Shown here: one piece after another, positions 1 through 64,000 of the stretch
Layout: every line of letters starts with the position of its first letter
How positions within the stretch are numbered: position 1 is the first letter of the stretch
Origin: Candidatus Latescibacterota bacterium
GTDB lineage: Bacteria; Latescibacterota; CBDEFO01
Direction: 5' to 3'
Length of the DNA stretch: 64,000 nt
Assembly: GCA_965248755.1 (NCBI GenBank)
Contig: OZ252149.1
Coordinates: forward strand, 3,392,001 to 3,456,000
The notes under the pieces: model-generated
What the model saw: the letters and a program-made list of their open reading frames with translations, nothing else
The model's database searches: none
Told to the model about the DNA's origin: nothing
Translations under genes and position numbers: made by a program

Positions 1-30
1 CCTCTGGAGATATCGGATAAGAAGGAGCAG

Positions 31-1623
31 ATGAGAATTTCGGGGAAGGAGGTACAGCTTGGGGTAAAGCGAAGCGGGAATGTCAGTGTCATGCACATAG
101 TTCTTGCGCTAATATCGGGATTTCTTCTTACCCTATCGTTCCCTCCATTTTGGACAGGCTTTTTGGCTCATCTCGGATTAGTGCCGCTTTTGGTGGCGAT
201 AGATGGAAGAAACCCAAGGCAAGCCTTCCTTCTAGGATTCGTAAGTGGAATCGCCTTCAACCTGGGAACCCTGTACTGGATTTCGTGGATAACACTGATC
301 GGGACGTTCGCCGCTGCGTTTGTTTTAGCAATCTATATGGGCGTCTTCTGCTTGCTTTCTGCCTTGATCCTCAGGACTTTCGGTTACAGAGGGATGGGGG
401 TGATCCCTTTCGTCTGGACAGCTATAGAATATCTCATGTCCTTCGGCGATTTGGGATTTCCCTGGACAGCTTTAGGGAATACACAGACATATTATCTTAG
501 ACTCATACAGTTTGCGGATATAACGAGTGTCCATGGCGTCTCATTCTGGATTGTGACGGTAAATGTAGTTATCTTCTCTTTAATCGCCAACATGTACAAC
601 AAACGGAGAGTGATTCTCCTGTTGTGCGCAGCAGCCGCTCTATTTGTCCTCCCTTATATTTATGGGGTCGTCAGGATTCCGGATGATGTTACAGAAAAGG
701 AGGAAGAAAGGGATATAAGGATAGCGATCGTTCAGCCAAATATCCCTCCCGAAGTCAAATGGGGTCTGAACGGAAGGGACCGGTCGTTTAAGATCTTACG
801 CCAGATGACGATCGAAGCAGCATCCCAAAATCCCGATCTGATAATATGGCCCGAGACGGCAACGCCGTGTTACATACGCTCAAGCTGGAAATACAGAAAT
901 ATTGTCCATTTTCTATCTGATTCTCTGGGAGTACCTATACTGACAGGGGCACCTGACTATGAGCCTGAAAAGGAGGAGTCGTATAACTCTGCGTTCCTTT
1001 TCCAGCCCGATACAAAAGTGTTACAAGGATATAATAAAATAAAGTTGGTGCCTGTCTCCGAGACCACTCCCTTTAAAGGCCTTCTTCCGTTTATGGGCAG
1101 AATCAGATGGGGAAACCTTGGAGGATCCGAATGGGACGAATCCAACTTTGATCGGGGCCAGGAGCTGACTCTCTTTTCTTTTGCCAAGGGGAAGTTTTCG
1201 ACTTTGATATGTTTTGAGTCCGTCTTCCCCGATCTTGTGAGGGACTTTGTAAAGAGGGACGCCTCATTTTTAGTGAACATCACGAACGATGCCTGGTTTG
1301 GAAAGTCATCTGCGCCCTATCAGCACGCCCAGATATCCATCTTCAGGGCAATTGAAAACAGAATATGGATTGCGCGGTGCGCCAATACGGGGGTCTCGCT
1401 TTTTATAGACCCGTACGGGAGGAAGTACAAAGAGACTCTGATCTTCGAACCTGCGATGATAGCTCAAAATATCTCCCCCAAAAAAGGGGAGACATTTTTT
1501 ACAGAGTACGGAAACGTCTTTTCTAAAACTTGTGTGGCTTTAACCTTTATGCTTGTCGTATATCTGCTTGCAGACTCCCTTAAACGGAGCAGGAGAACAA
1601 AGGGGGAAGAAGCTCTATGCTGA
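31..1623 (+). CDS. lnt: apolipoprotein N-acyltransferase
   Basis: Multi-TM N-terminus with GFPW motif; nitrilase-fold motifs QPNI, WPETA, YNKIKLVP, ICFES, NITNDAWFG, RAIEN, ANTG. Confidence 0.95.
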   Translation: MRISGKEVQLGVKRSGNVSVMHIVLALISGFLLTLSFPPFWTGFLAHLGLVPLLVAIDGRNPRQAFLLGFVSGIAFNLGTLYWISWITLIGTFAAAFVLAIYMGVFCLLSALILRTFGYRGMGVIPFVWTAIEYLMSFGDLGFPWTALGNTQTYYLRLIQFADITSVHGVSFWIVTVNVVIFSLIANMYNKRRVILLLCAAAALFVLPYIYGVVRIPDDVTEKEEERDIRIAIVQPNIPPEVKWGLNGRDRSFKILRQMTIEAASQNPDLIIWPETATPCYIRSSWKYRNIVHFLSDSLGVPILTGAPDYEPEKEESYNSAFLFQPDTKVLQGYNKIKLVPVSETTPFKGLLPFMGRIRWGNLGGSEWDESNFDRGQELTLFSFAKGKFSTLICFESVFPDLVRDFVKRDASFLVNITNDAWFGKSSAPYQHAQISIFRAIENRIWIARCANTGVSLFIDPYGRKYKETLIFEPAMIAQNISPKKGETFFTEYGNVFSKTCVALTFMLVVYLLADSLKRSRRTKGEEALC

Positions 1624-3962
1624 AGGCTCGCAGTGGATTCGAAGTAGTTACGAGAATATTCTGCTCAAGCGTGATCTTTATAGTCTTAGGTCTGATGGGA
1701 TGGAAGTCTTCCTTTGGGCAGATTTGGAGCAATTTCACGAGTATGAACGAAGTAAATGACCTTGTCTTACAAGATGGTGCAATATGGGGCGCCACCAACG
1801 GGGGCGTCTTCAAGTTTGATCTAGCAAAGGAGGAGTTTACTGCGCAATATACGAACCTCGACGGCCTGGCAGGCAACAGAGTCTTATCTATTGATGTGGA
1901 CGACCGAGGAAATATCTGGTTCGGAACAGATGGCAACGGATTGAGCAGATTCTCCTTGGAGTCGGAAAGGTTCGAGGAGACCATCAAGGATTTTGAGGGT
2001 GTCAGGGTCAATGCCATCTTCTCCTATCAGAATAAGCTCTTTGTGGGGACAGAACAGGGCATAAGCGTCTATCTGCCCGATAAAGAGGAGATAAAGGAGA
2101 ACTACCGTCAGTTGGGACGACTCGAAAAGGACCCTGAGATTCTATTCTTGAGCGTCCTTCTAGGGAGGCTATGGGCCGGGTCCGAAGAGGGACTCGCCTG
2201 GGCGGATCTGACTATGCCTAACCTTAAGGATCCTCTAAGCTGGAAGTACCTGAGCACGCTCAGAAACTCCAGGGATGCTGTTTTGGTCGATTCGACGGTC
2301 TTTGTCAGCGGAGAAAAGCGGATATGGGGGGTAAGGGAGGCGTCTGTGGGGTCAAGATATGAGAGTCTAAGCTTCCCTGGACTGTCAGATCCAAGAGATA
2401 GATCCAAATTCATAGGGGTAGACTTTGTTGACGGATCATTAGTGGCGGTGGCATCCAGGCCGCAGTATTCGGTGGCTGGAGTGCCCTTCAACAGGATGAC
2501 CAAAATCTATGAGAAGAGCGAAGATGTCTGGACCGAGGGAACTCAGCTCAACGGTGTTGAGGCCACTGCAATTGCGGTCGGGTCAGATGGAGCGCTGTGG
2601 CTTGGCACGAAGGGCAATGGACTCCTGAAGTTTGTCTTTGGAGCAGAGAGCAGAACATTTGTGCCGAACGGACCCGATTTGAACCACTTTACCGATCTTA
2701 CGATAGACCAAGACGGTTCCCTTTGGGCCTGCTCTGACGAAAAGGATCTGACATTGAACGGAATCAGACGGTTCGACGGGAGGAACTGGGTGCAGTTTTT
2801 AGGCAATCTACGAGGCGCCCAAAGGGCGATAGTGGCGGTAGAAGTGGATGAAGAGAATAATATATGGGCGGGAAGCTGGGGAGGAGGAATAACTGTCGTG
2901 ACAAATAAGGGTCAGAAAGTAGCCCGATTTGATGAGAGCAACAGCATTTTGAGGCCTTTCAGGACCGGGTCTCCAGAATTTGTAGTGACAAACGATATTA
3001 TCAGCGACAACGTAGGCAATATATGGATTTTGAACTTTAATGTGGGAATCGCGGTCTTCGAGAGTCTATCTGGAGGAAGACATGCCCTTTACACGCCGTT
3101 AGATGGCATCCCTGATCCCCAGTCTGAACTCAGGTCGATAGATGTAGCTCTCGACAACATCAAATGGATCGGCACTTTCACGTCTGGAATCTTCCTCTTC
3201 GACGATGGAGGGACTCCCTTCGAAAAGGGGGATGAGGTCTTTATCGTGTTCAATACTGCAACCAATCCCGACGACATTCCGAGCAACAAGATCAGTGATA
3301 TAAAGGTGGACAGGCTTGGAACGGTTTGGGTAGGTACAGACAACGGCGTCAGTGCGATAACAGGCTCATATTCCAGAGTACAGAAGCAATTTGCCATAGA
3401 TCCAAGAAAGACAAGGGTCTATACCACCGATGACGGCCTGCCTTCAAATGCTATTAACGTGATCGAGGTGGATGGGAAGAATAACAAATGGATCGGCACA
3501 GATGGTGGTTTAGTTCAGATCCCCGCAGACGGCGGATCACCGATAGTTTTTAACACTTCAAATAGCGGGATTGTGGATAACAGGGTCAAATCCCTAATCT
3601 TCAACGATAAGACGGGGGAGCTTTTTATAGGTACTCTGGGGGGAGTAGGCAAGCTCAGGACATCGGGAGGAAAGGAGATGACAGTTCAAGTCAAGGTCTT
3701 CCCGAATCCCTTCATAGTAGGTGGAAGCGGTAGAGTGCTGAGTTTTGAGGGTCTGTTAGGTGGATCTCAAATCCAGATATTTACGTTATCTGGCGAAGTT
3801 GTGCGCTCTATCAATGTTCGGGATCCTTTGGGAGAGGATGCCACGTGGGACGGTTTGAACGAATCAGGGTTCTTCGTCGGATCGGGCGTCTATTTCTTCA
3901 CTGTTACAGATGCAGAGGGGAACATCGTCACAGGCAAAATAGCTGTGATGCGCACTCTATAG
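1617..3962 (+). CDS. secreted beta-propeller (two-component-regulator propeller repeat / PorZ-like) protein with C-terminal FlgD-Ig/T9SS-like domain
   Basis: Signal peptide; repeated 'D..GNIWFGT..GL' propeller blades; C-terminal 'VFPNPF...IFTLSGEVVR...WDGLNESG..VGSGVYF' motif. Confidence 0.8.
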   Translation: MLKARSGFEVVTRIFCSSVIFIVLGLMGWKSSFGQIWSNFTSMNEVNDLVLQDGAIWGATNGGVFKFDLAKEEFTAQYTNLDGLAGNRVLSIDVDDRGNIWFGTDGNGLSRFSLESERFEETIKDFEGVRVNAIFSYQNKLFVGTEQGISVYLPDKEEIKENYRQLGRLEKDPEILFLSVLLGRLWAGSEEGLAWADLTMPNLKDPLSWKYLSTLRNSRDAVLVDSTVFVSGEKRIWGVREASVGSRYESLSFPGLSDPRDRSKFIGVDFVDGSLVAVASRPQYSVAGVPFNRMTKIYEKSEDVWTEGTQLNGVEATAIAVGSDGALWLGTKGNGLLKFVFGAESRTFVPNGPDLNHFTDLTIDQDGSLWACSDEKDLTLNGIRRFDGRNWVQFLGNLRGAQRAIVAVEVDEENNIWAGSWGGGITVVTNKGQKVARFDESNSILRPFRTGSPEFVVTNDIISDNVGNIWILNFNVGIAVFESLSGGRHALYTPLDGIPDPQSELRSIDVALDNIKWIGTFTSGIFLFDDGGTPFEKGDEVFIVFNTATNPDDIPSNKISDIKVDRLGTVWVGTDNGVSAITGSYSRVQKQFAIDPRKTRVYTTDDGLPSNAINVIEVDGKNNKWIGTDGGLVQIPADGGSPIVFNTSNSGIVDNRVKSLIFNDKTGELFIGTLGGVGKLRTSGGKEMTVQVKVFPNPFIVGGSGRVLSFEGLLGGSQIQIFTLSGEVVRSINVRDPLGEDATWDGLNESGFFVGSGVYFFTVTDAEGNIVTGKIAVMRTL

Positions 3963-4058
3963 TAATAATCCTAATCTTTCGACCGAGTATTAGAGGGGCT
4001 TAAATGCCCCATTTCTATAACGTCATTGCGAGCAAAGCGAAGCGATCTGCACAAACTC

Positions 4059-5540
4059 ATGTTTGAAAAGATAAAAGGATTGGCGCGGCATACGGCCGTC
4101 TACGGCATTGGAGATACGGCAGGGCGTGCTATTGGACTAATTCTCCTGCCCCTGTACACGTCGGTGTTTTCCCGTGAGGTGATAGGAGCGATGACACTGG
4201 CATTTTCCCTGGCGGCGTTCGCGGGCATCTTTTACACGTTGGGGATGAACTACGCTGTCCTTCGCTATTTTGCAGGTGATGTGGAGAAGGACGATCGCAT
4301 GAGGATACTCAGCACAGAATTTACCTTTCTGCTTCTCGTATCGGCCATCCTATCGCTGGTGCTGTGGAGATCTTCCGAGTCGGTGGGGAACATCTTCTTC
4401 GGAGTCCCCGGATGGGACCATCTTGTAAGGATGGTTGCAGTTATACTCTTTTTAGACACATTGTCCTCTATGTGCATGGTCGTCCTCCGAGCGCAAGAGA
4501 GGTCCGGGACGTATACTATCATCACACTTCTTAGGCTCTTTTCCAGTCTTGTGCTCAATATATATCTTGTGACCCACAGAAGAGAGGTAGAAGCCGTATT
4601 TGAAGCTAACATTATTACCTCTGCCCTCGTGTTTTTGGTCTCTTTTCCCTTTGTAGCCAACTATCTTAGACCTTACATCTCCATCGTCTGGCTGGAGAAG
4701 CTCCTCAAGTTCGGGCTGGTCTTTGTCCCTTCCGTCTTTTGTGTGATGATTATCGAGGTTTCGGACAGGTATCTTCTCCGAAGGTTTCTAAATTTAGAAG
4801 AGGTCGGAATCTATTCAGTATGCTATAAGTTGGGTTTGGTATCGTTATTTTTGGCAAGGGCGTTCAGCCTGGCTTGGCCGACCTTTTTTCTATCGCTGTC
4901 ACAAAATGCGAATGCTCCAGATCCTGAGGAAGCAAAGAGCGTTTACGCAAGGGTCATGACATATTTCATTTTAGCCTCGGTCTTCGTGATGCTAGCAACG
5001 TCGGTCTTTGCAAGGGACATCGTACGCTTTCTTCCGACTCCTGATCCCCTCACAGACTACACAAGGGGCTGGAAGGTGATACCTGTAGTCTGTCTGGCTT
5101 ACACATTCTACGGCGTCTATATCAATCTGATGGCAGGCGTGTTTATAAAAGACAAGACGGGTTACCTTCCGTTTGTCACTGGAGTAGGGGCGTTCATAAA
5201 TGTAGTTCTGAACATAGTTTTGATACCGATTATCGGAATGATGGGGGCGGCTCTATCGACCTTGGCGGCGTACGCAGTTATGGTCGGCTCTCTTTATGCT
5301 GTAACGCACAGGGTCTATCGTATCGTCTATGAGTTCGACCGGATCCTCAAAATAGCCCTGTCAGGAGCCGTAGTCTTTGTTGTAGGGGTTATCCTGCTGG
5401 TAGAGGGCGGAGAATCGGGAAGTTTCTTTAACACAGGTTTTAAGATTGCATCGCTTGGAGGGTATTTTCTGCTGTTATGGGCGTTCGGGTTCTTCTATGA
5501 CGAGGAGAAAGCTTTGATCAGTAGAAAATTGAGGATCTAA
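4059..5540 (+). CDS. oligosaccharide flippase (Wzx/MOP family)
   Basis: About 14 hydrophobic segments, 'LLPLYT', 'DRYLL', 'GMMGAALST'. Start set at ATG 4059 because the upstream in-frame extension is a repeat. Confidence 0.85.
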   Translation: MFEKIKGLARHTAVYGIGDTAGRAIGLILLPLYTSVFSREVIGAMTLAFSLAAFAGIFYTLGMNYAVLRYFAGDVEKDDRMRILSTEFTFLLLVSAILSLVLWRSSESVGNIFFGVPGWDHLVRMVAVILFLDTLSSMCMVVLRAQERSGTYTIITLLRLFSSLVLNIYLVTHRREVEAVFEANIITSALVFLVSFPFVANYLRPYISIVWLEKLLKFGLVFVPSVFCVMIIEVSDRYLLRRFLNLEEVGIYSVCYKLGLVSLFLARAFSLAWPTFFLSLSQNANAPDPEEAKSVYARVMTYFILASVFVMLATSVFARDIVRFLPTPDPLTDYTRGWKVIPVVCLAYTFYGVYINLMAGVFIKDKTGYLPFVTGVGAFINVVLNIVLIPIIGMMGAALSTLAAYAVMVGSLYAVTHRVYRIVYEFDRILKIALSGAVVFVVGVILLVEGGESGSFFNTGFKIASLGGYFLLLWAFGFFYDEEKALISRKLRI

Positions 5541-5564
5541 GGTAGGTTATCGGTAGTTCTAGCA

Positions 5565-6176
5565 TCATTTTGAATAGAGCTTCCTGCTCTTTATATAGCC
5601 CAAGACCTGATCGGGGACGATATATCTTATCGGCTCTTTTTGTCTGATCCGGAGGCGTATGTCAGTGGAGGAAATCTGGATGTGCGGAACGTCAATAAAC
5701 TCCATTTTTTCAATAAGATCAGAATCGGCGCCTTTTGTATTTTTTGCGTGGAGCCCACTACGACTCGCTACAACTACAGTACAGAGCTCGAATATGCCCC
5801 TGGGATTGTGCCAGGTAGGGATCTGGGAGACGTTGTCGGAGCCGATTATGAGGAATATCTCCGTCTGGCAAGACAGATCTTTCCTCATCTGCTTCAAAGT
5901 GTCAAACGTATAGGACCTTCCGCCCCTTTCCAATTCCATAGTCGAGACCTGAAAACAGGGGTTCCCATCCACGGCCATCTTGACCATCTTCAATCTGTCC
6001 TGGGATGGAGCCATCTCTTTATATTCTTTGTGAGGTGGATCTCGAGAGGGCATAAAGATTACCTTTTCCAGATCGAGTATTTTCAGGACGTCCTGCGCTA
6101 TTATCAGGTGACCTAAATGTATGGGGTCAAACGTTCCCCCCAAAAGTCCTATCCGTAACGCACCTGCCACGCTCAT
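5565..6176 (-). CDS. nadD: nicotinate-nucleotide adenylyltransferase
   Basis: GGTFDPIHLGH, PPHK, SYT.DTL, IIGSD, ISSTDIR motifs. Confidence 0.95.
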   Translation of the reverse strand: MSVAGALRIGLLGGTFDPIHLGHLIIAQDVLKILDLEKVIFMPSRDPPHKEYKEMAPSQDRLKMVKMAVDGNPCFQVSTMELERGGRSYTFDTLKQMRKDLSCQTEIFLIIGSDNVSQIPTWHNPRGIFELCTVVVASRSGLHAKNTKGADSDLIEKMEFIDVPHIQISSTDIRLRIRQKEPIRYIVPDQVLGYIKSRKLYSK

Positions 6177-6925
6177 CTTTTTCCCTGGGTCCTCTGTATC
6201 TTATTTATCTTCTGGTAGGCCTTCCTTAAAAGATTCTTATTCGAATTTCTCTCTGTCACCTTGCTGAAGGCATTCAGTGCCTCATCAAACTTACCCTGAT
6301 CCAGGAGTATTTCCCCCTTGCCGAACTGGGCGTAGGATACCCAGTTAGTGTCATCGTAGAGATTCAGGACCTCATTGTAATAGATAAGCGCCGCTTCCTT
6401 GTCACCTAATTTAGAATAATCTTTTCCCGCCAGATAGAGCTTTTCGGCCAGCTTGTCTCTGCATTTTGATATGTACTTTTGGGCTTCCTCAGATAGCGAG
6501 CTTTCGGGGTAATTCCTCTGGAACAGTGCAAAGAGCCTAGAAGCCTTTTCGGTTTCAGACTGATCCAGTTTTACAGGGAGAGATTGTTCAAAGTGACAAC
6601 GGGCGATCTGAAATTCAGCTCTTTCCACAAATGGACTCCTGCGGTGGTTTTCTATCACCCTTTCGTACTCGAATATAGCTTCAGTGTACTGCTCGCTGCA
6701 AAAATAGGCGTTTCCCAATCTGTACTGTGCGTCATCGGAAAGGTCCGATCCAGGAAAACTTGTGACCACCTTACTAAAGGTCTCTATAGCCTCCAGGCAT
6801 TTCCCCTTCTTTAGGGCTCTATCTGCCCGATCATAATAGTACTGAGCGTCCTTTGTGACCGCTACTTGCCCACCGACGCATCCGAACAGAAAAAGGAGTG
6901 GGACTATGTATTTTGTGAGCTTCAT
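6173..6925 (-). CDS. bamD: outer membrane protein assembly lipoprotein BamD (TPR)
   Basis: Lipobox LFGC, TPR repeats, 'LDQSET..A...F..F..NYPES' and 'LAEKLY.AG.DY' BamD-like segments; adjacent to nadD. Confidence 0.85.
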   Translation of the reverse strand: MKLTKYIVPLLFLFGCVGGQVAVTKDAQYYYDRADRALKKGKCLEAIETFSKVVTSFPGSDLSDDAQYRLGNAYFCSEQYTEAIFEYERVIENHRRSPFVERAEFQIARCHFEQSLPVKLDQSETEKASRLFALFQRNYPESSLSEEAQKYISKCRDKLAEKLYLAGKDYSKLGDKEAALIYYNEVLNLYDDTNWVSYAQFGKGEILLDQGKFDEALNAFSKVTERNSNKNLLRKAYQKINKIQRTQGKR

Positions 6926-7034
6926 CTTTTTCCTTAAGGAGTTTTTCGACCACCTCGTGGCTTGCCCCCGATTGAATCTATCGAGGGCTTGCTATCTCCC
7001 GAGCCAAGTGGACACGCCACCTTTTCGGGGGTCG

Positions 7035-7850
7035 TTATCTGTTGGAAAAGAAAAGGTATATAAGCCCCCCGACCACTCCAGAGGCGATTATGGGTTCCAA
7101 TATCTTCCCCAGGTTCTTTCCGGACAGTTGGGATTTTGCAAAATTGTAATCTTCCACCTCAACTTTTGAAAGGTGCTTGACAGGAAAGGTATCAAACGAC
7201 TCAAAGCCGCCCGGTCCCTGCCAAAGTACCCGACCATCGGCCGGATCTGTCGCCTGCAGTGAAAACCTAACTCTGACCAACCTCTTTGCCATCTTCTCTC
7301 CGATCAGCCCCTTTCGGTTCTTCCCCAAGTAATCTGTCCTGATCTCCTCAACTCTGTAGGAAAGACGCATGGGGGAACCGGGGCTGACAAAAATGGTATT
7401 GTCGGGCGGCGGCGTGAGACTATCGTGTTGTGCGCTGTTTTCCTGGTCGTCAATCACGACGCGGAATCCTCTTTTAATCAGCTCCTCAAGAAGGGCGTTT
7501 TCTATAATCCAGTTTGCTTCATGCTGGCTTCTGGATGCTAACAGAATCGTCCTCTTCAGGTTCTCTGTCGAGTAAGGAGTCAGGGATTGACCTGGATCGA
7601 AGATTGAGGGTGAACCATCTGCTATCAAGCTATCTATCACATCTGAGACAGCCCTGGCAACAGTCAATCTTATTACGTCTAAGTTTGTGTCAAAGTCCGG
7701 GTGTAGGGATGCACCCTCTTTTCCCTCCAGGGGTTCTTCCATACTTTTGGGCGAGACCTTTTGTGCGCCCGCGGGATCGGCTTTTTCATCTCCCCACAAC
7801 GGAGCGTCCCAGATAAGAAGGGCCGTCAATAATAGCAGTGATTCTTTCAA
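7035..7850 (-). CDS. hypothetical exported protein with C-terminal membrane anchor
   Basis: Signal peptide; C-terminal 'LEPIIASGVVGGLIYLFFSNR'. Confidence 0.65.
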   Translation of the reverse strand: MKESLLLLTALLIWDAPLWGDEKADPAGAQKVSPKSMEEPLEGKEGASLHPDFDTNLDVIRLTVARAVSDVIDSLIADGSPSIFDPGQSLTPYSTENLKRTILLASRSQHEANWIIENALLEELIKRGFRVVIDDQENSAQHDSLTPPPDNTIFVSPGSPMRLSYRVEEIRTDYLGKNRKGLIGEKMAKRLVRVRFSLQATDPADGRVLWQGPGGFESFDTFPVKHLSKVEVEDYNFAKSQLSGKNLGKILEPIIASGVVGGLIYLFFSNR

Positions 7851-7911
7851 TTTTATCCTCTATATACCTTGTGAATAGTGGACAGGTAACAGGAGGGAAG
7901 CGGTACCCTGC

Positions 7912-8772
7912 CTAACGTCTACTGACTTGGAGCTTCTCAAGGATCAGCTTGGCTTTTTTGACCCATTCGCTGTTGGGGAACTTTTCGATCATCTTGCTAA
8001 ACTCCTCAATGGCCTTGTCCTTATGTTCGAGCCTAAGATAACAATATCCTATCATAAGTTGAGCATCGTCGTCCTTTTCGGTGTTTTGATACTTGAAGAC
8101 ATTCTGGAAGGATACCAGGGCCTGTGTGTAATCTCCCAGTGCGTAGTAGGATTCCCCGATCCAGTACTGTGCGTTGTCGGCTAAGTTGCTCAACGGAGCA
8201 AGGACCAATATATCTTTGAACTTTTCGATAGCCCGTTCGTATTTCTTATCCTTCCGGTCTTGGAGCGCCGCATCGTAGGAGGCCTTCACGTCGTATCCTC
8301 CGGACCTCACAGTGCTTGGAGGAGCCCCTGTTGCTATGGCTTGTTGCATCTGTTTTTCCAGTTCTTTTATACGGTCCTCCAGCTGGACGATTCTCAGATC
8401 AAGCTTCGTTGTCCTTTCGTCCTCTCTGGCAGTAGGGGCGTCTTTTCCTCGCTCCAGAGCATCCACTCGAGCCGTCAGACCCTCTACCTGTATTTTCATA
8501 TAGGAGTTAATGTCGTCCTCTAAGGCCTCAACTTCCCTTTTAAGCTGATCGTTGGATGTCTCCAAGCTGCTCACAGCCTTCTTACTAGCTGCCCCGCATC
8601 CTGAGAGTAAGAGGAAAGCCAGTAGACAGGGAAAACCGGTAGACAGTAGAGAGCAGCCCCCGATAGATTCAATCGGGGGAGACAGGGCAGCCCTTCCACT
8701 CCTGTATGCTGTATATTCTTTGCTGTCTACTTTTCTTCTGCGTAGCCTCTTCATCTTTTCCTCCCTTAACAT
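7912..8772 (-). CDS. tol-pal system YbgF/CpoB-like TPR lipoprotein
   Basis: Lipobox LSGC, coiled coil, 'LADNAQYWIGESYY' TPR; N-terminus contains repeat-derived sequence. Confidence 0.8.
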   Translation of the reverse strand: MLREEKMKRLRRRKVDSKEYTAYRSGRAALSPPIESIGGCSLLSTGFPCLLAFLLLSGCGAASKKAVSSLETSNDQLKREVEALEDDINSYMKIQVEGLTARVDALERGKDAPTAREDERTTKLDLRIVQLEDRIKELEKQMQQAIATGAPPSTVRSGGYDVKASYDAALQDRKDKKYERAIEKFKDILVLAPLSNLADNAQYWIGESYYALGDYTQALVSFQNVFKYQNTEKDDDAQLMIGYCYLRLEHKDKAIEEFSKMIEKFPNSEWVKKAKLILEKLQVSRR

Positions 8773-8809
8773 ACAGAATCAAGACCATCTGAATTTTACG
8801 GTTAAGTTT

Positions 8810-9871
8810 CTAAAAGGCTGAGATTGGGACAATTACGGATATAACGTGGATATGTTGTCTTTCCAGATCTCTTTTCTCTGTGACGTAGGTATATCCGACA
8901 GTGTCGGACGCGCTGTTTCGCAGAAGGTAGCCGTTGTTTCCGCCTTTTAGTTTGAATCCTATCCCGAAGGAGTAGACGTTATGGCCAGATGGTCTTCTTC
9001 GGAAATAACCTCCCCTTATCGCAAATCCCAAGGGAAGATTCCTTTCAAACCCTGTGTGTATCTCTCTGGCTGAAGGGTTGTGAGATTTATCAGATTCGTT
9101 AAGATTCCTCAGGTCTAGAGAGAAGATGGTCTTGGAGTCGAGGTAGTAAGAGATACCTCCGTTGATGGCTTCGTCTCCTATCCTTTCAAGATCGAGTCTT
9201 GGGGAACCCATATCATCTGAGAAGTTGACAAACGATATTCCAACATTCAACTTTGGGCTCGGTTTTAGCAGTACTCCAAATGCGAAACTATCCCCTTTGA
9301 CCTTTTCTCCTGGACCGCCCGGCTCGTAATATATAGTGGCCGATACTCCCAGCGATACTGCAGGAGCTAATTGCAAAGACAGTGCTCCCAACTGAGAGTA
9401 CAACTGGAAAGTGGGCCTTGAGGAGAAGAGCCTCTCTTCGCGCCATAGATCCAAGGGTTCTTCTCCATTGAGGATTCCTATATTTAGAGATGCCGTGCGG
9501 TATATGACTCCTCGTATAGATAGACTTAAAGCGTAGATCCACTCTGATAGCGTTAAATTGTCGTCTCTTTCCCATCTGCGGTCAAAGTCCCCGAGATCGT
9601 GCCACGCAACCGGTGGAGAGATAGGGTTTAAAAAGACCTCAAATCTCCTTCGAGTTGCTTTGCCCATGGGTCCCAAAGCCGCAGGGTTCCAGTCCAAAGA
9701 TGGGAGATCGTCCACAATTGAAAGGTACGCCCCGCCTAAGCCTAAGGCTCGCGCCTTGGTATTGTTGAAACTTATATATTTTCTCTCGGCCCTAACTGGG
9801 GTAGCCGATAGTAGCTTCACTGCAACCAGGTTCAAAAGAAAGAACATGACCACTCTGTGGTGTATTTTCAT
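8810..9871 (-). CDS. outer membrane beta-barrel protein (PorV/FadL-like N-terminal motif)
   Basis: Signal peptide; 'ARALGLGGAY....DD....WNPAAL' motif; amphipathic strands; C-terminal Phe. Confidence 0.6.
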   Translation of the reverse strand: MKIHHRVVMFFLLNLVAVKLLSATPVRAERKYISFNNTKARALGLGGAYLSIVDDLPSLDWNPAALGPMGKATRRRFEVFLNPISPPVAWHDLGDFDRRWERDDNLTLSEWIYALSLSIRGVIYRTASLNIGILNGEEPLDLWREERLFSSRPTFQLYSQLGALSLQLAPAVSLGVSATIYYEPGGPGEKVKGDSFAFGVLLKPSPKLNVGISFVNFSDDMGSPRLDLERIGDEAINGGISYYLDSKTIFSLDLRNLNESDKSHNPSAREIHTGFERNLPLGFAIRGGYFRRRPSGHNVYSFGIGFKLKGGNNGYLLRNSASDTVGYTYVTEKRDLERQHIHVISVIVPISAF

Positions 9872-10039
9872 CTTCCCCTTTCTTTTGGTCCCCTCCTTTC
9901 AAACTAACCTGGCCGCCTACGGCATATGTGCCTATGGCATATGTTCAAAGTACAGGATCTCCCAAAAAGTATTGAAGAACTTTTTGGGGAAGGGTTTATG
10001 GTATTTAAGCTAATAAAATAAGTCTGCTAAGTCAAGTAA

Positions 10040-10684
10040 TCAAAAGATCATTTGAGCGGTGGATAGAAAATAGAACCCCATTCCTATGAGAAAAATGCCG
10101 CAGCCAAAGATAAGGAATTTATAAACGCGGTCGCTCATGAAGCCCTTGCCGAAGGCTACAACAAAGCCTACAAGACAGTACCAGGAATAGTCCGAAAGTA
10201 TATGTCCTATGTAAAACGCCGCGCTTCCATCACTTCCGAAGCCCGAACTTTTGGCCTGAACTATGTATGTAGTCCCTACAGTAGCCCACCAGATGTGCCA
10301 GAAGGGATTAGCTATTGTAGCAACAGCTCCGGCAAGTAAGGGACCCATCTTCCGATTAGATCCTCTGCCTTCATCCAGTGATAAGACCGGTTTTCCGCGA
10401 AAGACCTCCGTGGCCATCGAGATTCCCATCCACAAGAGGAGTCCTCCGCCTAACAGAGATATCATCTTGCCGAATATGGGATCTTTCAGTATGTTAAACA
10501 CGCCCAAGGAGATGCCTATCACCCATAAGAGTTCTATCAGGGCGTGCCCCGATGAGACCAAAACGCTGGCTATAAATCCCCTCTTTAAAGTCTCGGCCAC
10601 AGTCACACCAAGGACCGGACCTGGCATGATTGCACCTGAGAAGCCGACCAGATATGATAGGAAAAAAATTTCAGGTAGCGTCAA
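10040..10684 (-). CDS. LysE family translocator
   Basis: 'GFSGAIMPGP', 'GHALIE', 'NPFW..WW' motifs; about 6 TM. Confidence 0.9.
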   Translation of the reverse strand: MTLPEIFFLSYLVGFSGAIMPGPVLGVTVAETLKRGFIASVLVSSGHALIELLWVIGISLGVFNILKDPIFGKMISLLGGGLLLWMGISMATEVFRGKPVLSLDEGRGSNRKMGPLLAGAVATIANPFWHIWWATVGTTYIVQAKSSGFGSDGSAAFYIGHILSDYSWYCLVGFVVAFGKGFMSDRVYKFLIFGCGIFLIGMGFYFLSTAQMIF

Positions 10685-10932
10685 ATTCGTCTGGTGCCTA
10701 TTTCCCTGTTTTTTATAGCTTTTTCGCTTGATATTCTCAATCTTAATTCATACATTATGCCTGAGTAAACTTGAATTACCTTTTGCTATCTATTCTTAAT
10801 TGTTTAGAAACTCAACAGAAAAGGCTTTGAGTCTGCTTCGGGGTTTGGCCCCTCGCAATGCCTGAAGGCCGAAGCCAAGCAACGTCATTGCGAGCAAAGC
10901 GAAGCAATCTCAATCCTGAAAGGAGAGTCGAA

Positions 10933-11607
10933 ATGATCCAGATAGAGGTTTTGGAATCTGTAAAGACCATCCTAAATCAGATGAGCGCGTTTTTGCCCAA
11001 ACTTATCGGTGCACTGGTCATCCTTATCGTAGGCTGGATCATAGCCAAGGTCGTTCTCGCCCTTGCGGTGAAGGGCTTGAAGCTCATTCGTCTGGATGTG
11101 TTAGTCGAAAAATCTGGCATAGATGAGTTTCTAAAACAGGGCGGTCTGCAACTGACGATGCAGGGGCTCCTTGCGGGTCTGCAATACTGGCTGATTATGC
11201 TTATTGTGTTTCTTGCAACAGCCAACAGCCTCGGACTTCAGGTCGCATCTGACTTGTTCAGCAAGATAGTCCTCTACATCCCGAACGTGATTGTTGCTGT
11301 TTTAGTTCTCATCGTCGGAACGTTCTTTGCCAGGCTGGTCAGAGGAGTCCTGTTGACCTATCTGAACAACGTCGGCATTGAAGGTGCAGCGACGGTCAGT
11401 ACTCTTGCCCAGTACGCTATCATCGTCTTTGTGACTTTCACAGCCCTTGAACAGTTAGCTATCGGTCGGGAGTTGATCGTATCAGCGTTTGAACTTGCCT
11501 TCGGCGCAGTCTGCCTGGCCTTAGCTCTGGCTTTCGGCCTGGGAGGTCGAGATTGGGCCGCAAGCATCGTTGAAAACCTTAGGAAGAAGAACGATGACAA
11601 GAAGTAG
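10933..11607 (+). CDS. CmpX-like / mechanosensitive-channel TM-helix repeat protein
   Basis: 'FLPKLIGALVILIVGWIIAK' and 'YIPNVIVAVLVL' repeats, 'LALAFGLGGRD'; RBS AGGAG before ATG 10933. Confidence 0.8.
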   Translation: MIQIEVLESVKTILNQMSAFLPKLIGALVILIVGWIIAKVVLALAVKGLKLIRLDVLVEKSGIDEFLKQGGLQLTMQGLLAGLQYWLIMLIVFLATANSLGLQVASDLFSKIVLYIPNVIVAVLVLIVGTFFARLVRGVLLTYLNNVGIEGAATVSTLAQYAIIVFVTFTALEQLAIGRELIVSAFELAFGAVCLALALAFGLGGRDWAASIVENLRKKNDDKK

Positions 11608-11760
11608 ACGGTGAGATTGGTTCGGGGCTCCACCTCCCCGCAATCACTGAAAGCCCAGACAAGCAAGGTCATTGCGACCCCGCCCCGATTGAATCTATCG
11701 GGGGTCAGTCAGTGGCAGGGTAGCAATCTCGCTGACAGTGGGAATCTGATCATCCTTTTA

Positions 11761-12615
11761 CTACGCCACGCAGGCAGACAGGTGCTTGAAGGCTATCAAG
11801 AGCCCTTCTTCCTCTCTATCGTCCCTGTAGACCGGATCGTGTCTGCCCTCTATGTCCAAATTTCCATCGTAACCCATCTCCACAAGAGCGGATATTAAGC
11901 TCGGCCAATCTACCTGTCCCAGTCCGGGCATTCTGTGGCGGACAGCTCCGGGTTCCAATATCCCATTCCTCTTTACATTCCGGTCTACTACCTCGGCGTC
12001 CTTGGCGTGGACGTGATATATCCTGTCTCCGAACTCATATACGATGCCTATGTAATCCATACAGAGACACACAGGGTGAGACGGGTCGTACTCTATCCCT
12101 AAAGCCTCTGATGGCACGGCGTCGAACATAAGATCCCAGGCTCTGGGAGTGTAGGCAATATTGATCCCCCTGAACGGGAAGTAGTGGAACATGGGACAGT
12201 TCTCAAAGCCTATTCTAAGGCCCTTGTCCTCCGCTTTCTTTGATAGAGGCTCATACACCTCCTTGAACATAGGGATGTTGTCGGGTATGTCCTTTTCGGG
12301 GTTCCTCCCTGCCAACGTGCGGAGAGTCTTGACCTCCATCTTCTCGCACAGATCCATCAGATTCTCAAGGTGATTTATATTCTGCTCCCTTTTTTGGCTA
12401 TCGGGGTCAAGGTTGTTGGAATAGTGACCTATCGCAGACACCTCGATTTCCCTTTTTGCTAAATCCTTCTTAGCCGATAGGATTGCCTTCTCATCGGTTA
12501 TCGCAGGATCAAAAGGTCCTCCCGGACGCACTATAAGCTCCATGCTCTTAAATCCGTTCTTCTGCATGAAATTGAGTTGATCTTTGTTATATTCCGCGAG
12601 CAGTCCGATCTTCAT
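11761..12615 (-). CDS. sugar phosphate isomerase/epimerase (xylose-isomerase-like TIM barrel)
   Basis: 'IGFENCPM', 'EYDPSH', 'HVHAKD', 'PGLGQVDW', 'LDIE'; start MKIGLL after RBS AGGAG. Confidence 0.88.
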   Translation of the reverse strand: MKIGLLAEYNKDQLNFMQKNGFKSMELIVRPGGPFDPAITDEKAILSAKKDLAKREIEVSAIGHYSNNLDPDSQKREQNINHLENLMDLCEKMEVKTLRTLAGRNPEKDIPDNIPMFKEVYEPLSKKAEDKGLRIGFENCPMFHYFPFRGINIAYTPRAWDLMFDAVPSEALGIEYDPSHPVCLCMDYIGIVYEFGDRIYHVHAKDAEVVDRNVKRNGILEPGAVRHRMPGLGQVDWPSLISALVEMGYDGNLDIEGRHDPVYRDDREEEGLLIAFKHLSACVA

Positions 12616-12806
12616 TGTCCGTCTCCTTTTGCTTCGCTCAAGGCGAGGTATTACCACAGCATCTAATTTAAACTTTTCGCAGATCAAAATCAAGGAATCT
12701 ATTGCATTGTTGTCCTTTTTCGGGTTGACATTCTCATCAGGAATGGATATATTCTGTTGTGCTAAGCTTAAGAATTGTTGCAAATTGCTGCTGTATAGGG
12801 GTGAAC

Positions 12807-13391
12807 ATGTTTCCTGAAGGCACTCGTTCTGAAGATACAGATAGAGCCAGCATTCCGAGGCGGAAGGCTATTGAACTGGCTGAAAAACTACAGCCCATAT
12901 TTGAGAAATATGCTTTGGAAGCGGATATAGGGAATGGCAAAAAGCAAAAGGCATATAAGATTGCCGGCAGCCTTCGCCGGAAAAAGGAGCTTGTCCACGA
13001 TGTGGACATTGTGGCTGTTATTCCCGATCGCCCCAGAGATATATTCAATCAGAATGACAATTCCCGCCAGCTATTTCGCGAAGAAGTTTCGAGAATAGCT
13101 GATAAAGTTGAAAAGTGGGGAGGTAATTTAGCATCGTTTGTGCTGGACAGTGTTCCATTTGATATTTACTTTGCCCACTCGAAGACGTTCCCAACGTTGC
13201 TCTTAATACGTACAGGGAGCAAGGAACACAATATCGGACTGGCAAAACGAGCGATTTCCCTGGGAATGCGGTTGAAGGCCAATGGCCAGGGTCTCGAAAA
13301 TAAGGACGGTGATCTAATAGAGATAAAATCAGAGGAGGAGATATTCGGACATTTGAATTTAGAATACAAACTCCCCGAAGATCGTGATTAG
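12807..13391 (+). CDS. minimal family X DNA polymerase / PolX-like nucleotidyltransferase (palm + thumb only)
   Basis: 'AGSLRR....HDVDIV' (DxD), 'FDIYF' third Asp, 'RTGSKEHN', 'SEEEIF..L.LEY..PEDR'. Confidence 0.85.
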   Translation: MFPEGTRSEDTDRASIPRRKAIELAEKLQPIFEKYALEADIGNGKKQKAYKIAGSLRRKKELVHDVDIVAVIPDRPRDIFNQNDNSRQLFREEVSRIADKVEKWGGNLASFVLDSVPFDIYFAHSKTFPTLLLIRTGSKEHNIGLAKRAISLGMRLKANGQGLENKDGDLIEIKSEEEIFGHLNLEYKLPEDRD

Positions 13392-13661
13392 GGCCTCATT
13401 TCTTAGTACCAGCGGAACACCATAAGAGTATAACGGCGATAAATGTTTGTGTTACTGGCCCGATTAGTTCGTAATGAGGCTTAGTCTTCAATTCTCGGAT
13501 TTCCGCAAATGTCTTTGAACTTGCGCGAAACTTGTGTATCTTTATTCATGGCAGTGTCTCTTCAGTTTTAGGCATTGTTTTTGCAATTATACAGCATGAC
13601 TGTTATATAATGTCCATACCGCTCCCCTTGACAGAGCGACAAATATTTCGCAAATTGGGGT

Positions 13662-13991
13662 TTGAGAAGGGAGGTCAAGGTGTCGAGCCCCGAAGTGAAA
13701 GATGGTAAGCGCTGGACGGCGACCCGTAAGGGAGAGATTGTGTTGGCTCTTTTGAGAGGAGCAGATCTATCTGAGGTGTGTCGTAAGAATGGAATTAGCC
13801 AGTCGCAGGCGTATGCTTGGCGTGATAGTTTCTTAGAAGGGGGCCAGGAGAGTCTGAAGTCTCGGCGTGGTCGCAAGGATCCGAAGGAGCGAGAGGTTAG
13901 CCGGTTGGAGCGCAAGGTAGGGCAGTTGACGCTCCAGTTGGAGATACTCGAAGAGGTAGCCCGTCTAAAAAAAACGAAGCGGTTGCCTTGA
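13662..13991 (+). CDS. IS3-family OrfA (HTH)
   Basis: HTH 'LSEVCRKNGISQSQAYAWRD' plus C-terminal leucine zipper; true start may be GTG 13680. Confidence 0.9.
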   Translation: MRREVKVSSPEVKDGKRWTATRKGEIVLALLRGADLSEVCRKNGISQSQAYAWRDSFLEGGQESLKSRRGRKDPKEREVSRLERKVGQLTLQLEILEEVARLKKTKRLP

Positions 13992-14851
13992 GTGGGCGGT
14001 TTTTGGGTCGAGGCTATTCCCGCAAGGTGGTAGCTTTGGCTTTGGGTTTGCATCGTTCGACTCTGTATAGGTTTAGGGATAGAGGTGTCAGTTCTTCTGT
14101 TAAAGAGCCTGTGATAGATGAGGAGCTTGCTTTTCGTATTCGAGGGATACTGGACCAAGAAGAGGCATTTGGTCACAGGCGGGTTTGGGCGCATCTTCGT
14201 TTCAAGGAAGGGGAATGTGTCAACGTTAAGAAGGTTCATAGGATAATGAAGCTTAAGGGGTGGCAGTGTAAGCTGTGGAATCGTCCCGGGAGAAAGGGGC
14301 CACAGGTTGCCCAGAAGCGTTCTGTGGTGGATAGTCCCGACAGTTTGTGGTCGAGTGACTTGACAAAGATTTACTGTGGAAAAGATGGTTGGTGTCCTCT
14401 TATTGCGGTGGTGGACAACGGAAGCCGGGAGGTTCCTGGGTATCGTTTTAGTCGAAAAGGGAGGGCACTGGAGGCCACAGATGCCCTGGATCGGGCCGTG
14501 ATCTCTCGATACACTTCCAAGGAGGCTGTCCCCCAGGGTCTCACTTTGCGCTCTGACAATGGTTCCATCTTTTTGGCTCGGGCCTATTTGGCCAGTACCG
14601 AATATTGGGGAATTCGTCAGGAATACATACCAAGTGGTAAACCCGATTGGAACGGTGTTGTAGAGCGTTTTTTCAGGACCCTCAAGCAAGAGTGTGTTTG
14701 GCTTCACAAGTTTGAATCCTTTGAACAGGCTGAGAAGATCATATCTCAGTGGATCGATAATTACAACAAGAACAGGCTTCATTCATCCCTGGGATATAAG
14801 ACCCCAAAAGAGTGGAGAAAACAATTTTATCTACTACCCCAGGTTGCTTAA
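13988..14851 (+). CDS. IS3-family OrfB DDE transposase
   Basis: WSSDLT, RSDNGS, NGVVERFFRTLKQE, YNKNRLHSSLGY; lies in -1 frame relative to orfA. Confidence 0.93.
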   Translation: MSGRFLGRGYSRKVVALALGLHRSTLYRFRDRGVSSSVKEPVIDEELAFRIRGILDQEEAFGHRRVWAHLRFKEGECVNVKKVHRIMKLKGWQCKLWNRPGRKGPQVAQKRSVVDSPDSLWSSDLTKIYCGKDGWCPLIAVVDNGSREVPGYRFSRKGRALEATDALDRAVISRYTSKEAVPQGLTLRSDNGSIFLARAYLASTEYWGIRQEYIPSGKPDWNGVVERFFRTLKQECVWLHKFESFEQAEKIISQWIDNYNKNRLHSSLGYKTPKEWRKQFYLLPQVA

Positions 14852-15231
14852 TTGGTGTCGCTTTCCTGGGAAGCAGTACATGTCTTAATTAATGCACTTT
14901 TTTTTATGAATTATTCTGGCCAAAGGGTGATAACAGTAGATAAATCGAGAATTGAATCTAACCAACGGTGGTTAGCCTAAATTAACATGAGGAGGAACGA
15001 ACGATGAAGTTCAGCTCGCAATAACTGTTTGACAGCTTAACTGCGGGCACTGATATCCTGATTACTGACGGGGTGAAAAAGGCAGGAAGGACAGATAGGG
15101 ACCCCCAAAGATCGCAGGTGACGCTCGCTATCCCAGATTGATTCTATCGGGGAAGAGCTTCTTGGGGAGAAATATGAGGGTCATTTCCGTATCACAACAG
15201 TTGTATTATTAAAGAGAAAGTGAGGAGCAGC

Positions 15232-16380
15232 ATGACAAAGTACCGGGGAGGAGTTATTGGGCTGGGATGGATGGGGATGCTCTACGACCTGGCTGCGCGA
15301 ATCGACGACTACTTCGACATCGATGATGTTGATCGTCCCACGCCTGAGCTGAATATTCACCGCAAATTCCACTACCACGAGCACCCTGGCAATGAGGGTA
15401 CGCCCAGCACCTACGCCGAGGCGCTGTGGGACCGCCCTGAGGTTGACCTTGTCGCCGGTGCAGACCGCGACCAGAAGAGGTTAAAGTCCTTCAAGGAGCG
15501 CTACGGCGCTGAGGCGCTCTACACCGACGCGGAGGAGATGCTTAAGAAGGAGAATCTGGACATTTTAGCAATCTGCACCAACACCAAGGGACGCGCTGAC
15601 CTGACCTGCCTGGCCGTCGAGTGTGGCGTAAAGGGGATCATGACGGAAAAGCCCATGGCGCATACTCTTGAGGAGGCCGACCGCATGGTCAAGACGTGCG
15701 CTGACGCCGGTGTGCCTCTCTGCTGTGGTGCTATCACCACCACTCATCCCTCTTTTGGCAGGGCAAAGGAACTGGTCACAAGCGGGGCTATAGGCGAGGT
15801 CGTCTCTATCGAGACGTCAGGTCCAACTTCGCAGCATCAGAACTGGTCCTACTTCGTGGAGAGTGCGCCCGCCTGGGTCATCGGTGTCGGGGACCCGGTG
15901 CGACGCGGACCGCGTATTGACGAATTCGGTATCCAAGCTGGGGTACCCGGTGGACCGGAAAACAGCAACGAGTTTGGGGGCGAAGGGATGATGGTTACCG
16001 TAGACGGACTGGTCGTTCACTTCCGAAAGGGGGCCTTTCCTGTCCGCGTGCACGGCACCGCAGGGGAGATAGTCCACTGTCAATATCCTACTGGATGGAG
16101 ACTGTGGAAGGACGTAGATACTCCGGGCGGTGGAAGGCGAGTGGAGATGCCGTGGCCGGAGCCACAGATGGTAGGTCCCTACGGTGCCGTTTACGGATTT
16201 GCCGACATCTTTGACTGCCTGAAAGGCAAGCTTGATGAGCCCAAGAACTCCGGCAGAAGGGTCGCTGTGGCTCTTGAGGTCGAGATCGCCCTAAAGCAGT
16301 CCTCGGCCCAGGGGAGCGTGCGCGTCGACTTGCCGCTTGATGACCGCTCGCTGGGACTTAATTACGAATGGTTTAGGTAG
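15232..16380 (+). CDS. Gfo/Idh/MocA family oxidoreductase
   Basis: GVIGLGWMG Rossmann motif, EKPMA. Confidence 0.88.
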   Translation: MTKYRGGVIGLGWMGMLYDLAARIDDYFDIDDVDRPTPELNIHRKFHYHEHPGNEGTPSTYAEALWDRPEVDLVAGADRDQKRLKSFKERYGAEALYTDAEEMLKKENLDILAICTNTKGRADLTCLAVECGVKGIMTEKPMAHTLEEADRMVKTCADAGVPLCCGAITTTHPSFGRAKELVTSGAIGEVVSIETSGPTSQHQNWSYFVESAPAWVIGVGDPVRRGPRIDEFGIQAGVPGGPENSNEFGGEGMMVTVDGLVVHFRKGAFPVRVHGTAGEIVHCQYPTGWRLWKDVDTPGGGRRVEMPWPEPQMVGPYGAVYGFADIFDCLKGKLDEPKNSGRRVAVALEVEIALKQSSAQGSVRVDLPLDDRSLGLNYEWFR

Positions 16381-16401
16381 GCGACACTGACAGTTTAGAC
16401 C

Positions 16402-17862
16402 CTATATGCTGCCAAAGAGTTTCTGAATCAGGCCCCATCCACTAATCCCGGCGAAGATGATTAGAATACCGGCCGACACGATAGCTCCTATCAGAATAGG
16501 GAGGCGCGTCCGATAAAGGGAAGGAAGTTTGAAATTCAGATACAGTGCAGCAAGCATGATAAGTGCTATGGAGAAGTTGGCCAGGATGAAGCCGGCAACC
16601 TGTGTGAGGATATCGAATGGGATGTTGAGCCAGACAAGGGTTGTCGCGGTAATGAAAATGTAGAGACACAGGAAGCGCTTGATTTTATCATAGTCCCATG
16701 TGCGGTGGGGCCACACAGCCTGAAGGAACTCCTGTATCACACGCGCATAGATTTCTGGCAGAGCTTGCAGCGTGCCCCAGAGAGCGGCGATGATACAGCC
16801 GTAATAGATCCACACCAGCGTAGGGTGGATGTTGCGCCAGACATGGGCCTGATTGGTGAGGAGGCTCCAGCCCTCAAATCGGGTTTCCAGCGGATATAAG
16901 ACCGCAGCACCAGATAACATAAACGCCGCTGTCACAATGAAAAGAACGATTGCGCCCATGCCGACATCCCACCGCAGGGGCGAAATCAGTCGCCGCAACT
17001 GGCTTGCCTGCTCGGGATCGTCGGGAAGATAGTCAATCGCATCGTGTGTAAAAGCATTTTGACGAATCGCTTCAATCTCTTTGTGGCCCGTCAGCCCCCA
17101 GCCGTGCAGTCCAATCCAATTGGCATAGACGATGTATGCCATCACCGAACCGCCGACGTAGCCGAAGGTTGTCGCCATCGTCAGCATCGGGTGTTTGATA
17201 GTATCTTCAGGCGCCCAAGGGGGGAATGGCGGCGAGTGTCCCAAACTGAGGCTCCCGACAATTGTCTGCCCGAAATCGGGACGCACCATCAGCGTGCCGA
17301 TAATCGTCCCCGTGACAAGAATTAGGCAAATCAAGATCTGCTGTTTCTCTAATCTTTCAAACGAAAGCCGCAAGCCGAACGTGAGGGCGAGGGCGATGAA
17401 GCAGGAAGTGAAAATGTTTTCCCAGATAGGTTCTGGAATAGACTTTGGCAGCTCTGCACCAAACAGAAAGTGAAATAGGGCGCCACATGGCTTAGCAATT
17501 GGAACCCAAGCCAGCGGAGCGCCCAGCATCTCAAAAGCTATAAGCGCAAGCAGCAGCCATCCCCGCGGCCCTGGCAGCCGCACTAGGCGATGTCCGATGT
17601 ATTCGCCGCTAATCGCCGTATAACGTCCCAGCAGGTAAGTGACGAACCCTCCCTTGATGACACAACTGAGCACCACAAGCCACAGCAGCCCATAGCCTGC
17701 CCATGCCCCCGCGCGAACCACGACAATCGTTTCGCCCGCCCCGATGCTGACCGAAGCTACCATTGCCGCAGGTCCGAAAACCGCGCATAGTCCTATTAGT
17801 TTCTTCACCGACCACGGCCTGGCAAAAACGCCCCTGATCGGCGGGATTTCTACCTTCCTCAT
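16402..17862 (-). CDS. NRAMP/APC-superfamily transporter
   Basis: 'GPAAMVASVSIGAGE', 'GYGLLW'; about 11-12 TM. Confidence 0.75.
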   Translation of the reverse strand: MRKVEIPPIRGVFARPWSVKKLIGLCAVFGPAAMVASVSIGAGETIVVVRAGAWAGYGLLWLVVLSCVIKGGFVTYLLGRYTAISGEYIGHRLVRLPGPRGWLLLALIAFEMLGAPLAWVPIAKPCGALFHFLFGAELPKSIPEPIWENIFTSCFIALALTFGLRLSFERLEKQQILICLILVTGTIIGTLMVRPDFGQTIVGSLSLGHSPPFPPWAPEDTIKHPMLTMATTFGYVGGSVMAYIVYANWIGLHGWGLTGHKEIEAIRQNAFTHDAIDYLPDDPEQASQLRRLISPLRWDVGMGAIVLFIVTAAFMLSGAAVLYPLETRFEGWSLLTNQAHVWRNIHPTLVWIYYGCIIAALWGTLQALPEIYARVIQEFLQAVWPHRTWDYDKIKRFLCLYIFITATTLVWLNIPFDILTQVAGFILANFSIALIMLAALYLNFKLPSLYRTRLPILIGAIVSAGILIIFAGISGWGLIQKLFGSI

Positions 17863-18414
17863 CTTTTTCTCTTCAAAAATAGTAGATCGGACGAATTATT
17901 CACCCATCCTGATCTATCGGTTGGAGGAAAATGTGGACACGCTGACAAAGGGCTCAGGCATAGACATCACATAGTGAAATCAGACTAAGCCCGGGTTACT
18001 GTCAGGGTCATCCAGTCTTATTCCTGGAGGTACACGAGTACTGAATCGAAAACGGTGAAGGATCGGGGCCCCATGGAAACCAGCGTGTTGCTGGTAGATC
18101 TTTCGGTGGAGGGGCGCGCAGTTCCCTCGCCCGAAAGGCTGGTTAATCCAGCCTGCATATCATCTATTACTATATTTTGGTGCCACTTCTTTGCATGGTA
18201 TCTGTAGCTAAGTATCAGATCTCGATAGTCTGGAGGTGACTGTCGAGATCCAAGACAGAAGACAGCACACAGGAAGTGGCAACCTCCAGATAGATCCCCA
18301 TTCAATTACAGCCGCTAGGTTTTATCAAGATACTCAGTTAGAGATCGAATGGGAAGTGTGGCAGCTTCTTTCGAGCGCGCATCAAAGCATTTAGAGTGCG
18401 CAGCATTGTCTAAC

Positions 18415-19866
18415 TTAAAGTCCTCTTGTATACGCGCCGTATTGGACGATGATTTCTACGTCTTCTACCGTCAATGCTGCTATGAAGTCGGTGGGCTGCT
18501 CTTTCAATACTATCTCCAGCAGGTTCCGACCTTTCTGAGGGCGCACTGCTTCCAGATCAAATGCCAGCCATTGGCCCGCGTACGCATCGGGCCGTTTGGG
18601 GAAGGTGCGCTTGCAGAGTTCCTCTGCCAGGGACTCCCCGTTCAAAAAAATCTCGAGTTGGTGCACCGCCATCAGGTTGTTTATGTAGATTTTGAGCTGA
18701 ACACTCTGCACGCGGTCGTTCTGGATATCGTCGGCGATGGAAAAGGGAAGCTGATAACGTTTCTCCGGATCAACTGAAGGGATTTCAAGCGGCAGGGTGG
18801 CCTCGTAATCGTGCTTGTCGGCCGACTCGCAGCGCCGGCGGAGGAAGTAGTGCTTGTCAGCTTCTTTTACCAGCTCGGGGTCTCCAAGTTCCGTGAGGGT
18901 GCTGCGCTCCACATCCCCCAGGGGCCACTCCAAAAACCAGGTGTAGATCCCGTCCACGTCCAGCTCCCAGAAGTTGGCGGCAGCGGCCCGCATCATAGCC
19001 GGGGAAGCGTGCACAGTCGAAGAGCCTTTGCGGTTCGGGTCAGAGTAGTAGGGCCCCAGCATGGCGTAAACTGAAATCTCGTTTTCGTGGGCCGCCTGCA
19101 CTACCCAGTCGATGGGCATGTTGGCGTCCAGGTAGAAGTCCACATATAGCATAGGAACCACAAAGTCCACCAGCCCCTCGCTCAGCCAGGTGTGAACGTC
19201 CAACCCCGACTTCAGATTCAGCTCCTCTGTGGGATATACACGCGCACCCACCAGGCCGGGCTCACCTGACCGGTTATGGACCATCTCAGCCACTCTGCGC
19301 ACGAAGTCGGTCATCACTGACGTGTGTTCCGATGCTTCCTCGGGTTTGAAGCAGAAGGCACTTCCACCCGGGGCTGCCGCAAAGTCCAGCTCCACACCCT
19401 CTACCGGATACTGCGTGGCGAGCTCCTCAAGTACGGCGAACTGGTGATCGCGCACCTCCGGGTGAACGTACCCCTTCCCCTCTGTCGGCACTGAGTACCC
19501 AGAGGGCATTCCTGGCAGCCCGCCCATACGCAGGCTGGAGAAAAAGTCCATGCCTTTCTCGTGAGCCCGGTCGATCAGCACCTTCAGTGGATCTAGGCCG
19601 AGGTCTATCAGGCTCTGCATATTGTGCCATACGCGCCAGTAAGCCGACAGATCAAAACCTTCCTTGCCTTCACCGAACCTGAGACCCACTTTGGAAGGGT
19701 AGAAAAGGCCATCATCCCGCGATACCCCGTAGATGAAGGTGTCGACGGCTGTGCCGGCAACCTCGTCAATGGGTGCCCAGGCATCTTCTGACCGGAACGG
19801 GGGGTCGTAAATGAACAGATAGTAGTGGCGAGCATCATTGAAGTAGATCGTCCTGCGGCGTCTCAT
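18415..19866 (-). CDS. glycoside-hydrolase-like TIM-barrel protein (GHL10-like), paralog A
   Basis: 'YFNDA', 'AHEKGMDFFSSLRM', 'PEVRD', 'GVELDF', 'WLSEGLVD', 'DGIY'; C-terminal beta domain. Confidence 0.7.
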   Translation of the reverse strand: MRRRRTIYFNDARHYYLFIYDPPFRSEDAWAPIDEVAGTAVDTFIYGVSRDDGLFYPSKVGLRFGEGKEGFDLSAYWRVWHNMQSLIDLGLDPLKVLIDRAHEKGMDFFSSLRMGGLPGMPSGYSVPTEGKGYVHPEVRDHQFAVLEELATQYPVEGVELDFAAAPGGSAFCFKPEEASEHTSVMTDFVRRVAEMVHNRSGEPGLVGARVYPTEELNLKSGLDVHTWLSEGLVDFVVPMLYVDFYLDANMPIDWVVQAAHENEISVYAMLGPYYSDPNRKGSSTVHASPAMMRAAAANFWELDVDGIYTWFLEWPLGDVERSTLTELGDPELVKEADKHYFLRRRCESADKHDYEATLPLEIPSVDPEKRYQLPFSIADDIQNDRVQSVQLKIYINNLMAVHQLEIFLNGESLAEELCKRTFPKRPDAYAGQWLAFDLEAVRPQKGRNLLEIVLKEQPTDFIAALTVEDVEIIVQYGAYTRGL

Positions 19867-20034
19867 GGCAAGTAGTCCTTTCTCTTAGAATTATGAATAG
19901 GGTCTCGTTTCTATTCTCATCTAAACGCAAATATACCTTTATACAAACAATTTAGCAAGAAAAATTCTTGCAGACTAACTACGTCTTAAAAGGGGACAAT
20001 TTACAACGATTCTGGACTCATGAATTTTGCTGAC

Positions 20035-20170
20035 GCATATTGGTTCCATAGCAGTGTCACGCAGCCTGGTGATATGAAAGCGCAACTGGGACAACGCTGA
20101 AACTTATGCCTACAAACACGGTTTCGGCAGACTTAATCACAATGAAAAGATCATATTTTTTTGTATGACA
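20035..20170 (+). pseudogene. remnant paralog of the 22748-24373 gene
   Basis: Translates LVI*KRNWDNAETYAYKHGFG versus LLIWKYNWDGAATYAYKHAFG in the intact gene. Confidence 0.75.
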
Positions 20171-20231
20171 TTTTAATTCCCTTTCGTTATCCAATTAATT
20201 TCTGTGCCATTTAATTATGCTAACTCCTAAT

Positions 20232-20560
20232 CATACCGCTCCCCCTTGGTAGAGCGACAAATATTTCGATAATTGGGGTTTGAGAAAGGAGGTCAAATTG
20301 TCAAGCCCCGAGGTAAAAGATAGTAAGCGCTGGTTTGGGACCCGTAAGGCAGCGGTGGTGTTGGCTCTTTTGAAAGGAGCGGATGTATCAGAGGTGTGTC
20401 GGAAGAATGGAATTAGCCAGTCGCAGGTGTATGCTTGGGTGATAGTTTCTTAGAAGGAGGCCAGGAGAGTCTGAAGTCTCGGCGTGGTTGCAAGGACCCG
20501 AAGGAGCGGGAGGTTGGTCGGTTGGAGCGCAGGGTAGGGCAATTGACGCTCCAGTTCGAG
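20232..20560 (+). mobile_element. diverged, truncated copy of the IS3 element (left end + partial orfA)
   Basis: Starts CATACCGCTCCCCC..AGAGCGACAAATATTTCG; aligns to orfA with substitutions and indels; lacks orfB and right IR. Confidence 0.9.
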
Positions 20561-20945
20561 GTACGCGAGTACTGATCGAAAACGGTGAAGGATCAGGGCC
20601 CCAAGGGAATTAGCGCGTTGCTGGTGCACCTTTTGGTGGGGGGCGCGCGACGTGCCCTCGACGGAAGGGATGGTTAACGCAGCGTGCATGTCATCTATTG
20701 GTGGATTTCGGTGCCACTTCTTTGCATGGTATCTGTAGCTAAGTATTAGATCAAGATTGTCTGGAGGTGACTATCGAGATCCAAGACGGAAGATAGCACA
20801 CAGAAAGTGGCAACCTCCAGATAGATCCCTATTCAATTACTTCCGCCAGGTTTTGTCAAGATACTCAGTTAGAGATCAAATGGGAAGTGTGGCAGCTTCT
20901 TTTGAGCGCGCATCAAAGCATTTAGAGAGCGCAGCGCTGTCTAAC

Positions 20946-22388
20946 TTAAAGTCCTCTTGTATACGCGCCGTATTGGACGATGATTTCTACGTTCTCTACC
21001 GTCAATGGCGCTATGAAGTCGGAGGGCTGCTCTTTTAAAACTATCTCCAGCAGGTTCCCGCCTTTCTGAGGGCGCACTCCTTCCAGGTCAAATGCCAGCC
21101 ACTGGCCCGCGTAACGGTCGGGCAGTTTGGGGAAGGTGCGCTTGCAGAGTTCCTCTGCCAGGGACTCCCCGTTCAAAAAGATCTCGAGTAGGTGCACCGC
21201 CATCAGGTTGGTTATGTAGATTTTGAGCTGAACACTCTGTACCCGGTCGTTCTGGATATCGTCGGCGATGGAAAAGGGAAGCTGATAACGTTTGGCCGGA
21301 TCAGCCGAAGGGATTTCAAGCGGCAGGGGGGCCGCGTAATCCTGCTCGCCAGCCGACTCGCAACGCCGGCGTAGGAAGTAGTGTTTGTCAGCTTCTTTTA
21401 CCAGCTCGGGGTCTCCAAGTTCCGTGAGGGTGCTGCGCTCCACATCCCCCAGGGGCCACCCCATAAACCAGGTGTAGAGCCCGTCCACGTCCAGCTCCCA
21501 GAAGTTGGCCGCCGCAGCACGCATCATGGCCGGGGGAGCGTACACAGTCTCAGTGCCTATGCGGTAGTAGTAGGGCTGCAGCATGGCGTAAACTGATATC
21601 TCGTTTTCATGGGCCGCCTGCACCACCCAGTCGATGGGCATGTTGGCGTCGAGGTAGTTGGACACATATAACATAGGAACCACAAAGTCTACCAGCCCCT
21701 CGCTAAGCCAGGTGTGAACGTCCAGGCCTACTTTCAGATTCAACTCCTCTGTGGGATATACACGCGCACCCACCAGGCCGGGGTTGCCTGACCGGTTATG
21801 GACCATCTCAGCCACTCGGCGCACAAAGTCGGTCATCACTGATGTGTGTTCCGATGCTTCCTCGGGTCTGAAGCAGAAGGAATCCCCGCCCGGAGCTCCC
21901 GCAAAGTCCAGCTCCACGCCCTCTACCGGATACTGCGTGGCGAGCTCCTCCAGTACGGCGAACTGGTGGTCGCGCACCTCCGGGTGCACGTACCCCTTCC
22001 CCTCTGTCGGCACTGAGTACCCAGAGGGCATGCCTGGCTGCTCGCCCATACGGAGGCTGGAGAAAAAGTCCATGCCTTTCTCGTGAGCCCGGTCGATCAG
22101 CACCTTCAGTGGATCCAGGCCGAGGTCTATCAGGCTCTGCATATTATGCCATACGCGCCAGTAGGCGGCCAGATCAAAACCATCCAGGCCTTCACCGAAC
22201 CTGAGACCCACTTTGGAAGGGTAGAAAAGGCCATCACCCCGTGCTACCCCGTAGATGAAGGTGTCGACGGCTGTGCCGGCAACCTCGTCAATGGGTACCC
22301 AGGCATCTTCTAACCGGAACGGCGGGTCGTAAATGAACAGATAGCAATGCCGTGCATCATTAAAGTAGATCGTCCTGCGGCGTCTCAT
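20946..22388 (-). CDS. glycoside-hydrolase-like TIM-barrel protein (GHL10-like), paralog B
   Basis: Highly similar to 18415-19866 along its whole length. Confidence 0.7.
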   Translation of the reverse strand: MRRRRTIYFNDARHCYLFIYDPPFRLEDAWVPIDEVAGTAVDTFIYGVARGDGLFYPSKVGLRFGEGLDGFDLAAYWRVWHNMQSLIDLGLDPLKVLIDRAHEKGMDFFSSLRMGEQPGMPSGYSVPTEGKGYVHPEVRDHQFAVLEELATQYPVEGVELDFAGAPGGDSFCFRPEEASEHTSVMTDFVRRVAEMVHNRSGNPGLVGARVYPTEELNLKVGLDVHTWLSEGLVDFVVPMLYVSNYLDANMPIDWVVQAAHENEISVYAMLQPYYYRIGTETVYAPPAMMRAAAANFWELDVDGLYTWFMGWPLGDVERSTLTELGDPELVKEADKHYFLRRRCESAGEQDYAAPLPLEIPSADPAKRYQLPFSIADDIQNDRVQSVQLKIYITNLMAVHLLEIFLNGESLAEELCKRTFPKLPDRYAGQWLAFDLEGVRPQKGGNLLEIVLKEQPSDFIAPLTVENVEIIVQYGAYTRGL

Positions 22389-22747
22389 GGCAAGTAGTCC
22401 CTTCTCTATAGAATTATTAATTGGGTCTCCTTTTCATTCTCATCTCAACGCAAATATACCTTTATCCAAACAACTTAGCAAGAACAATTCTGTGCACACT
22501 AACTACGTGTTCAAAGTGGGCAATTTACAACGATTCTGGACTGATGAATCTTTGTTGACATCTAACAGTTTTCTTTGTATCTTCCCACTTAATATTCAGT
22601 ATCATAAAGCCATCTTCAGTCCACGAATGAGGAGACGTCGCAAAATTACCCGATCTTTGTATAGTTAATGTCTTGTCAATCTGAGAAAGATGAGGTCTCA
22701 AAATAAGACATATAATTTTCTATACTGTTCTGACACTGTTAGTCGCT

Positions 22748-24373
22748 TTGAATGCTTCTGCCTATGCACAGGACGCTATGACCATCCGTGTCGTGCTGCC
22801 TGTCAGCGCGGTCAAGATTCTGCCCACCGGCCCGGTCGAGACGGGGCAAGTCTCTAATGAGCTTAAGGTGGTGGCCTGCCCCGGCGAATATGAGCCGGGG
22901 AGTTTCGTCATCTTTGCCCAGTCAGATATCACCTCGCTGAAGGTACAGGCCGACGACCTGAAAGCAAAACATGGTGTAATTTTGGCAAAGGAGGTCGATA
23001 TCAAAGTGGTCAAATGCTGGTATCAGTCGGGCAGTGCCTGGGTGGGCATCGAACAGGATCTCAGCAAGCGAGTGCTGGTGCCAGAACTGCTTCTTAAAGA
23101 TGATAGCTTGGTGAAGGTCGACTTTGAGGCCAAGGAGAACTATCTCAAGTTATCCCTGCCCAAAAGAGAAAAGTATATCTGGATAAGCAATCCGGAGGAG
23201 AAATATGATGAGGGTCCCATATTTCCGAGCGACGACATTCCGATTAAGGACAGCTCTGTTCTGTTGCCTGTCGATATTCCTGCCAACACCAACAAGCAGT
23301 TTTGGGTAACGGTTCACGTGCCGGACGATGCCAAACCGGGGAACTACACCGGGCGCATCACGCTTTTGCTGTCAAAGAGGAAATTGCGGGTTCTAAAGCT
23401 TAATCTGCGGGTCCTGCCGATTGAGCTGGCGGAGCCCTATTACACTTCCAGCATTTTCCACCGGAATCCCAACGGAAAATCACAGATTGATCTACGATAC
23501 CGCATGGAAATGGAAGACTTGCTCGCCCACGGTGTGACTGACCCGATCTTTTATCCTTCGGACGAAGCTGAAACCAGGCGATTCTTGCAGATCAGGAAAG
23601 AGGTGGGCATGGCGGGTCGGCCGCTCTACACGGTTTGGGGTGCAAGTGTTCCACTAAATGTAGTAAAAGAACGCATTGAACTTTTCAGATCCTACGGTTT
23701 TACCGACGTCTACTTCTACGGATGGGATGAGGCCGGTGGCGAGCGTTTGTTGCAGCAACGGCCTACTTGGGAGACGGTGCGAAAGGCAGGTGGCAAGATG
23801 TTCGCCTCCGCCAGCAGCAAAGCCGGTCATCAGGGAGTTTACCGGGGAAGTTACTTTGACACCGTGGGTGACATCCTGGATGTGTTCAATTGTCAGCCTC
23901 CCCTCAACCGGGAGGAGGCGGAGATGTGGCATTCCGTCGGTCACAAGGTCTGGTCCTACGCCAACCCGCATGTTGGTCCCGAAAGCCCCGAGATATTTCG
24001 GCGGAATTACGGCCTGCTGATATGGAAGTATAACTGGGACGGCGCTGCAACTTACGCCTACAAGCACGCCTTCGGCAACCCGTGGAATGATTTCGACAGC
24101 GTTACACGAGATATCACCTTCGTCTACCCGACAATCGACGGTGTGATCAATACGATCGGGTGGGAAGGCTACCGCGAGGCGGTGGACGATGTTCGCTATG
24201 TGACGACGCTGATGCAGGCTATCGAGAAGGCCGCAAAATCGACAGATGGCAGGCGGAGGGAGGTTGCCGAAAAGGCCGCGCGCTACCTTGAAACGCTGGA
24301 TGTCGATCAGAGGGATTTGGATGCGATTCGCCTGGAAATGATTGCGCATCTGCTTGATTTACAAGGGGAATAA
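22748..24373 (+). CDS. putative glycoside hydrolase (GH123/DUF4091-like)
   Basis: 'GEYEP', 'FWVTVHVPDDAKPGNYTG', 'YFYGWDEA', 'WEGYREAVDDVRY' motifs; start codon uncertain. Confidence 0.6.
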   Translation: MNASAYAQDAMTIRVVLPVSAVKILPTGPVETGQVSNELKVVACPGEYEPGSFVIFAQSDITSLKVQADDLKAKHGVILAKEVDIKVVKCWYQSGSAWVGIEQDLSKRVLVPELLLKDDSLVKVDFEAKENYLKLSLPKREKYIWISNPEEKYDEGPIFPSDDIPIKDSSVLLPVDIPANTNKQFWVTVHVPDDAKPGNYTGRITLLLSKRKLRVLKLNLRVLPIELAEPYYTSSIFHRNPNGKSQIDLRYRMEMEDLLAHGVTDPIFYPSDEAETRRFLQIRKEVGMAGRPLYTVWGASVPLNVVKERIELFRSYGFTDVYFYGWDEAGGERLLQQRPTWETVRKAGGKMFASASSKAGHQGVYRGSYFDTVGDILDVFNCQPPLNREEAEMWHSVGHKVWSYANPHVGPESPEIFRRNYGLLIWKYNWDGAATYAYKHAFGNPWNDFDSVTRDITFVYPTIDGVINTIGWEGYREAVDDVRYVTTLMQAIEKAAKSTDGRRREVAEKAARYLETLDVDQRDLDAIRLEMIAHLLDLQGE

Positions 24374-24640
24374 AGATCCTCAGTTTCGGGCTCATTACCC
24401 TAAATTGGGAAGTTCGAGCAGTTTGACGTTGACCCCCGATAGATTCAATCGGGCGTGACCCCACAGCGGAGATTAGGCACAAAGACACTAATTTTAATAT
24501 CTTTGTGCCTTGGTGGCTGAAGACAGGATCAGTGGGCCGAAGCGATCGGCAGTGAATCTCGCTATTCACAATTCTGCTGAGATTCACCGTACTCGGTTTC
24601 TCGGAATAACTAACAGTTTGTCTAATCTGCGCTATTCCTA

Positions 24641-25789
24641 CTAGCCATGTAAATCCAACCGCGACCAATGAATGTCCATGGACGTTTCAGTTCCCGCGTA
24701 GTAGACAACCAACACATCGCCATCAGGCAGGGCCTCTGCATAGGGTAGGCCAAAGGTCCAGAGTGACATATCCGCCAGAAGTGTAGCAGTATCATCGTCA
24801 GCCGAATCCTGCGCTGAGGCTGCACTGTGTGAGTAAATTACCACTTCTGGCGCAGGATCAAAGGGTGCCTCGATAGAGGAGGCCAAACGCGCTCGAATCG
24901 AACGGGTACCGAAGCGGTCCACCCACGCAAGGACGACGCGTCCGTCCTGCATTATGGCAGGATGTGCTGCCTGGTCGGTAAAGCCTAGATCCTCAAGGGG
25001 CGACCAGGTCTGGCCGCCATCCGGGCTGATCCGGCGGTGGATATTGAGGTAAGTATTCGTCTGGCTGTCGTAGGTCCACAGAAAGGTAGCGATACGGCCG
25101 TCAGGGGCTACGCCAGCACGCTGGTCCCAGTAGAAGATGCGGCCCGTCGGATCCTGGCTGGCTGTAACGGGCTCACCCCAGGTCTGACCCAGATCAGTTG
25201 AATGGAACAAGACAACTCGTTGATACCATCTGGAACTATCTTCGTAGGGCTTGTTCGACTCAACACTTAACACTAAAGTACCGTCGGGAAGTACCATGAT
25301 CGGGTTCGTTAAACTCGGCGGGCCAATATCAGCGGGCATCGGCACCACTCGGCACGGAGTCCACGTTTCTCCGAAATCGTGTGAATCGGCTAGCAGAAGC
25401 TCTATCGGCAGACAACCCTCGGTCTCGGGGTTGAACAGCGGTTTGCCAGGGTAAGTCTCCCGATCGATCCACAAGTAAGCCGCGATTAGGTGGCCCCGGA
25501 TAGGTTCAATCGGGGGTGAAAGCTCGGTAAGGTAACAGGACCTGAGTGACCCCTGTAAGCCTCCAATTTGCGTCCCTTCGAAAGGACGTTTCGGTTCACT
25601 CCAGGTCCGACCGCTGTCCAGAGAAGAGTAAAATTCAACTGTTCCATCGGGAGAGTCCTTGTTCGAGCCAGCGCGGCAGGTGGCCATAAGCGTGCCATTG
25701 GAAAGTGCAATTACGCTGGGGAAAGTCAGGACGGCTCGTTCAGTCCCCGCTACGCCACGGGACAAAATACCATTCTCAATAATTCTCAT
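24641..25789 (-). CDS. sialidase/BNR-repeat family protein
   Basis: Asp-boxes SLDSGRTW, SHDFGETW, STDLGQTW, SPDGGQTW. Confidence 0.85.
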   Translation of the reverse strand: MRIIENGILSRGVAGTERAVLTFPSVIALSNGTLMATCRAGSNKDSPDGTVEFYSSLDSGRTWSEPKRPFEGTQIGGLQGSLRSCYLTELSPPIEPIRGHLIAAYLWIDRETYPGKPLFNPETEGCLPIELLLADSHDFGETWTPCRVVPMPADIGPPSLTNPIMVLPDGTLVLSVESNKPYEDSSRWYQRVVLFHSTDLGQTWGEPVTASQDPTGRIFYWDQRAGVAPDGRIATFLWTYDSQTNTYLNIHRRISPDGGQTWSPLEDLGFTDQAAHPAIMQDGRVVLAWVDRFGTRSIRARLASSIEAPFDPAPEVVIYSHSAASAQDSADDDTATLLADMSLWTFGLPYAEALPDGDVLVVYYAGTETSMDIHWSRLDLHG

Positions 25790-26035
25790 ATGAATTCAGC
25801 GCAGGAGACTCCCAGTTTAAATAAGTAGGAAGCATACAGGGATAAGAGGCGTTGCCCTGTCTACCCCCGGTTGCATTCCCGATTAGTGTATCGAGGACCG
25901 GGTGTTACTGTGTACTGCATTTGCGCGGGAGAGAAATGCGCCTTTCCTCCTTTCTATTTGACAAATTATTCGAACCATGTAAGAATCCTTTTTCGGGAAG
26001 GAGGTCCCGTGACGCTTATTTGTTAACGTTGTCAA

Positions 26036-27101
26036 TCACGCGTAACGTGTGCGGAGCAATTCTGCTGCCTGACACATCACCTTGAGCTTCAGATACGCTT
26101 CGTCCAGGTCCATGGGGTTCTGAACCGACGGTGAGAAGCCACAGTCCGGATGGCAGTGTGATGCGCTCCGCCTCCACATAGCGCATGGCCCCTTCCACTC
26201 TTGCGACCACTTCCTCTGGAGTTTCCACCTGTCGGTCGCAGTGGTCAATGCACCCGAATCCCAACCGCACTTTCTCAGGGAATTGGGCCAGAGACTCCAG
26301 GCCACTGGCTACTGGAGTGGCATATTCCATCGAGATCGTACCGACCCGCAACTTGGCCAGTGCCGGCATGATCAGATCGTAGGGGCCCTCGGTGGCGTGC
26401 TTGTGGTCAAAATGAGCGTGGCACAGGTGCATTCCTGTTTTCACATCTTCGATCCCATCCACCGTCTGATTGATAAGATCGACGCACAGGTCCATTTCGT
26501 ACTGCACGTCAGTGACACCATCTTTCTCGCGGAAGCTGGGATCGACCATTGTGGCCAGCCAGGGCTCGTCGAGCTGCACCGTGTCAGCTCCGGCGTCGCG
26601 GATCGCCTCGATTTCCTGCCGGAGGATCGGCACACAAGCGGACATCAGTTTCTCGGGGGTGGGGTACGCCCCTTTCGATTGCTGCGGATGCCACATGCGC
26701 CGGCCGATGATGTAAGGAGCAGGTAAGGTCGCCTTGACGCGTCGCTGGGTGCGCTGCCGGACGTAACGAATCTCCTCAACTGCTATGGGACGGTGATACT
26801 CTACCGGTGCCACCACAGCCGGGTATGGTAATCCACCGCTGGGATTCAGGTCGGGCTGGAAGCCCCGCACGCGTTCGGCAAAGACCTTGACGTAGCTCTC
26901 CCGGCGCCATTCGCCATCGGTGATCTCGTCCAGTCCTGCCCGCTCTTGCAGCAGAAGAACCGATTCGATGGCCCGGTCCAGCACATGGTCTACTTCTTGC
27001 TCAGATATCCTACCGTCCTTGCGGTCCAAGATCAGCTCACGCACCCAGGCCGGGCGAGGCAGACTGCCGATGACAGTAGTAGGGAACAGTGTATTTGTCA
27101 T
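26036..27101 (-). pseudogene. cobalamin-independent methionine synthase II family protein, frameshifted
   Basis: 'TTVIGSLPRP', 'TDGEWRR', 'QLDEP', HLC motif. The final 'HPDCG' Zn-ligand segment is in another frame owing to one extra base near 26152. Confidence 0.8.
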
Positions 27102-27768
27102 GACAATTCTCCTCTCTTCGGTCTTAGCATTCAGCACACGACGCGCTAAAGTGAAGCTTGGGGAAACTTTGAACATCGGAGCTGTATTTAAGCCGTGAAC
27201 GCCACCGTTGCACTATCTGACTAATATCTTCAGCGAGCTTTAGCAAGAGTGGCAAGTATGAGAACACCACAGTTTCTTTGCGACTGCTTAATTATAAAAA
27301 AATGACCGCGTAAAATCAAGTACTTACCAAGCCATTTTCAGAAGGAGTTTTACAGATACGTGTAAAAAGTGGGATGTTAGAAATCTCGGTTGCAAATGCG
27401 CCGCAAGTTCAACGTCTGAAATCGTGAGAAGCTTCACAGAGTTTGGAGATGCGCCGGCCGGGAAAGTTGAGAAGCTTGTCTCGCCTCAGATTGTGCGAAT
27501 GTGGGCCACAAGGGCAAAAGCGAAGTTGTTAACGGTTAGGACTGAGATTTCCATTGACCTCCACTATCTTCTTTTATATGTTCTCATCTACTGCGTCACC
27601 GATTACTAAGTATGGGGTCAAAATGAAGCGACTCGCAGGTGAACTGGAAGAAGATCGATAAAATAAGCCTCTTACAAGAATTCCATCTCTTGTATCATTA
27701 GTAGAAATTCTCAACTTTATCCAAAGAGTATTGAAGAACTTTTCTTGGGGTACTGAAAGGAGAACGAA

Positions 27769-28632
27769 ATGGCAAGAGTAGAAAGGAAAGTTGAACTCCC
27801 GAAGATTCTCCACATGGCTACTCTGTGGATTCTGACCGGTTACGGTGGCAAGAAGTGAGAGTGGACCACTGAGCAGAAACTACGGTGTATCCAGAACGCT
27901 GGGTTTGACGGATTCCTGGCACGGGTGCCGGTGGTGACCCGTGAACAAGTGGATAAGTACGGGCTTACCTTCGCAGCCACTGTGGATATAGGGAGCGCCA
28001 AGGACGTAATGCCCCAGTTCAAGGCCGCCAACGAAGTAGGCGCACGATGCGTCAATGTGCAGATGCTCGACCACGATACACCGACCAAGAAGGTGGTGGC
28101 TCTGGCCCGGCGCGTGATGGCCGCGGCGGACAATCTACAGATGGATGTGGCTATTGAGGTGCACCGCGATACCTGCACCGAGACGCCGGAGAAGGCCTAC
28201 GCTCTGGCCGAAGGGTTTGAAAAGGCGGAGAAGCGGCTGCTCAAGATGACGTGGGATTTTTCGCATCCTGCCGTTGTCAAGCATCTCTCGCCGCCCTACT
28301 GGGATCGGCTGGCCGAGCGGGTGGACCTGATCCAGTACGCGCAGCAGTTCCATTTCCGGCCCTTCAACGGGCACCACTGCCAGATTCCGGCGCTCGGACA
28401 GGGCGGGAAGCTCACTCCGGAGTTTCTGGACTGGCTGGAATTTGCCGAGAAGGTGATTGAGTGCTGGCTGTAGGCCGCCACGCCGGGACGGGAGATGTTC
28501 GGCTGTCCGGAGCAGGGGGCTGCGGGATATTTCCTGTCCGTCTTCGGAGACCGATGGAAGGACGTGCAGGCGATTCGAGATGAGGTGGACCGGGCCTGGA
28601 AGAGGCAGTTGAGAAATTGGACGAGCAAGTGA
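27769..28632 (+). pseudogene. xylose-isomerase-like TIM barrel protein with two in-frame stops
   Basis: RBS AAGGAG + ATG 27769; TGA 27856-27858 and TAG 28471-28473; frame continues to TGA 28630-28632; 'EVHRD', 'DFSH' motifs. Confidence 0.8.
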
Positions 28633-28782
28633 AGATCTTGATCTCCGTGGCGTGAGCACGTAGCCTCCGATTGAATCTATCAAGGGTAGGCATGGCTACC
28701 ACCCTCCTCCCTGTCTACTGCTTGCTGTCTATTTGAATATATGGACCGACCCCATTTTCTTCTGCCTCTAACCGGTGGGTCT

Positions 28783-29157
28783 TCAGAGCTCTAGTGGCTC
28801 GGGAGTACGTAGAATGAACGTCTTCTTGATGTAGTTCGGCACATGCCATTTCGTTTTCAGCCCCATCGGAAAATGGACAAAATCGCCTGCCCGAAAGGTG
28901 TGCCGTTCACCACCTTCTTCCTCGATGATCGCTTCGCCCTCGAGCACCATTACAAACTCGTCCCAGCCGTATTCCCAACTGAACTTGCCCGCTGTACAGT
29001 CCCAGACACCCTGCGTCACCTTTAGGTCAGACGACTGCGCCGAGATCCACATTCTGGCAACGGGTTCTCCTTCCAGAATCTGTTCCTCTGGGATTGGAAA
29101 ATCAGTAAGTTGGACTGATGATCCCTCGTTCACCTTGACTGATAGTGTGCTCATCAT
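28783..29157 (-). CDS. cupin domain protein (DUF861/EutQ-like)
   Basis: 'GVWDCTAGKF', 'EFVMVLEG', 'AGDFVHFP.G....W'. Confidence 0.85.
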   Translation of the reverse strand: MMSTLSVKVNEGSSVQLTDFPIPEEQILEGEPVARMWISAQSSDLKVTQGVWDCTAGKFSWEYGWDEFVMVLEGEAIIEEEGGERHTFRAGDFVHFPMGLKTKWHVPNYIKKTFILRTPEPLEL

Positions 29158-29351
29158 CGTCTCCTTTCTGTGGGGCTTCTTCCGATCCCCCATACATTCT
29201 ATCGGGGACTGACCTAATCTTTCATCTAAAGTGCTCATCTTGTACTTGCCTTGCAATCTCGTTGTAGATCACAAGTCGTCTGGGTGCTTGTCGAACATTG
29301 TATCCCTTCCCGTATTTTCACTTGCGCCCTTCTTCAGCGAACATCACGACA

Positions 29352-30188
29352 TCATATTGGGGTATGTTGGCGGTACGCCGCCACTGCCTGCGTCGCTCCC
29401 GCGCTGATCAAAGATAACTCGCTGACCAGTTCAAAGAACTGACATCCTTCAGCGATCCACTTAGCCCCTGTCTCCGGCCCTGAGGCGGTCGTGCCGAACG
29501 GCACTTTGTGCTTCAAGCACAAGTCAAGTATGTCATGCATCGGTTCCTTGACGCGGGGATGATCGTATTCGCCGGGATAGCCCATCGCTATTGAAAAGTC
29601 ATAGGGTCCCACATAGACCATATCCAGATCTGGTGTGGTAATGATCTCCTCCGCGTTCTCGTAGCCCATGGCTGTTTCTATATGGGCCATGATCACGGTG
29701 GACTGGTTTGCCTTCTTCAACCATGCCGCAGGATCGGAGGGCGACACGTAGTCCACATTTCCAAAGCCCGGGGCCGCAGCACGTGTCCCCACCGGCGGGA
29801 ACTTCATATAATCGATCAGGGCCATCAGATCCTCGCGGGATTCGGTGCGGGGTAGCTGGATCCCTACAACACCGGCTTCCAGTAGACGCGCGACCTCGGG
29901 CCGGCCCAGCTCGCCCACCTTGGAAATGACGGGAACCTGATTGTCGCGGGCGCAAAGCACGAAGTCTGGCATCTCGCTGCCGTCAAAGTAGGCGTGTTCT
30001 TTTTCGATGAAGATGAAATCGAAGCCGGCATAGCGGTATTTCTTAACCAGCGATGGGCGGAGGTATTCGGACACTATACCTCCCAGAAGGACATCACCTG
30101 CCTTGAGACGTCTCTTGAAGGCGCGACCGAGGACGGTGGGATCATGTTTTTGGGGACGTTGTATCTTTCTGGTCTTGGCCATGCTCAT
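29352..30188 (-). CDS. HpcH/HpaI aldolase family protein
   Basis: 'GFDFIFIE.EH', 'FPPVGTR', 'IET', 'VGPYDFS'. Confidence 0.88.
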   Translation of the reverse strand: MSMAKTRKIQRPQKHDPTVLGRAFKRRLKAGDVLLGGIVSEYLRPSLVKKYRYAGFDFIFIEKEHAYFDGSEMPDFVLCARDNQVPVISKVGELGRPEVARLLEAGVVGIQLPRTESREDLMALIDYMKFPPVGTRAAAPGFGNVDYVSPSDPAAWLKKANQSTVIMAHIETAMGYENAEEIITTPDLDMVYVGPYDFSIAMGYPGEYDHPRVKEPMHDILDLCLKHKVPFGTTASGPETGAKWIAEGCQFFELVSELSLISAGATQAVAAYRQHTPI

Positions 30189-30497
30189 CCTCCACTGGGC
30201 CCCAAAAAGTATCGAAGAACTTTTTGGAGGGGGGGAAAGTAAGAAGTTCTACATTTATAAAAATTATAGCAGAATACCGACACTCGTGAGTGGCGGATGA
30301 ATGCCATCGGGGAAGGAGGAGGGCATCTCCCAGGGGCGGGGTTTGAAGCCCTGCCCGCGGAGTGCCTAAGTTGAGTTGCGCCGAAGGCGGTGACTCAACG
30401 TGGCTTCACTGAAACAGTTAGGTACACCGTTGGATCGTCCCCGATTGATTCTATCGGGGACTGGCGGAGCGCGTTGATACCGATCCTCATCCCTTCC

Positions 30498-31726
30498 TTA
30501 CACTACCCATAAGTCGTGGGTAATCACCTCCTCCGAAGTCAAGATATCCGCTCCATCCTCTGTGATTAGTACTACATCCTCAAGGCCGAACTTCTCTTCA
30601 GCCTTCCAGAACGGGTAGACGCCGTTCAATGTGATAAAGGGTTCAACGGACAACACCATGTTCTCCTGTAACACGGCCGTGCTGGTCGCACTGAGACCCG
30701 GCTGTTCATGCAGGTCCAGTCCGACGCTGTGGCCAATCGCCGACCAGCCAGACTCCAGACACCACTCTGAGAAGGCGCCAAAGCCCGCTGCATCGTTTAC
30801 CGCGAACGCCGCCTGAAGCGGCACATTTAATGGCACACCGGGTTTCATCACTTCAATCGCGGCGAAGAGCCCTCCCTGGCCAGATCGTAGAAGCGCCTCT
30901 CTAGGAGCCGCGGTTCTCCGACGGCAGACATGCGCTTGAAGTCGCACCAGTAGCCCTCGTATGCACAGCCGCCGTCAAACTGCACCAGGTCTCCTGACTG
31001 GATTACATAATCCGTAGGCATTGCCTTCGGCCCACATGGCTCGTGGCCCGGCGTACAAGGCATTGAAACGCTGCTCGCAGGCGCTCTCAGCACACATGAC
31101 TGATGTCATGATATCTATCACTTGCTTCTCTATCATCCCGGGTATGAGGGCTCCAAATCCGGCCTTGACGCCCTTGGCGGTGATATCTGCGGCTCTGCGC
31201 AGGCGCGCGATCTCAGCGGGAGATTTGATGCTGCGCAGCTCCCAGATAGAATCACTTGCATCCACAATCTTGGCATGCTGTAGGACCTGAAGGATGGAAG
31301 TGAAATGGGGTATGCGCCATGTGCACGTGAATATCTGCGCTAAGCTCCATGCCAATGACACCACGGTCAACCCGTCTCTCTTTCAATACGTCCAAGACCA
31401 GGGATACGGCGTTTGACTTCTCGGACATGTTAAAAGGCCTTTTCCCAGGGCCAGTAGCGTACATCCTCGATCCAGCACTGCTTCACCAAGTGATTGAAGC
31501 CGTTGGCGACCAGCAGGATCGGATCACCTGCAGCCTGCAAGATGGTCAGAAAGTAGAAATGATGTGCATCCCAGGCGCCGTCCCGCAGGCCGGCAAAGTA
31601 GCGCAAGTTCTGCCTCTGGGTCAGGAAAAGCGCATCAATGCCATGCTGCCTGAGGGTTTGTTGGGTACGGGCATACCGCGCTGTGTACTCCTCGCGTGGA
31701 AAGTCAGGAAACAGGAGCTTTTTCAT
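30498..31726 (-). pseudogene. Xaa-Pro aminopeptidase (M24) pseudogene with multiple frameshifts
   Basis: Creatinase_N start (FPREEY..R), 'RSIKSPAEI', 'GDLVQFD...YEGYWCD', 'GHSVGLDLHE', 'EP', 'LED' are spread over several frames. Confidence 0.88.
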
Positions 31727-31842
31727 TTCAATGCGGCCTCCGGGAAACATCGGTGCTTGATCTCTGGCTACTTCACGGGGTCTTATCGCCGACCCCCAAT
31801 TGAATCTATTGGGGGTTCAATCGGGGGCCAATGCGACCCGGT

Positions 31843-32724
31843 TCATAGCTCTTTGAAGAAGCCCGCACTCTCCAGAGATTGGCGCAGTTTCGCCGTCTCT
31901 TCTTCGGTGAGTGGGCGATTGGGCGTTCGCGGTTCGCCGCATTCCAGCCCCATCCAGGCCAGAGTCTGCTTGAGGCCGGCGAAGAGATCTATAACCTCCA
32001 CGGCGTTAATCAGTTCGTTGATGCGCGACTGAGTCTTGGTCATAGTCTCCAGATCCTTGGCCTGGAAGGCGTTCCAAAGCTGGACGAAGAGTTGGGGCAT
32101 CATATTGTACGTTGAGCCGATACCTCCGCAGGCGCCGGCCAGAAGTGCAGCCAGCAAAACAGTGTCTTCTCCCTCAAAGATAAGGGTCTCTCTTCCCTGG
32201 GCTGAGAATAGACCCAGTGAATAGATATCGCCGCTGGAGTCCTTCATGCCGACAATGTTCTGCACCTTGAGCAGTCGGTCAAAGAGGTCTTGGGTCATGG
32301 TGATGCCTGTGCGCTGGGGAATGTTGTAGATTAAAAGCGGGACGCCCGACGCCTCGGCTACGGCGGTGTAGTAGAGGACAAGGCCCAGCATGTCTGGCTT
32401 ATAGAAGTAAGCTGGGGGCAAGGCAGCAATGGCGTCGGCGCCGACCTCACTGGCATGCCTGGTCAGAGATAGGGTGTCAGCCGTCTGGAAGGCGCCCACG
32501 TGGGCGATGACACCCGCGTTGCCTTTCACTTCGTCCAGGACAGTTTCGAGAACCGCCCGGCGTTCTTCCTGGGTCAGCAATAGTCCTTCGCCTGTTCCTC
32601 CACAGACGTAAAAGCCATCTACGCCAGCCTTGAGTTGATACTGTACGATCTTGCGCATCGCTTCGGAGTCATAGAGGCCTTTTATATCGAGTGGAGTCAC
32701 GATTGCGGGGTAAATTCCTTTCAA
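31843..32724 (-). CDS. dihydrodipicolinate synthase / N-acetylneuraminate lyase family protein
   Basis: 'GFYVCGGTGEG', 'YNIP', 'GMKDSS'. Confidence 0.9.
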   Translation of the reverse strand: MKGIYPAIVTPLDIKGLYDSEAMRKIVQYQLKAGVDGFYVCGGTGEGLLLTQEERRAVLETVLDEVKGNAGVIAHVGAFQTADTLSLTRHASEVGADAIAALPPAYFYKPDMLGLVLYYTAVAEASGVPLLIYNIPQRTGITMTQDLFDRLLKVQNIVGMKDSSGDIYSLGLFSAQGRETLIFEGEDTVLLAALLAGACGGIGSTYNMMPQLFVQLWNAFQAKDLETMTKTQSRINELINAVEVIDLFAGLKQTLAWMGLECGEPRTPNRPLTEEETAKLRQSLESAGFFKEL

Positions 32725-32832
32725 TTCTCTCAGGGTCCTCTCCTTTCACATAAGAAGAAAAAGTGAATTAAATCGCTTGTCCCCCCCGATTAAATCGGGG
32801 GTTGAATCTATCGGGGAATTGACTTTTGCGGT

Positions 32833-33693
32833 TCAGAATTTAGGGTGATTGAGGGCCAGACCTTGTACGCCCGTGTTGTCCAGACGATGGATGCACAAAT
32901 TGTCGAGCGAGGCGGCCAGCATGATGTCGCGGTTCGGGCCGGCAAAGGCGATGTCGGTCGGCCCGCGCAAGGCCTCGCCCATCCAGTCGTCGACGAACAA
33001 CTGGATCCGCCGGCTCTCCAGATCAAAGACGTAGATCGCATCCGGACGGTGGCAGGCGATCCACAGCCGGCCGTTTGTATCGAACGCTATTCCATCCGGT
33101 ATGTGCCGGGGCATGTGGACCATACGCTCAAAGGCACCGGCCGATCCATCAGGGTAGATGGTGATGCGGGCGATGGCACTGCCGAAGGTCTCCACAAAAT
33201 AGAGGTACAGCTCATCGGCGTCCAGAACGATGGCATTGGGGGTATCCACCGGTTCTGGGTACCAGAGCACTGCCTCGCCGCCGCCGGGTTTGATCTTGTA
33301 GATGTAGCCATTTATTTCACCGGACCAATCGCCGCTGTCGGAGAGGTACATATTACCCTGACGATCGAAGGCGGGGTAGTTGGTGCAGGCAAAGGGACTC
33401 CCATCTGGACCCGTGGCGTAGGTGCTGATCTGGCCCTGGGGGTTAATCTTCAACACCTTGCCAGGCACGCATTCGGCACAGTAGAGGTTGCCGTCTGCAT
33501 CCACGGCCTGACCGAGACAGCGGTTGTAAGTCCGGGCGAACTGCTCGGCTGTGTTGGTCTCCAAATCGACACGATATACCTGGCAGCCTGTTCCGGTGGT
33601 GTAGACTTCGCCTTTGGGGCCGACGGAGATGGACTCCGGATGGTCGACGCCGCTGATGTGGACGATCTTGTGCTTGTCGTAGGGTTCGATCAT
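32833..33693 (-). CDS. SMP-30/gluconolactonase family protein
   Basis: 'HPE', 'NY.AFD..GNMY.SD', 'PNAI', 'PDGIAFD..GRLW'. Confidence 0.88.
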   Translation of the reverse strand: MIEPYDKHKIVHISGVDHPESISVGPKGEVYTTGTGCQVYRVDLETNTAEQFARTYNRCLGQAVDADGNLYCAECVPGKVLKINPQGQISTYATGPDGSPFACTNYPAFDRQGNMYLSDSGDWSGEINGYIYKIKPGGGEAVLWYPEPVDTPNAIVLDADELYLYFVETFGSAIARITIYPDGSAGAFERMVHMPRHIPDGIAFDTNGRLWIACHRPDAIYVFDLESRRIQLFVDDWMGEALRGPTDIAFAGPNRDIMLAASLDNLCIHRLDNTGVQGLALNHPKF

Positions 33694-33695
33694 GG

Positions 33696-34751
33696 TCAGT
33701 TACCTTCCTCAAGCTCGGGGTAGAGGGGTAGGTCGATAGGCTGGCCGCCGGCCTCGGCCGAGCGGTAGGCTGCTTCCATCATCTCCACACAGCGCAGCCC
33801 CTCAACCCAGGTCAGGCAAGGTGGACGGTCCTCCTGCACCCAGCGCACGAAGTCGCTAGTCTCCAGCCGGTAGGCGTGGTCGAAGCCCAGATCAGCAAAG
33901 CGCTCGTGATTGACCTCTTCTTCGTCCAGACGCTGCCAGTAGAGATCGATACAGTCCAGGCGGGGCACCATCTTGAAGCCGCCGTGCCGACATTCGGCCC
34001 AGGGGCCCTGAGATTCGCGGAACTTGTGCAACGGATAGGAGAGCCCGCCGTTGATGGTGGCCAGGGCTCCGGACTCGAACCGAAACGTGGCGTGTAGGAT
34101 GTCCGGGAATCTGTATCGTTCGTCGTGTTGCGGCCCGTACATGGCCGTCACCCTGACGGCATCCCCGCACATCGCGCGGAACCAGTCGATAACGTGCACG
34201 CCGTGCATGTGAAAGAAACCGCCTGAGAGTTGGGGATTGCCCCACCACGTGTCAAAGAAATCGTACGGACGGTTATCAACGTACTCCGTGACCGTAACAG
34301 CCAGGACGTCGCCCAGCAAAGCCTCGTTGGTCAGATCGATCATGCGAGCCCAGGGTGGACGCAGCCGGCGTTTGTGGCCGATCATCAGCTTGACGTTGTT
34401 CTCCTTTATGGCCCGGACCATCTCCCAGCACTCGGAAACTGTGCGGGCCATGGCCTTCTCACAGAACACGTGCAGACCCGCTCGGGCTGCAGCGACGGTG
34501 ACTGCTGCATGCGCGACGTTGGAAGTGGTGACCGCTACGGCGTCCAACTCGCCTTTTGCGAACATTTCCTGGCAATCAGTAAAGTGCGGCACATCCAGAT
34601 GCAGCGCTTTGGCCGTCTCCGCGATGCCGGATCTATTCACATCGCACAGCGCGGTGATGTCGGCCGCCTCCAGGAAATAGTTAGCAAGATACTTGCCGAA
34701 ATCACCGCATCCAATAAGTCCCAGACGGAGTTTCTGACTCATGGACAGCAT
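33696..34751 (-). CDS. Gfo/Idh/MocA family oxidoreductase
   Basis: GLIGCGDFG, 'HVFCEK', 'HGVHVID'. Confidence 0.9.
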   Translation of the reverse strand: MLSMSQKLRLGLIGCGDFGKYLANYFLEAADITALCDVNRSGIAETAKALHLDVPHFTDCQEMFAKGELDAVAVTTSNVAHAAVTVAAARAGLHVFCEKAMARTVSECWEMVRAIKENNVKLMIGHKRRLRPPWARMIDLTNEALLGDVLAVTVTEYVDNRPYDFFDTWWGNPQLSGGFFHMHGVHVIDWFRAMCGDAVRVTAMYGPQHDERYRFPDILHATFRFESGALATINGGLSYPLHKFRESQGPWAECRHGGFKMVPRLDCIDLYWQRLDEEEVNHERFADLGFDHAYRLETSDFVRWVQEDRPPCLTWVEGLRCVEMMEAAYRSAEAGGQPIDLPLYPELEEGN

Positions 34752-35040
34752 CCTTTCGCGTGTTCTACTGCAGCAGCACTCTGTCTGGGCTCACATCAAG
34801 GTGTCAGTTCTGGCCCTAGATTTACACTTCATGGATTTACTCTTTAACAAGGTGATCCTTTGATCATAATACTACCGCAGACTAAATCCTTTGTCGTACT
34901 CACATAAGAATGTAGCTGATACGGTTAGCACAAGGGCAGTGCAATGAGTGAATAAACCAAAATATAGGAATTTCAGATGAATCTTACAGTTGATGATGGG
35001 AATCACCTGCACGTCAGGTTCATTGATCTGTTAGGAAACT

Positions 35041-35799
35041 TTACACATCTAAGATGAATCGCGCTGAGTCGCTCAAGCGCTCGTACGTCTGTGGAAGAAT
35101 ATATTTCCTTTGATCGGTCTGTTGAGGCTGGTTCCGGCGGCAAAAATAGGCGTGCATGGCGCGACGAGGCGCATCACTTTCATTTTGTGCTCCGCCGTGC
35201 CAGGTGTGTGAATTAAAGATTACAACAGTACCTGCTGGCGCAATCAATTGGATCTCATCCGGATGAGTGTTCATCGGATCGTCCATTGCATCAATCGGTA
35301 GTTTGCCGCTGCGGTGTGATCCTGGTACTATGCGAGTTGCTCCATTGTCCGAGTTGAAATCATCCAGTAGCCAGATCGAATTGCATACATAATAATCACC
35401 AGGAGATGCGGCCTTCTTCCCATCGACATGCAGTGTCTGCCTGCCATATCCAGGCACTGCAAAACGACTATTTAATGACGAAAGTTTAAAGTGTGTTCCC
35501 AAGACATGTGCGATTGCGGCAAGTACTTGTGAATGAGTAAAGCTTATGTCGAACATCGGATCCTTGTTCACCAGATCGCTCAGCCTGACCGTTCCGGTTT
35601 CTTGTTGAACTTCTTTGCCCGCCTCGTCTCCTTCGAGTTCTGCTAATTCGTCCAGACGCAAAGCGATTGCCTTAACTTGCTCCTCGGTAAGAATTCCTGA
35701 AAGGGGTAGATAACCGTTTTCGTCCAGGAAGGATTTCTGCTCGAAAGATAATTTATCTTCGCTGACACCTAATTCGTAAAGTGCTTCTTCCATGTTCAT
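35041..35799 (-). CDS. phytanoyl-CoA dioxygenase family protein
   Basis: HxD (LHVD), 'NGAT..VPGSH', 'WHGG..N', 'RRA'. Confidence 0.9.
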   Translation of the reverse strand: MNMEEALYELGVSEDKLSFEQKSFLDENGYLPLSGILTEEQVKAIALRLDELAELEGDEAGKEVQQETGTVRLSDLVNKDPMFDISFTHSQVLAAIAHVLGTHFKLSSLNSRFAVPGYGRQTLHVDGKKAASPGDYYVCNSIWLLDDFNSDNGATRIVPGSHRSGKLPIDAMDDPMNTHPDEIQLIAPAGTVVIFNSHTWHGGAQNESDAPRRAMHAYFCRRNQPQQTDQRKYILPQTYERLSDSARFILDV

Positions 35800-36695
35800 T
35801 ATTATGACTCCCGTGCAATTTCATCAGCGGTAATTGATACTTATAGCTGAAGTCCAATTGCAGAATCCGATTTCAATTTAAATATAGTTCTTTGCCCTCT
35901 AAAAGGCAATCACATTATCAGACTCGACGGCTATCCAGTTCTCTTCAGAAACATCGTTAGAGCAGAAGTGAAGTGACGCATCGAGACCAGGCAGGACACC
36001 TGATTATCCCAATTGTCTTGATTTCAATACAATTACCAACAGTACCTTGACAAGCTCTGAATGGCGTTCAACGCAACTCAACGCAACCCCAGACTGAGAA
36101 CTTAATATAGGATCATAATAATCTGGACAGATTACCAGATTGCTTCGCTTCCCCGACCCCCAATTGAATCTATTGGGGCTTCAATCGGGGACTCGGAATG
36201 ACGCTTGATCTGTATCTTTCAACTACTTGGCTTGGATCCTGGGTCATTGCTAGAGGCGTTGGCCCCGAAGCAATTTCACATATCTTCCGACTTAACATAT
36301 CCGACAACTCTTGTCAAGCTACTCAAATGATCCTGTATCTTCCCTGATTCCTATTGACATCGTCTATCTTCTTTTGTATTTTCTCTCACATTAGATCTGC
36401 GCACGGGATCCTATTTGCCATAAGTAATGACAACGGACGAGGGTCTTTGTGGAGAACACATCGCTGTGGATGAGCAATCGTAATTTTAGACGTCATTTCT
36501 GGAGACCAAACTTTAGGAGCCATGGGTACCCGTGAGCTGGAAGGTGGAGATTCAACTTTAGCTATCAGAAGCAGAGCCAGATCGACGGCGTGTGGTAGGA
36601 GTGGGGAGAAGGGCCCAAGCGCCCAGGCCGAGTAAGATCATGCCCCTTTACTACGAACGCGGATACGAAGTGAACTACGTTACCGTCCCGACGAA

Positions 36696-37565
36696 GTGAA
36701 CGTCCAGGTACACGGAAACGGAGGTAAAGCCGTGCGAATTGATCCCATCGAAATGAGCATTCAAAGCATAGACCGTAACGAGCAAAGATCCTTCCCCATC
36801 GGCTCTGTCTCTGGGGCAAGATTTGCCTCCCGTGACGTCGCGGGCATGCGCAAACGACTGGACGAAACCCTCGAACAGGACGGAGAATTTACCGGTGCGA
36901 CCCGAACCAACCCATCCATTTTCCACATTGGGCGCTACCTTCTGACTCAGAGTTCAAAATTCGAAGTGCAGGGACCGCTGACCGGCGGTGAGGCAGAGGC
37001 AGTCGCTATCCGAGCAGGTGACGAGGTGTTTATCTCAGTCGGTAGCGATCAATGTGATCGTGAACTTGGCTCTCTGTTCCCCGACAAGCCCAAGCAGATG
37101 TGCCCTCACCCCATTGCTTCGATTGCCTGGCCGTACAGGGAGGTACGCGATCACTGGGACAGCCTTCGGATCTACAGCCACGTGGTGGCTGGCGGACACA
37201 CCGTACCGATCCAGGACAGTGCGCTGTCCGAGTTAGTCGATCTCGAATATCTGCTGGCGATGGATGCGGTCAGGACGCTGGCCGATCCGATGATTCTGTA
37301 TTGCGGGGCCGCGCCCTCACTGGAATCTGCTGCCCAAGCGGTAAAGCAGTATGGCTTGCCGGAGGAAACGGCTAAGGGAGTTGGTGAGGAATTCTTCGTC
37401 CGGTTGCATGACCCCGTACTCGATCGCATGATCGAACATCGATACAGCGCCATACCTCTCGATGATGACCTGGCCGAGCGACGTGACCTTCCTGGCGTTT
37501 CCAAAGACAGAAATGGCCCGATAAAACCGGTCGGAGATAACGATTTCTTGCAGAGAGAGGAGTGA
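36696..37565 (+). CDS. DUF2848 family protein (FAH-like fold)
   Basis: 'TGGEAE', 'VGSDQCDR.L', 'KQMCP.P', 'W.Y.EV.DHWD'. Confidence 0.75.
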   Translation: MNVQVHGNGGKAVRIDPIEMSIQSIDRNEQRSFPIGSVSGARFASRDVAGMRKRLDETLEQDGEFTGATRTNPSIFHIGRYLLTQSSKFEVQGPLTGGEAEAVAIRAGDEVFISVGSDQCDRELGSLFPDKPKQMCPHPIASIAWPYREVRDHWDSLRIYSHVVAGGHTVPIQDSALSELVDLEYLLAMDAVRTLADPMILYCGAAPSLESAAQAVKQYGLPEETAKGVGEEFFVRLHDPVLDRMIEHRYSAIPLDDDLAERRDLPGVSKDRNGPIKPVGDNDFLQREE

Positions 37566-37569
37566 ACAA

Positions 37570-38841
37570 ATGGAACACAAAGACACGACAGATTCACCGA
37601 GCTTGTATGTGGCGCTTAGCCACGCCCCTCTGCGTGCCGCTGGAAATGATGTCGATCTCTCAATTTACCGGAGCGCCGGTGAGCTCAGCTATGGTAAGTT
37701 TAAGTACAAGGCTCCCGCCGAGGGTTTTGTTCAAGTTGGTCTCCCTCACTGGACAGAGACCGAATGGACCGACGACTTCGAGATTGCCTACACAAAAGTG
37801 GGGGACAAAGGCCCACTCGTGCTCTTCCTGCACGGTGTCCCCACCAACAGGGCACAATGGGAGGAGATCCAGAGACACGTGGGCAGATTCTGCGAAACCA
37901 TCGCCATCGACATGCTTGGAATGGGTGAGAGCACCCAACCTCGTCAGTACGGCAAGAAAACGGACAAGCGCGACAACGATCTGTGGTACTGGAAACACGA
38001 CGTAGAATATATCGAAAAGCTCATGCAACAAGAGTACCCTGGTCGCAAGTTTATCTTCGTCGCTGATGATTGGGGAAGTGGTATCAACTCTCAGTATGCG
38101 GCCAAGCACAACGACCGTCTGGAGGCTTTCGTTCAGCTGGATGCCATCGCGTTCGATGGATACCCGGTCAATGAGATCCAGGCCATTGGGCGCGCTTCAC
38201 AGATCCCGAACACACCGGAAGGCGACGAGATGTTTGCTGCGGCATTCGGTGCGTTCGATCAGACTCTCGTGCAGATCTACAAGACGATGGTTTATGATCC
38301 CACAGTCTACAACCAATACAACCTGCGATGGATCACATTCCCCTATGTGGACGTGGATTATGAAAGGAACCGCGCTGGTGATGGAGTCACGGATGTTGCG
38401 AAATCCACTACTCTCAGATTGAAGATGCACAACATCCGCGTGCTTGCCGATCGTGCTGCAATCCTCAGCCCAGCTCTACTTTTTCCCTATGACGCTGAAA
38501 AGAACCCAGAGGGTGTCAAATACGATAATATTACTGTACCTACACTCATTATGTGGGGAGAGTATGATAATATGATGCCTGCAGCTCAAACCCAACGATT
38601 TGCCAACGTTCTCGGTACAGACGACGTTCAATTAACGTTAGTGCCCCGTGCTGGCCATTTCGCCGGAACCGATCAACCCAAGTTCGTTGCAGATACCATC
38701 GTTAACTTTATCCGCCGTGTAGAGGGCCGCCAGGCCATGGTTGATATCAATCTTGGTAACGAAGGTATCTGGAAGGGAGATGAACGCCTCATGATGGAGG
38801 ATCTCCGAGAACTTTATGGGATTAAGGCTGAATCCCAATAA
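37570..38841 (+). CDS. alpha/beta fold hydrolase
   Basis: 'LFLHGVP', 'DMLGMGES', 'DDWG', 'WGEYD', 'AGHF'. Confidence 0.88.
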   Translation: MEHKDTTDSPSLYVALSHAPLRAAGNDVDLSIYRSAGELSYGKFKYKAPAEGFVQVGLPHWTETEWTDDFEIAYTKVGDKGPLVLFLHGVPTNRAQWEEIQRHVGRFCETIAIDMLGMGESTQPRQYGKKTDKRDNDLWYWKHDVEYIEKLMQQEYPGRKFIFVADDWGSGINSQYAAKHNDRLEAFVQLDAIAFDGYPVNEIQAIGRASQIPNTPEGDEMFAAAFGAFDQTLVQIYKTMVYDPTVYNQYNLRWITFPYVDVDYERNRAGDGVTDVAKSTTLRLKMHNIRVLADRAAILSPALLFPYDAEKNPEGVKYDNITVPTLIMWGEYDNMMPAAQTQRFANVLGTDDVQLTLVPRAGHFAGTDQPKFVADTIVNFIRRVEGRQAMVDINLGNEGIWKGDERLMMEDLRELYGIKAESQ

Positions 38842-39494
38842 TAAAGCTCATTGCAGCGGATAGTGGAGCCGATGGCGGGGACGAAAACAGGTTATGAAAG
38901 GACCGTTCGCCCCAGGGATCCTACGTGTGGTGAGACTGGTCATTCAGTAAACCATTCGATTGACTCGCGCATGGTCATGCCGCTAAATGCGTACATGATT
39001 TTGGCAGCTCATACCAAAAGGAATGGTTTTGGCACAGCGCAAGTTTGCCAGCCCGGCAGGTTAGAACGTGGAACTTGTACACTTTCCTTCTATCCCAAAT
39101 TTCCAGCGCTTCATAGTAAACCGTTAACTCGCTCTGTCCATCTGTGTTCTTCTCTTTCATAGTTGGTCTACTCCTTTCACCCGACCCTCAGGCGGTGACA
39201 GAACAAATCTACTCGGCAATAGCAGGCGAGGATTACGTCTTCCATATTGAGGAGCTTATCCCACCGTAATACTCTATGACCAGGTGAAGCAATTGAGACT
39301 GTTTTGAGTGAGCAAGTAGGGTCCAGACTGGGATTTTAAAGGCCCCAGGCAAAGCGTGGGGCCTCTTTACTATCCTACGGAAGCTGTGGACAACTATGCT
39401 AATGTGGTGGCCTTCAGGGGGCAGTGAAAGGGCGTGGATGATTTTCTGTGTGTTCCCTGGGGACGGGGAGAAGCCATATCTGATACTATTACTT

Positions 39495-40235
39495 TTACTC
39501 GCCGCAGGGATTGCAAGGATCCATATGTTCGCTGCAAGGGTCGCACGGATCCTTCTTTTTATTACAGGGGGCGCAAGGGTCCATGTGTTTGTCGCAAGGA
39601 GCAGCATCAGTGGCGAACACGTCGATGTCCACTTTGATGTTTTCATCTAACTTGAGGATTACCATCGTGGGAACTTTGATGTTATAGTCTGAAAGCTTTA
39701 TGATGAAAGAACCCTCGACTCGCATTAAATTCCCGGGGAGCTTTGCGCGCGTCGCTTCGCTCTCCTTGAAGTAGGTGACCTTTAAGTCCATCTGCTCTTT
39801 ACGCTTGACACCGTGGAGGTCAAATGTCCCCTCAGCTACAAGATCTATTGTCTCCCGATCCGCCAGAGCGTCCTTAGAGGATGAGATGATCTTGTCAAAT
39901 GTAAATACAGCCTTGGGAAATTTTTCTGTCTCAAGGTATTTATCCCGCATATGCTCGTCTCTCAGGTCTATTCCTGTCTTCATGCTTGCTAAATTGACCT
40001 CAAACTTGGCGGAAGTCCCATCCTTGATGTTGGTCGGATCGACTCTAATATCCCCCGTGATCTGATTGGTAATCCCGAGGATGGTCTCCAAAGGAGCGTG
40101 GGATTCGAATCTCATCACGTTCCGCCCTACCTTGTCCTGAGCGTAGAACGTGGTGGTACCAGCCAGAACTACTGAGGATAATATCAAATGTAGGACTGCG
40201 CTGAAGACGAGAGTCCTAAAGATAATTTTTCTCAT
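39495..40235 (-). CDS. YceI family protein with Cys/Pro-rich C-terminal tail
   Basis: Signal peptide; 'TGIDLRDEHM', 'KFPKA.F', 'LHGVKR'; tail CDKHMDPCAPCNKKKDPCDPCSEHMDPCNPCGE. Confidence 0.85.
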   Translation of the reverse strand: MRKIIFRTLVFSAVLHLILSSVVLAGTTTFYAQDKVGRNVMRFESHAPLETILGITNQITGDIRVDPTNIKDGTSAKFEVNLASMKTGIDLRDEHMRDKYLETEKFPKAVFTFDKIISSSKDALADRETIDLVAEGTFDLHGVKRKEQMDLKVTYFKESEATRAKLPGNLMRVEGSFIIKLSDYNIKVPTMVILKLDENIKVDIDVFATDAAPCDKHMDPCAPCNKKKDPCDPCSEHMDPCNPCGE

Positions 40236-40423
40236 ATTTACCTCCTTAAGAGAGTTAATGGTTTTTTACCTATCTTCTTATGGAATCAATATCTGTGGAC
40301 AAGAGAGAAAGACCGCCATTTCTAACGGGTTGTGTATTCGATGATCTGTGAATTTTTGAGAAAAGGGCTAAGGAGTCTATTTCATTGTGGCTTCCAAAAG
40401 GAACATGGTAATGGATCACTGTA

Positions 40424-40807
40424 TCAGAGTTTATCTTGTAACCCGTTTTCTTCCGTTTTTGCAAGAGATTTTATAATTTCTTCTTTCAGTTCAGTCAGGT
40501 TTGAGGATTTAACGATATAGGCGTCGGCCGACCAGCTCATAAAATTGTCCTTGTAGTTGGCATGGGCCGTATTGAGTATTACCGGTATTTTGTTATCCCG
40601 CGCGAGTATCCTCTCCATTGCTTCTATACCGTCTATTCGGGGCATAACTATGTCCAGGACCACAAGGTCTGGGCGGCTTTCCTGCACCTTATCTAGGGCT
40701 TCCTGTCCGCCTGATGCGAGGACTACGTTGTAGCCGTTATCTGTGAGCTCCTGTTCGTAGAGGAGCTTCTGATTTAGGTCGTCATCCACCACTAATATAG
40801 TCTTCAC
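40424..40807 (-). CDS. single-domain response regulator
   Basis: 'ILVVDD', 'DIVMP', 'NTAH', 'YIVKS'. Confidence 0.9.
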   Translation of the reverse strand: MKTILVVDDDLNQKLLYEQELTDNGYNVVLASGGQEALDKVQESRPDLVVLDIVMPRIDGIEAMERILARDNKIPVILNTAHANYKDNFMSWSADAYIVKSSNLTELKEEIIKSLAKTEENGLQDKL

Positions 40808-41094
40808 TCTTAATCACCTCCTTCGGGTTGATCCCCGAAAGAATCCATCGGGGACTGATACCGCGATTCGGGGTTGATTGCGGGGAGAAGGATAGTCAGA
40901 GTCATCCTGATCTCCTCTGTGCAGAGGACATCTATCTTCTCCCCGTGATCATTTGTTTCCAAATTCTGTATTCTTTTGATCTTTTCGAAATCTGAGCATA
41001 CACCACCTTTTGTCATTTTCTCTATCTCGTAAAGTTCTTGTTCAGGTTCGGTTTGAATCCGTCTGTTATAATTTCCATCTGTGATGATGTTAAC

Positions 41095-41110
41095 TGCAAA
41101 TAGGGTGCCA
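41095..41110 (-). promoter_or_regulatory. sigma-54 (-24/-12) promoter
   Basis: Minus strand reads TGGCACCCTATTTGCA (GG-N10-GC). Confidence 0.75.
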
Positions 41111-41389
41111 ATAACTTTACGATTAAGAAGTAAAGTTGTGTCATTTACATAAGTGTTTGTAAAGACATGAACTTGAGGAGTATTATCTCACGATATAAAG
41201 ATAACGTAGAGTATGAATTTTGCGCAGAAGTTATAAAATGGAAATGATCAGACGTTTCAGTTTGAAATACAACAGGCACCGGGCAAGTTAGATCTTGAAG
41301 GCTGGGGAGCAAAATCGGCAGTGGGATATTGTGAGCGGTTATCCAGATAAATTCTCAGTCTCTTTTTGGTTATGCCGGTGTTGTTCAGG

Positions 41390-41790
41390 TCAGGACTTTT
41401 CACCTTCTGTATTGTCGTAAAGATCCTGTGGAGATTCTTTTAGAGAGATATTGTACTCCTTTAGCTTTCTCCACAGCGTAGTTGTCGAGATGTCGAGTCT
41501 TTCAGAGGCTTTTTTGCGGTTCCATGAGCACTCCTCCAATGTGTCGAGTATGTGGAGCCTTTCAACATCGGATAGTGTCATCCCGCTTCTGTGTCTTCTT
41601 TTAGATTCCATCTGGACGCCGCCCTCCGAGGGTCTGCGGAAGATCCTCAGGGGTGATAGTCTCGCCCGACCCAAGTATTATCGAGCGTTCGATAACGTTT
41701 TCTAATTCTCTGACGTTTCCCGGCCAGTCGTAGCTCATAAAGAGACTCAAGGCCCTTTTAGATATAGATTCAATGTCTATTTTGAGCCGC
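41390..41790 (-). pseudogene. 3' remnant of a sigma-54-dependent (NtrC-like) regulator
   Basis: '[16 protein letters not shown]' in one frame and Fis-type HTH 'WNRKKASERLDISTTTLWRKLKEY' in another; 5' part missing. Confidence 0.85.
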
Positions 41791-42222
41791 CCGGTGATGA
41801 CCTGGCCGAGCGACGGGGCCTTCCTGGCCCCTATTAAGTGTTAGTAAGAGTCCGATGATGCTCGCAGCAGTGGAGGCCGCACTCTGCGATTCGGTGATGT
41901 GCCTTACAGGCTGACCCTCAAGAGAAACACCACTAATTCCCTTTGGTGTGACCTATCAGATGATCCGAAGAATAGGGAAATTTGATTAGACTTTTTTGTG
42001 AACTCAGCTACTTCTTTCACCTCCAATACTTTGACTTCTAAACCTTCTTGTACCTTTTCTTGATCTTCTGGTTTCAAATTTTGATAATGCAGAACGCGGG
42101 ATTACCTGTAACATCAGCGTCAATCGCTTCCGAATTATGGTCACTCTGATGACAGGGGCTAATTCAAAAGCCTTGAGGTGGGAAGTGAATTACTCCTGTT
42201 CAGAAGCCGGTGTAATTCACTA

Positions 42223-42251
42223 TTGACTTGGATGCCGATTGTTTTTATCTT
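42223..42251 (+). promoter_or_regulatory. putative sigma-70 promoter
   Basis: TTGACT-N17-TATCTT upstream of 42316. Confidence 0.45.
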
Positions 42252-42315
42252 GTCGAAGAGAGTTTTCGCGCACTATGAGAAAAGGTCAATTTTTGTGATC
42301 ACAAAGGAGGTCTAA

Positions 42316-43113
42316 ATGGCTGAAGGGAACGGAAAAGTCCAGGTTCAGATGATCGGTTTTGCAACACTAAAACTGACGTCTCCCAACGGCAAGGTAATTT
42401 TGATCGATCCGTGGCTAACAGGAAACGATTTCTTCCCAGACGGGAATCCCGCGGTGCCGGATAAGTACAAAGAGGACGTGGGTGCTTTCGGGAACGTGGA
42501 CATAATACTCCAGACTCACGCTCACTTCGATCATTTGAATCTAAATGACATCGTCGCTTTGACCGAAAGATTCAATCCCATTATTCTGACGCCTGTCGAG
42601 ACAGCAGTCTATATCAGGGAGAAGACGGGTATCGAGAACTTCTGCAACGACGGCTGGGGGATGAATCGCGGTCCGCTTGCTCCCATAGACGGAATTCAGG
42701 TCTCAGGCGTTCACTGCGAGCACACGTCCTCGGAGATCCAGACCACGTCTGAGGGAGGGTTAACGGTGCGCGATGTGGGGGATCCAATAGGGTTCGTGGT
42801 AGAATTCGAGAACGGCTTTAAAGTCTACATCTCTTCTGACACGGGACTCTGCTCAGACCTGAAGCTCGTTATTGGAGACTACTACAAGCCAGATCTGACT
42901 ATCTTGAACATCTGCGGCGGCGGGTACACCCTGGGAGGGGATAGCGCAGGATACGCAGTGAAGTTGATCGCTCCTAAGTACGTGATCCCTGCTCACTACG
43001 GGGTCTTTCCAGTAATGGATCAGACACCTGACAAGTTCCTGGAGGCTTTGAAAGTGCACGCTCCAGACGTGAAGGTGTTTGTGCTCGAGTCAGATGAGGT
43101 GGCAGAATTTTGA
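42316..43113 (+). CDS. metal-dependent hydrolase (metallo-beta-lactamase superfamily)
   Basis: 'LIDPW', THAHFDH, 'SDTG', 'IPAHY'; RBS AGGAGG. Confidence 0.9.
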   Translation: MAEGNGKVQVQMIGFATLKLTSPNGKVILIDPWLTGNDFFPDGNPAVPDKYKEDVGAFGNVDIILQTHAHFDHLNLNDIVALTERFNPIILTPVETAVYIREKTGIENFCNDGWGMNRGPLAPIDGIQVSGVHCEHTSSEIQTTSEGGLTVRDVGDPIGFVVEFENGFKVYISSDTGLCSDLKLVIGDYYKPDLTILNICGGGYTLGGDSAGYAVKLIAPKYVIPAHYGVFPVMDQTPDKFLEALKVHAPDVKVFVLESDEVAEF

Positions 43114-43132
43114 GGACTACAGATCGTGATTG

Positions 43133-43164
43133 GGGCGGAACGTCTTTCATTTTCCGCCCTTTTT
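43133..43164 (+). terminator. rho-independent terminator
   Basis: GGGCGGAA...TTCCGCCC stem followed by TTTTT, just downstream of the stop at 43113. Confidence 0.7.
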
Positions 43165-43207
43165 CTCTGTCGTTCGCATAGTCACCGGCCTCGTGTGACT
43201 CTTTGTC

Positions 43208-43236
43208 TTGACTCGTCTTCTTTGAAGTGTTATCAT
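43208..43236 (+). promoter_or_regulatory. putative sigma-70 promoter
   Basis: TTGACT-N17-TATCAT with TG extension. Confidence 0.5.
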
Positions 43237-43271
43237 AGACAGGAAATTAGATAGGCAAAAGGACGTCCAGA

Positions 43272-43487
43272 ATGCAAGGACAAAAGGGGGCCATGACAGT
43301 GAATGAGAAAGACCTTGAAGAGCTGAAACGGATTCAGTTTAGGTGGCGGGAGACGCGGTCCAGGTTCAACGATCTGAAGACGAACATGCAGTTTCCAAGC
43401 AGCATAGGCGATTGGTTTGAGAAATTCATTACAGTTCTGGATAAGCGGCTGGAGATCATAGAGAGGAACCTAATAGATAAAGATTAA
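43272..43487 (+). CDS. small hypothetical helical protein
   Basis: Has its own promoter-like signal; amphipathic helical composition. Confidence 0.5.
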   Translation: MQGQKGAMTVNEKDLEELKRIQFRWRETRSRFNDLKTNMQFPSSIGDWFEKFITVLDKRLEIIERNLIDKD

Positions 43488-43503
43488 GGATAAGGTTAAG
43501 TTT

Positions 43504-44991
43504 TCATTCTCTTCTTTTGATTACGGCTTCCACTAATCCTGCGGCTTTGTACATGGTTTCGATATATTCCCTTTCCGGCGAAGAATCGGCGACGATTCCC
43601 GCTCCCACCTGCAGGTATGCCTGCCCTCCAGAAAGAACCAAGGTCCTTATGACGATGTTGAAGTCACAATCGCCGTTGTAGCTGAAGTATCCGACAGATC
43701 CTGTATAGATATTTCTGGTTGTGGGCTCGAGCTCGTCTATGATCTCCATGCACCTTATCTTTGGACAACCTGTGATGGTCCCTCCGGGGAAGACGGCTCT
43801 TATCAGCTCGAAGGAGGTGTATCCGTCCTGCAAAGTCCCGCTGATATTTGAGACGATGTGCGTGACGTGTGAGTATCTTTCCAGGGTCATAAGTTCATCT
43901 ACGCTTACTGAACCATATCGGCATACCCGCCCAATATCGTTCCTCTCCAAGTCGACGAGCATGATGTGTTCGGCCCGTTCTTTTTGATCTAAAAGGAGTT
44001 GGCCGCCGATCCTTTCGTCCTCCTTCTGGTCTTTTCCTCTCTTTTGGGTTCCGGCGATTGGTCTGGTCTGCACCTGATCGTTACAGAGCTTTACCAGTCT
44101 TTCCGGGGAGGAACTTGCGATCTTTATGTCCGCAAGCTTCAAATAGCAGGCAAAAGGAGAGGGGTTTATGTCTCTGAGGGCTCTGTAGAGATGCCAGCTG
44201 TCGCCCTCAAATTCGATGGCTAATCTCTGCGATAAATTGACTTGATAGACGTCTCCGGCGCGGATGTATTCCTTAACCCGTCGAACGGCTTTTTCGAATT
44301 CTGCCCTCTCGAAGTTGTACGATATATCTCCTGTCTTGAAGGACTCGCTTTCGTCATAAATCTTGTAATTCTTATTCAGCAGGATATCGGCTACTCTGTA
44401 AATTCTCTCTTTTGCAGAGTCTATTTCGAGTTTAGTGTCAGAGGTTAGGTCTATATTGGAGATTATGTAAAGGCTGTCGGCAAGGTGGTCGAATACGACT
44501 GCGCTGTCGCATACCAAGAAGAAGATGTCCGGCAGCTCAAGGTCGTCTTGGGCTCTTCGGGAGAGCACCTCAAAGTAGTGACGGGCGTCGTATCCCAAGT
44601 AGCCTATGGCTCCGCCTGTAAAGTTGGGGAGTCCCTCCAATTTCGGGGAAGAGCGTCTTTTCATCAACTCCTGCAGACCGGATACGGGATTCCCTCTCTG
44701 GGAAGATTCCGATTTGCCTTCGGTTATGTGAAAGCGGTCGCCCTTGCCCTTGAAGATAAGTTCGGGAGTCGCGGCGATGATCGAATATCTCCCAATCTTG
44801 GTGCCTACGCGAGCGCTCTCCAGGAGCGCTCCATAGTCTCCGCGTATAAGCTTTGAGCACATAAGCTTTGAGAAAGCTCCTATTGGACAAACAGGAGGAC
44901 TCTTGATCTGTGCCCATAGCGGATAACGCCCGAACCTATCGGATAAGTCGTCAAGCTGCTGTGGGCTCAGAGTTAAGGCTATATCTATCAA
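43504..44991 (-). CDS. anthranilate synthase component I / aminodeoxychorismate synthase PabB family protein
   Basis: LLES, 'GGAIGYLGYD', 'SSPERL', 'PIAGT', 'EHIMLVDLERND', 'FPGGTITGCPK'. Confidence 0.92.
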   Translation of the reverse strand: MIDIALTLSPQQLDDLSDRFGRYPLWAQIKSPPVCPIGAFSKLMCSKLIRGDYGALLESARVGTKIGRYSIIAATPELIFKGKGDRFHITEGKSESSQRGNPVSGLQELMKRRSSPKLEGLPNFTGGAIGYLGYDARHYFEVLSRRAQDDLELPDIFFLVCDSAVVFDHLADSLYIISNIDLTSDTKLEIDSAKERIYRVADILLNKNYKIYDESESFKTGDISYNFERAEFEKAVRRVKEYIRAGDVYQVNLSQRLAIEFEGDSWHLYRALRDINPSPFACYLKLADIKIASSSPERLVKLCNDQVQTRPIAGTQKRGKDQKEDERIGGQLLLDQKERAEHIMLVDLERNDIGRVCRYGSVSVDELMTLERYSHVTHIVSNISGTLQDGYTSFELIRAVFPGGTITGCPKIRCMEIIDELEPTTRNIYTGSVGYFSYNGDCDFNIVIRTLVLSGGQAYLQVGAGIVADSSPEREYIETMYKAAGLVEAVIKRRE

Positions 44992-45215
44992 TTTAATAGT
45001 ACCAAATTAGGCTTAATCCACCCATGGTAAATAGAGTCAGTGTAGTAGCTATCTACTATCTCCTATCTACGTGTTTATGCCGTCTACTTCTCTAATCCTC
45101 GTCTGCCGATTTAATAACCTTGACTTTAGAAATCTTTATTATTATCTTTTGACCTTTCATACTGATAGTATAATACATCCTAACTGAAGAATCAATAAAA
45201 AATGGGAAGTTATTT

Positions 45216-46481
45216 CATACCGCTCCCCTTGACAGAGCGACAAATATTTCGCAAATTGGGGTTTGAGAAGGGAGGTCAAGGTGTCGAGCCCCGAAGTGAA
45301 AGATGGTAAGCGCTGGACGGCGACCCGTAAGGGAGAGATTGTGTTGGCTCTTTTGAGAGGAGCAGATCTATCTGAGGTGTGTCGTAAGAATGGAATTAGC
45401 CAGTCGCAGGCGTATGCTTGGCGTGATAGTTTCTTAGAAGGGGGCCAGGAGAGTCTGAAGTCTCGGCGTGGTCGCAAGGATCCGAAGGAGCGAGAGGTTA
45501 GCCGGTTGGAGCGCAAGGTAGGGCAGTTGACGCTCCAGTTGGAGATACTCGAAGAGGTAGCCCGTCTAAAAAAAACGAAGCGGTTGCCTTGAGTGGGCGG
45601 TTTTTGGGTCGAGGCTATTCCCGCAAGGTGGTAGCTTTGGCTTTGGGTTTGCATCGTTCGACTCTGTATAGGTTTAGGGATAGAGGTGTCAGTTCTTCTG
45701 TTAAAGAGCCTGTGATAGATGAGGAGCTTGCTTTTCGTATTCGAGGGATACTGGACCAAGAAGAGGCATTTGGTCACAGGCGGGTTTGGGCGCATCTTCG
45801 TTTCAAGGAAGGGGAATGTGTCAACGTTAAGAAGGTTCATAGGATAATGAAGCTTAAGGGGTGGCAGTGTAAGCTGTGGAATCGTCCCGGGAGAAAGGGG
45901 CCACAGGTTGCCCAGAAGCGTTCTGTGGTGGATAGTCCCGACAGTTTGTGGTCGAGTGACTTGACAAAGATTTACTGTGGAAAAGATGGTTGGTGTCCTC
46001 TTATTGCGGTGGTGGACAACGGAAGCCGGGAGGTTCCTGGGTATCGTTTTAGTCGAAAAGGGAGGGCACTGGAGGCCACAGATGCCCTGGATCGGGCCGT
46101 GATCTCTCGATACACTTCCAAGGAGGCTGTCCCCCAGGGTCTCACTTTGCGCTCTGACAATGGTTCCATCTTTTTGGCTCGGGCCTATTTGGCCAGTACC
46201 GAATATTGGGGAATTCGTCAGGAATACATACCAAGTGGTAAACCCGATTGGAACGGTGTTGTAGAGCGTTTTTTCAGGACCCTCAAGCAAGAGTGTGTTT
46301 GGCTTCACAAGTTTGAATCCTTTGAACAGGCTGAGAAGATCATATCTCAGTGGATCGATAATTACAACAAGAACAGGCTTCATTCATCCCTGGGATATAA
46401 GACCCCAAAAGAGTGGAGAAAACAATTTTATCTACTACCCCAGGTTGCTTAATTGGTGTCGCTTTCCTGGGAAGCAGTACA
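45216..46481 (+). mobile_element. IS3-family insertion sequence, copy 2, TSD ATTT (orfA 45263-45592, orfB 45589-46452)
   Basis: Same proteins and ends as copy 1; ATTT at 45212-45215 and 46482-46485. Confidence 0.95.
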
Positions 46482-46548
46482 ATTTGCTGAAATTGGCTTA
46501 TCACTTTTTCTATGAGAAGGCTTATCTCGGAAACACGGAGGCATTAAA

Positions 46549-47457
46549 ATGGCGGAAAAGTTTGTAAGATTCACGGTTGAATCTGGTCGAGAAGTGTGGG
46601 GGAAAGTAGTAGACGAATCGGATATTTCGAATGTGAAGGCAGTAAGATTAGATGGCGAGGGACTCGAGGGACCTATTCGAAGTTACGAACGTCTATCCGA
46701 TCAATTACATACGGCAACCCAAAGAGAAGAGATTACAATCACAGAAGGCAGATTCCTTCCTCCCGTAAACCGTCCGCCAGATTTTCTGCCGAATATCTAC
46801 GCCGTGGGACTCAATTACTACGAACATGGAGCGGCGACCGGGCAGCTGGAAAAGGGCCAAAGGCCCGGAGCACCTATTCTGTTCCCTAAATGGACTACGT
46901 CGGTCACCTCCCACACTTCTCCGATCATTTTGCCTGCCTCAGCGCCAAACTGTGTGGATTATGAGGTAGAATTAGCCTTAATCATAGGCAAGGAGGGTAA
47001 GAACATCCCACCGGAAGCGGCGTTAGAATATGTATTAGGATTTACTATTGCAAACGATGTGAGTGCCCGTGACGTGCAGGGAATGTATCCCCAAATCCAA
47101 CCAAATAGTCAATGGGGAAAAGCAAAATCGTTTGACACATTCTGTCCCTTGGGACCATTCTTAGTTATGGACATAGACCCTCAAGACCAGGATATAATGT
47201 TGTATGTCGATGGAGACAGGAAACAATTGGGTAACACAGGCGATATGATGTACTCGTTAGCAGAGCTCATCGCCTATATTTCTCTGGATGCCAGGTTGTT
47301 GCCCGGAACGGTACTATTGACCGGGACGCCCAAAGGTACACAGGTAGAAGAGCATCATGCTGGAAGGGAGCCGCGTTATCTGAAAGCGGGTCAAGAGGTA
47401 GTAGCTCAAATCGGCGAGGTGGGAACCTTGGTAAACTGTGTCCAAGAATCTAAGTAA
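46549..47457 (+). CDS. fumarylacetoacetate hydrolase family protein
   Basis: 'VGLNY..H', 'DYEVEL', 'NDVSARD', 'KSFDTFCPLGP', 'TGTP'. Confidence 0.93.
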   Translation: MAEKFVRFTVESGREVWGKVVDESDISNVKAVRLDGEGLEGPIRSYERLSDQLHTATQREEITITEGRFLPPVNRPPDFLPNIYAVGLNYYEHGAATGQLEKGQRPGAPILFPKWTTSVTSHTSPIILPASAPNCVDYEVELALIIGKEGKNIPPEAALEYVLGFTIANDVSARDVQGMYPQIQPNSQWGKAKSFDTFCPLGPFLVMDIDPQDQDIMLYVDGDRKQLGNTGDMMYSLAELIAYISLDARLLPGTVLLTGTPKGTQVEEHHAGREPRYLKAGQEVVAQIGEVGTLVNCVQESK

Positions 47458-47511
47458 AGCTTCTCCTAACTATTGCTGATCGTTGTGGAATTTCGAACAG
47501 GAGGACTCGAT

Positions 47512-48510
47512 ATGGCGAAAGATAAAATCAGGTGGGGTGTGTTGGGATGTGCCCGCATCGCTCTGAATTCTTTTCTTCCAGCATTAGCAAGTTCCGAAAC
47601 AGGAAGCCTAGCCGCCATCGCCAGCCGTGACAGATCCAAGGCCGAAGCTGAGGGCGAGAAATTCGGGGCGGAGAGGTTCTACGGATGCTACGAGGAGCTT
47701 TTGGACTCTGGTGGCATAGATGCCCTCTATATTCCATTGCCCAACAATATGCACAAAGAATACACCCTCAAGGCTGCGCAAAGGGGAATACACGTCCTTT
47801 GCGAAAAGCCGTTTGCTATGAACCAAAAGGAAGCCCTCGAAATGAAGGAAGCCTGCCGAAAAAATAGGGTCCGACTTATGAACGCCTTTATGTGGCACTT
47901 GGACCCCATGAATCAGCGGGCGCTTGAGATAGTACGTTTGGGAGAGATAGGAAAGATAAAATATATGAACGCTGCCTTTACCTCTAATCTTCCAAGACAG
48001 GACGATATCCGCCTGCAAAGAAAGATGGGAGGGGGGTCGCTTCTGGACGCCGGGGTCTATTGTGTCAACACCTTTCGACGTTTTATGAGGAAGGAACCGG
48101 TCGAAGTGGTGGGCCTATCTGTTACTCCTACGCTCAAAGCAGATGTGGATGAGACATTTAGCGGCCTACTCCGCTTTGATGAAGATGAGATAGCTGCATT
48201 CGTCGCCAGCTTCAGAATGAGCAGCCAGCAGCGATACGAGATAGTAGGCGAAAAGGGGAGAATACGTTCTCCCTGCGGTCCGTGGCACCGTAAAGAACCG
48301 AATAGGATAGAGGTCATAACAGATGACAACGTCAGGGAGGAGAACTTCGAGGAGAACGATCCGTTCAAAAACGAAATCGAGTATTTTACAGGGTGTATTC
48401 AGTCCGATAAGGAGCCTGACCCAGGCGGAGAGGACGGTTACCTTGAAATGAAAGTGCTGGATGCTCTTATGGAGTCTGCTCTGATGGGAAAGAAGGTTGA
48501 GATAAAATGA
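47512..48510 (+). CDS. Gfo/Idh/MocA family oxidoreductase
   Basis: 'WGVLGCARIA', 'YIPLPN..H', 'HVLCEKP', 'GGSLLD.GVY'. Confidence 0.92.
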   Translation: MAKDKIRWGVLGCARIALNSFLPALASSETGSLAAIASRDRSKAEAEGEKFGAERFYGCYEELLDSGGIDALYIPLPNNMHKEYTLKAAQRGIHVLCEKPFAMNQKEALEMKEACRKNRVRLMNAFMWHLDPMNQRALEIVRLGEIGKIKYMNAAFTSNLPRQDDIRLQRKMGGGSLLDAGVYCVNTFRRFMRKEPVEVVGLSVTPTLKADVDETFSGLLRFDEDEIAAFVASFRMSSQQRYEIVGEKGRIRSPCGPWHRKEPNRIEVITDDNVREENFEENDPFKNEIEYFTGCIQSDKEPDPGGEDGYLEMKVLDALMESALMGKKVEIK

Positions 48511-48548
48511 CGTTTACATTGTTGCCCCCGATAGATTCACTCGGGGGT

Positions 48549-49919
48549 TCAATCGTTGTATGTACCTAACTGACGATATTCATTAAGCTTGTTTCTTAAA
48601 GTTCTAACGCTTATCGCTAAAATCTCTGACGTTTTCTCCTTGTGACCGTTCTGTTCTTTTAGGGTCTCCAGGATGAGGGTCTGTTCCAATTCTTTCAGGG
48701 TCTTGCCAGTCAGGTTGAATTTATTCCCGTTATGGGACGCAGGACTTTTCCTTTCGAATCGGAAGTCTTTGGGGGTTAGGATCTCATTTTTGCTCAGCAC
48801 AACTGCCCGTTCTATGCTGTTTTCCAATTCCCTGACGTTCCCCGGCCAATCCATCTCTAACAAAAGATCCAACGCCTCATCCGAAAGCCCGTTAATTTTT
48901 TTTCCGTTCTCCTTGCTGTACTTGTTGATAAAGAACTCAGCCAGAAGCGGTATATCCTCTTTCCTCTCTCTTAAAGAAACCGGAAAGAGCGGGATTACAT
49001 TTAGTCTGTAGAAAAGGTCTTCTCGGAACCTTCCTTCCTCTATCTCCTGGTTTAGATCTCTGTTGGAGGTTGCTATTATCCTCACATCCACGCTTACGCT
49101 CTTTTCCCCTCCGACCCTCTCAAACTCTCTTTCCTGAAGCACGCGCAGGAGTTTCCCCTGAAGCGACGGAGTTATCTCACTTACTTCATCCAAGAGCAGT
49201 GTCCCGCCGTGTGCCATCTCGAACTTCCCCTTATTCTGACGGATGGCACCTGTGAAGGCACCTTTCTCATGCCCGAACAGTTCGCTTTCCACCAGGCCTT
49301 CGGGCAGGGCAGCACAGTTTATCTTGATGAAGGGGTTGTCTCTCCTGTTGCTGTTGTAGTGGATGGCCTTGGCTATGACCTCCTTGCCTGTTCCGCTCTC
49401 CCCTTGTATGAGGAAAGTGGCTCTGGTGGATGCCGCCATCTCTATAGTCTCAAAGACCTCTTGCATCTTTGGGCTCGTTCCGACTATTATGTTGTCGAAG
49501 CTGTACTTACCCCTAAGTTCCGATTTAAGGTATCTGTTTTCGTCTATGAGCTTTCTGAGTTCGAATATCTTAGAGACTCTGACTTCTATCTCGTCAGCTG
49601 AAAAGGGCTTGGTAACGTAATCGCGGGCGCCGTCTTTCATCGCCTCGACGGCGTTGCTTATCGTTCCGTAGGCTGTTACTATTATGACATCTGTGGAGGG
49701 AGAAATCTCTTTCGCCGCGTGTAATACTTCCATCCCGTCTGCGCCCGGCATCCTCAAATCTGTCAATATCAGATCATAGGAACCTGATGTGATCTTGCTA
49801 ATCGCTTGTTTTCCATCTGCTGCAAGATCGATTTGGAAACTCTTTCTTTCTAAGACTTCCTTGAGAAAATCTCTCATTAGTGGCTCATCATCTACTACGA
49901 GTATGCAGCCTTCCGACAT
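48549..49919 (-). CDS. sigma-54-dependent response regulator (NtrC/FlgR-like)
   Basis: REC domain, [35 protein letters not shown]. Confidence 0.95.
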   Translation of the reverse strand: MSEGCILVVDDEPLMRDFLKEVLERKSFQIDLAADGKQAISKITSGSYDLILTDLRMPGADGMEVLHAAKEISPSTDVIIVTAYGTISNAVEAMKDGARDYVTKPFSADEIEVRVSKIFELRKLIDENRYLKSELRGKYSFDNIIVGTSPKMQEVFETIEMAASTRATFLIQGESGTGKEVIAKAIHYNSNRRDNPFIKINCAALPEGLVESELFGHEKGAFTGAIRQNKGKFEMAHGGTLLLDEVSEITPSLQGKLLRVLQEREFERVGGEKSVSVDVRIIATSNRDLNQEIEEGRFREDLFYRLNVIPLFPVSLRERKEDIPLLAEFFINKYSKENGKKINGLSDEALDLLLEMDWPGNVRELENSIERAVVLSKNEILTPKDFRFERKSPASHNGNKFNLTGKTLKELEQTLILETLKEQNGHKEKTSEILAISVRTLRNKLNEYRQLGTYND

Positions 49920-50341
49920 GCCTGCTCCTTATTTACGCTGGGCCCGATAATTAGTCTTATTATTCTTCTATTTCCCCAAAGAGTTCCTGAATACTTTTGG
50001 GGGACCTTAGCGGCGAGGTAAATGAAAATACTTTGCTGAACCTTCGGAGATTCTGCACTTGGCTCTGGGCTAAAGGTTCTGTGCTTTGGCTTGTGATGAT
50101 GCAGCCTGCTCTTGTCTTCAGTCACTGCGAAGTGCCAGACCGCGATCCCTTAAGGAGTTGCCGAGCAGAACCGATCTCAAAAGCTTTCTCCTGCTGCAAG
50201 AAAGAGTGATCGTTCGACGTGTTTGGGGGTCGTCCCTCATTACAATGCAGGGTTCAAAACAGTTGACAGGATCGGAAAATCTTTCCTTATTCTGTAAATG
50301 TATCTAAAATCAGTGTAATTGTCAAGAGCTTTCAAAGGGCT

Positions 50342-51553
50342 CTAAGCATAACAGGGGAGAGTGACCACCAATGTGGCTCCCACTCCTGGCTTGCTTTCTA
50401 CTTCCACCGAGCCGTCGTGCGACCGCAGTATCTTTTCGACTATAGCCAATCCCAAACCTGTTCCCTTCTCTTTGGTGGTGAAGAAGGGGCTGAATATCTG
50501 ATCTCTGTCCTTTTGCAAGATCCCCGGCCCTGTGTCTGATATTTTCACGCTTGCGAAATCCTGATGCCCGTCGCTGTGAGATTCTACTTCTACATTTAGC
50601 CTTCCGCCCTTAGACATCGCGTGGAAGGCGTTCTTAAAGAGGTTAGAAAGGGCCTGTAGTATTAGTTCAGGATCGGCCTCAACATATATTGCTTTTTGAG
50701 GGAAATCCCTTATTATCTCAAATCGTTGCAGGGCTTCCTCTGTCTCTGTTTTAACGCTTAAGAGGGCGCTTTCTACTGATGAAGCAATATCTAACTTTTC
50801 CTTCTTCGGCTCCAGGGGACTTGTAAAGACTAGAAGATTATGAATGATCCCCTCCAGGGTGGACACACCTTGGATAATCTTTCTGGCCATCTTATTTCTG
50901 GGGTCATCCCTTCCCAGGTCTCTCTCCAGAAGGCTGGCAAAGCCTCCTATCCCACAGAGCGGATTACGTATTTCGTGTGCGATCAGCGCAGCCATTTCAC
51001 CCAAAACAGCAAGTGTCCTTGCCTTTTGGATTCTTTGCTCTAAGTTCCTCAGAACAGCGATGTCCCTTAATATCTCCACGGCTCCTAAGATCTTTCCGTT
51101 GTTGTCAGTTACCAAAGATGTGCTGAATTCTACCGGCAGACTCTCTCCTGTTTTGGTTACGATCAACTTTTCCTGACCTACCGCCAGGTGGTCCGATACT
51201 AGGGTATACAAGGGTGTGTCTTTGTAGTCCAGAGAGTCCCCGAAAAGATCAAGGTATTTGGAGTTTAGGGCTTCATCCGATGAGTATCCTGTGATTTCCT
51301 CAGCCTTCTTGTTAAAAAGAGTGATTTTTCCTTCCAAGTCTACAACCAGTACAGCGGCGTTAATGCTCTCCAAGATGCTGTCGAGGTAATCGGTTGCATT
51401 TTGGTCATTTTGAGCTGGTCCTTCTTCTTGACTCTTATTCCCTAGCTTGAAATTGACATCTGCCAGTTTCTGGGACAGTTCCAGATAGTCGGTCCTTAAT
51501 TTGTCCATCGTGCTGTTGAAGCTCATGAAAGTTTCTTCAAAGGGCTTCATCAT
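50342..51553 (-). CDS. PAS-domain sensor histidine kinase (FlgS-like)
   Basis: PAS domain, 'AHEIRNPL', N box, 'DTGPG', 'GTGLGL'. Confidence 0.93.
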   Translation of the reverse strand: MMKPFEETFMSFNSTMDKLRTDYLELSQKLADVNFKLGNKSQEEGPAQNDQNATDYLDSILESINAAVLVVDLEGKITLFNKKAEEITGYSSDEALNSKYLDLFGDSLDYKDTPLYTLVSDHLAVGQEKLIVTKTGESLPVEFSTSLVTDNNGKILGAVEILRDIAVLRNLEQRIQKARTLAVLGEMAALIAHEIRNPLCGIGGFASLLERDLGRDDPRNKMARKIIQGVSTLEGIIHNLLVFTSPLEPKKEKLDIASSVESALLSVKTETEEALQRFEIIRDFPQKAIYVEADPELILQALSNLFKNAFHAMSKGGRLNVEVESHSDGHQDFASVKISDTGPGILQKDRDQIFSPFFTTKEKGTGLGLAIVEKILRSHDGSVEVESKPGVGATLVVTLPCYA

Positions 51554-51568
51554 AAGTAGCCTTTCCGA

Positions 51569-51750
51569 TTAGATACCCGCTAGTACCCGTTCTATTTTCT
51601 CCTTCGACACGCAGGCCATAGAGGGTTTGATCACATAGTTGCTCACACCCGCTTTCATAGCTTCTATTTTATACTCCTGGATACTCCTTGTGTTGCCATA
51701 GGTATAGCTAGATCCTTCAAGTCACCGTCGCCATTTCGCCGGGCCCTCAG
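51569..51750 (-). pseudogene. CheY-like response regulator remnant
   Basis: 'IEAMKAGVSNYVIKP....SKEKIERVL*', preceded out of frame by 'DGDLKDLAI.MAT'. Confidence 0.7.
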
Positions 51751-51771
51751 CAAGCTATCAGGCAATCTGTT

Positions 51772-52233
51772 TTATCCTTTCCAGGCGATCCTCGGACGCC
51801 TTGAGTTTTTCCGAGTGGATGCGATTTTCCTGAAACTGTATCTTTGTGTTGCCATCTCGTACTGCTTTACAGCCCGCTCCACCGTATGCAACACCTCTGG
51901 TATGCCGAATGGCTTCACTATGTAGTCATATACTCCCTCTCTCAGCGCCTCCACCGCAGAGTTATAGCTCGGATAGGCGGTCATTATTATTACGGGGATT
52001 TCCTCATCTTTTGCGCCAATGGCCGACGTGACTTCCAGTCCATCTACTCCCGGCATCTTGAGATCCACTAACGCGGTGTGCAATGTCACTTCTTTAATCA
52101 TCTCGATCGCCTCTTGGCCATTTTGAGCTAAAAGGACGCTGTAGCCGCGACTGGTCAAAGAGCGACACAGCAGATCTCTTATCAAGAGCTCGTCGTCTAC
52201 TACCAAAACTGTCGTGATTTCCACAGTCCTCAC
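51772..52233 (-). CDS. response regulator receiver protein
   Basis: 'VLVVDDE', 'DLKMP', 'MTAY', 'YIVKPF'. Confidence 0.9.
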   Translation of the reverse strand: MRTVEITTVLVVDDELLIRDLLCRSLTSRGYSVLLAQNGQEAIEMIKEVTLHTALVDLKMPGVDGLEVTSAIGAKDEEIPVIIMTAYPSYNSAVEALREGVYDYIVKPFGIPEVLHTVERAVKQYEMATQRYSFRKIASTRKNSRRPRIAWKG

Positions 52234-52787
52234 CTCCTTTCTATAATCTCTGCCAATCCACTATACCTTTGGTCGGAAAAGCTCCGCTTTCAGAAAGGTC
52301 TATAGTGTGTGGCATATCGCTTTCAATGCCCTTTGTGTCAGTTGTGAATTGAATTCGAGGTTTGTCCAACCTGGGTGGAACTTCACTTTTGATTTTTCCC
52401 CTTTCAGGTTTAAGCCTTTCAGGTTTAAGCCTGTATGGAATTAAATATCAGCTCAAAATAGTCCGGTACAAATTGTAGAGATACAAAATAGTAAAGAGGT
52501 TTACTTAGATAACTTGGCTTGCTAGCAATTCGTGCCCTGAGAAAAGGAGTGGCAGCAGCGCACGGAGTACCCACGGCGCCTGAAAATGAGACTGCTTGGC
52601 TTCGTCCCTTCGTTCATTGCAGTAAACTTTGTGGTCTCTTGCCTGCACTACCCAGCAAGCGCCGCCGCCCCGACCCCGTCAGGAGTTGCGACCCCGCAGG
52701 AGACGCTGAACGGAGCGAATCTCAAAGGAGATCCCTGTCTAATTATGTCTGATAAGTTTTGTCAAGCTACTTAGGTGTCTTGTTGCC

Positions 52788-53162
52788 TCAGTGCAGAAGA
52801 TCGTCTACCACCTTCTTAACAGTGTCTATGTCGAACGGTTTCTGCAAAAAGCCGTCAGCTTTACACCTCTTGATTTCCTCGAGGCTCTCTCCAACGCCGA
52901 GTGCAGCTATAATAACTACAGGCAGATCTGGAGATTTCTCCTTGATAGTCCTGAGCAGGGCAAGTCCATCCATCCTGGGCATGTATATATCCGTGATAAC
53001 CAGTCCGAACTTTCTGTTTTCCATCGTGTGGAGGGCCTCCTGACCATCGCAGGCAGTAGCGACCGTGTATCCTGATTCTCCTAATACGGCAGTTAGTACC
53101 TCTACTATCCCTTCCTCATCATCGACTACCAAAATATGTTCCATCCTCTTTCCCTTTATCAC
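52788..53162 (-). CDS. single-domain response regulator
   Basis: 'ILVVDDE', 'DIYMP', 'FLQKPF'. Confidence 0.9.
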   Translation of the reverse strand: MIKGKRMEHILVVDDEEGIVEVLTAVLGESGYTVATACDGQEALHTMENRKFGLVITDIYMPRMDGLALLRTIKEKSPDLPVVIIAALGVGESLEEIKRCKADGFLQKPFDIDTVKKVVDDLLH

Positions 53163-53176
53163 TATCCAGTCTCGTT

Positions 53177-53863
53177 CTAACTTTTGTCTTCTCTTTCCTT
53201 AGACTCAGAAGACTCAGACTTTTCTACATCTATCATGTTTACTCCACCGTGATATTCCACTACCTCCGCTTTGATAAGCTCAGATAACTTCCATACTACA
53301 TCGTGTATCTTAAGGCAGGAGTCCTGGATAGCCTTCAATCTTGTGACGGTATCACTCTTTCGGGTATTCGAGTTTGCCAAAAGGAGCTGGGCGTTTCCCA
53401 TAATGACGTTCAGAGGGTTGTTTATCTCGTGATTCAAGGTAACTGCAGTTCTGCTGATTGCTTCTGTTTGTGCTAACTGGATGAGTTCATCTACAGATTT
53501 TTTGAAGTTCAATGCTCCCTCCACAGCGGACACTAAGGCCTTCTCTTTAACAAGCTTAGTTACGTAACTACAAGCAACGTCTGAAATGACCTGAGCCTCC
53601 GGTTCTTCTGCAGTCTTGGTAATAATAGATAAGACGGGTGTTAAGGGACTATTTTTCCTAATTTGCTTTATGATCTCTCCTTTGCTTTCTGCGTCTGCAT
53701 CAACCACGAACAGACTAAAGTCGCCGCTGTATTGGGTGTTCTGTCCCTCTTCTACACCTGAGGTCCCAATTACATCGTATTTTCGTTCTTTCAGGAGTCC
53801 TTCGATTCGTCTTTGGGTCGAATTCCCCGCTCCGATGACCAATATCTTTGTCTGCTGTGACAA
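53177..53863 (-). CDS. degenerate receiver domain + HisKA dimerisation domain protein
   Basis: Receiver-like N-terminus lacking the acidic pair; 'LNHEINNPL' H-box; no ATPase domain. Confidence 0.75.
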   Translation of the reverse strand: MSQQTKILVIGAGNSTQRRIEGLLKERKYDVIGTSGVEEGQNTQYSGDFSLFVVDADAESKGEIIKQIRKNSPLTPVLSIITKTAEEPEAQVISDVACSYVTKLVKEKALVSAVEGALNFKKSVDELIQLAQTEAISRTAVTLNHEINNPLNVIMGNAQLLLANSNTRKSDTVTRLKAIQDSCLKIHDVVWKLSELIKAEVVEYHGGVNMIDVEKSESSESKEREDKS

Positions 53864-54306
53864 AATTTAACCTTTCTGAACGAACTGAGACACTACTGTC
53901 ACCTGAAATCTTTAAAATAAAATGAAACTCAGTCGCAAGATGTGGGGTTGAACAAACGATACCAGATGAAGAAGTGGCACCAAAATTCAGCAATAGATAA
54001 TTTACGCACCGGGGCACTTCGTGCTTTGCTGCCTCCTCTCCCCAGCAAAGCGCCCGCGGCGCCCAGCCCTTGGGACGACCACTTCGTGGCATGTGCCTCC
54101 ACATCTTAACTATGCCCGCACTGCCACGGAGCCTCGCGCCTGCGCGGTGTTTGATCAGTGCTTGCTTATCTCCAAAACGAAAACTACTTCACCCTGGAAC
54201 TACACCTGAATCAGTAACATTTCACAATGTGATCTCAATAAAACCGGCTCAATTGAATTCTGGGTTATATACCTAGCCAGAGGCTTGTTTACTAAAACAG
54301 TTCAGA

Positions 54307-54990
54307 TCAAGTTGCCAAAAATAACACAACAACGCGCCGGTTTTTCACCTGATTTTCCGGGATGGACGAGCCATCCTCGGCGTTGTGGGGAACTTCAGGT
54401 CTCGTATCGGAGTATCCCACTACTCTCAGACGCTCTGCAGGGACCCCCTTATCTATAAAGAATTTGACTACACTGCTGGCTCTGGAGGCTGAAAGTTCCC
54501 AATTGGAGGGGAATATAGGCGACGATATAGGTATGTTATCCGTATGTCCTTCAATAGCGATGTTGTAGGGGATCTTATTTATTTCTTCTGCGATCTCTGA
54601 TAAAATCGGCTTAGCCGTTTGCCGCAGAGTTGCTTTTCCCAACTTAAACAGGACACTCCCCCTAAGGTTAAGGGCAACTCCTCTATTTGTCATCTTGACA
54701 TCGACCTTATCCTCAAGTCCTTTATCCTCCACCACCTTAGTAATCTTCTGGTGGAGTTCTGGGAGAGATATTTGGATTTCCGCTTCATCTATCTCCCCCA
54801 TAGCGCCCGCCATAGACTGAGCTACCTGGCCAAATTTCACGGGGTTTATCTCAGACATCGCCACGATGATTATGAAAAAGCACAGTACGAGCGTCACCAT
54901 ATCGCTGTAGGATATGAGCCAGTCGTCGCCCTCATCCCCTGCTTTCCCCTGCCCTAAAGACAAATCCTTGTCTTTGTCTGAATCATTCAT
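54307..54990 (-). CDS. motB: flagellar motor stator protein MotB
   Basis: 'WLISYSDMVTLVLCFF', OmpA-like 'EGHTDN', 'NWELSASRA', 'NRRV'. Confidence 0.93.
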   Translation of the reverse strand: MNDSDKDKDLSLGQGKAGDEGDDWLISYSDMVTLVLCFFIIIVAMSEINPVKFGQVAQSMAGAMGEIDEAEIQISLPELHQKITKVVEDKGLEDKVDVKMTNRGVALNLRGSVLFKLGKATLRQTAKPILSEIAEEINKIPYNIAIEGHTDNIPISSPIFPSNWELSASRASSVVKFFIDKGVPAERLRVVGYSDTRPEVPHNAEDGSSIPENQVKNRRVVVLFLAT

Positions 54991-55122
54991 AAAGTAATCC
55001 TCATCTCAAGTAGATAGTAATCAGTACACAGTAGGTACGGGCCGTGGCCACTCCTGCCTGTCTATCATCTACTATTCAAGCCTTTTGCTCATTCCATCAA
55101 AAGTTTTCAGTGCATCATTTGC

Positions 55123-55917
55123 TCACCGTGTTCCCGCTGAGGCGCTCATCTTCCTTTCGAGAATCTTCCGTTTGGCGGGCGGTACGAATGAATTCAGATA
55201 GTCCAGAATCTTAAAGGGTTGCCAGCCCTCCCTTATCATGGTAATACTTGCGGTCAGCATTCTTGCCAAAAGCGCCCGTTCTTCCTTCCGCTTTTCCAAT
55301 TTTACCGCTATCGGTTTGAATAGCAAGTTGGCCATTAACACGCCATAGAAGGTCGTCACTAAAGCTACAGCCATACCTCCGCCTATTTTGTCCATAGAGC
55401 CTGCGTCCATGTTTGACAGAAGATCGATGAGACCTATCAGAGTTCCCAACATTCCGAAGGCGGGTGCGAACTTAGCCATATTTCTGAATATATCTGCTTC
55501 TCCCTCCTCACGTATATTCTGGTACACAACTCGCTCATTTAGTATTTCCCTTATCTCCTCTGCAGGATATCCGTCGATGAGCATCTCAACAGCGTCCCTT
55601 AAGAACGGATGCTTTATCTTGTCAACTATCTCCTCCAATGCAAGGATGTCTCCGCGCGCCTTGGCGGAAAGGGAGGCTACCTGTTCTATGTGATCCTCAA
55701 GGCGCGGCGGTTCCTTTTTAAACACTATGAAGAATACTTTGAATCCTCTTATTACTGTCGGCAACGGAAAGCTGATGAACGTCGCGGCCGCTGTCCCTCC
55801 AAGGACGATGATTATGCCGGGTAGGTTGATAAAGAAATTGATATCCGCCTGCAACATAATCGCCGCGGTAAGGAGGGTCACACCGAGGATGATACCAAGG
55901 ATAGTGGATGTGTTCAT
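55123..55917 (-). CDS. motA: flagellar motor stator protein MotA
   Basis: 'IVLGGT', 'APAFGMLGTLIGL', 'MAVALVTTFYG...ANL.F.P'. Confidence 0.93.
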   Translation of the reverse strand: MNTSTILGIILGVTLLTAAIMLQADINFFINLPGIIIVLGGTAAATFISFPLPTVIRGFKVFFIVFKKEPPRLEDHIEQVASLSAKARGDILALEEIVDKIKHPFLRDAVEMLIDGYPAEEIREILNERVVYQNIREEGEADIFRNMAKFAPAFGMLGTLIGLIDLLSNMDAGSMDKIGGGMAVALVTTFYGVLMANLLFKPIAVKLEKRKEERALLARMLTASITMIREGWQPFKILDYLNSFVPPAKRKILERKMSASAGTR

Positions 55918-56477
55918 CTATACCTCTCTTATTGTCCGGACTTTGAAACGATGACAGAGAGGATTTGTGATTTGAGGCACCATCTGTCTCTGTATCTCCT
56001 AAAATGGGGAGCAATTTCTATACCATATATTATATGGAAGATTGCACAGCCATACATTAAGCCTCCTTTCGCGACAATTGTTACAGGTTAAAATTAAAGG
56101 GAATTATTTTCGTCAACGTAAGAAAAGACTGAATTATACGTGTGTCTTAAGGCAGGTGTCTACTACTATTGTGAGGGTCTAAGAATGTAGAGCGCAAGAT
56201 AAGCAAAAAAAGATGCAAAGTCAAGACAAAAGTTGACCCCGGATATGACACGAAAGTTTGCTTATAATCTGTCAATAGACAGACCCCAAGGTGCTCCTAT
56301 ACCTATTTCAAAGCAGCAAAAAAGGTTCCCGATCGGAAAAAGTTGCCGATATTCTATAGACATCGCGCCCCTGCTGGAGTTGGTAACTCTGACTTTTCGA
56401 GTAATTTTCTTTGATCAATCGAATACTACATAGTTCTGATAGAAAGCTGTGTAAATTTGCAGTCCATATTTATCTTG

Positions 56478-56493
56478 TGGCATAGGATTTGCG
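56478..56493 (+). promoter_or_regulatory. sigma-54 promoter for the flgF operon
   Basis: TGGCATAGGATTTGCG (GG-N10-GC) upstream of flgF. Confidence 0.75.
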
Positions 56494-56750
56494 CCGTTTC
56501 ACGCTTGCAGATACATTAATCACGTATGATTTTTGTTGATTGTCAAGTGTTCGCCTATTATGCAGAAGGGGTCAAGAGGTATGAAAGACGGAATACTTTA
56601 TCCACTCTCAAAGCTTAGACTCAGGCTGTGGCTTCTAAACCGGAAAATGGACAAGCTCGGCAAGCGAATATACAAAATTACCTCGAGACAGGCTCGTTCG
56701 TAGCATGCATGTTTTGCATCTGTGCTATTTTCAATTGGAGAGACTCTTTC

Positions 56751-57515
56751 ATGATAAAAGGAATATATACAGCGTCATCCTCCATGATCTCCCGTCCGAT
56801 CACACTGCAAGTAATAGCCAACAACCTAGCTAACGTCAACACTCCAGGTTTTAAGAAGGACTCCATAAAGTTCAGATCGCTTCTGGACGCCAACGTGTCG
56901 CTTCGTCAGGCAGGAGCGATAGAGTCAGGCGGTGTAGAAGACAGTATAGAATATAGAGTAGATTTCCGGCTGGGGCCTATTCAACAGACGCATGGACGCT
57001 TAGACGTGGCGATAGATGGAGACGGATTCTTTTCGCTTGAAACACCCGCTGGAACTAGATATACCAGAAACGGCAGTTTCAGGCTGGATGCAGAGGGAAA
57101 TCTAACTACACACACACACTTTCAAGTTCTGGGAGAGGGCGGCGCAATACAGATAGATGAGAATGATGTCAATATCAGAATCAACAGCAGAGGAGATATC
57201 ATGGTCGATAGAGATGTAGGCGGCGTAGTCGGTGGTCAGATTATAGGCAAGCTACTGATAACCGATTTTGACAAGCCTTACCAGCTCGCCAAGGATACAA
57301 ACGGTCTATTTGTCCCTTCTGATCCATCCTACAGTGGCAATGTAGTAATAGATCCGTCTGTAAAGCAAGGTTTCTTGGAGAATTCCAACGTAAACCCCTT
57401 CGAAGCGATGGTGGAGATGATAGAGAACATGCAAAACAATCAATCCTCTCAAAAGGTGATGTCATATCAGGATGACACTTTAAGAAAAGCTGTAACCGAA
57501 GTGGGAAGCTTCTGA
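56751..57515 (+). CDS. flgF: flagellar basal-body rod protein FlgF
   Basis: 'ANNLANVNTPGFK', 'YTRNGSF', 'LENSNVN'; precedes flgG. Confidence 0.85.
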   Translation: MIKGIYTASSSMISRPITLQVIANNLANVNTPGFKKDSIKFRSLLDANVSLRQAGAIESGGVEDSIEYRVDFRLGPIQQTHGRLDVAIDGDGFFSLETPAGTRYTRNGSFRLDAEGNLTTHTHFQVLGEGGAIQIDENDVNIRINSRGDIMVDRDVGGVVGGQIIGKLLITDFDKPYQLAKDTNGLFVPSDPSYSGNVVIDPSVKQGFLENSNVNPFEAMVEMIENMQNNQSSQKVMSYQDDTLRKAVTEVGSF

Positions 57516-57697
57516 TTATGAACGCAGCTTACTATCTCTCTAGCGTAGTTATCAATTGGAATAATGGGGAATCGTGTATTTTCTCTTCAAAAGGTTCTTC
57601 GCTGCTGTGTCGTGTGCTACCTCCCCGCATAGTGGCGGCGCCATCTTTTTGGAGACCTTATTGCTTTTTAACACGGATTACTTAAGGAGGAACTTAA

Positions 57698-58486
57698 ATG
57701 ATTAGAGCGTTAAGAACAGCGGCTACTGGAATGTATGCACAGCAGCTTTATGTGGATACTATAGCTAATAACTTGGCTAACGTCAACACTACAGCCTTCA
57801 AAAAGGACAAGGTAGAATTTCAGGACCTTCTCTATCAGAGCGTTGAACTGGATAACGGCGAACCTTCTGGCGGTGAGGGTACGTCATCCCAGATACAGAT
57901 CGGAGCTGGGGTGCAGCCTGCAGCCATCCAGAAGATGTTCTCCCAGGGCGACTTAACCCCCACACAAAATGCCCTCGACATCGTTATCGAAGGGAATGGC
58001 TTCTTCCAGATAATCCGACCCGACGATTCCATAGCCTACACAAGGGATGGGACGTTCAAGCTCTCATCGGACGGCAGGATAGTCAACTCCGACGGATTTG
58101 TCCTTGAACCCGCATTATCTATTCCCCAGGACTCTACAGATATTCAGATAAGTGCTGACGGAACGGTAAGGGTTCTTTTGGCGGGGGAAGTCGATCCTCA
58201 AGAAGTAGGACAAATCGAGCTTGTCAGATTTATCAACCCCGCAGGACTTAAGAACCTCGGGGGCAACCTCTACGAAGCTACAGTCTCATCAGGCAACCCC
58301 GTAATAGGGACACCGGCGTTCGAGGGGTTAGGTAGACTTCGCCAGGGATATTTGGAAATGTCCAACGTCAAAGTCGTAGAGGAAATGGTAAACATGATCT
58401 TAGCTCAGAGGGCCTATGAGATCAACTCCAAAGTAATAAGAACTGCCGAAGAGATGCTCTCCACAGCCAATAACCTCCAGAGATAG
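57698..58486 (+). CDS. flgG: flagellar basal-body rod protein FlgG
   Basis: 'TGMYAQQ', 'FQDLLYQ', 'YTRDG.F', 'AQRAYEINSK'. Confidence 0.96.
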   Translation: MIRALRTAATGMYAQQLYVDTIANNLANVNTTAFKKDKVEFQDLLYQSVELDNGEPSGGEGTSSQIQIGAGVQPAAIQKMFSQGDLTPTQNALDIVIEGNGFFQIIRPDDSIAYTRDGTFKLSSDGRIVNSDGFVLEPALSIPQDSTDIQISADGTVRVLLAGEVDPQEVGQIELVRFINPAGLKNLGGNLYEATVSSGNPVIGTPAFEGLGRLRQGYLEMSNVKVVEEMVNMILAQRAYEINSKVIRTAEEMLSTANNLQR

Positions 58487-58497
58487 GATAGACTTAA

Positions 58498-59280
58498 ATG
58501 AAGACGCTTAGTAAAACAGTATACAGCATAAAGAGAAAGATAGGTATGCCCCGTCTACTGTCTACTACCTACTTTCTCCTCGCCTTTTCTGTAGCTTTCA
58601 TTGGGTTGTTTTTGATGGTTCAAAGTGCAGAGTGCGCCATGGAAGTACTGACTTCAGATCAGACAAAACAGAGGATAGAAAATGTTGTATATGAGCTATC
58701 TGGTAAGAGTAGAGACGACTTGATTATAGAGTTTAGGTATGTGCCTCAAAGTATAAAGGTTCCTGATGGATCACGGGTGGAGATAACACTTCCGCGAATG
58801 TTGGAACGGAGAGGTTCTGCAGTAGCTTACATCACTGTGAAGTCGGACGATGGCCGCTACACCAGGAGGATACCCGTCTCCTTAAAGCTTAGAACTTTCG
58901 ATTACGTCTTTGTGGCCAAAAAGCGACTGGGCAGAGGACATATCCTAGTTCCTGACGATATACGTAGGGAAAGAGTTGAAACTACGAATCTGTCCGGCGG
59001 CCTTGTTAAAGAGTCAAGTGAGATATACGGCAAGAAGACAAAGAGAATAGTAAACACCGGAGCGTCCATTAGGACGGATATGATTGATCTTCCCAATTTG
59101 ATCGAAAGGGGAGATATAGTCAATATAGTAGCTCATTTGGAGGGCGTGAAGGCCACAGGGGTTGGAAAGGCGAAACAGAGTGGACGCAAAGGGGATATGA
59201 TTATGATCAAGAATGTAGATTCAGGTAGACAGATAACCGGAAGAATAAAAGACTCTAGCACCGTTTTGGTCAATCAGTGA
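58498..59280 (+). CDS. flgA: flagellar P-ring formation chaperone FlgA
   Basis: SAF domain and 'IERGD.V......G.A.QSG..GD.I..KN..SG'; lies between flgG and flgH. Confidence 0.88.
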   Translation: MKTLSKTVYSIKRKIGMPRLLSTTYFLLAFSVAFIGLFLMVQSAECAMEVLTSDQTKQRIENVVYELSGKSRDDLIIEFRYVPQSIKVPDGSRVEITLPRMLERRGSAVAYITVKSDDGRYTRRIPVSLKLRTFDYVFVAKKRLGRGHILVPDDIRRERVETTNLSGGLVKESSEIYGKKTKRIVNTGASIRTDMIDLPNLIERGDIVNIVAHLEGVKATGVGKAKQSGRKGDMIMIKNVDSGRQITGRIKDSSTVLVNQ

Positions 59281-59387
59281 GCATCAAGGTGAAAGGTGCA
59301 TCTAATAAAGTCCTCCGCACAGGTACGGGTACTTATGGCAGAGAAAAAAGTGAAGATTCCAAGACGTTCAGAAGGAAAGGACTCCAC

Positions 59388-60026
59388 ATGTCTATTTTCA
59401 GATATAACAAGATATTTATCTTAGCGTTATTTGCCTGGTTTCTTGTGCATGGTGTAGCAGACTACGCAGCGGCTCAGATGGAACAGCCAGAACCGAGTGG
59501 AGCATCCACTGCCAGCGGTGCTATGTCCCTCTTTTCCGATCATAAGTCCCATAGAGTTGGAGATATACTAACAGTCTTAATCGTGGAATCGGCCAGTGCC
59601 TCAAAACAGGCTGCTACCTCTAACAAAAAGGAGTTTAATCTTTCGTCTGGAGGCACGGGTGAAGAGAGCTCTCTGAACTTTATACCACTGTTCGGACTTA
59701 AGACGAGTACGAGCTCCAGACAGGCATATTCAGGCGACGGCTCGACGAGCCGGAGGGGCGATCTTAAAGCTACAATCCCCGTCAGAGTGGTCGACGTAAG
59801 TCCAAACGGGGACCTGGCAGTCGAAGGAACCAGAGAAGTCGGAGTAAACGGTGAGTTAGAGACGATAGTTCTATCTGGGATCGTAAGACCCCAGGACATA
59901 ACCGTTGATAATACAGTTTTTTCGTTCAACATCGCCGACGCTCGGATTCACTACGAAGGTAAAGGTACAGTCAACTCTGGTCAGAAGCCCGGAATTCTCA
60001 TAAGGCTCATCAACTGGATATTCTAA
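59388..60026 (+). CDS. flgH: flagellar L-ring protein FlgH
   Basis: 'SLFSD', 'VGDILTV.I.E', 'LSGIVRPQDI..DNTV.S..IADA.I.Y.G.G'. Confidence 0.93.
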   Translation: MSIFRYNKIFILALFAWFLVHGVADYAAAQMEQPEPSGASTASGAMSLFSDHKSHRVGDILTVLIVESASASKQAATSNKKEFNLSSGGTGEESSLNFIPLFGLKTSTSSRQAYSGDGSTSRRGDLKATIPVRVVDVSPNGDLAVEGTREVGVNGELETIVLSGIVRPQDITVDNTVFSFNIADARIHYEGKGTVNSGQKPGILIRLINWIF

Positions 60027-60109
60027 ACCGTTCTGAGAAGTAGGCATCGCTGGAAGGAGATGCTCTAACCTACTTACTCTGGCTACCTAAAAGGAAGGTA
60101 ACTATCACT

Positions 60110-61228
60110 ATGTTAAATAGAATAGCGCCGTTTGTTCTATTTGTTCTCTTGATTGGTACACAGAACTCCGTCTCAGCGCAGGTCAGAATAAAGGACATAG
60201 CCGAGATAAAGGGATTTAAAGATCTCCATCTTATCGGGTATGGAATAGTAGTCGGTCTCAACGGCACAGGAGACGGACAAAGAACCATCTTTACCAAACA
60301 GTCCGTCGTAAACATGCTCAAAAGATTCAGTATAAACGTGCCTCAGGACAAAGTGAGGTCGGGGTTAGATAACGTAGCTTCGGTGATAGTAACTGCTAAG
60401 CTTTCGCCCTTTACAAAGGAAGGGAGTACGTTCGACGTTGTCGTTTCCTCCTTAGGGGACGCCACGAGCCTGGAGGGCGGCACTCTTCTTTTGACGCCGC
60501 TAACGGGATCTGGTGGACTATTCTACGGCAACGCCCAAGGATCGATATCCGTCGGGGCCTTCAGCGTTGAGACCGAGGGTGGAAGCAGCATCCGAAAGAA
60601 CCATCCGCTCGTCGGCCGGGTCCCCAACGGAGCGATGTTAGAGAGCGACCTTCCATTTGTGTTGTCTCCCAATGAGAGTCTGGAAATTGTGCTCAGACTG
60701 CCCGATTTTACCACGTCGTTGCGCACTGCAGAAGCCATAGACGATAGATTTGGAAATACAATAGCCCAGGCTCAAGATCCGGCCACGATACTTGTCGCTG
60801 TTCCCGGTGAATATCAACAGCCCGGTAGATTCGTGGAATTCATAGCCACCATCGAAGCTGTGAATATAACGCCTGACGTGGTCGCAAGAGTCGTAATAAA
60901 CGAAAGGACAGGGACCATTGCTGTCGGGAAAAACGTAAAAATATCCACAGTCGCTGTCTCGCACGGGAATATTACCATAGAGATCAGTGCGCAGCCCATA
61001 ATCTCCCAGCCCCCTCCGTTCTCGGCGGGAGAGACTATCGTTGAGCGCGAGACACAGGCATCCGTCACCACCGAAATAGCCGAAATGAGAATCATAGAGG
61101 AGACCGCAGACGTCAGCGACGTGGCAAAAGCCCTTAACGCCCTGGGGGTTACTCCCAGGGATATAATATCCATCTTCCAGGCGCTTAAAGAGGCCGGAGC
61201 CCTTAATGCCCAACTTGTGATAATGTAA
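60110..61228 (+). CDS. flgI: flagellar P-ring protein FlgI
   Basis: 'RIKDI', 'GYGIVVGLNGTGD', 'SLEGGTLL.TPL', 'INERTGT', 'AGAL.A.L'. Confidence 0.96.
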   Translation: MLNRIAPFVLFVLLIGTQNSVSAQVRIKDIAEIKGFKDLHLIGYGIVVGLNGTGDGQRTIFTKQSVVNMLKRFSINVPQDKVRSGLDNVASVIVTAKLSPFTKEGSTFDVVVSSLGDATSLEGGTLLLTPLTGSGGLFYGNAQGSISVGAFSVETEGGSSIRKNHPLVGRVPNGAMLESDLPFVLSPNESLEIVLRLPDFTTSLRTAEAIDDRFGNTIAQAQDPATILVAVPGEYQQPGRFVEFIATIEAVNITPDVVARVVINERTGTIAVGKNVKISTVAVSHGNITIEISAQPIISQPPPFSAGETIVERETQASVTTEIAEMRIIEETADVSDVAKALNALGVTPRDIISIFQALKEAGALNAQLVIM

Positions 61229-61248
61229 AGTATGGAAACCTAAACGCT

Positions 61249-61605
61249 ATGCCTTTTATCCCGATTTCAGATACAACGTCCACTTTCAAGCCCATATCGC
61301 GCTCTGTTCAAAGAGACGCACCTCAAAAAGCCGATGCAGACGATTTGAAGCTTCAGAAAATCTCAAAGGACTTCGAGTCTATATTCGTCTTCTATCTGCT
61401 TGAGACTATGAATTCAACAGTGCTTGAATCAGATCCGCTGGAAAAAGGTTCGGAAGGGGACTACTTTAGATCATCTCTTAATCAGGAGATAGCCAAACAA
61501 ATTTCCCATAGAGGGGACATCGGACTCTGGAAGATGATCTACAATGATCTTAAAGGAAAGGTAGAGGCGCAGAACGAATCCAAGGAGACAGAAGATCAAA
61601 ATTAG
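61249..61605 (+). CDS. flgJ: rod-binding protein (FlgJ N-terminal domain)
   Basis: 'KLQKISKDFESIF...L..M', 'IGLWKMIY.DL'; follows flgI. Confidence 0.75.
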   Translation: MPFIPISDTTSTFKPISRSVQRDAPQKADADDLKLQKISKDFESIFVFYLLETMNSTVLESDPLEKGSEGDYFRSSLNQEIAKQISHRGDIGLWKMIYNDLKGKVEAQNESKETEDQN

Positions 61606-61683
61606 AAAATTAACAAAGCTACCCTTCCCATCTTTGTATGCCCCCAACTGTTTGCTGTCGATTGGTCAAGGCTTACTTCAACT

Positions 61684-63583
61684 GTGAAAAAGACTAACAA
61701 AAATGAGGAGAACAAAAGACAAACCATACCGCTCCCCTTGACAGAGCGACAAATATTTCGCAAATTGGGGTTTGAGAAGGGAGGTCAAGGTGTCGAGCCC
61801 CGAAGTGAAAGATGGTAAGCGCTGGACGGCGACCCGTAAGGGAGAGATTGTGTTGGCTCTTTTGAGAGGAGCAGATCTATCTGAGGTGTGTCGTAAGAAT
61901 GGAATTAGCCAGTCGCAGGCGTATGCTTGGCGTGATAGTTTCTTAGAAGGGGGCCAGGAGAGTCTGAAGTCTCGGCGTGGTCGCAAGGATCCGAAGGAGC
62001 GAGAGGTTAGCCGGTTGGAGCGCAAGGTAGGGCAGTTGACGCTCCAGTTGGAGATACTCGAAGAGGTAGCCCGTCTAAAAAAAACGAAGCGGTTGCCTTG
62101 AGTGGGCGGTTTTTGGGTCGAGGCTATTCCCGCAAGGTGGTAGCTTTGGCTTTGGGTTTGCATCGTTCGACTCTGTATAGGTTTAGGGATAGAGGTGTCA
62201 GTTCTTCTGTTAAAGAGCCTGTGATAGATGAGGAGCTTGCTTTTCGTATTCGAGGGATACTGGACCAAGAAGAGGCATTTGGTCACAGGCGGGTTTGGGC
62301 GCATCTTCGTTTCAAGGAAGGGGAATGTGTCAACGTTAAGAAGGTTCATAGGATAATGAAGCTTAAGGGGTGGCAGTGTAAGCTGTGGAATCGTCCCGGG
62401 AGAAAGGGGCCACAGGTTGCCCAGAAGCGTTCTGTGGTGGATAGTCCCGACAGTTTGTGGTCGAGTGACTTGACAAAGATTTACTGTGGAAAAGATGGTT
62501 GGTGTCCTCTTATTGCGGTGGTGGACAACGGAAGCCGGGAGGTTCCTGGGTATCGTTTTAGTCGAAAAGGGAGGGCACTGGAGGCCACAGATGCCCTGGA
62601 TCGGGCCGTGATCTCTCGATACACTTCCAAGGAGGCTGTCCCCCAGGGTCTCACTTTGCGCTCTGACAATGGTTCCATCTTTTTGGCTCGGGCCTATTTG
62701 GCCAGTACCGAATATTGGGGAATTCGTCAGGAATACATACCAAGTGGTAAACCCGATTGGAACGGTGTTGTAGAGCGTTTTTTCAGGACCCTCAAGCAAG
62801 AGTGTGTTTGGCTTCACAAGTTTGAATCCTTTGAACAGGCTGAGAAGATCATATCTCAGTGGATCGATAATTACAACAAGAACAGGCTTCATTCATCCCT
62901 GGGATATAAGACCCCAAAAGAGTGGAGAAAACAATTTTATCTACTACCCCAGGTTGCTTAATTGGTGTCGCTTTCCTGGGAAGCAGTACAAAACGGAGGC
63001 TCTTGAAACGGGCATTCCGCAAAGAGCAGCGGACGTTCTGCTGACCAATGAAAGGGGCCAGGATAAGGATTTAAGCTCTGTCCTTTCCGATCTTTGTGAA
63101 CTCATTGAAAGGGAAATAGAGGCCTTCAACTGGCTAATGTCGCTGCTTAAAGAACAAAAAAGGATAATCGGCGACGGAGAATTAGAAGGCTTCAAAGAAA
63201 ATCTGATGAGGCAGGAAGAGACTATCGCCAAGGCCCGATTCCTCAAGCAGGACAGGATAAACAAGATGAAGACTATTGCCCTAAAGTTGAGCATTCCTTC
63301 TGAAGGATTAACGATGATAAAGCTTATCCAGTCGGTACAGGAACAGTACTCATCAAGATTGAAGGAGCTGAGAGATACCCTGATAACCCTTGCGGGAAGA
63401 ATCAACTGGGTGACCAAAGACAACAGGTATCTGATAGAACGATCTCTAAATACTGTGGATAAGAACCTAAAGATCATAGTCGGAGCTGCAGAGAAAAATC
63501 ATCTCTACCTTAAGCAGAACGGCCCCAAGGGCTCCATCCGATCGGAAAGCTCGGTCAAGAGGATACTCGATCTTACATTCTAA
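61684..63583 (+). pseudogene. flgN: flagellar export chaperone FlgN, probably interrupted by IS copy 3
   Basis: Helical FlgN-like frame 62993-63583 upstream of flgK. Removing the IS and one TSD restores an ORF from GTG 61684 (MKKTNKNEENKRQ|TEALE...). Confidence 0.65.
61725..62990 (+). mobile_element. IS3-family insertion sequence, copy 3, TSD AAAC (orfA 61772-62101, orfB 62098-62961)
   Basis: Same proteins and ends as copy 1; AAAC at 61721-61724 and 62991-62994. Confidence 0.95.
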
Positions 63584-63612
63584 AGACCTCAACAAAAGAG
63601 GAGAAGTCAGTC

Positions 63613-64000
63613 ATGTCTGGCATATTGGGAATCATGGAAATAGGGAGAAGAGCGTTGAATGCTCAGCAGGTAGCTTTGAATACTACGGGTCACAACATTG
63701 CCAACGCGAATACAGAAGGATTCACACGGCAGGAGGCCGTTTTAAAGTCAGCCCAGCCCTTAAAACTCTTATTTGGGCACGTAGGCACAGGCGTTGATGT
63801 AACCGAAATCAGACGTTTCAGAGATCAGTTTATAGATTCTCAGATAAGAGAGGAAAAAAGGGGTCTTGGGAGTGCAACTTACAAACGGACAGGTTTTGAG
63901 GAGATAGAGACCATACTCAACGAACCTTCCGAATCGGGGTTGAGGAGCATGCTTGCACGCTTTTTCAACAGCTTCCAAGAGTTAGCTAATAATCCAGAGA
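63613..64000 (+). CDS. flgK: flagellar hook-associated protein FlgK (5' part, runs off the window)
   Basis: MSGILGIMEIGRRALNAQQVALNTTGHNIANANTEGFTRQ...GTGV....I.R.RD. Confidence 0.93.
   Translation, partial: MSGILGIMEIGRRALNAQQVALNTTGHNIANANTEGFTRQEAVLKSAQPLKLLFGHVGTGVDVTEIRRFRDQFIDSQIREEKRGLGSATYKRTGFEEIETILNEPSESGLRSMLARFFNSFQELANNPE

Follow-up and report, generated by a model that had tools for sequence, protein, structure and literature searches.

The window analysed here, a stretch of 64,000 nucleotides from a Candidatus Latescibacterota genome (G000), raises the question of how a hairpin of only 23 bases came to be dispersed over it in both orientations, and by what means so small a unit could spread. 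The initial annotation had read it as an undescribed mobile micro-element at 14 loci. Allowing up to 3 mismatches to YCCCCGATTGAWTCTATCGGGGR, we recovered 13 of the 14 named loci, with no match in any of 100 shuffles (0/100), and the fourteenth proved to be a 19-base variant nested within a full copy. The genome-wide count proposed as a check gives 539 copies, which are mostly single (55/530 unique sites have another copy within 150 bases). Exact 21-base copies number 105, and other strong palindromes reach at most 26. The stem measures 8 bp and the loop 7 bases, with folding energies of -7.2 to -8.0 kcal/mol as DNA and -12.2 to -14.0 kcal/mol as RNA.

Over the 530 unique sites the outer pair co-varies as had been claimed, with TA at 234 and CG at 164 vs CA at 33 and TG at 32, and because it moves together with the loop variants, it belongs to the element. 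The proposed tie between outer pair and core is loose genome-wide (TA/GAATC 105, CG/GAATC 100, TA/GATTC 27, CG/GATTC 10). The compensatory G-C to A-T variant is genuine as well, the double change being observed 31 times vs 5.3 expected, with no such excess at the other six stem pairs. The description as structure-selected depends on two pairs that co-vary, and either of them may be one inherited change.

In the window, an intergenic C-type copy at 6965..6987 (+) is bounded by CTTG at 6961-6964 and again at 6988-6991, and a decayed C-type copy at 28664..28686 (+) has TAG on both sides, against the statement that no target duplication is visible; genome-wide, duplication-like flanks at 492 sites are likewise in excess, with 20 of four bases vs 3.1 expected and 44 of three bases vs 12.3 expected. 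An exact-consensus C-type copy at 8657..8679 (-) lies at the 5' end of the predicted ORF 7912-8772, in a stretch rich in TAGACAG/CTGTCTA heptamers. The copy first placed at 11683-11704 occupies 11682..11704 (+), its first base being G, within a repeat of the GTCATTGCG...GCAATCTC type. Pattern matches also gave a T-type copy with the GATTC core at 15131..15153 (+) and an intergenic C-type copy at 24433..24455 (-). Inside the gene of a BNR-repeat protein (24641-25789), the copy at 25494..25516 (-), shared with the congeneric genome G001, is read in frame as PPIEPIRG, and homologs of this protein on plasmids gave only weak matches, none of them spanning the hairpin insertion. G001 also has the T-type copies at 30438..30460 (+), which is exact consensus, and 40832..40854 (-), and the C-type copy at 48525..48547 (-), which is followed by a fragment of an older copy. 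Into the decayed copy at 29186..29208 (+), a second copy is inserted in G001, adding 19 bases. Three loci turned out to be nested. At 31786..31827 (given before as 31787-31827), one copy with the A-T variant stem, 31793-31815, stands where an older copy in reverse orientation has lost four bases; this inner copy is absent from G001 and from contigs of three other studies (runs X5, X7 and X8). The locus 36150..36191 is likewise one copy, 36157-36179, within a reversed older copy. What had been listed as 32780-32817 is actually the 19-base short-loop variant, 32783-32801, which replaces four bases of a CTTG-tagged copy at 32776..32817 (+) and is present in G001. Rfam returned 0 matches in the window at gathering score.

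The search for empty sites in a close relative was made against G001, which is about 95% identical and has a similar hairpin load. It gave 62 rows of filled and empty orthologous pairs, or 51 after copies riding on one repeat were merged, and they occur in both directions: among single orthologous events, G000 has the filled allele in 18 and G001 in 22. An excision footprint was ruled out for TCGA-like empty sites where the empty allele is an intact gene or IS copy, and assembly artefact by independent assemblies, gene depletion and the contigs of other studies. The hairpin is almost certainly mobile, and the suggested spread in trans agrees with empty sites in both directions and with the lack of any enriched flanking gene family. 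A transcription-factor operator or intrinsic terminator might be thought of for a palindromic, mostly intergenic hairpin; as an account of its origin that reading is close to untenable, since whole blocks are gained and lost between 95% identical genomes, the hairpin nests in itself, in-frame copies stand deep inside genes, distances to start codons are not fixed but span 32-338 bases between the 10th and 90th percentiles, and a T-rich tail, which had been said to be lacking, is found at only 2/530 unique sites.

The junctions obey a two-peaked rule. Net gains among the 51 pairs include +19 (n=12), +20 (n=9), +21 (n=3), +24 (n=1), +26 (n=3) and +27 (n=14), with none of +22, +23 or +25. For the +19/20 class, about four target bases are replaced, mostly CG-centred; reading the junctions by eye, we found a central CG in 9/12 of the +19 targets vs a background of 5.3%. 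For the +26/27 class, either a four-base CCTG or CTTG tag is carried along, giving a 27-base form composed of the 23-base hairpin and the tag, or 3-4 bases are duplicated.

Copies are depleted in genes (34 vs 232 expected), and those surviving there are in frame, as 7 or 9 codons. The flanks had been called unrelated, and this did not stand: 200/388 intergenic sites lie within other repeat families or element fragments vs 31/400 random intergenic sites, and copies favour other hairpin and tandem repeats, their own family included. About half of the intergenic copies thus sit in repeats, and seven row groups are one insertion copied together with IS1380, IS1595 or another repeat, as would be expected if the hairpin were only a passenger, carried along by insertion sequences and larger repeats and multiplied through gene conversion between repeat copies. 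As the sole route this is very improbable, being contradicted by the 188/388 intergenic sites outside such contexts and by clean insertions in single-copy genes and spacers. An association with tRNA genes was also rejected (a copy within 250 bases at 6/47 tRNA genes, and no copy in a tRNA fragment).

Enrichment of a flanking gene family had been proposed as a check. No family was convincingly enriched in G000; the best, with p 0.0009, is a four-member paralog family among many families tested, with a background of 17%. A four-helix-bundle protein was rejected as mobiliser, having one copy with an internal stop and no consistent link, and RAYT/Y1, IS91 Y2 (whose control was silent) and reverse transcriptase showed no consistent link to the copies either. 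RNA-mediated spread by reverse transcriptase has reportedly been proposed for the SDR elements of cyanobacteria, and target-primed reverse transcription typically deletes or duplicates a few bases of the target. The small target changes seen here fit that process and there are two reverse-transcriptase matches in G000, yet none was found in G001, G041 or G043, the copies lie about equally often in either orientation to transcription (156 vs 165) and they bear no tail; the chance of this route appears slight.

Quite unlikely, in our judgement, is an HUH transposase of the RAYT, IS200/IS605 or IS91 type that acts in trans, cutting and rejoining a strand with CYTG as guide or cleavage tetranucleotide. 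Its chemistry is capable of strand joining, the clean 27-base insertion with a four-base tag 5' of the hairpin matches the layout known from GTAG REPs and from IS200/IS605 guides (PMC8266576), and IS91 targets CTTG without duplication according to the available text of PMC13181058. However, the initial annotation saw no RAYT/TnpA gene in the window, and indeed RAYT/Y1 was not found in either carrier genome, G000 or G001; of 22 Y1 loci in four other carriers, just one has a copy, with 4 mismatches and near the locus edge; IS91 transposase was not found in 5 genomes, where the control was equally silent; and the loss of four target bases is left unexplained. Like GTAG REPs and REPINs, the element couples a short hairpin with a four-base tag on its 5' side and has hundreds of copies that are chiefly intergenic (PMC3116915, PMC8266576). 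Unlike them, its foot is CTTG/CCTG, TTGA, CCGA or others, GTAG being present only within heptamer repeats; neither PF01797 nor NF047646 has a match in G000, nor PF01797 in G001; and the Y1 loci of other carriers are not hairpin-flanked. What moves is one hairpin alone, as the single-copy indels show, whereas the available parts of these two sources describe REP singlets as dead remnants of doublets. It differs from a MITE in that duplications are confined to a minority of the sites and target bases are lost in the main class, with no transposase family enriched beside the copies.

The hairpin occurs in 0/39 other genomes of the phylum, yet the exact 21-mer reappears in unrelated lineages; neither an exact copy nor a relative of Ssn was found in viral contigs. 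Spread might be due to the host alone, with hairpin fragments from replication or repair surviving exonucleases and being captured through microhomology at forks or breaks, by SPDIR-like events or template switching, and no dedicated enzyme. This is rather unlikely. It is favoured by G000 copies without a linked or accompanying candidate gene, by T-type targets that look like the hairpin's own ends, TC...GA, and by the somewhat raised changes adjoining the junctions (6/18 at the first left base and 5/18 at the second right base vs about 1/18 further out). Against it, a single sequence dominates over all other strong palindromes, its ends do not vary, the net gain falls into two sharp peaks, and unrelated lineages have the exact 21-mer while the rest of the phylum examined has not, which together indicate a sequence-specific machinery.

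The probable origin of the hairpin suggests what this machinery may be. A parent form, TGTCA/CGTCA-TCCCCGA-N9-TCGGGGA-T, is found in 4/5 Deltaproteobacterial-phylum genomes, which were chosen as hairpin carriers; in G062 and G103 its loop is exactly AATGATTCTA. For G000, GTCWY precedes only 8/974 hairpin strand hits, so the terminal CGTC/TGTC tag is not characteristic of its copies. The term undescribed remains apt for the sequence but not for the class, since the hairpin equals the stem-loop of a CGTC-type REP/Ssn-related motif elsewhere and the parent class is thus known. Descent from CGTC-REP/SRM hairpins is probable. Like CGTC REPs, among them dRS3 of Neisseria and RPE-4/RPE-6 of Rickettsia, the parent has a TGTC/CGTC tag, A-T first pairs and a stem of 8-9 bp, no dedicated transposase and some copies within genes, as far as the available text of PMC3733652 describes them. 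Unlike them, the G000 hairpin lacks the tag and CCA-like tail or has CCTG/CTTG substituted for the tag, its loop has 7 bases vs 4-5, and it is mostly single, not in head-head dimers (PMC3733652).

A second resemblance is to SDRs, which were reportedly described from Nostoc and relatives by Elhai et al. in 2008. They are stem-loops of 21-27 bases that nest in themselves and in heptamer repeats. Similarly, our element is a stem-loop of 23-27 bases, is dispersed, has empty orthologous sites and nests in itself and in other short repeats, heptamers among them. Unlike SDRs, with which it was compared by description only, it belongs to another phylum, has no HIP1 target (CGATCG is under-represented), and possesses a traceable CGTC-REP parent and the two-peaked junction rule. 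SDR repeats of about 20 bases are considered mobile, and SDR5 was inserted precisely into a short palindrome, according to the available portions of PMC4390886 and PMC2884548.

Since the hairpin probably arose from repeats that flank nuclease genes, those nucleases are candidates for the enzyme that spreads such repeats. On contig C101 of G092, tagged REPs at 8461-8489 and 8888-8916 flank a small Ssn-type GIY-YIG gene at 8585-8866, whose protein is 59% identical to that of G001; this is one locus, with flanks known from coordinates and 29-base pattern matches only. The presence of the G092 gene had been forecast from the REP spacing ahead of inspection. In G001 two NTS-like hairpins enclose an intact small GIY-YIG gene, in the manner of an SRM-ssn-SRM cassette; of this gene, G000 has six 5' stubs. 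Hairpins of this kind are bound as single-stranded DNA by Ssn enzymes, which cut a few bases upstream, and the authors of that work remarked on the IS-like layout NTS-ssnA-NTS (PMC11893778, available text). The tagged form often stands in an NTS loop: when its 27 bases are taken out, the remaining sequence is within 4 substitutions of an NTS at 16/69 unique metagenome sites, and an SRM is restored at 20/69 sites on removal of 23, 26 or 27 bases, at 10 for 28 and at 0 for 19. The insert length is fixed by the fixed-length NTS test and not by the SRM-restoration test.

Several observations weigh against the nuclease. The solo hairpin lacks the upstream bases required for SsnA cutting; carriers are not enriched in Ssn homologs (4/13 genomes with the hairpin vs 24/108 without); the flanked gene of G092 is a single locus; and C-type targets are mostly without the CG core (1/3 among +19 events). 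Moreover, no intact small GIY-YIG gene but only UvrC was found in G000, which yet has 18 specific insertions; none was found in the incomplete assemblies of G041, G042, G043, G105, G062 and G070; and solo copies in G000 flank no ssn gene. The published SRM pattern fits neither the solo nor the parent form (PMC11893778), with 0 matches at hairpin copies of G000, of the part of G001 analysed and of the Deltaproteobacterial loci, even with the loop relaxed. The available text of that report describes SsnA as binding and cutting, without joining, and mentions no mobility of a single hairpin. That an Ssn-type nuclease mobilises the hairpin is less likely than not.

The reading we prefer, plausible while still short of probable, is that the hairpin is a solo derivative of CGTC-REP/Ssn-motif hairpins, released by a nuclease and captured by host replication or repair. 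A TGTCA-hairpin would have given rise to a CYTG-hairpin and this to the bare hairpin. An Ssn-type nuclease, active in the past or encoded by a gene that G000 no longer has, would free an exonuclease-resistant single-strand hairpin, and host replication or repair would capture it at a nick or gap, possibly by annealing of two terminal bases per side (TC...GA) to a TCGA-like target. Capture of single-stranded DNA at microhomologies is known as SPDIR (bioRxiv 10.1101/2024.07.02.601687, in its available part). A replichore bias, which might be expected if the capture were on the lagging strand, is not seen among the copies in G000. In a wider and more speculative form, which we think rather unlikely, Ssn-type GIY-YIG nucleases would be the missing mobilisers of CGTC REPs and the hairpin their minimal parasite of 23-27 bases, freed as single-stranded DNA and pasted into CG-centred sites or hairpin loops with exactly four bases swapped or added, as a transposition without transposase.

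The finding bears on the spread of bacterial repeats below 30 bases, including CGTC REPs, for which the transposase is not known in the available text of PMC3733652, and SDR-like elements, which have no known enzyme. For the hairpin family there are now some 50 junctions known before and after insertion, together with a rule for the target, a parent repeat and one candidate enzyme for which assays are published, and the question can therefore be tested with oligonucleotides and a 95-residue protein. For its carriers, the hairpin adds loops of 7-9 residues to proteins and disrupts genes; annotation pipelines overlook variation of this origin.

The hairpin unit is Y-CCCCGAT-TGAATCT-ATCGGGG-R, with a stem of 8 bp and a loop of 7 bases. 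The initial annotation had placed a 23-base element at 14 loci of the window; 13 of them match the 23-base pattern with at most 3 mismatches, while the fourteenth is a short-loop variant of 19 bases nested within a full copy, and the pattern found no match in any of 100 shuffles. Extended to the whole genome (G000; 4.54 Mb, single contig), the count gave 539 sites at no more than 3 mismatches, spread along the whole length, and just 33 more at 4. The outer pair (T..A in T-type, C..G in C-type copies) travels with loop variants and is thus part of the element. A Rfam search of the window returned no match. An operator or terminator origin was ruled out by broad start-codon distances, by orientation relative to genes (156 vs 165, no bias) and by tail data, a T-rich tail following 2 of 530 copies; no replichore bias of copies was found.

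Comparison of filled with empty sites reveals that the element is mobile. We compared G000 with 2.8 of the ~4.6 Mb of G001, a relative of the same genus ~95% identical over the window, and with paralogous repeats, accepting rows in which both flanks aligned, the net difference was at least 12 bases and the partner site had no copy. This search for empty sites, which had been proposed from the sequence, gave 62 filled/empty rows, or 51 (at least two of which still look duplicated) after collapsing near-identical flanks. Net gains among the 51 were +15 (3 rows), +18 (2), +19 (12), +20 (9), +21 (3), +24 (1), +26 (3), +27 (14) and +30 to +40 (four), with none of +22, +23 or +25. For single orthologous events the filled allele lay 18 times in G000 and 22 times in G001, and the direction is clear wherever the gene or IS copy is intact in the empty allele. 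Nested insertions, left out of the 62 rows by the filter, appeared in separate comparisons, two of them within the window. The copy at window 31793 is filled in G000 only, its 19 bases being missing also from contigs of three other studies, and an additional copy at 29186 occurs in G001 only.

Insertions of the +19 class take the place of four target bases, and a central CG, read by eye, is present in 9 of 12 targets, one ambiguous core being scored as non-CG, vs 5.3% of background; the cores read at T-type copies were TCGA (four times), ACGA, CCGA, GCGA, TCGG and TCGT, and the one at a C-type copy was GCGT. The four additional bases of the +27 class are of two kinds: a CCTG/CTTG tag on the 5' side of one strand that the empty site does not have, or a duplication (commonest TCAA, CTTG, TTGA and CCTG). 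The tag is enriched in one loop subtype (26/43 strand matches vs 15/318 and 11/369). Targets are biased: other repeats or fragments of the element hold 200 of 388 intergenic sites, vs 31 of 400 controls. Unique copies deep in long genes number 34 of 496 vs 232 expected. Of fifty in-gene queries, 18 had a partner; the inserts in the 13 well-aligned pairs (>55% identity) measure 7 residues (five), 9 (five), 11 (two) and 6 (one), which indicates that gains of +21 do occur and are retained by selection.

Several other repeats and genes were recorded. A shorter relative of the hairpin (same stem ends, 3-base loop, 19 bases) has 19 listed G000 sites, a few of them longer variants, e.g. 1021775, 1066279, 3541623 and 3424783; TCG/CGA/TTGA duplications are frequent, at GTCGAC-like sites. 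A second small palindromic repeat, of CCCAAAAAG...CTTTTTGGGG type, has four copies in the window (9961-9994, 27720-27753, 30201-30234, 49972-50002). The window has three copies of an insertion sequence, likely of IS3 type and encoding overlapping ORFs of 109 and 287 aa, at 13568-14851, 45157-46452 and 61678-62961; they are identical over the 300 bases compared, and a 66% alike stretch lies near 20232. Window 18018-22552 holds two tandem units, ~88-91% identical and ~2.5 kb apart, both carrying a gene for a GHL10-like glycoside hydrolase. An M24 peptidase/creatinase-like gene at 30498-31750 is in three pieces (149, 131 and 106 aa) and, given single-base indels there in contigs of other runs, may be a strain-specific pseudogene.

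The 21-base core, at no more than 1 mismatch, has 338 strand matches in G001 vs 329 in G000, and is absent from 39 further genomes of the phylum. Among species genomes, exact matches number at least 80; those listed are Latescibacterota and Deltaproteobacteria MAGs plus one Thermodesulfobacteriota and one Nanoarchaeia record, the last with a single copy. In the phylum of G041, another genome compared, a relaxed pattern matches 13 of 121 genomes. A tagged form was found at 90 metagenome loci, and viral contigs yielded none. At Deltaproteobacterial loci the same hairpin also occurs as TGTCAT-CCCCGAATGYTTCTATCGGGG-ATATG, a single arm of a doublet, which is the probable parent form. A pattern for this TGTCA-tagged form matches 4 of 5 genomes selected for carrying the hairpin; two of them (G062 and G103) have a loop identical to that of the CYTG-tagged subtype.

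The layout of this tagged form is that of CGTC REPs, for which a transposase was reported as not found (PMC3733652), and of the NTS/SRM hairpins that are bound and cut by the Ssn GIY-YIG nucleases (PMC11893778). The element itself does not fit the definitions of GTAG REPINs, CGTC REPs or SRMs. Its exact sequences had no match in the literature searched or in 12 of the 14 supplementary files to the Ssn study, and topic searches returned no description of the family, though the parent form may appear in the PMC3733652 figures, in the other two Ssn supplements or in subscription papers.

An HUH enzyme acting in trans is a live but less probable rival. Y1/RAYT genes were not found in G000 or G001, Y1 loci in other carriers are not flanked by the hairpin, and IS91 transposase was not found, the control being likewise silent. 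Further abundant short repeats of G000, a genome with no Y1 transposase, are the GTCATTGCGAG/GAGATTGCTTC type (169 and 205 matches), runs of the TAGACAG heptamer, the GTAGGGGCG type (118) and a TCAGACAGGAATGTCTGA palindrome (26). Reverse transcriptase is found in 2 of 5 genomes, and no gene family is enriched beside copies. A reverse-transcriptase fragment at G000 3730098-3733640 lies between two inverted hairpin-bearing repeat copies (an IS1380-borne insertion), and a lone four-helix-bundle (23S rRNA IVP) gene at 2579539-2579850 has an internal TGA.

The preferred, though tentative, reading is an Ssn-type enzyme with a single-strand intermediate; the data show mobility, the unit, its target bias and the parent sequence, and the enzyme and the intermediate are inferred from them. 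The 3' edge of an NTS loop is a frequent position of the tagged 27-mer in metagenomes; removing it restores the NTS, with at most 4 substitutions, in 16 of the 69 unique sites from the set of loci analysed, and one such NTS adjoins an Ssn-like gene (three near-identical loci). On contig C101 of G092 the spacing of two hairpin matches predicted a small nuclease gene between them, then found at 8585-8866 (GIY-YIG, 59% identical to a G001 protein), with both flanking hairpins TGTCA-tagged. The G001 gene, intact between NTS-like hairpins, is assigned as Ssn-type from size, domain and flanks, its NCBIfam match being weak; G000 lacks the cassette at the matching site. Elsewhere G000 has 5' stubs of an Ssn-like gene at six places (1272115, 1852133, 2714207, 2979200, 3031450, 3547897), all of them following an NTS-like hairpin and four sharing longer flanks as if copied within a larger unit. 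G045 carries a small GIY-YIG gene of another kind (L252:1013-1336), with hairpins of a different family, of CCCCGTTAGATAACTTC...AATGGGG type, on both sides. Against the enzyme link count that no intact small GIY-YIG gene was found in G000, that 4 of 13 carriers have an Ssn homolog, as do 24 of 108 non-carriers (incomplete, related genomes), that the solo hairpin lacks the upstream bases needed by SsnA, and that the published SRM pattern fits no copy. Among the Ssn results seen (PMC11893778), cutting is shown and joining is not included. Capture by the host alone, also a live rival, is somewhat less probable than the Ssn-type reading, though above an HUH enzyme.

With an Ssn-type enzyme, a nick would free the hairpin as a single strand, with or without its four 5' bases; the stem may protect it against exonucleases, and host replication or repair would take it up where structured DNA has a nick or gap, for which SPDIR, where single-stranded DNA is reported to be captured at microhomologies, offers an analogy. 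By description rather than sequence, the element behaves like the cyanobacterial SDR elements.
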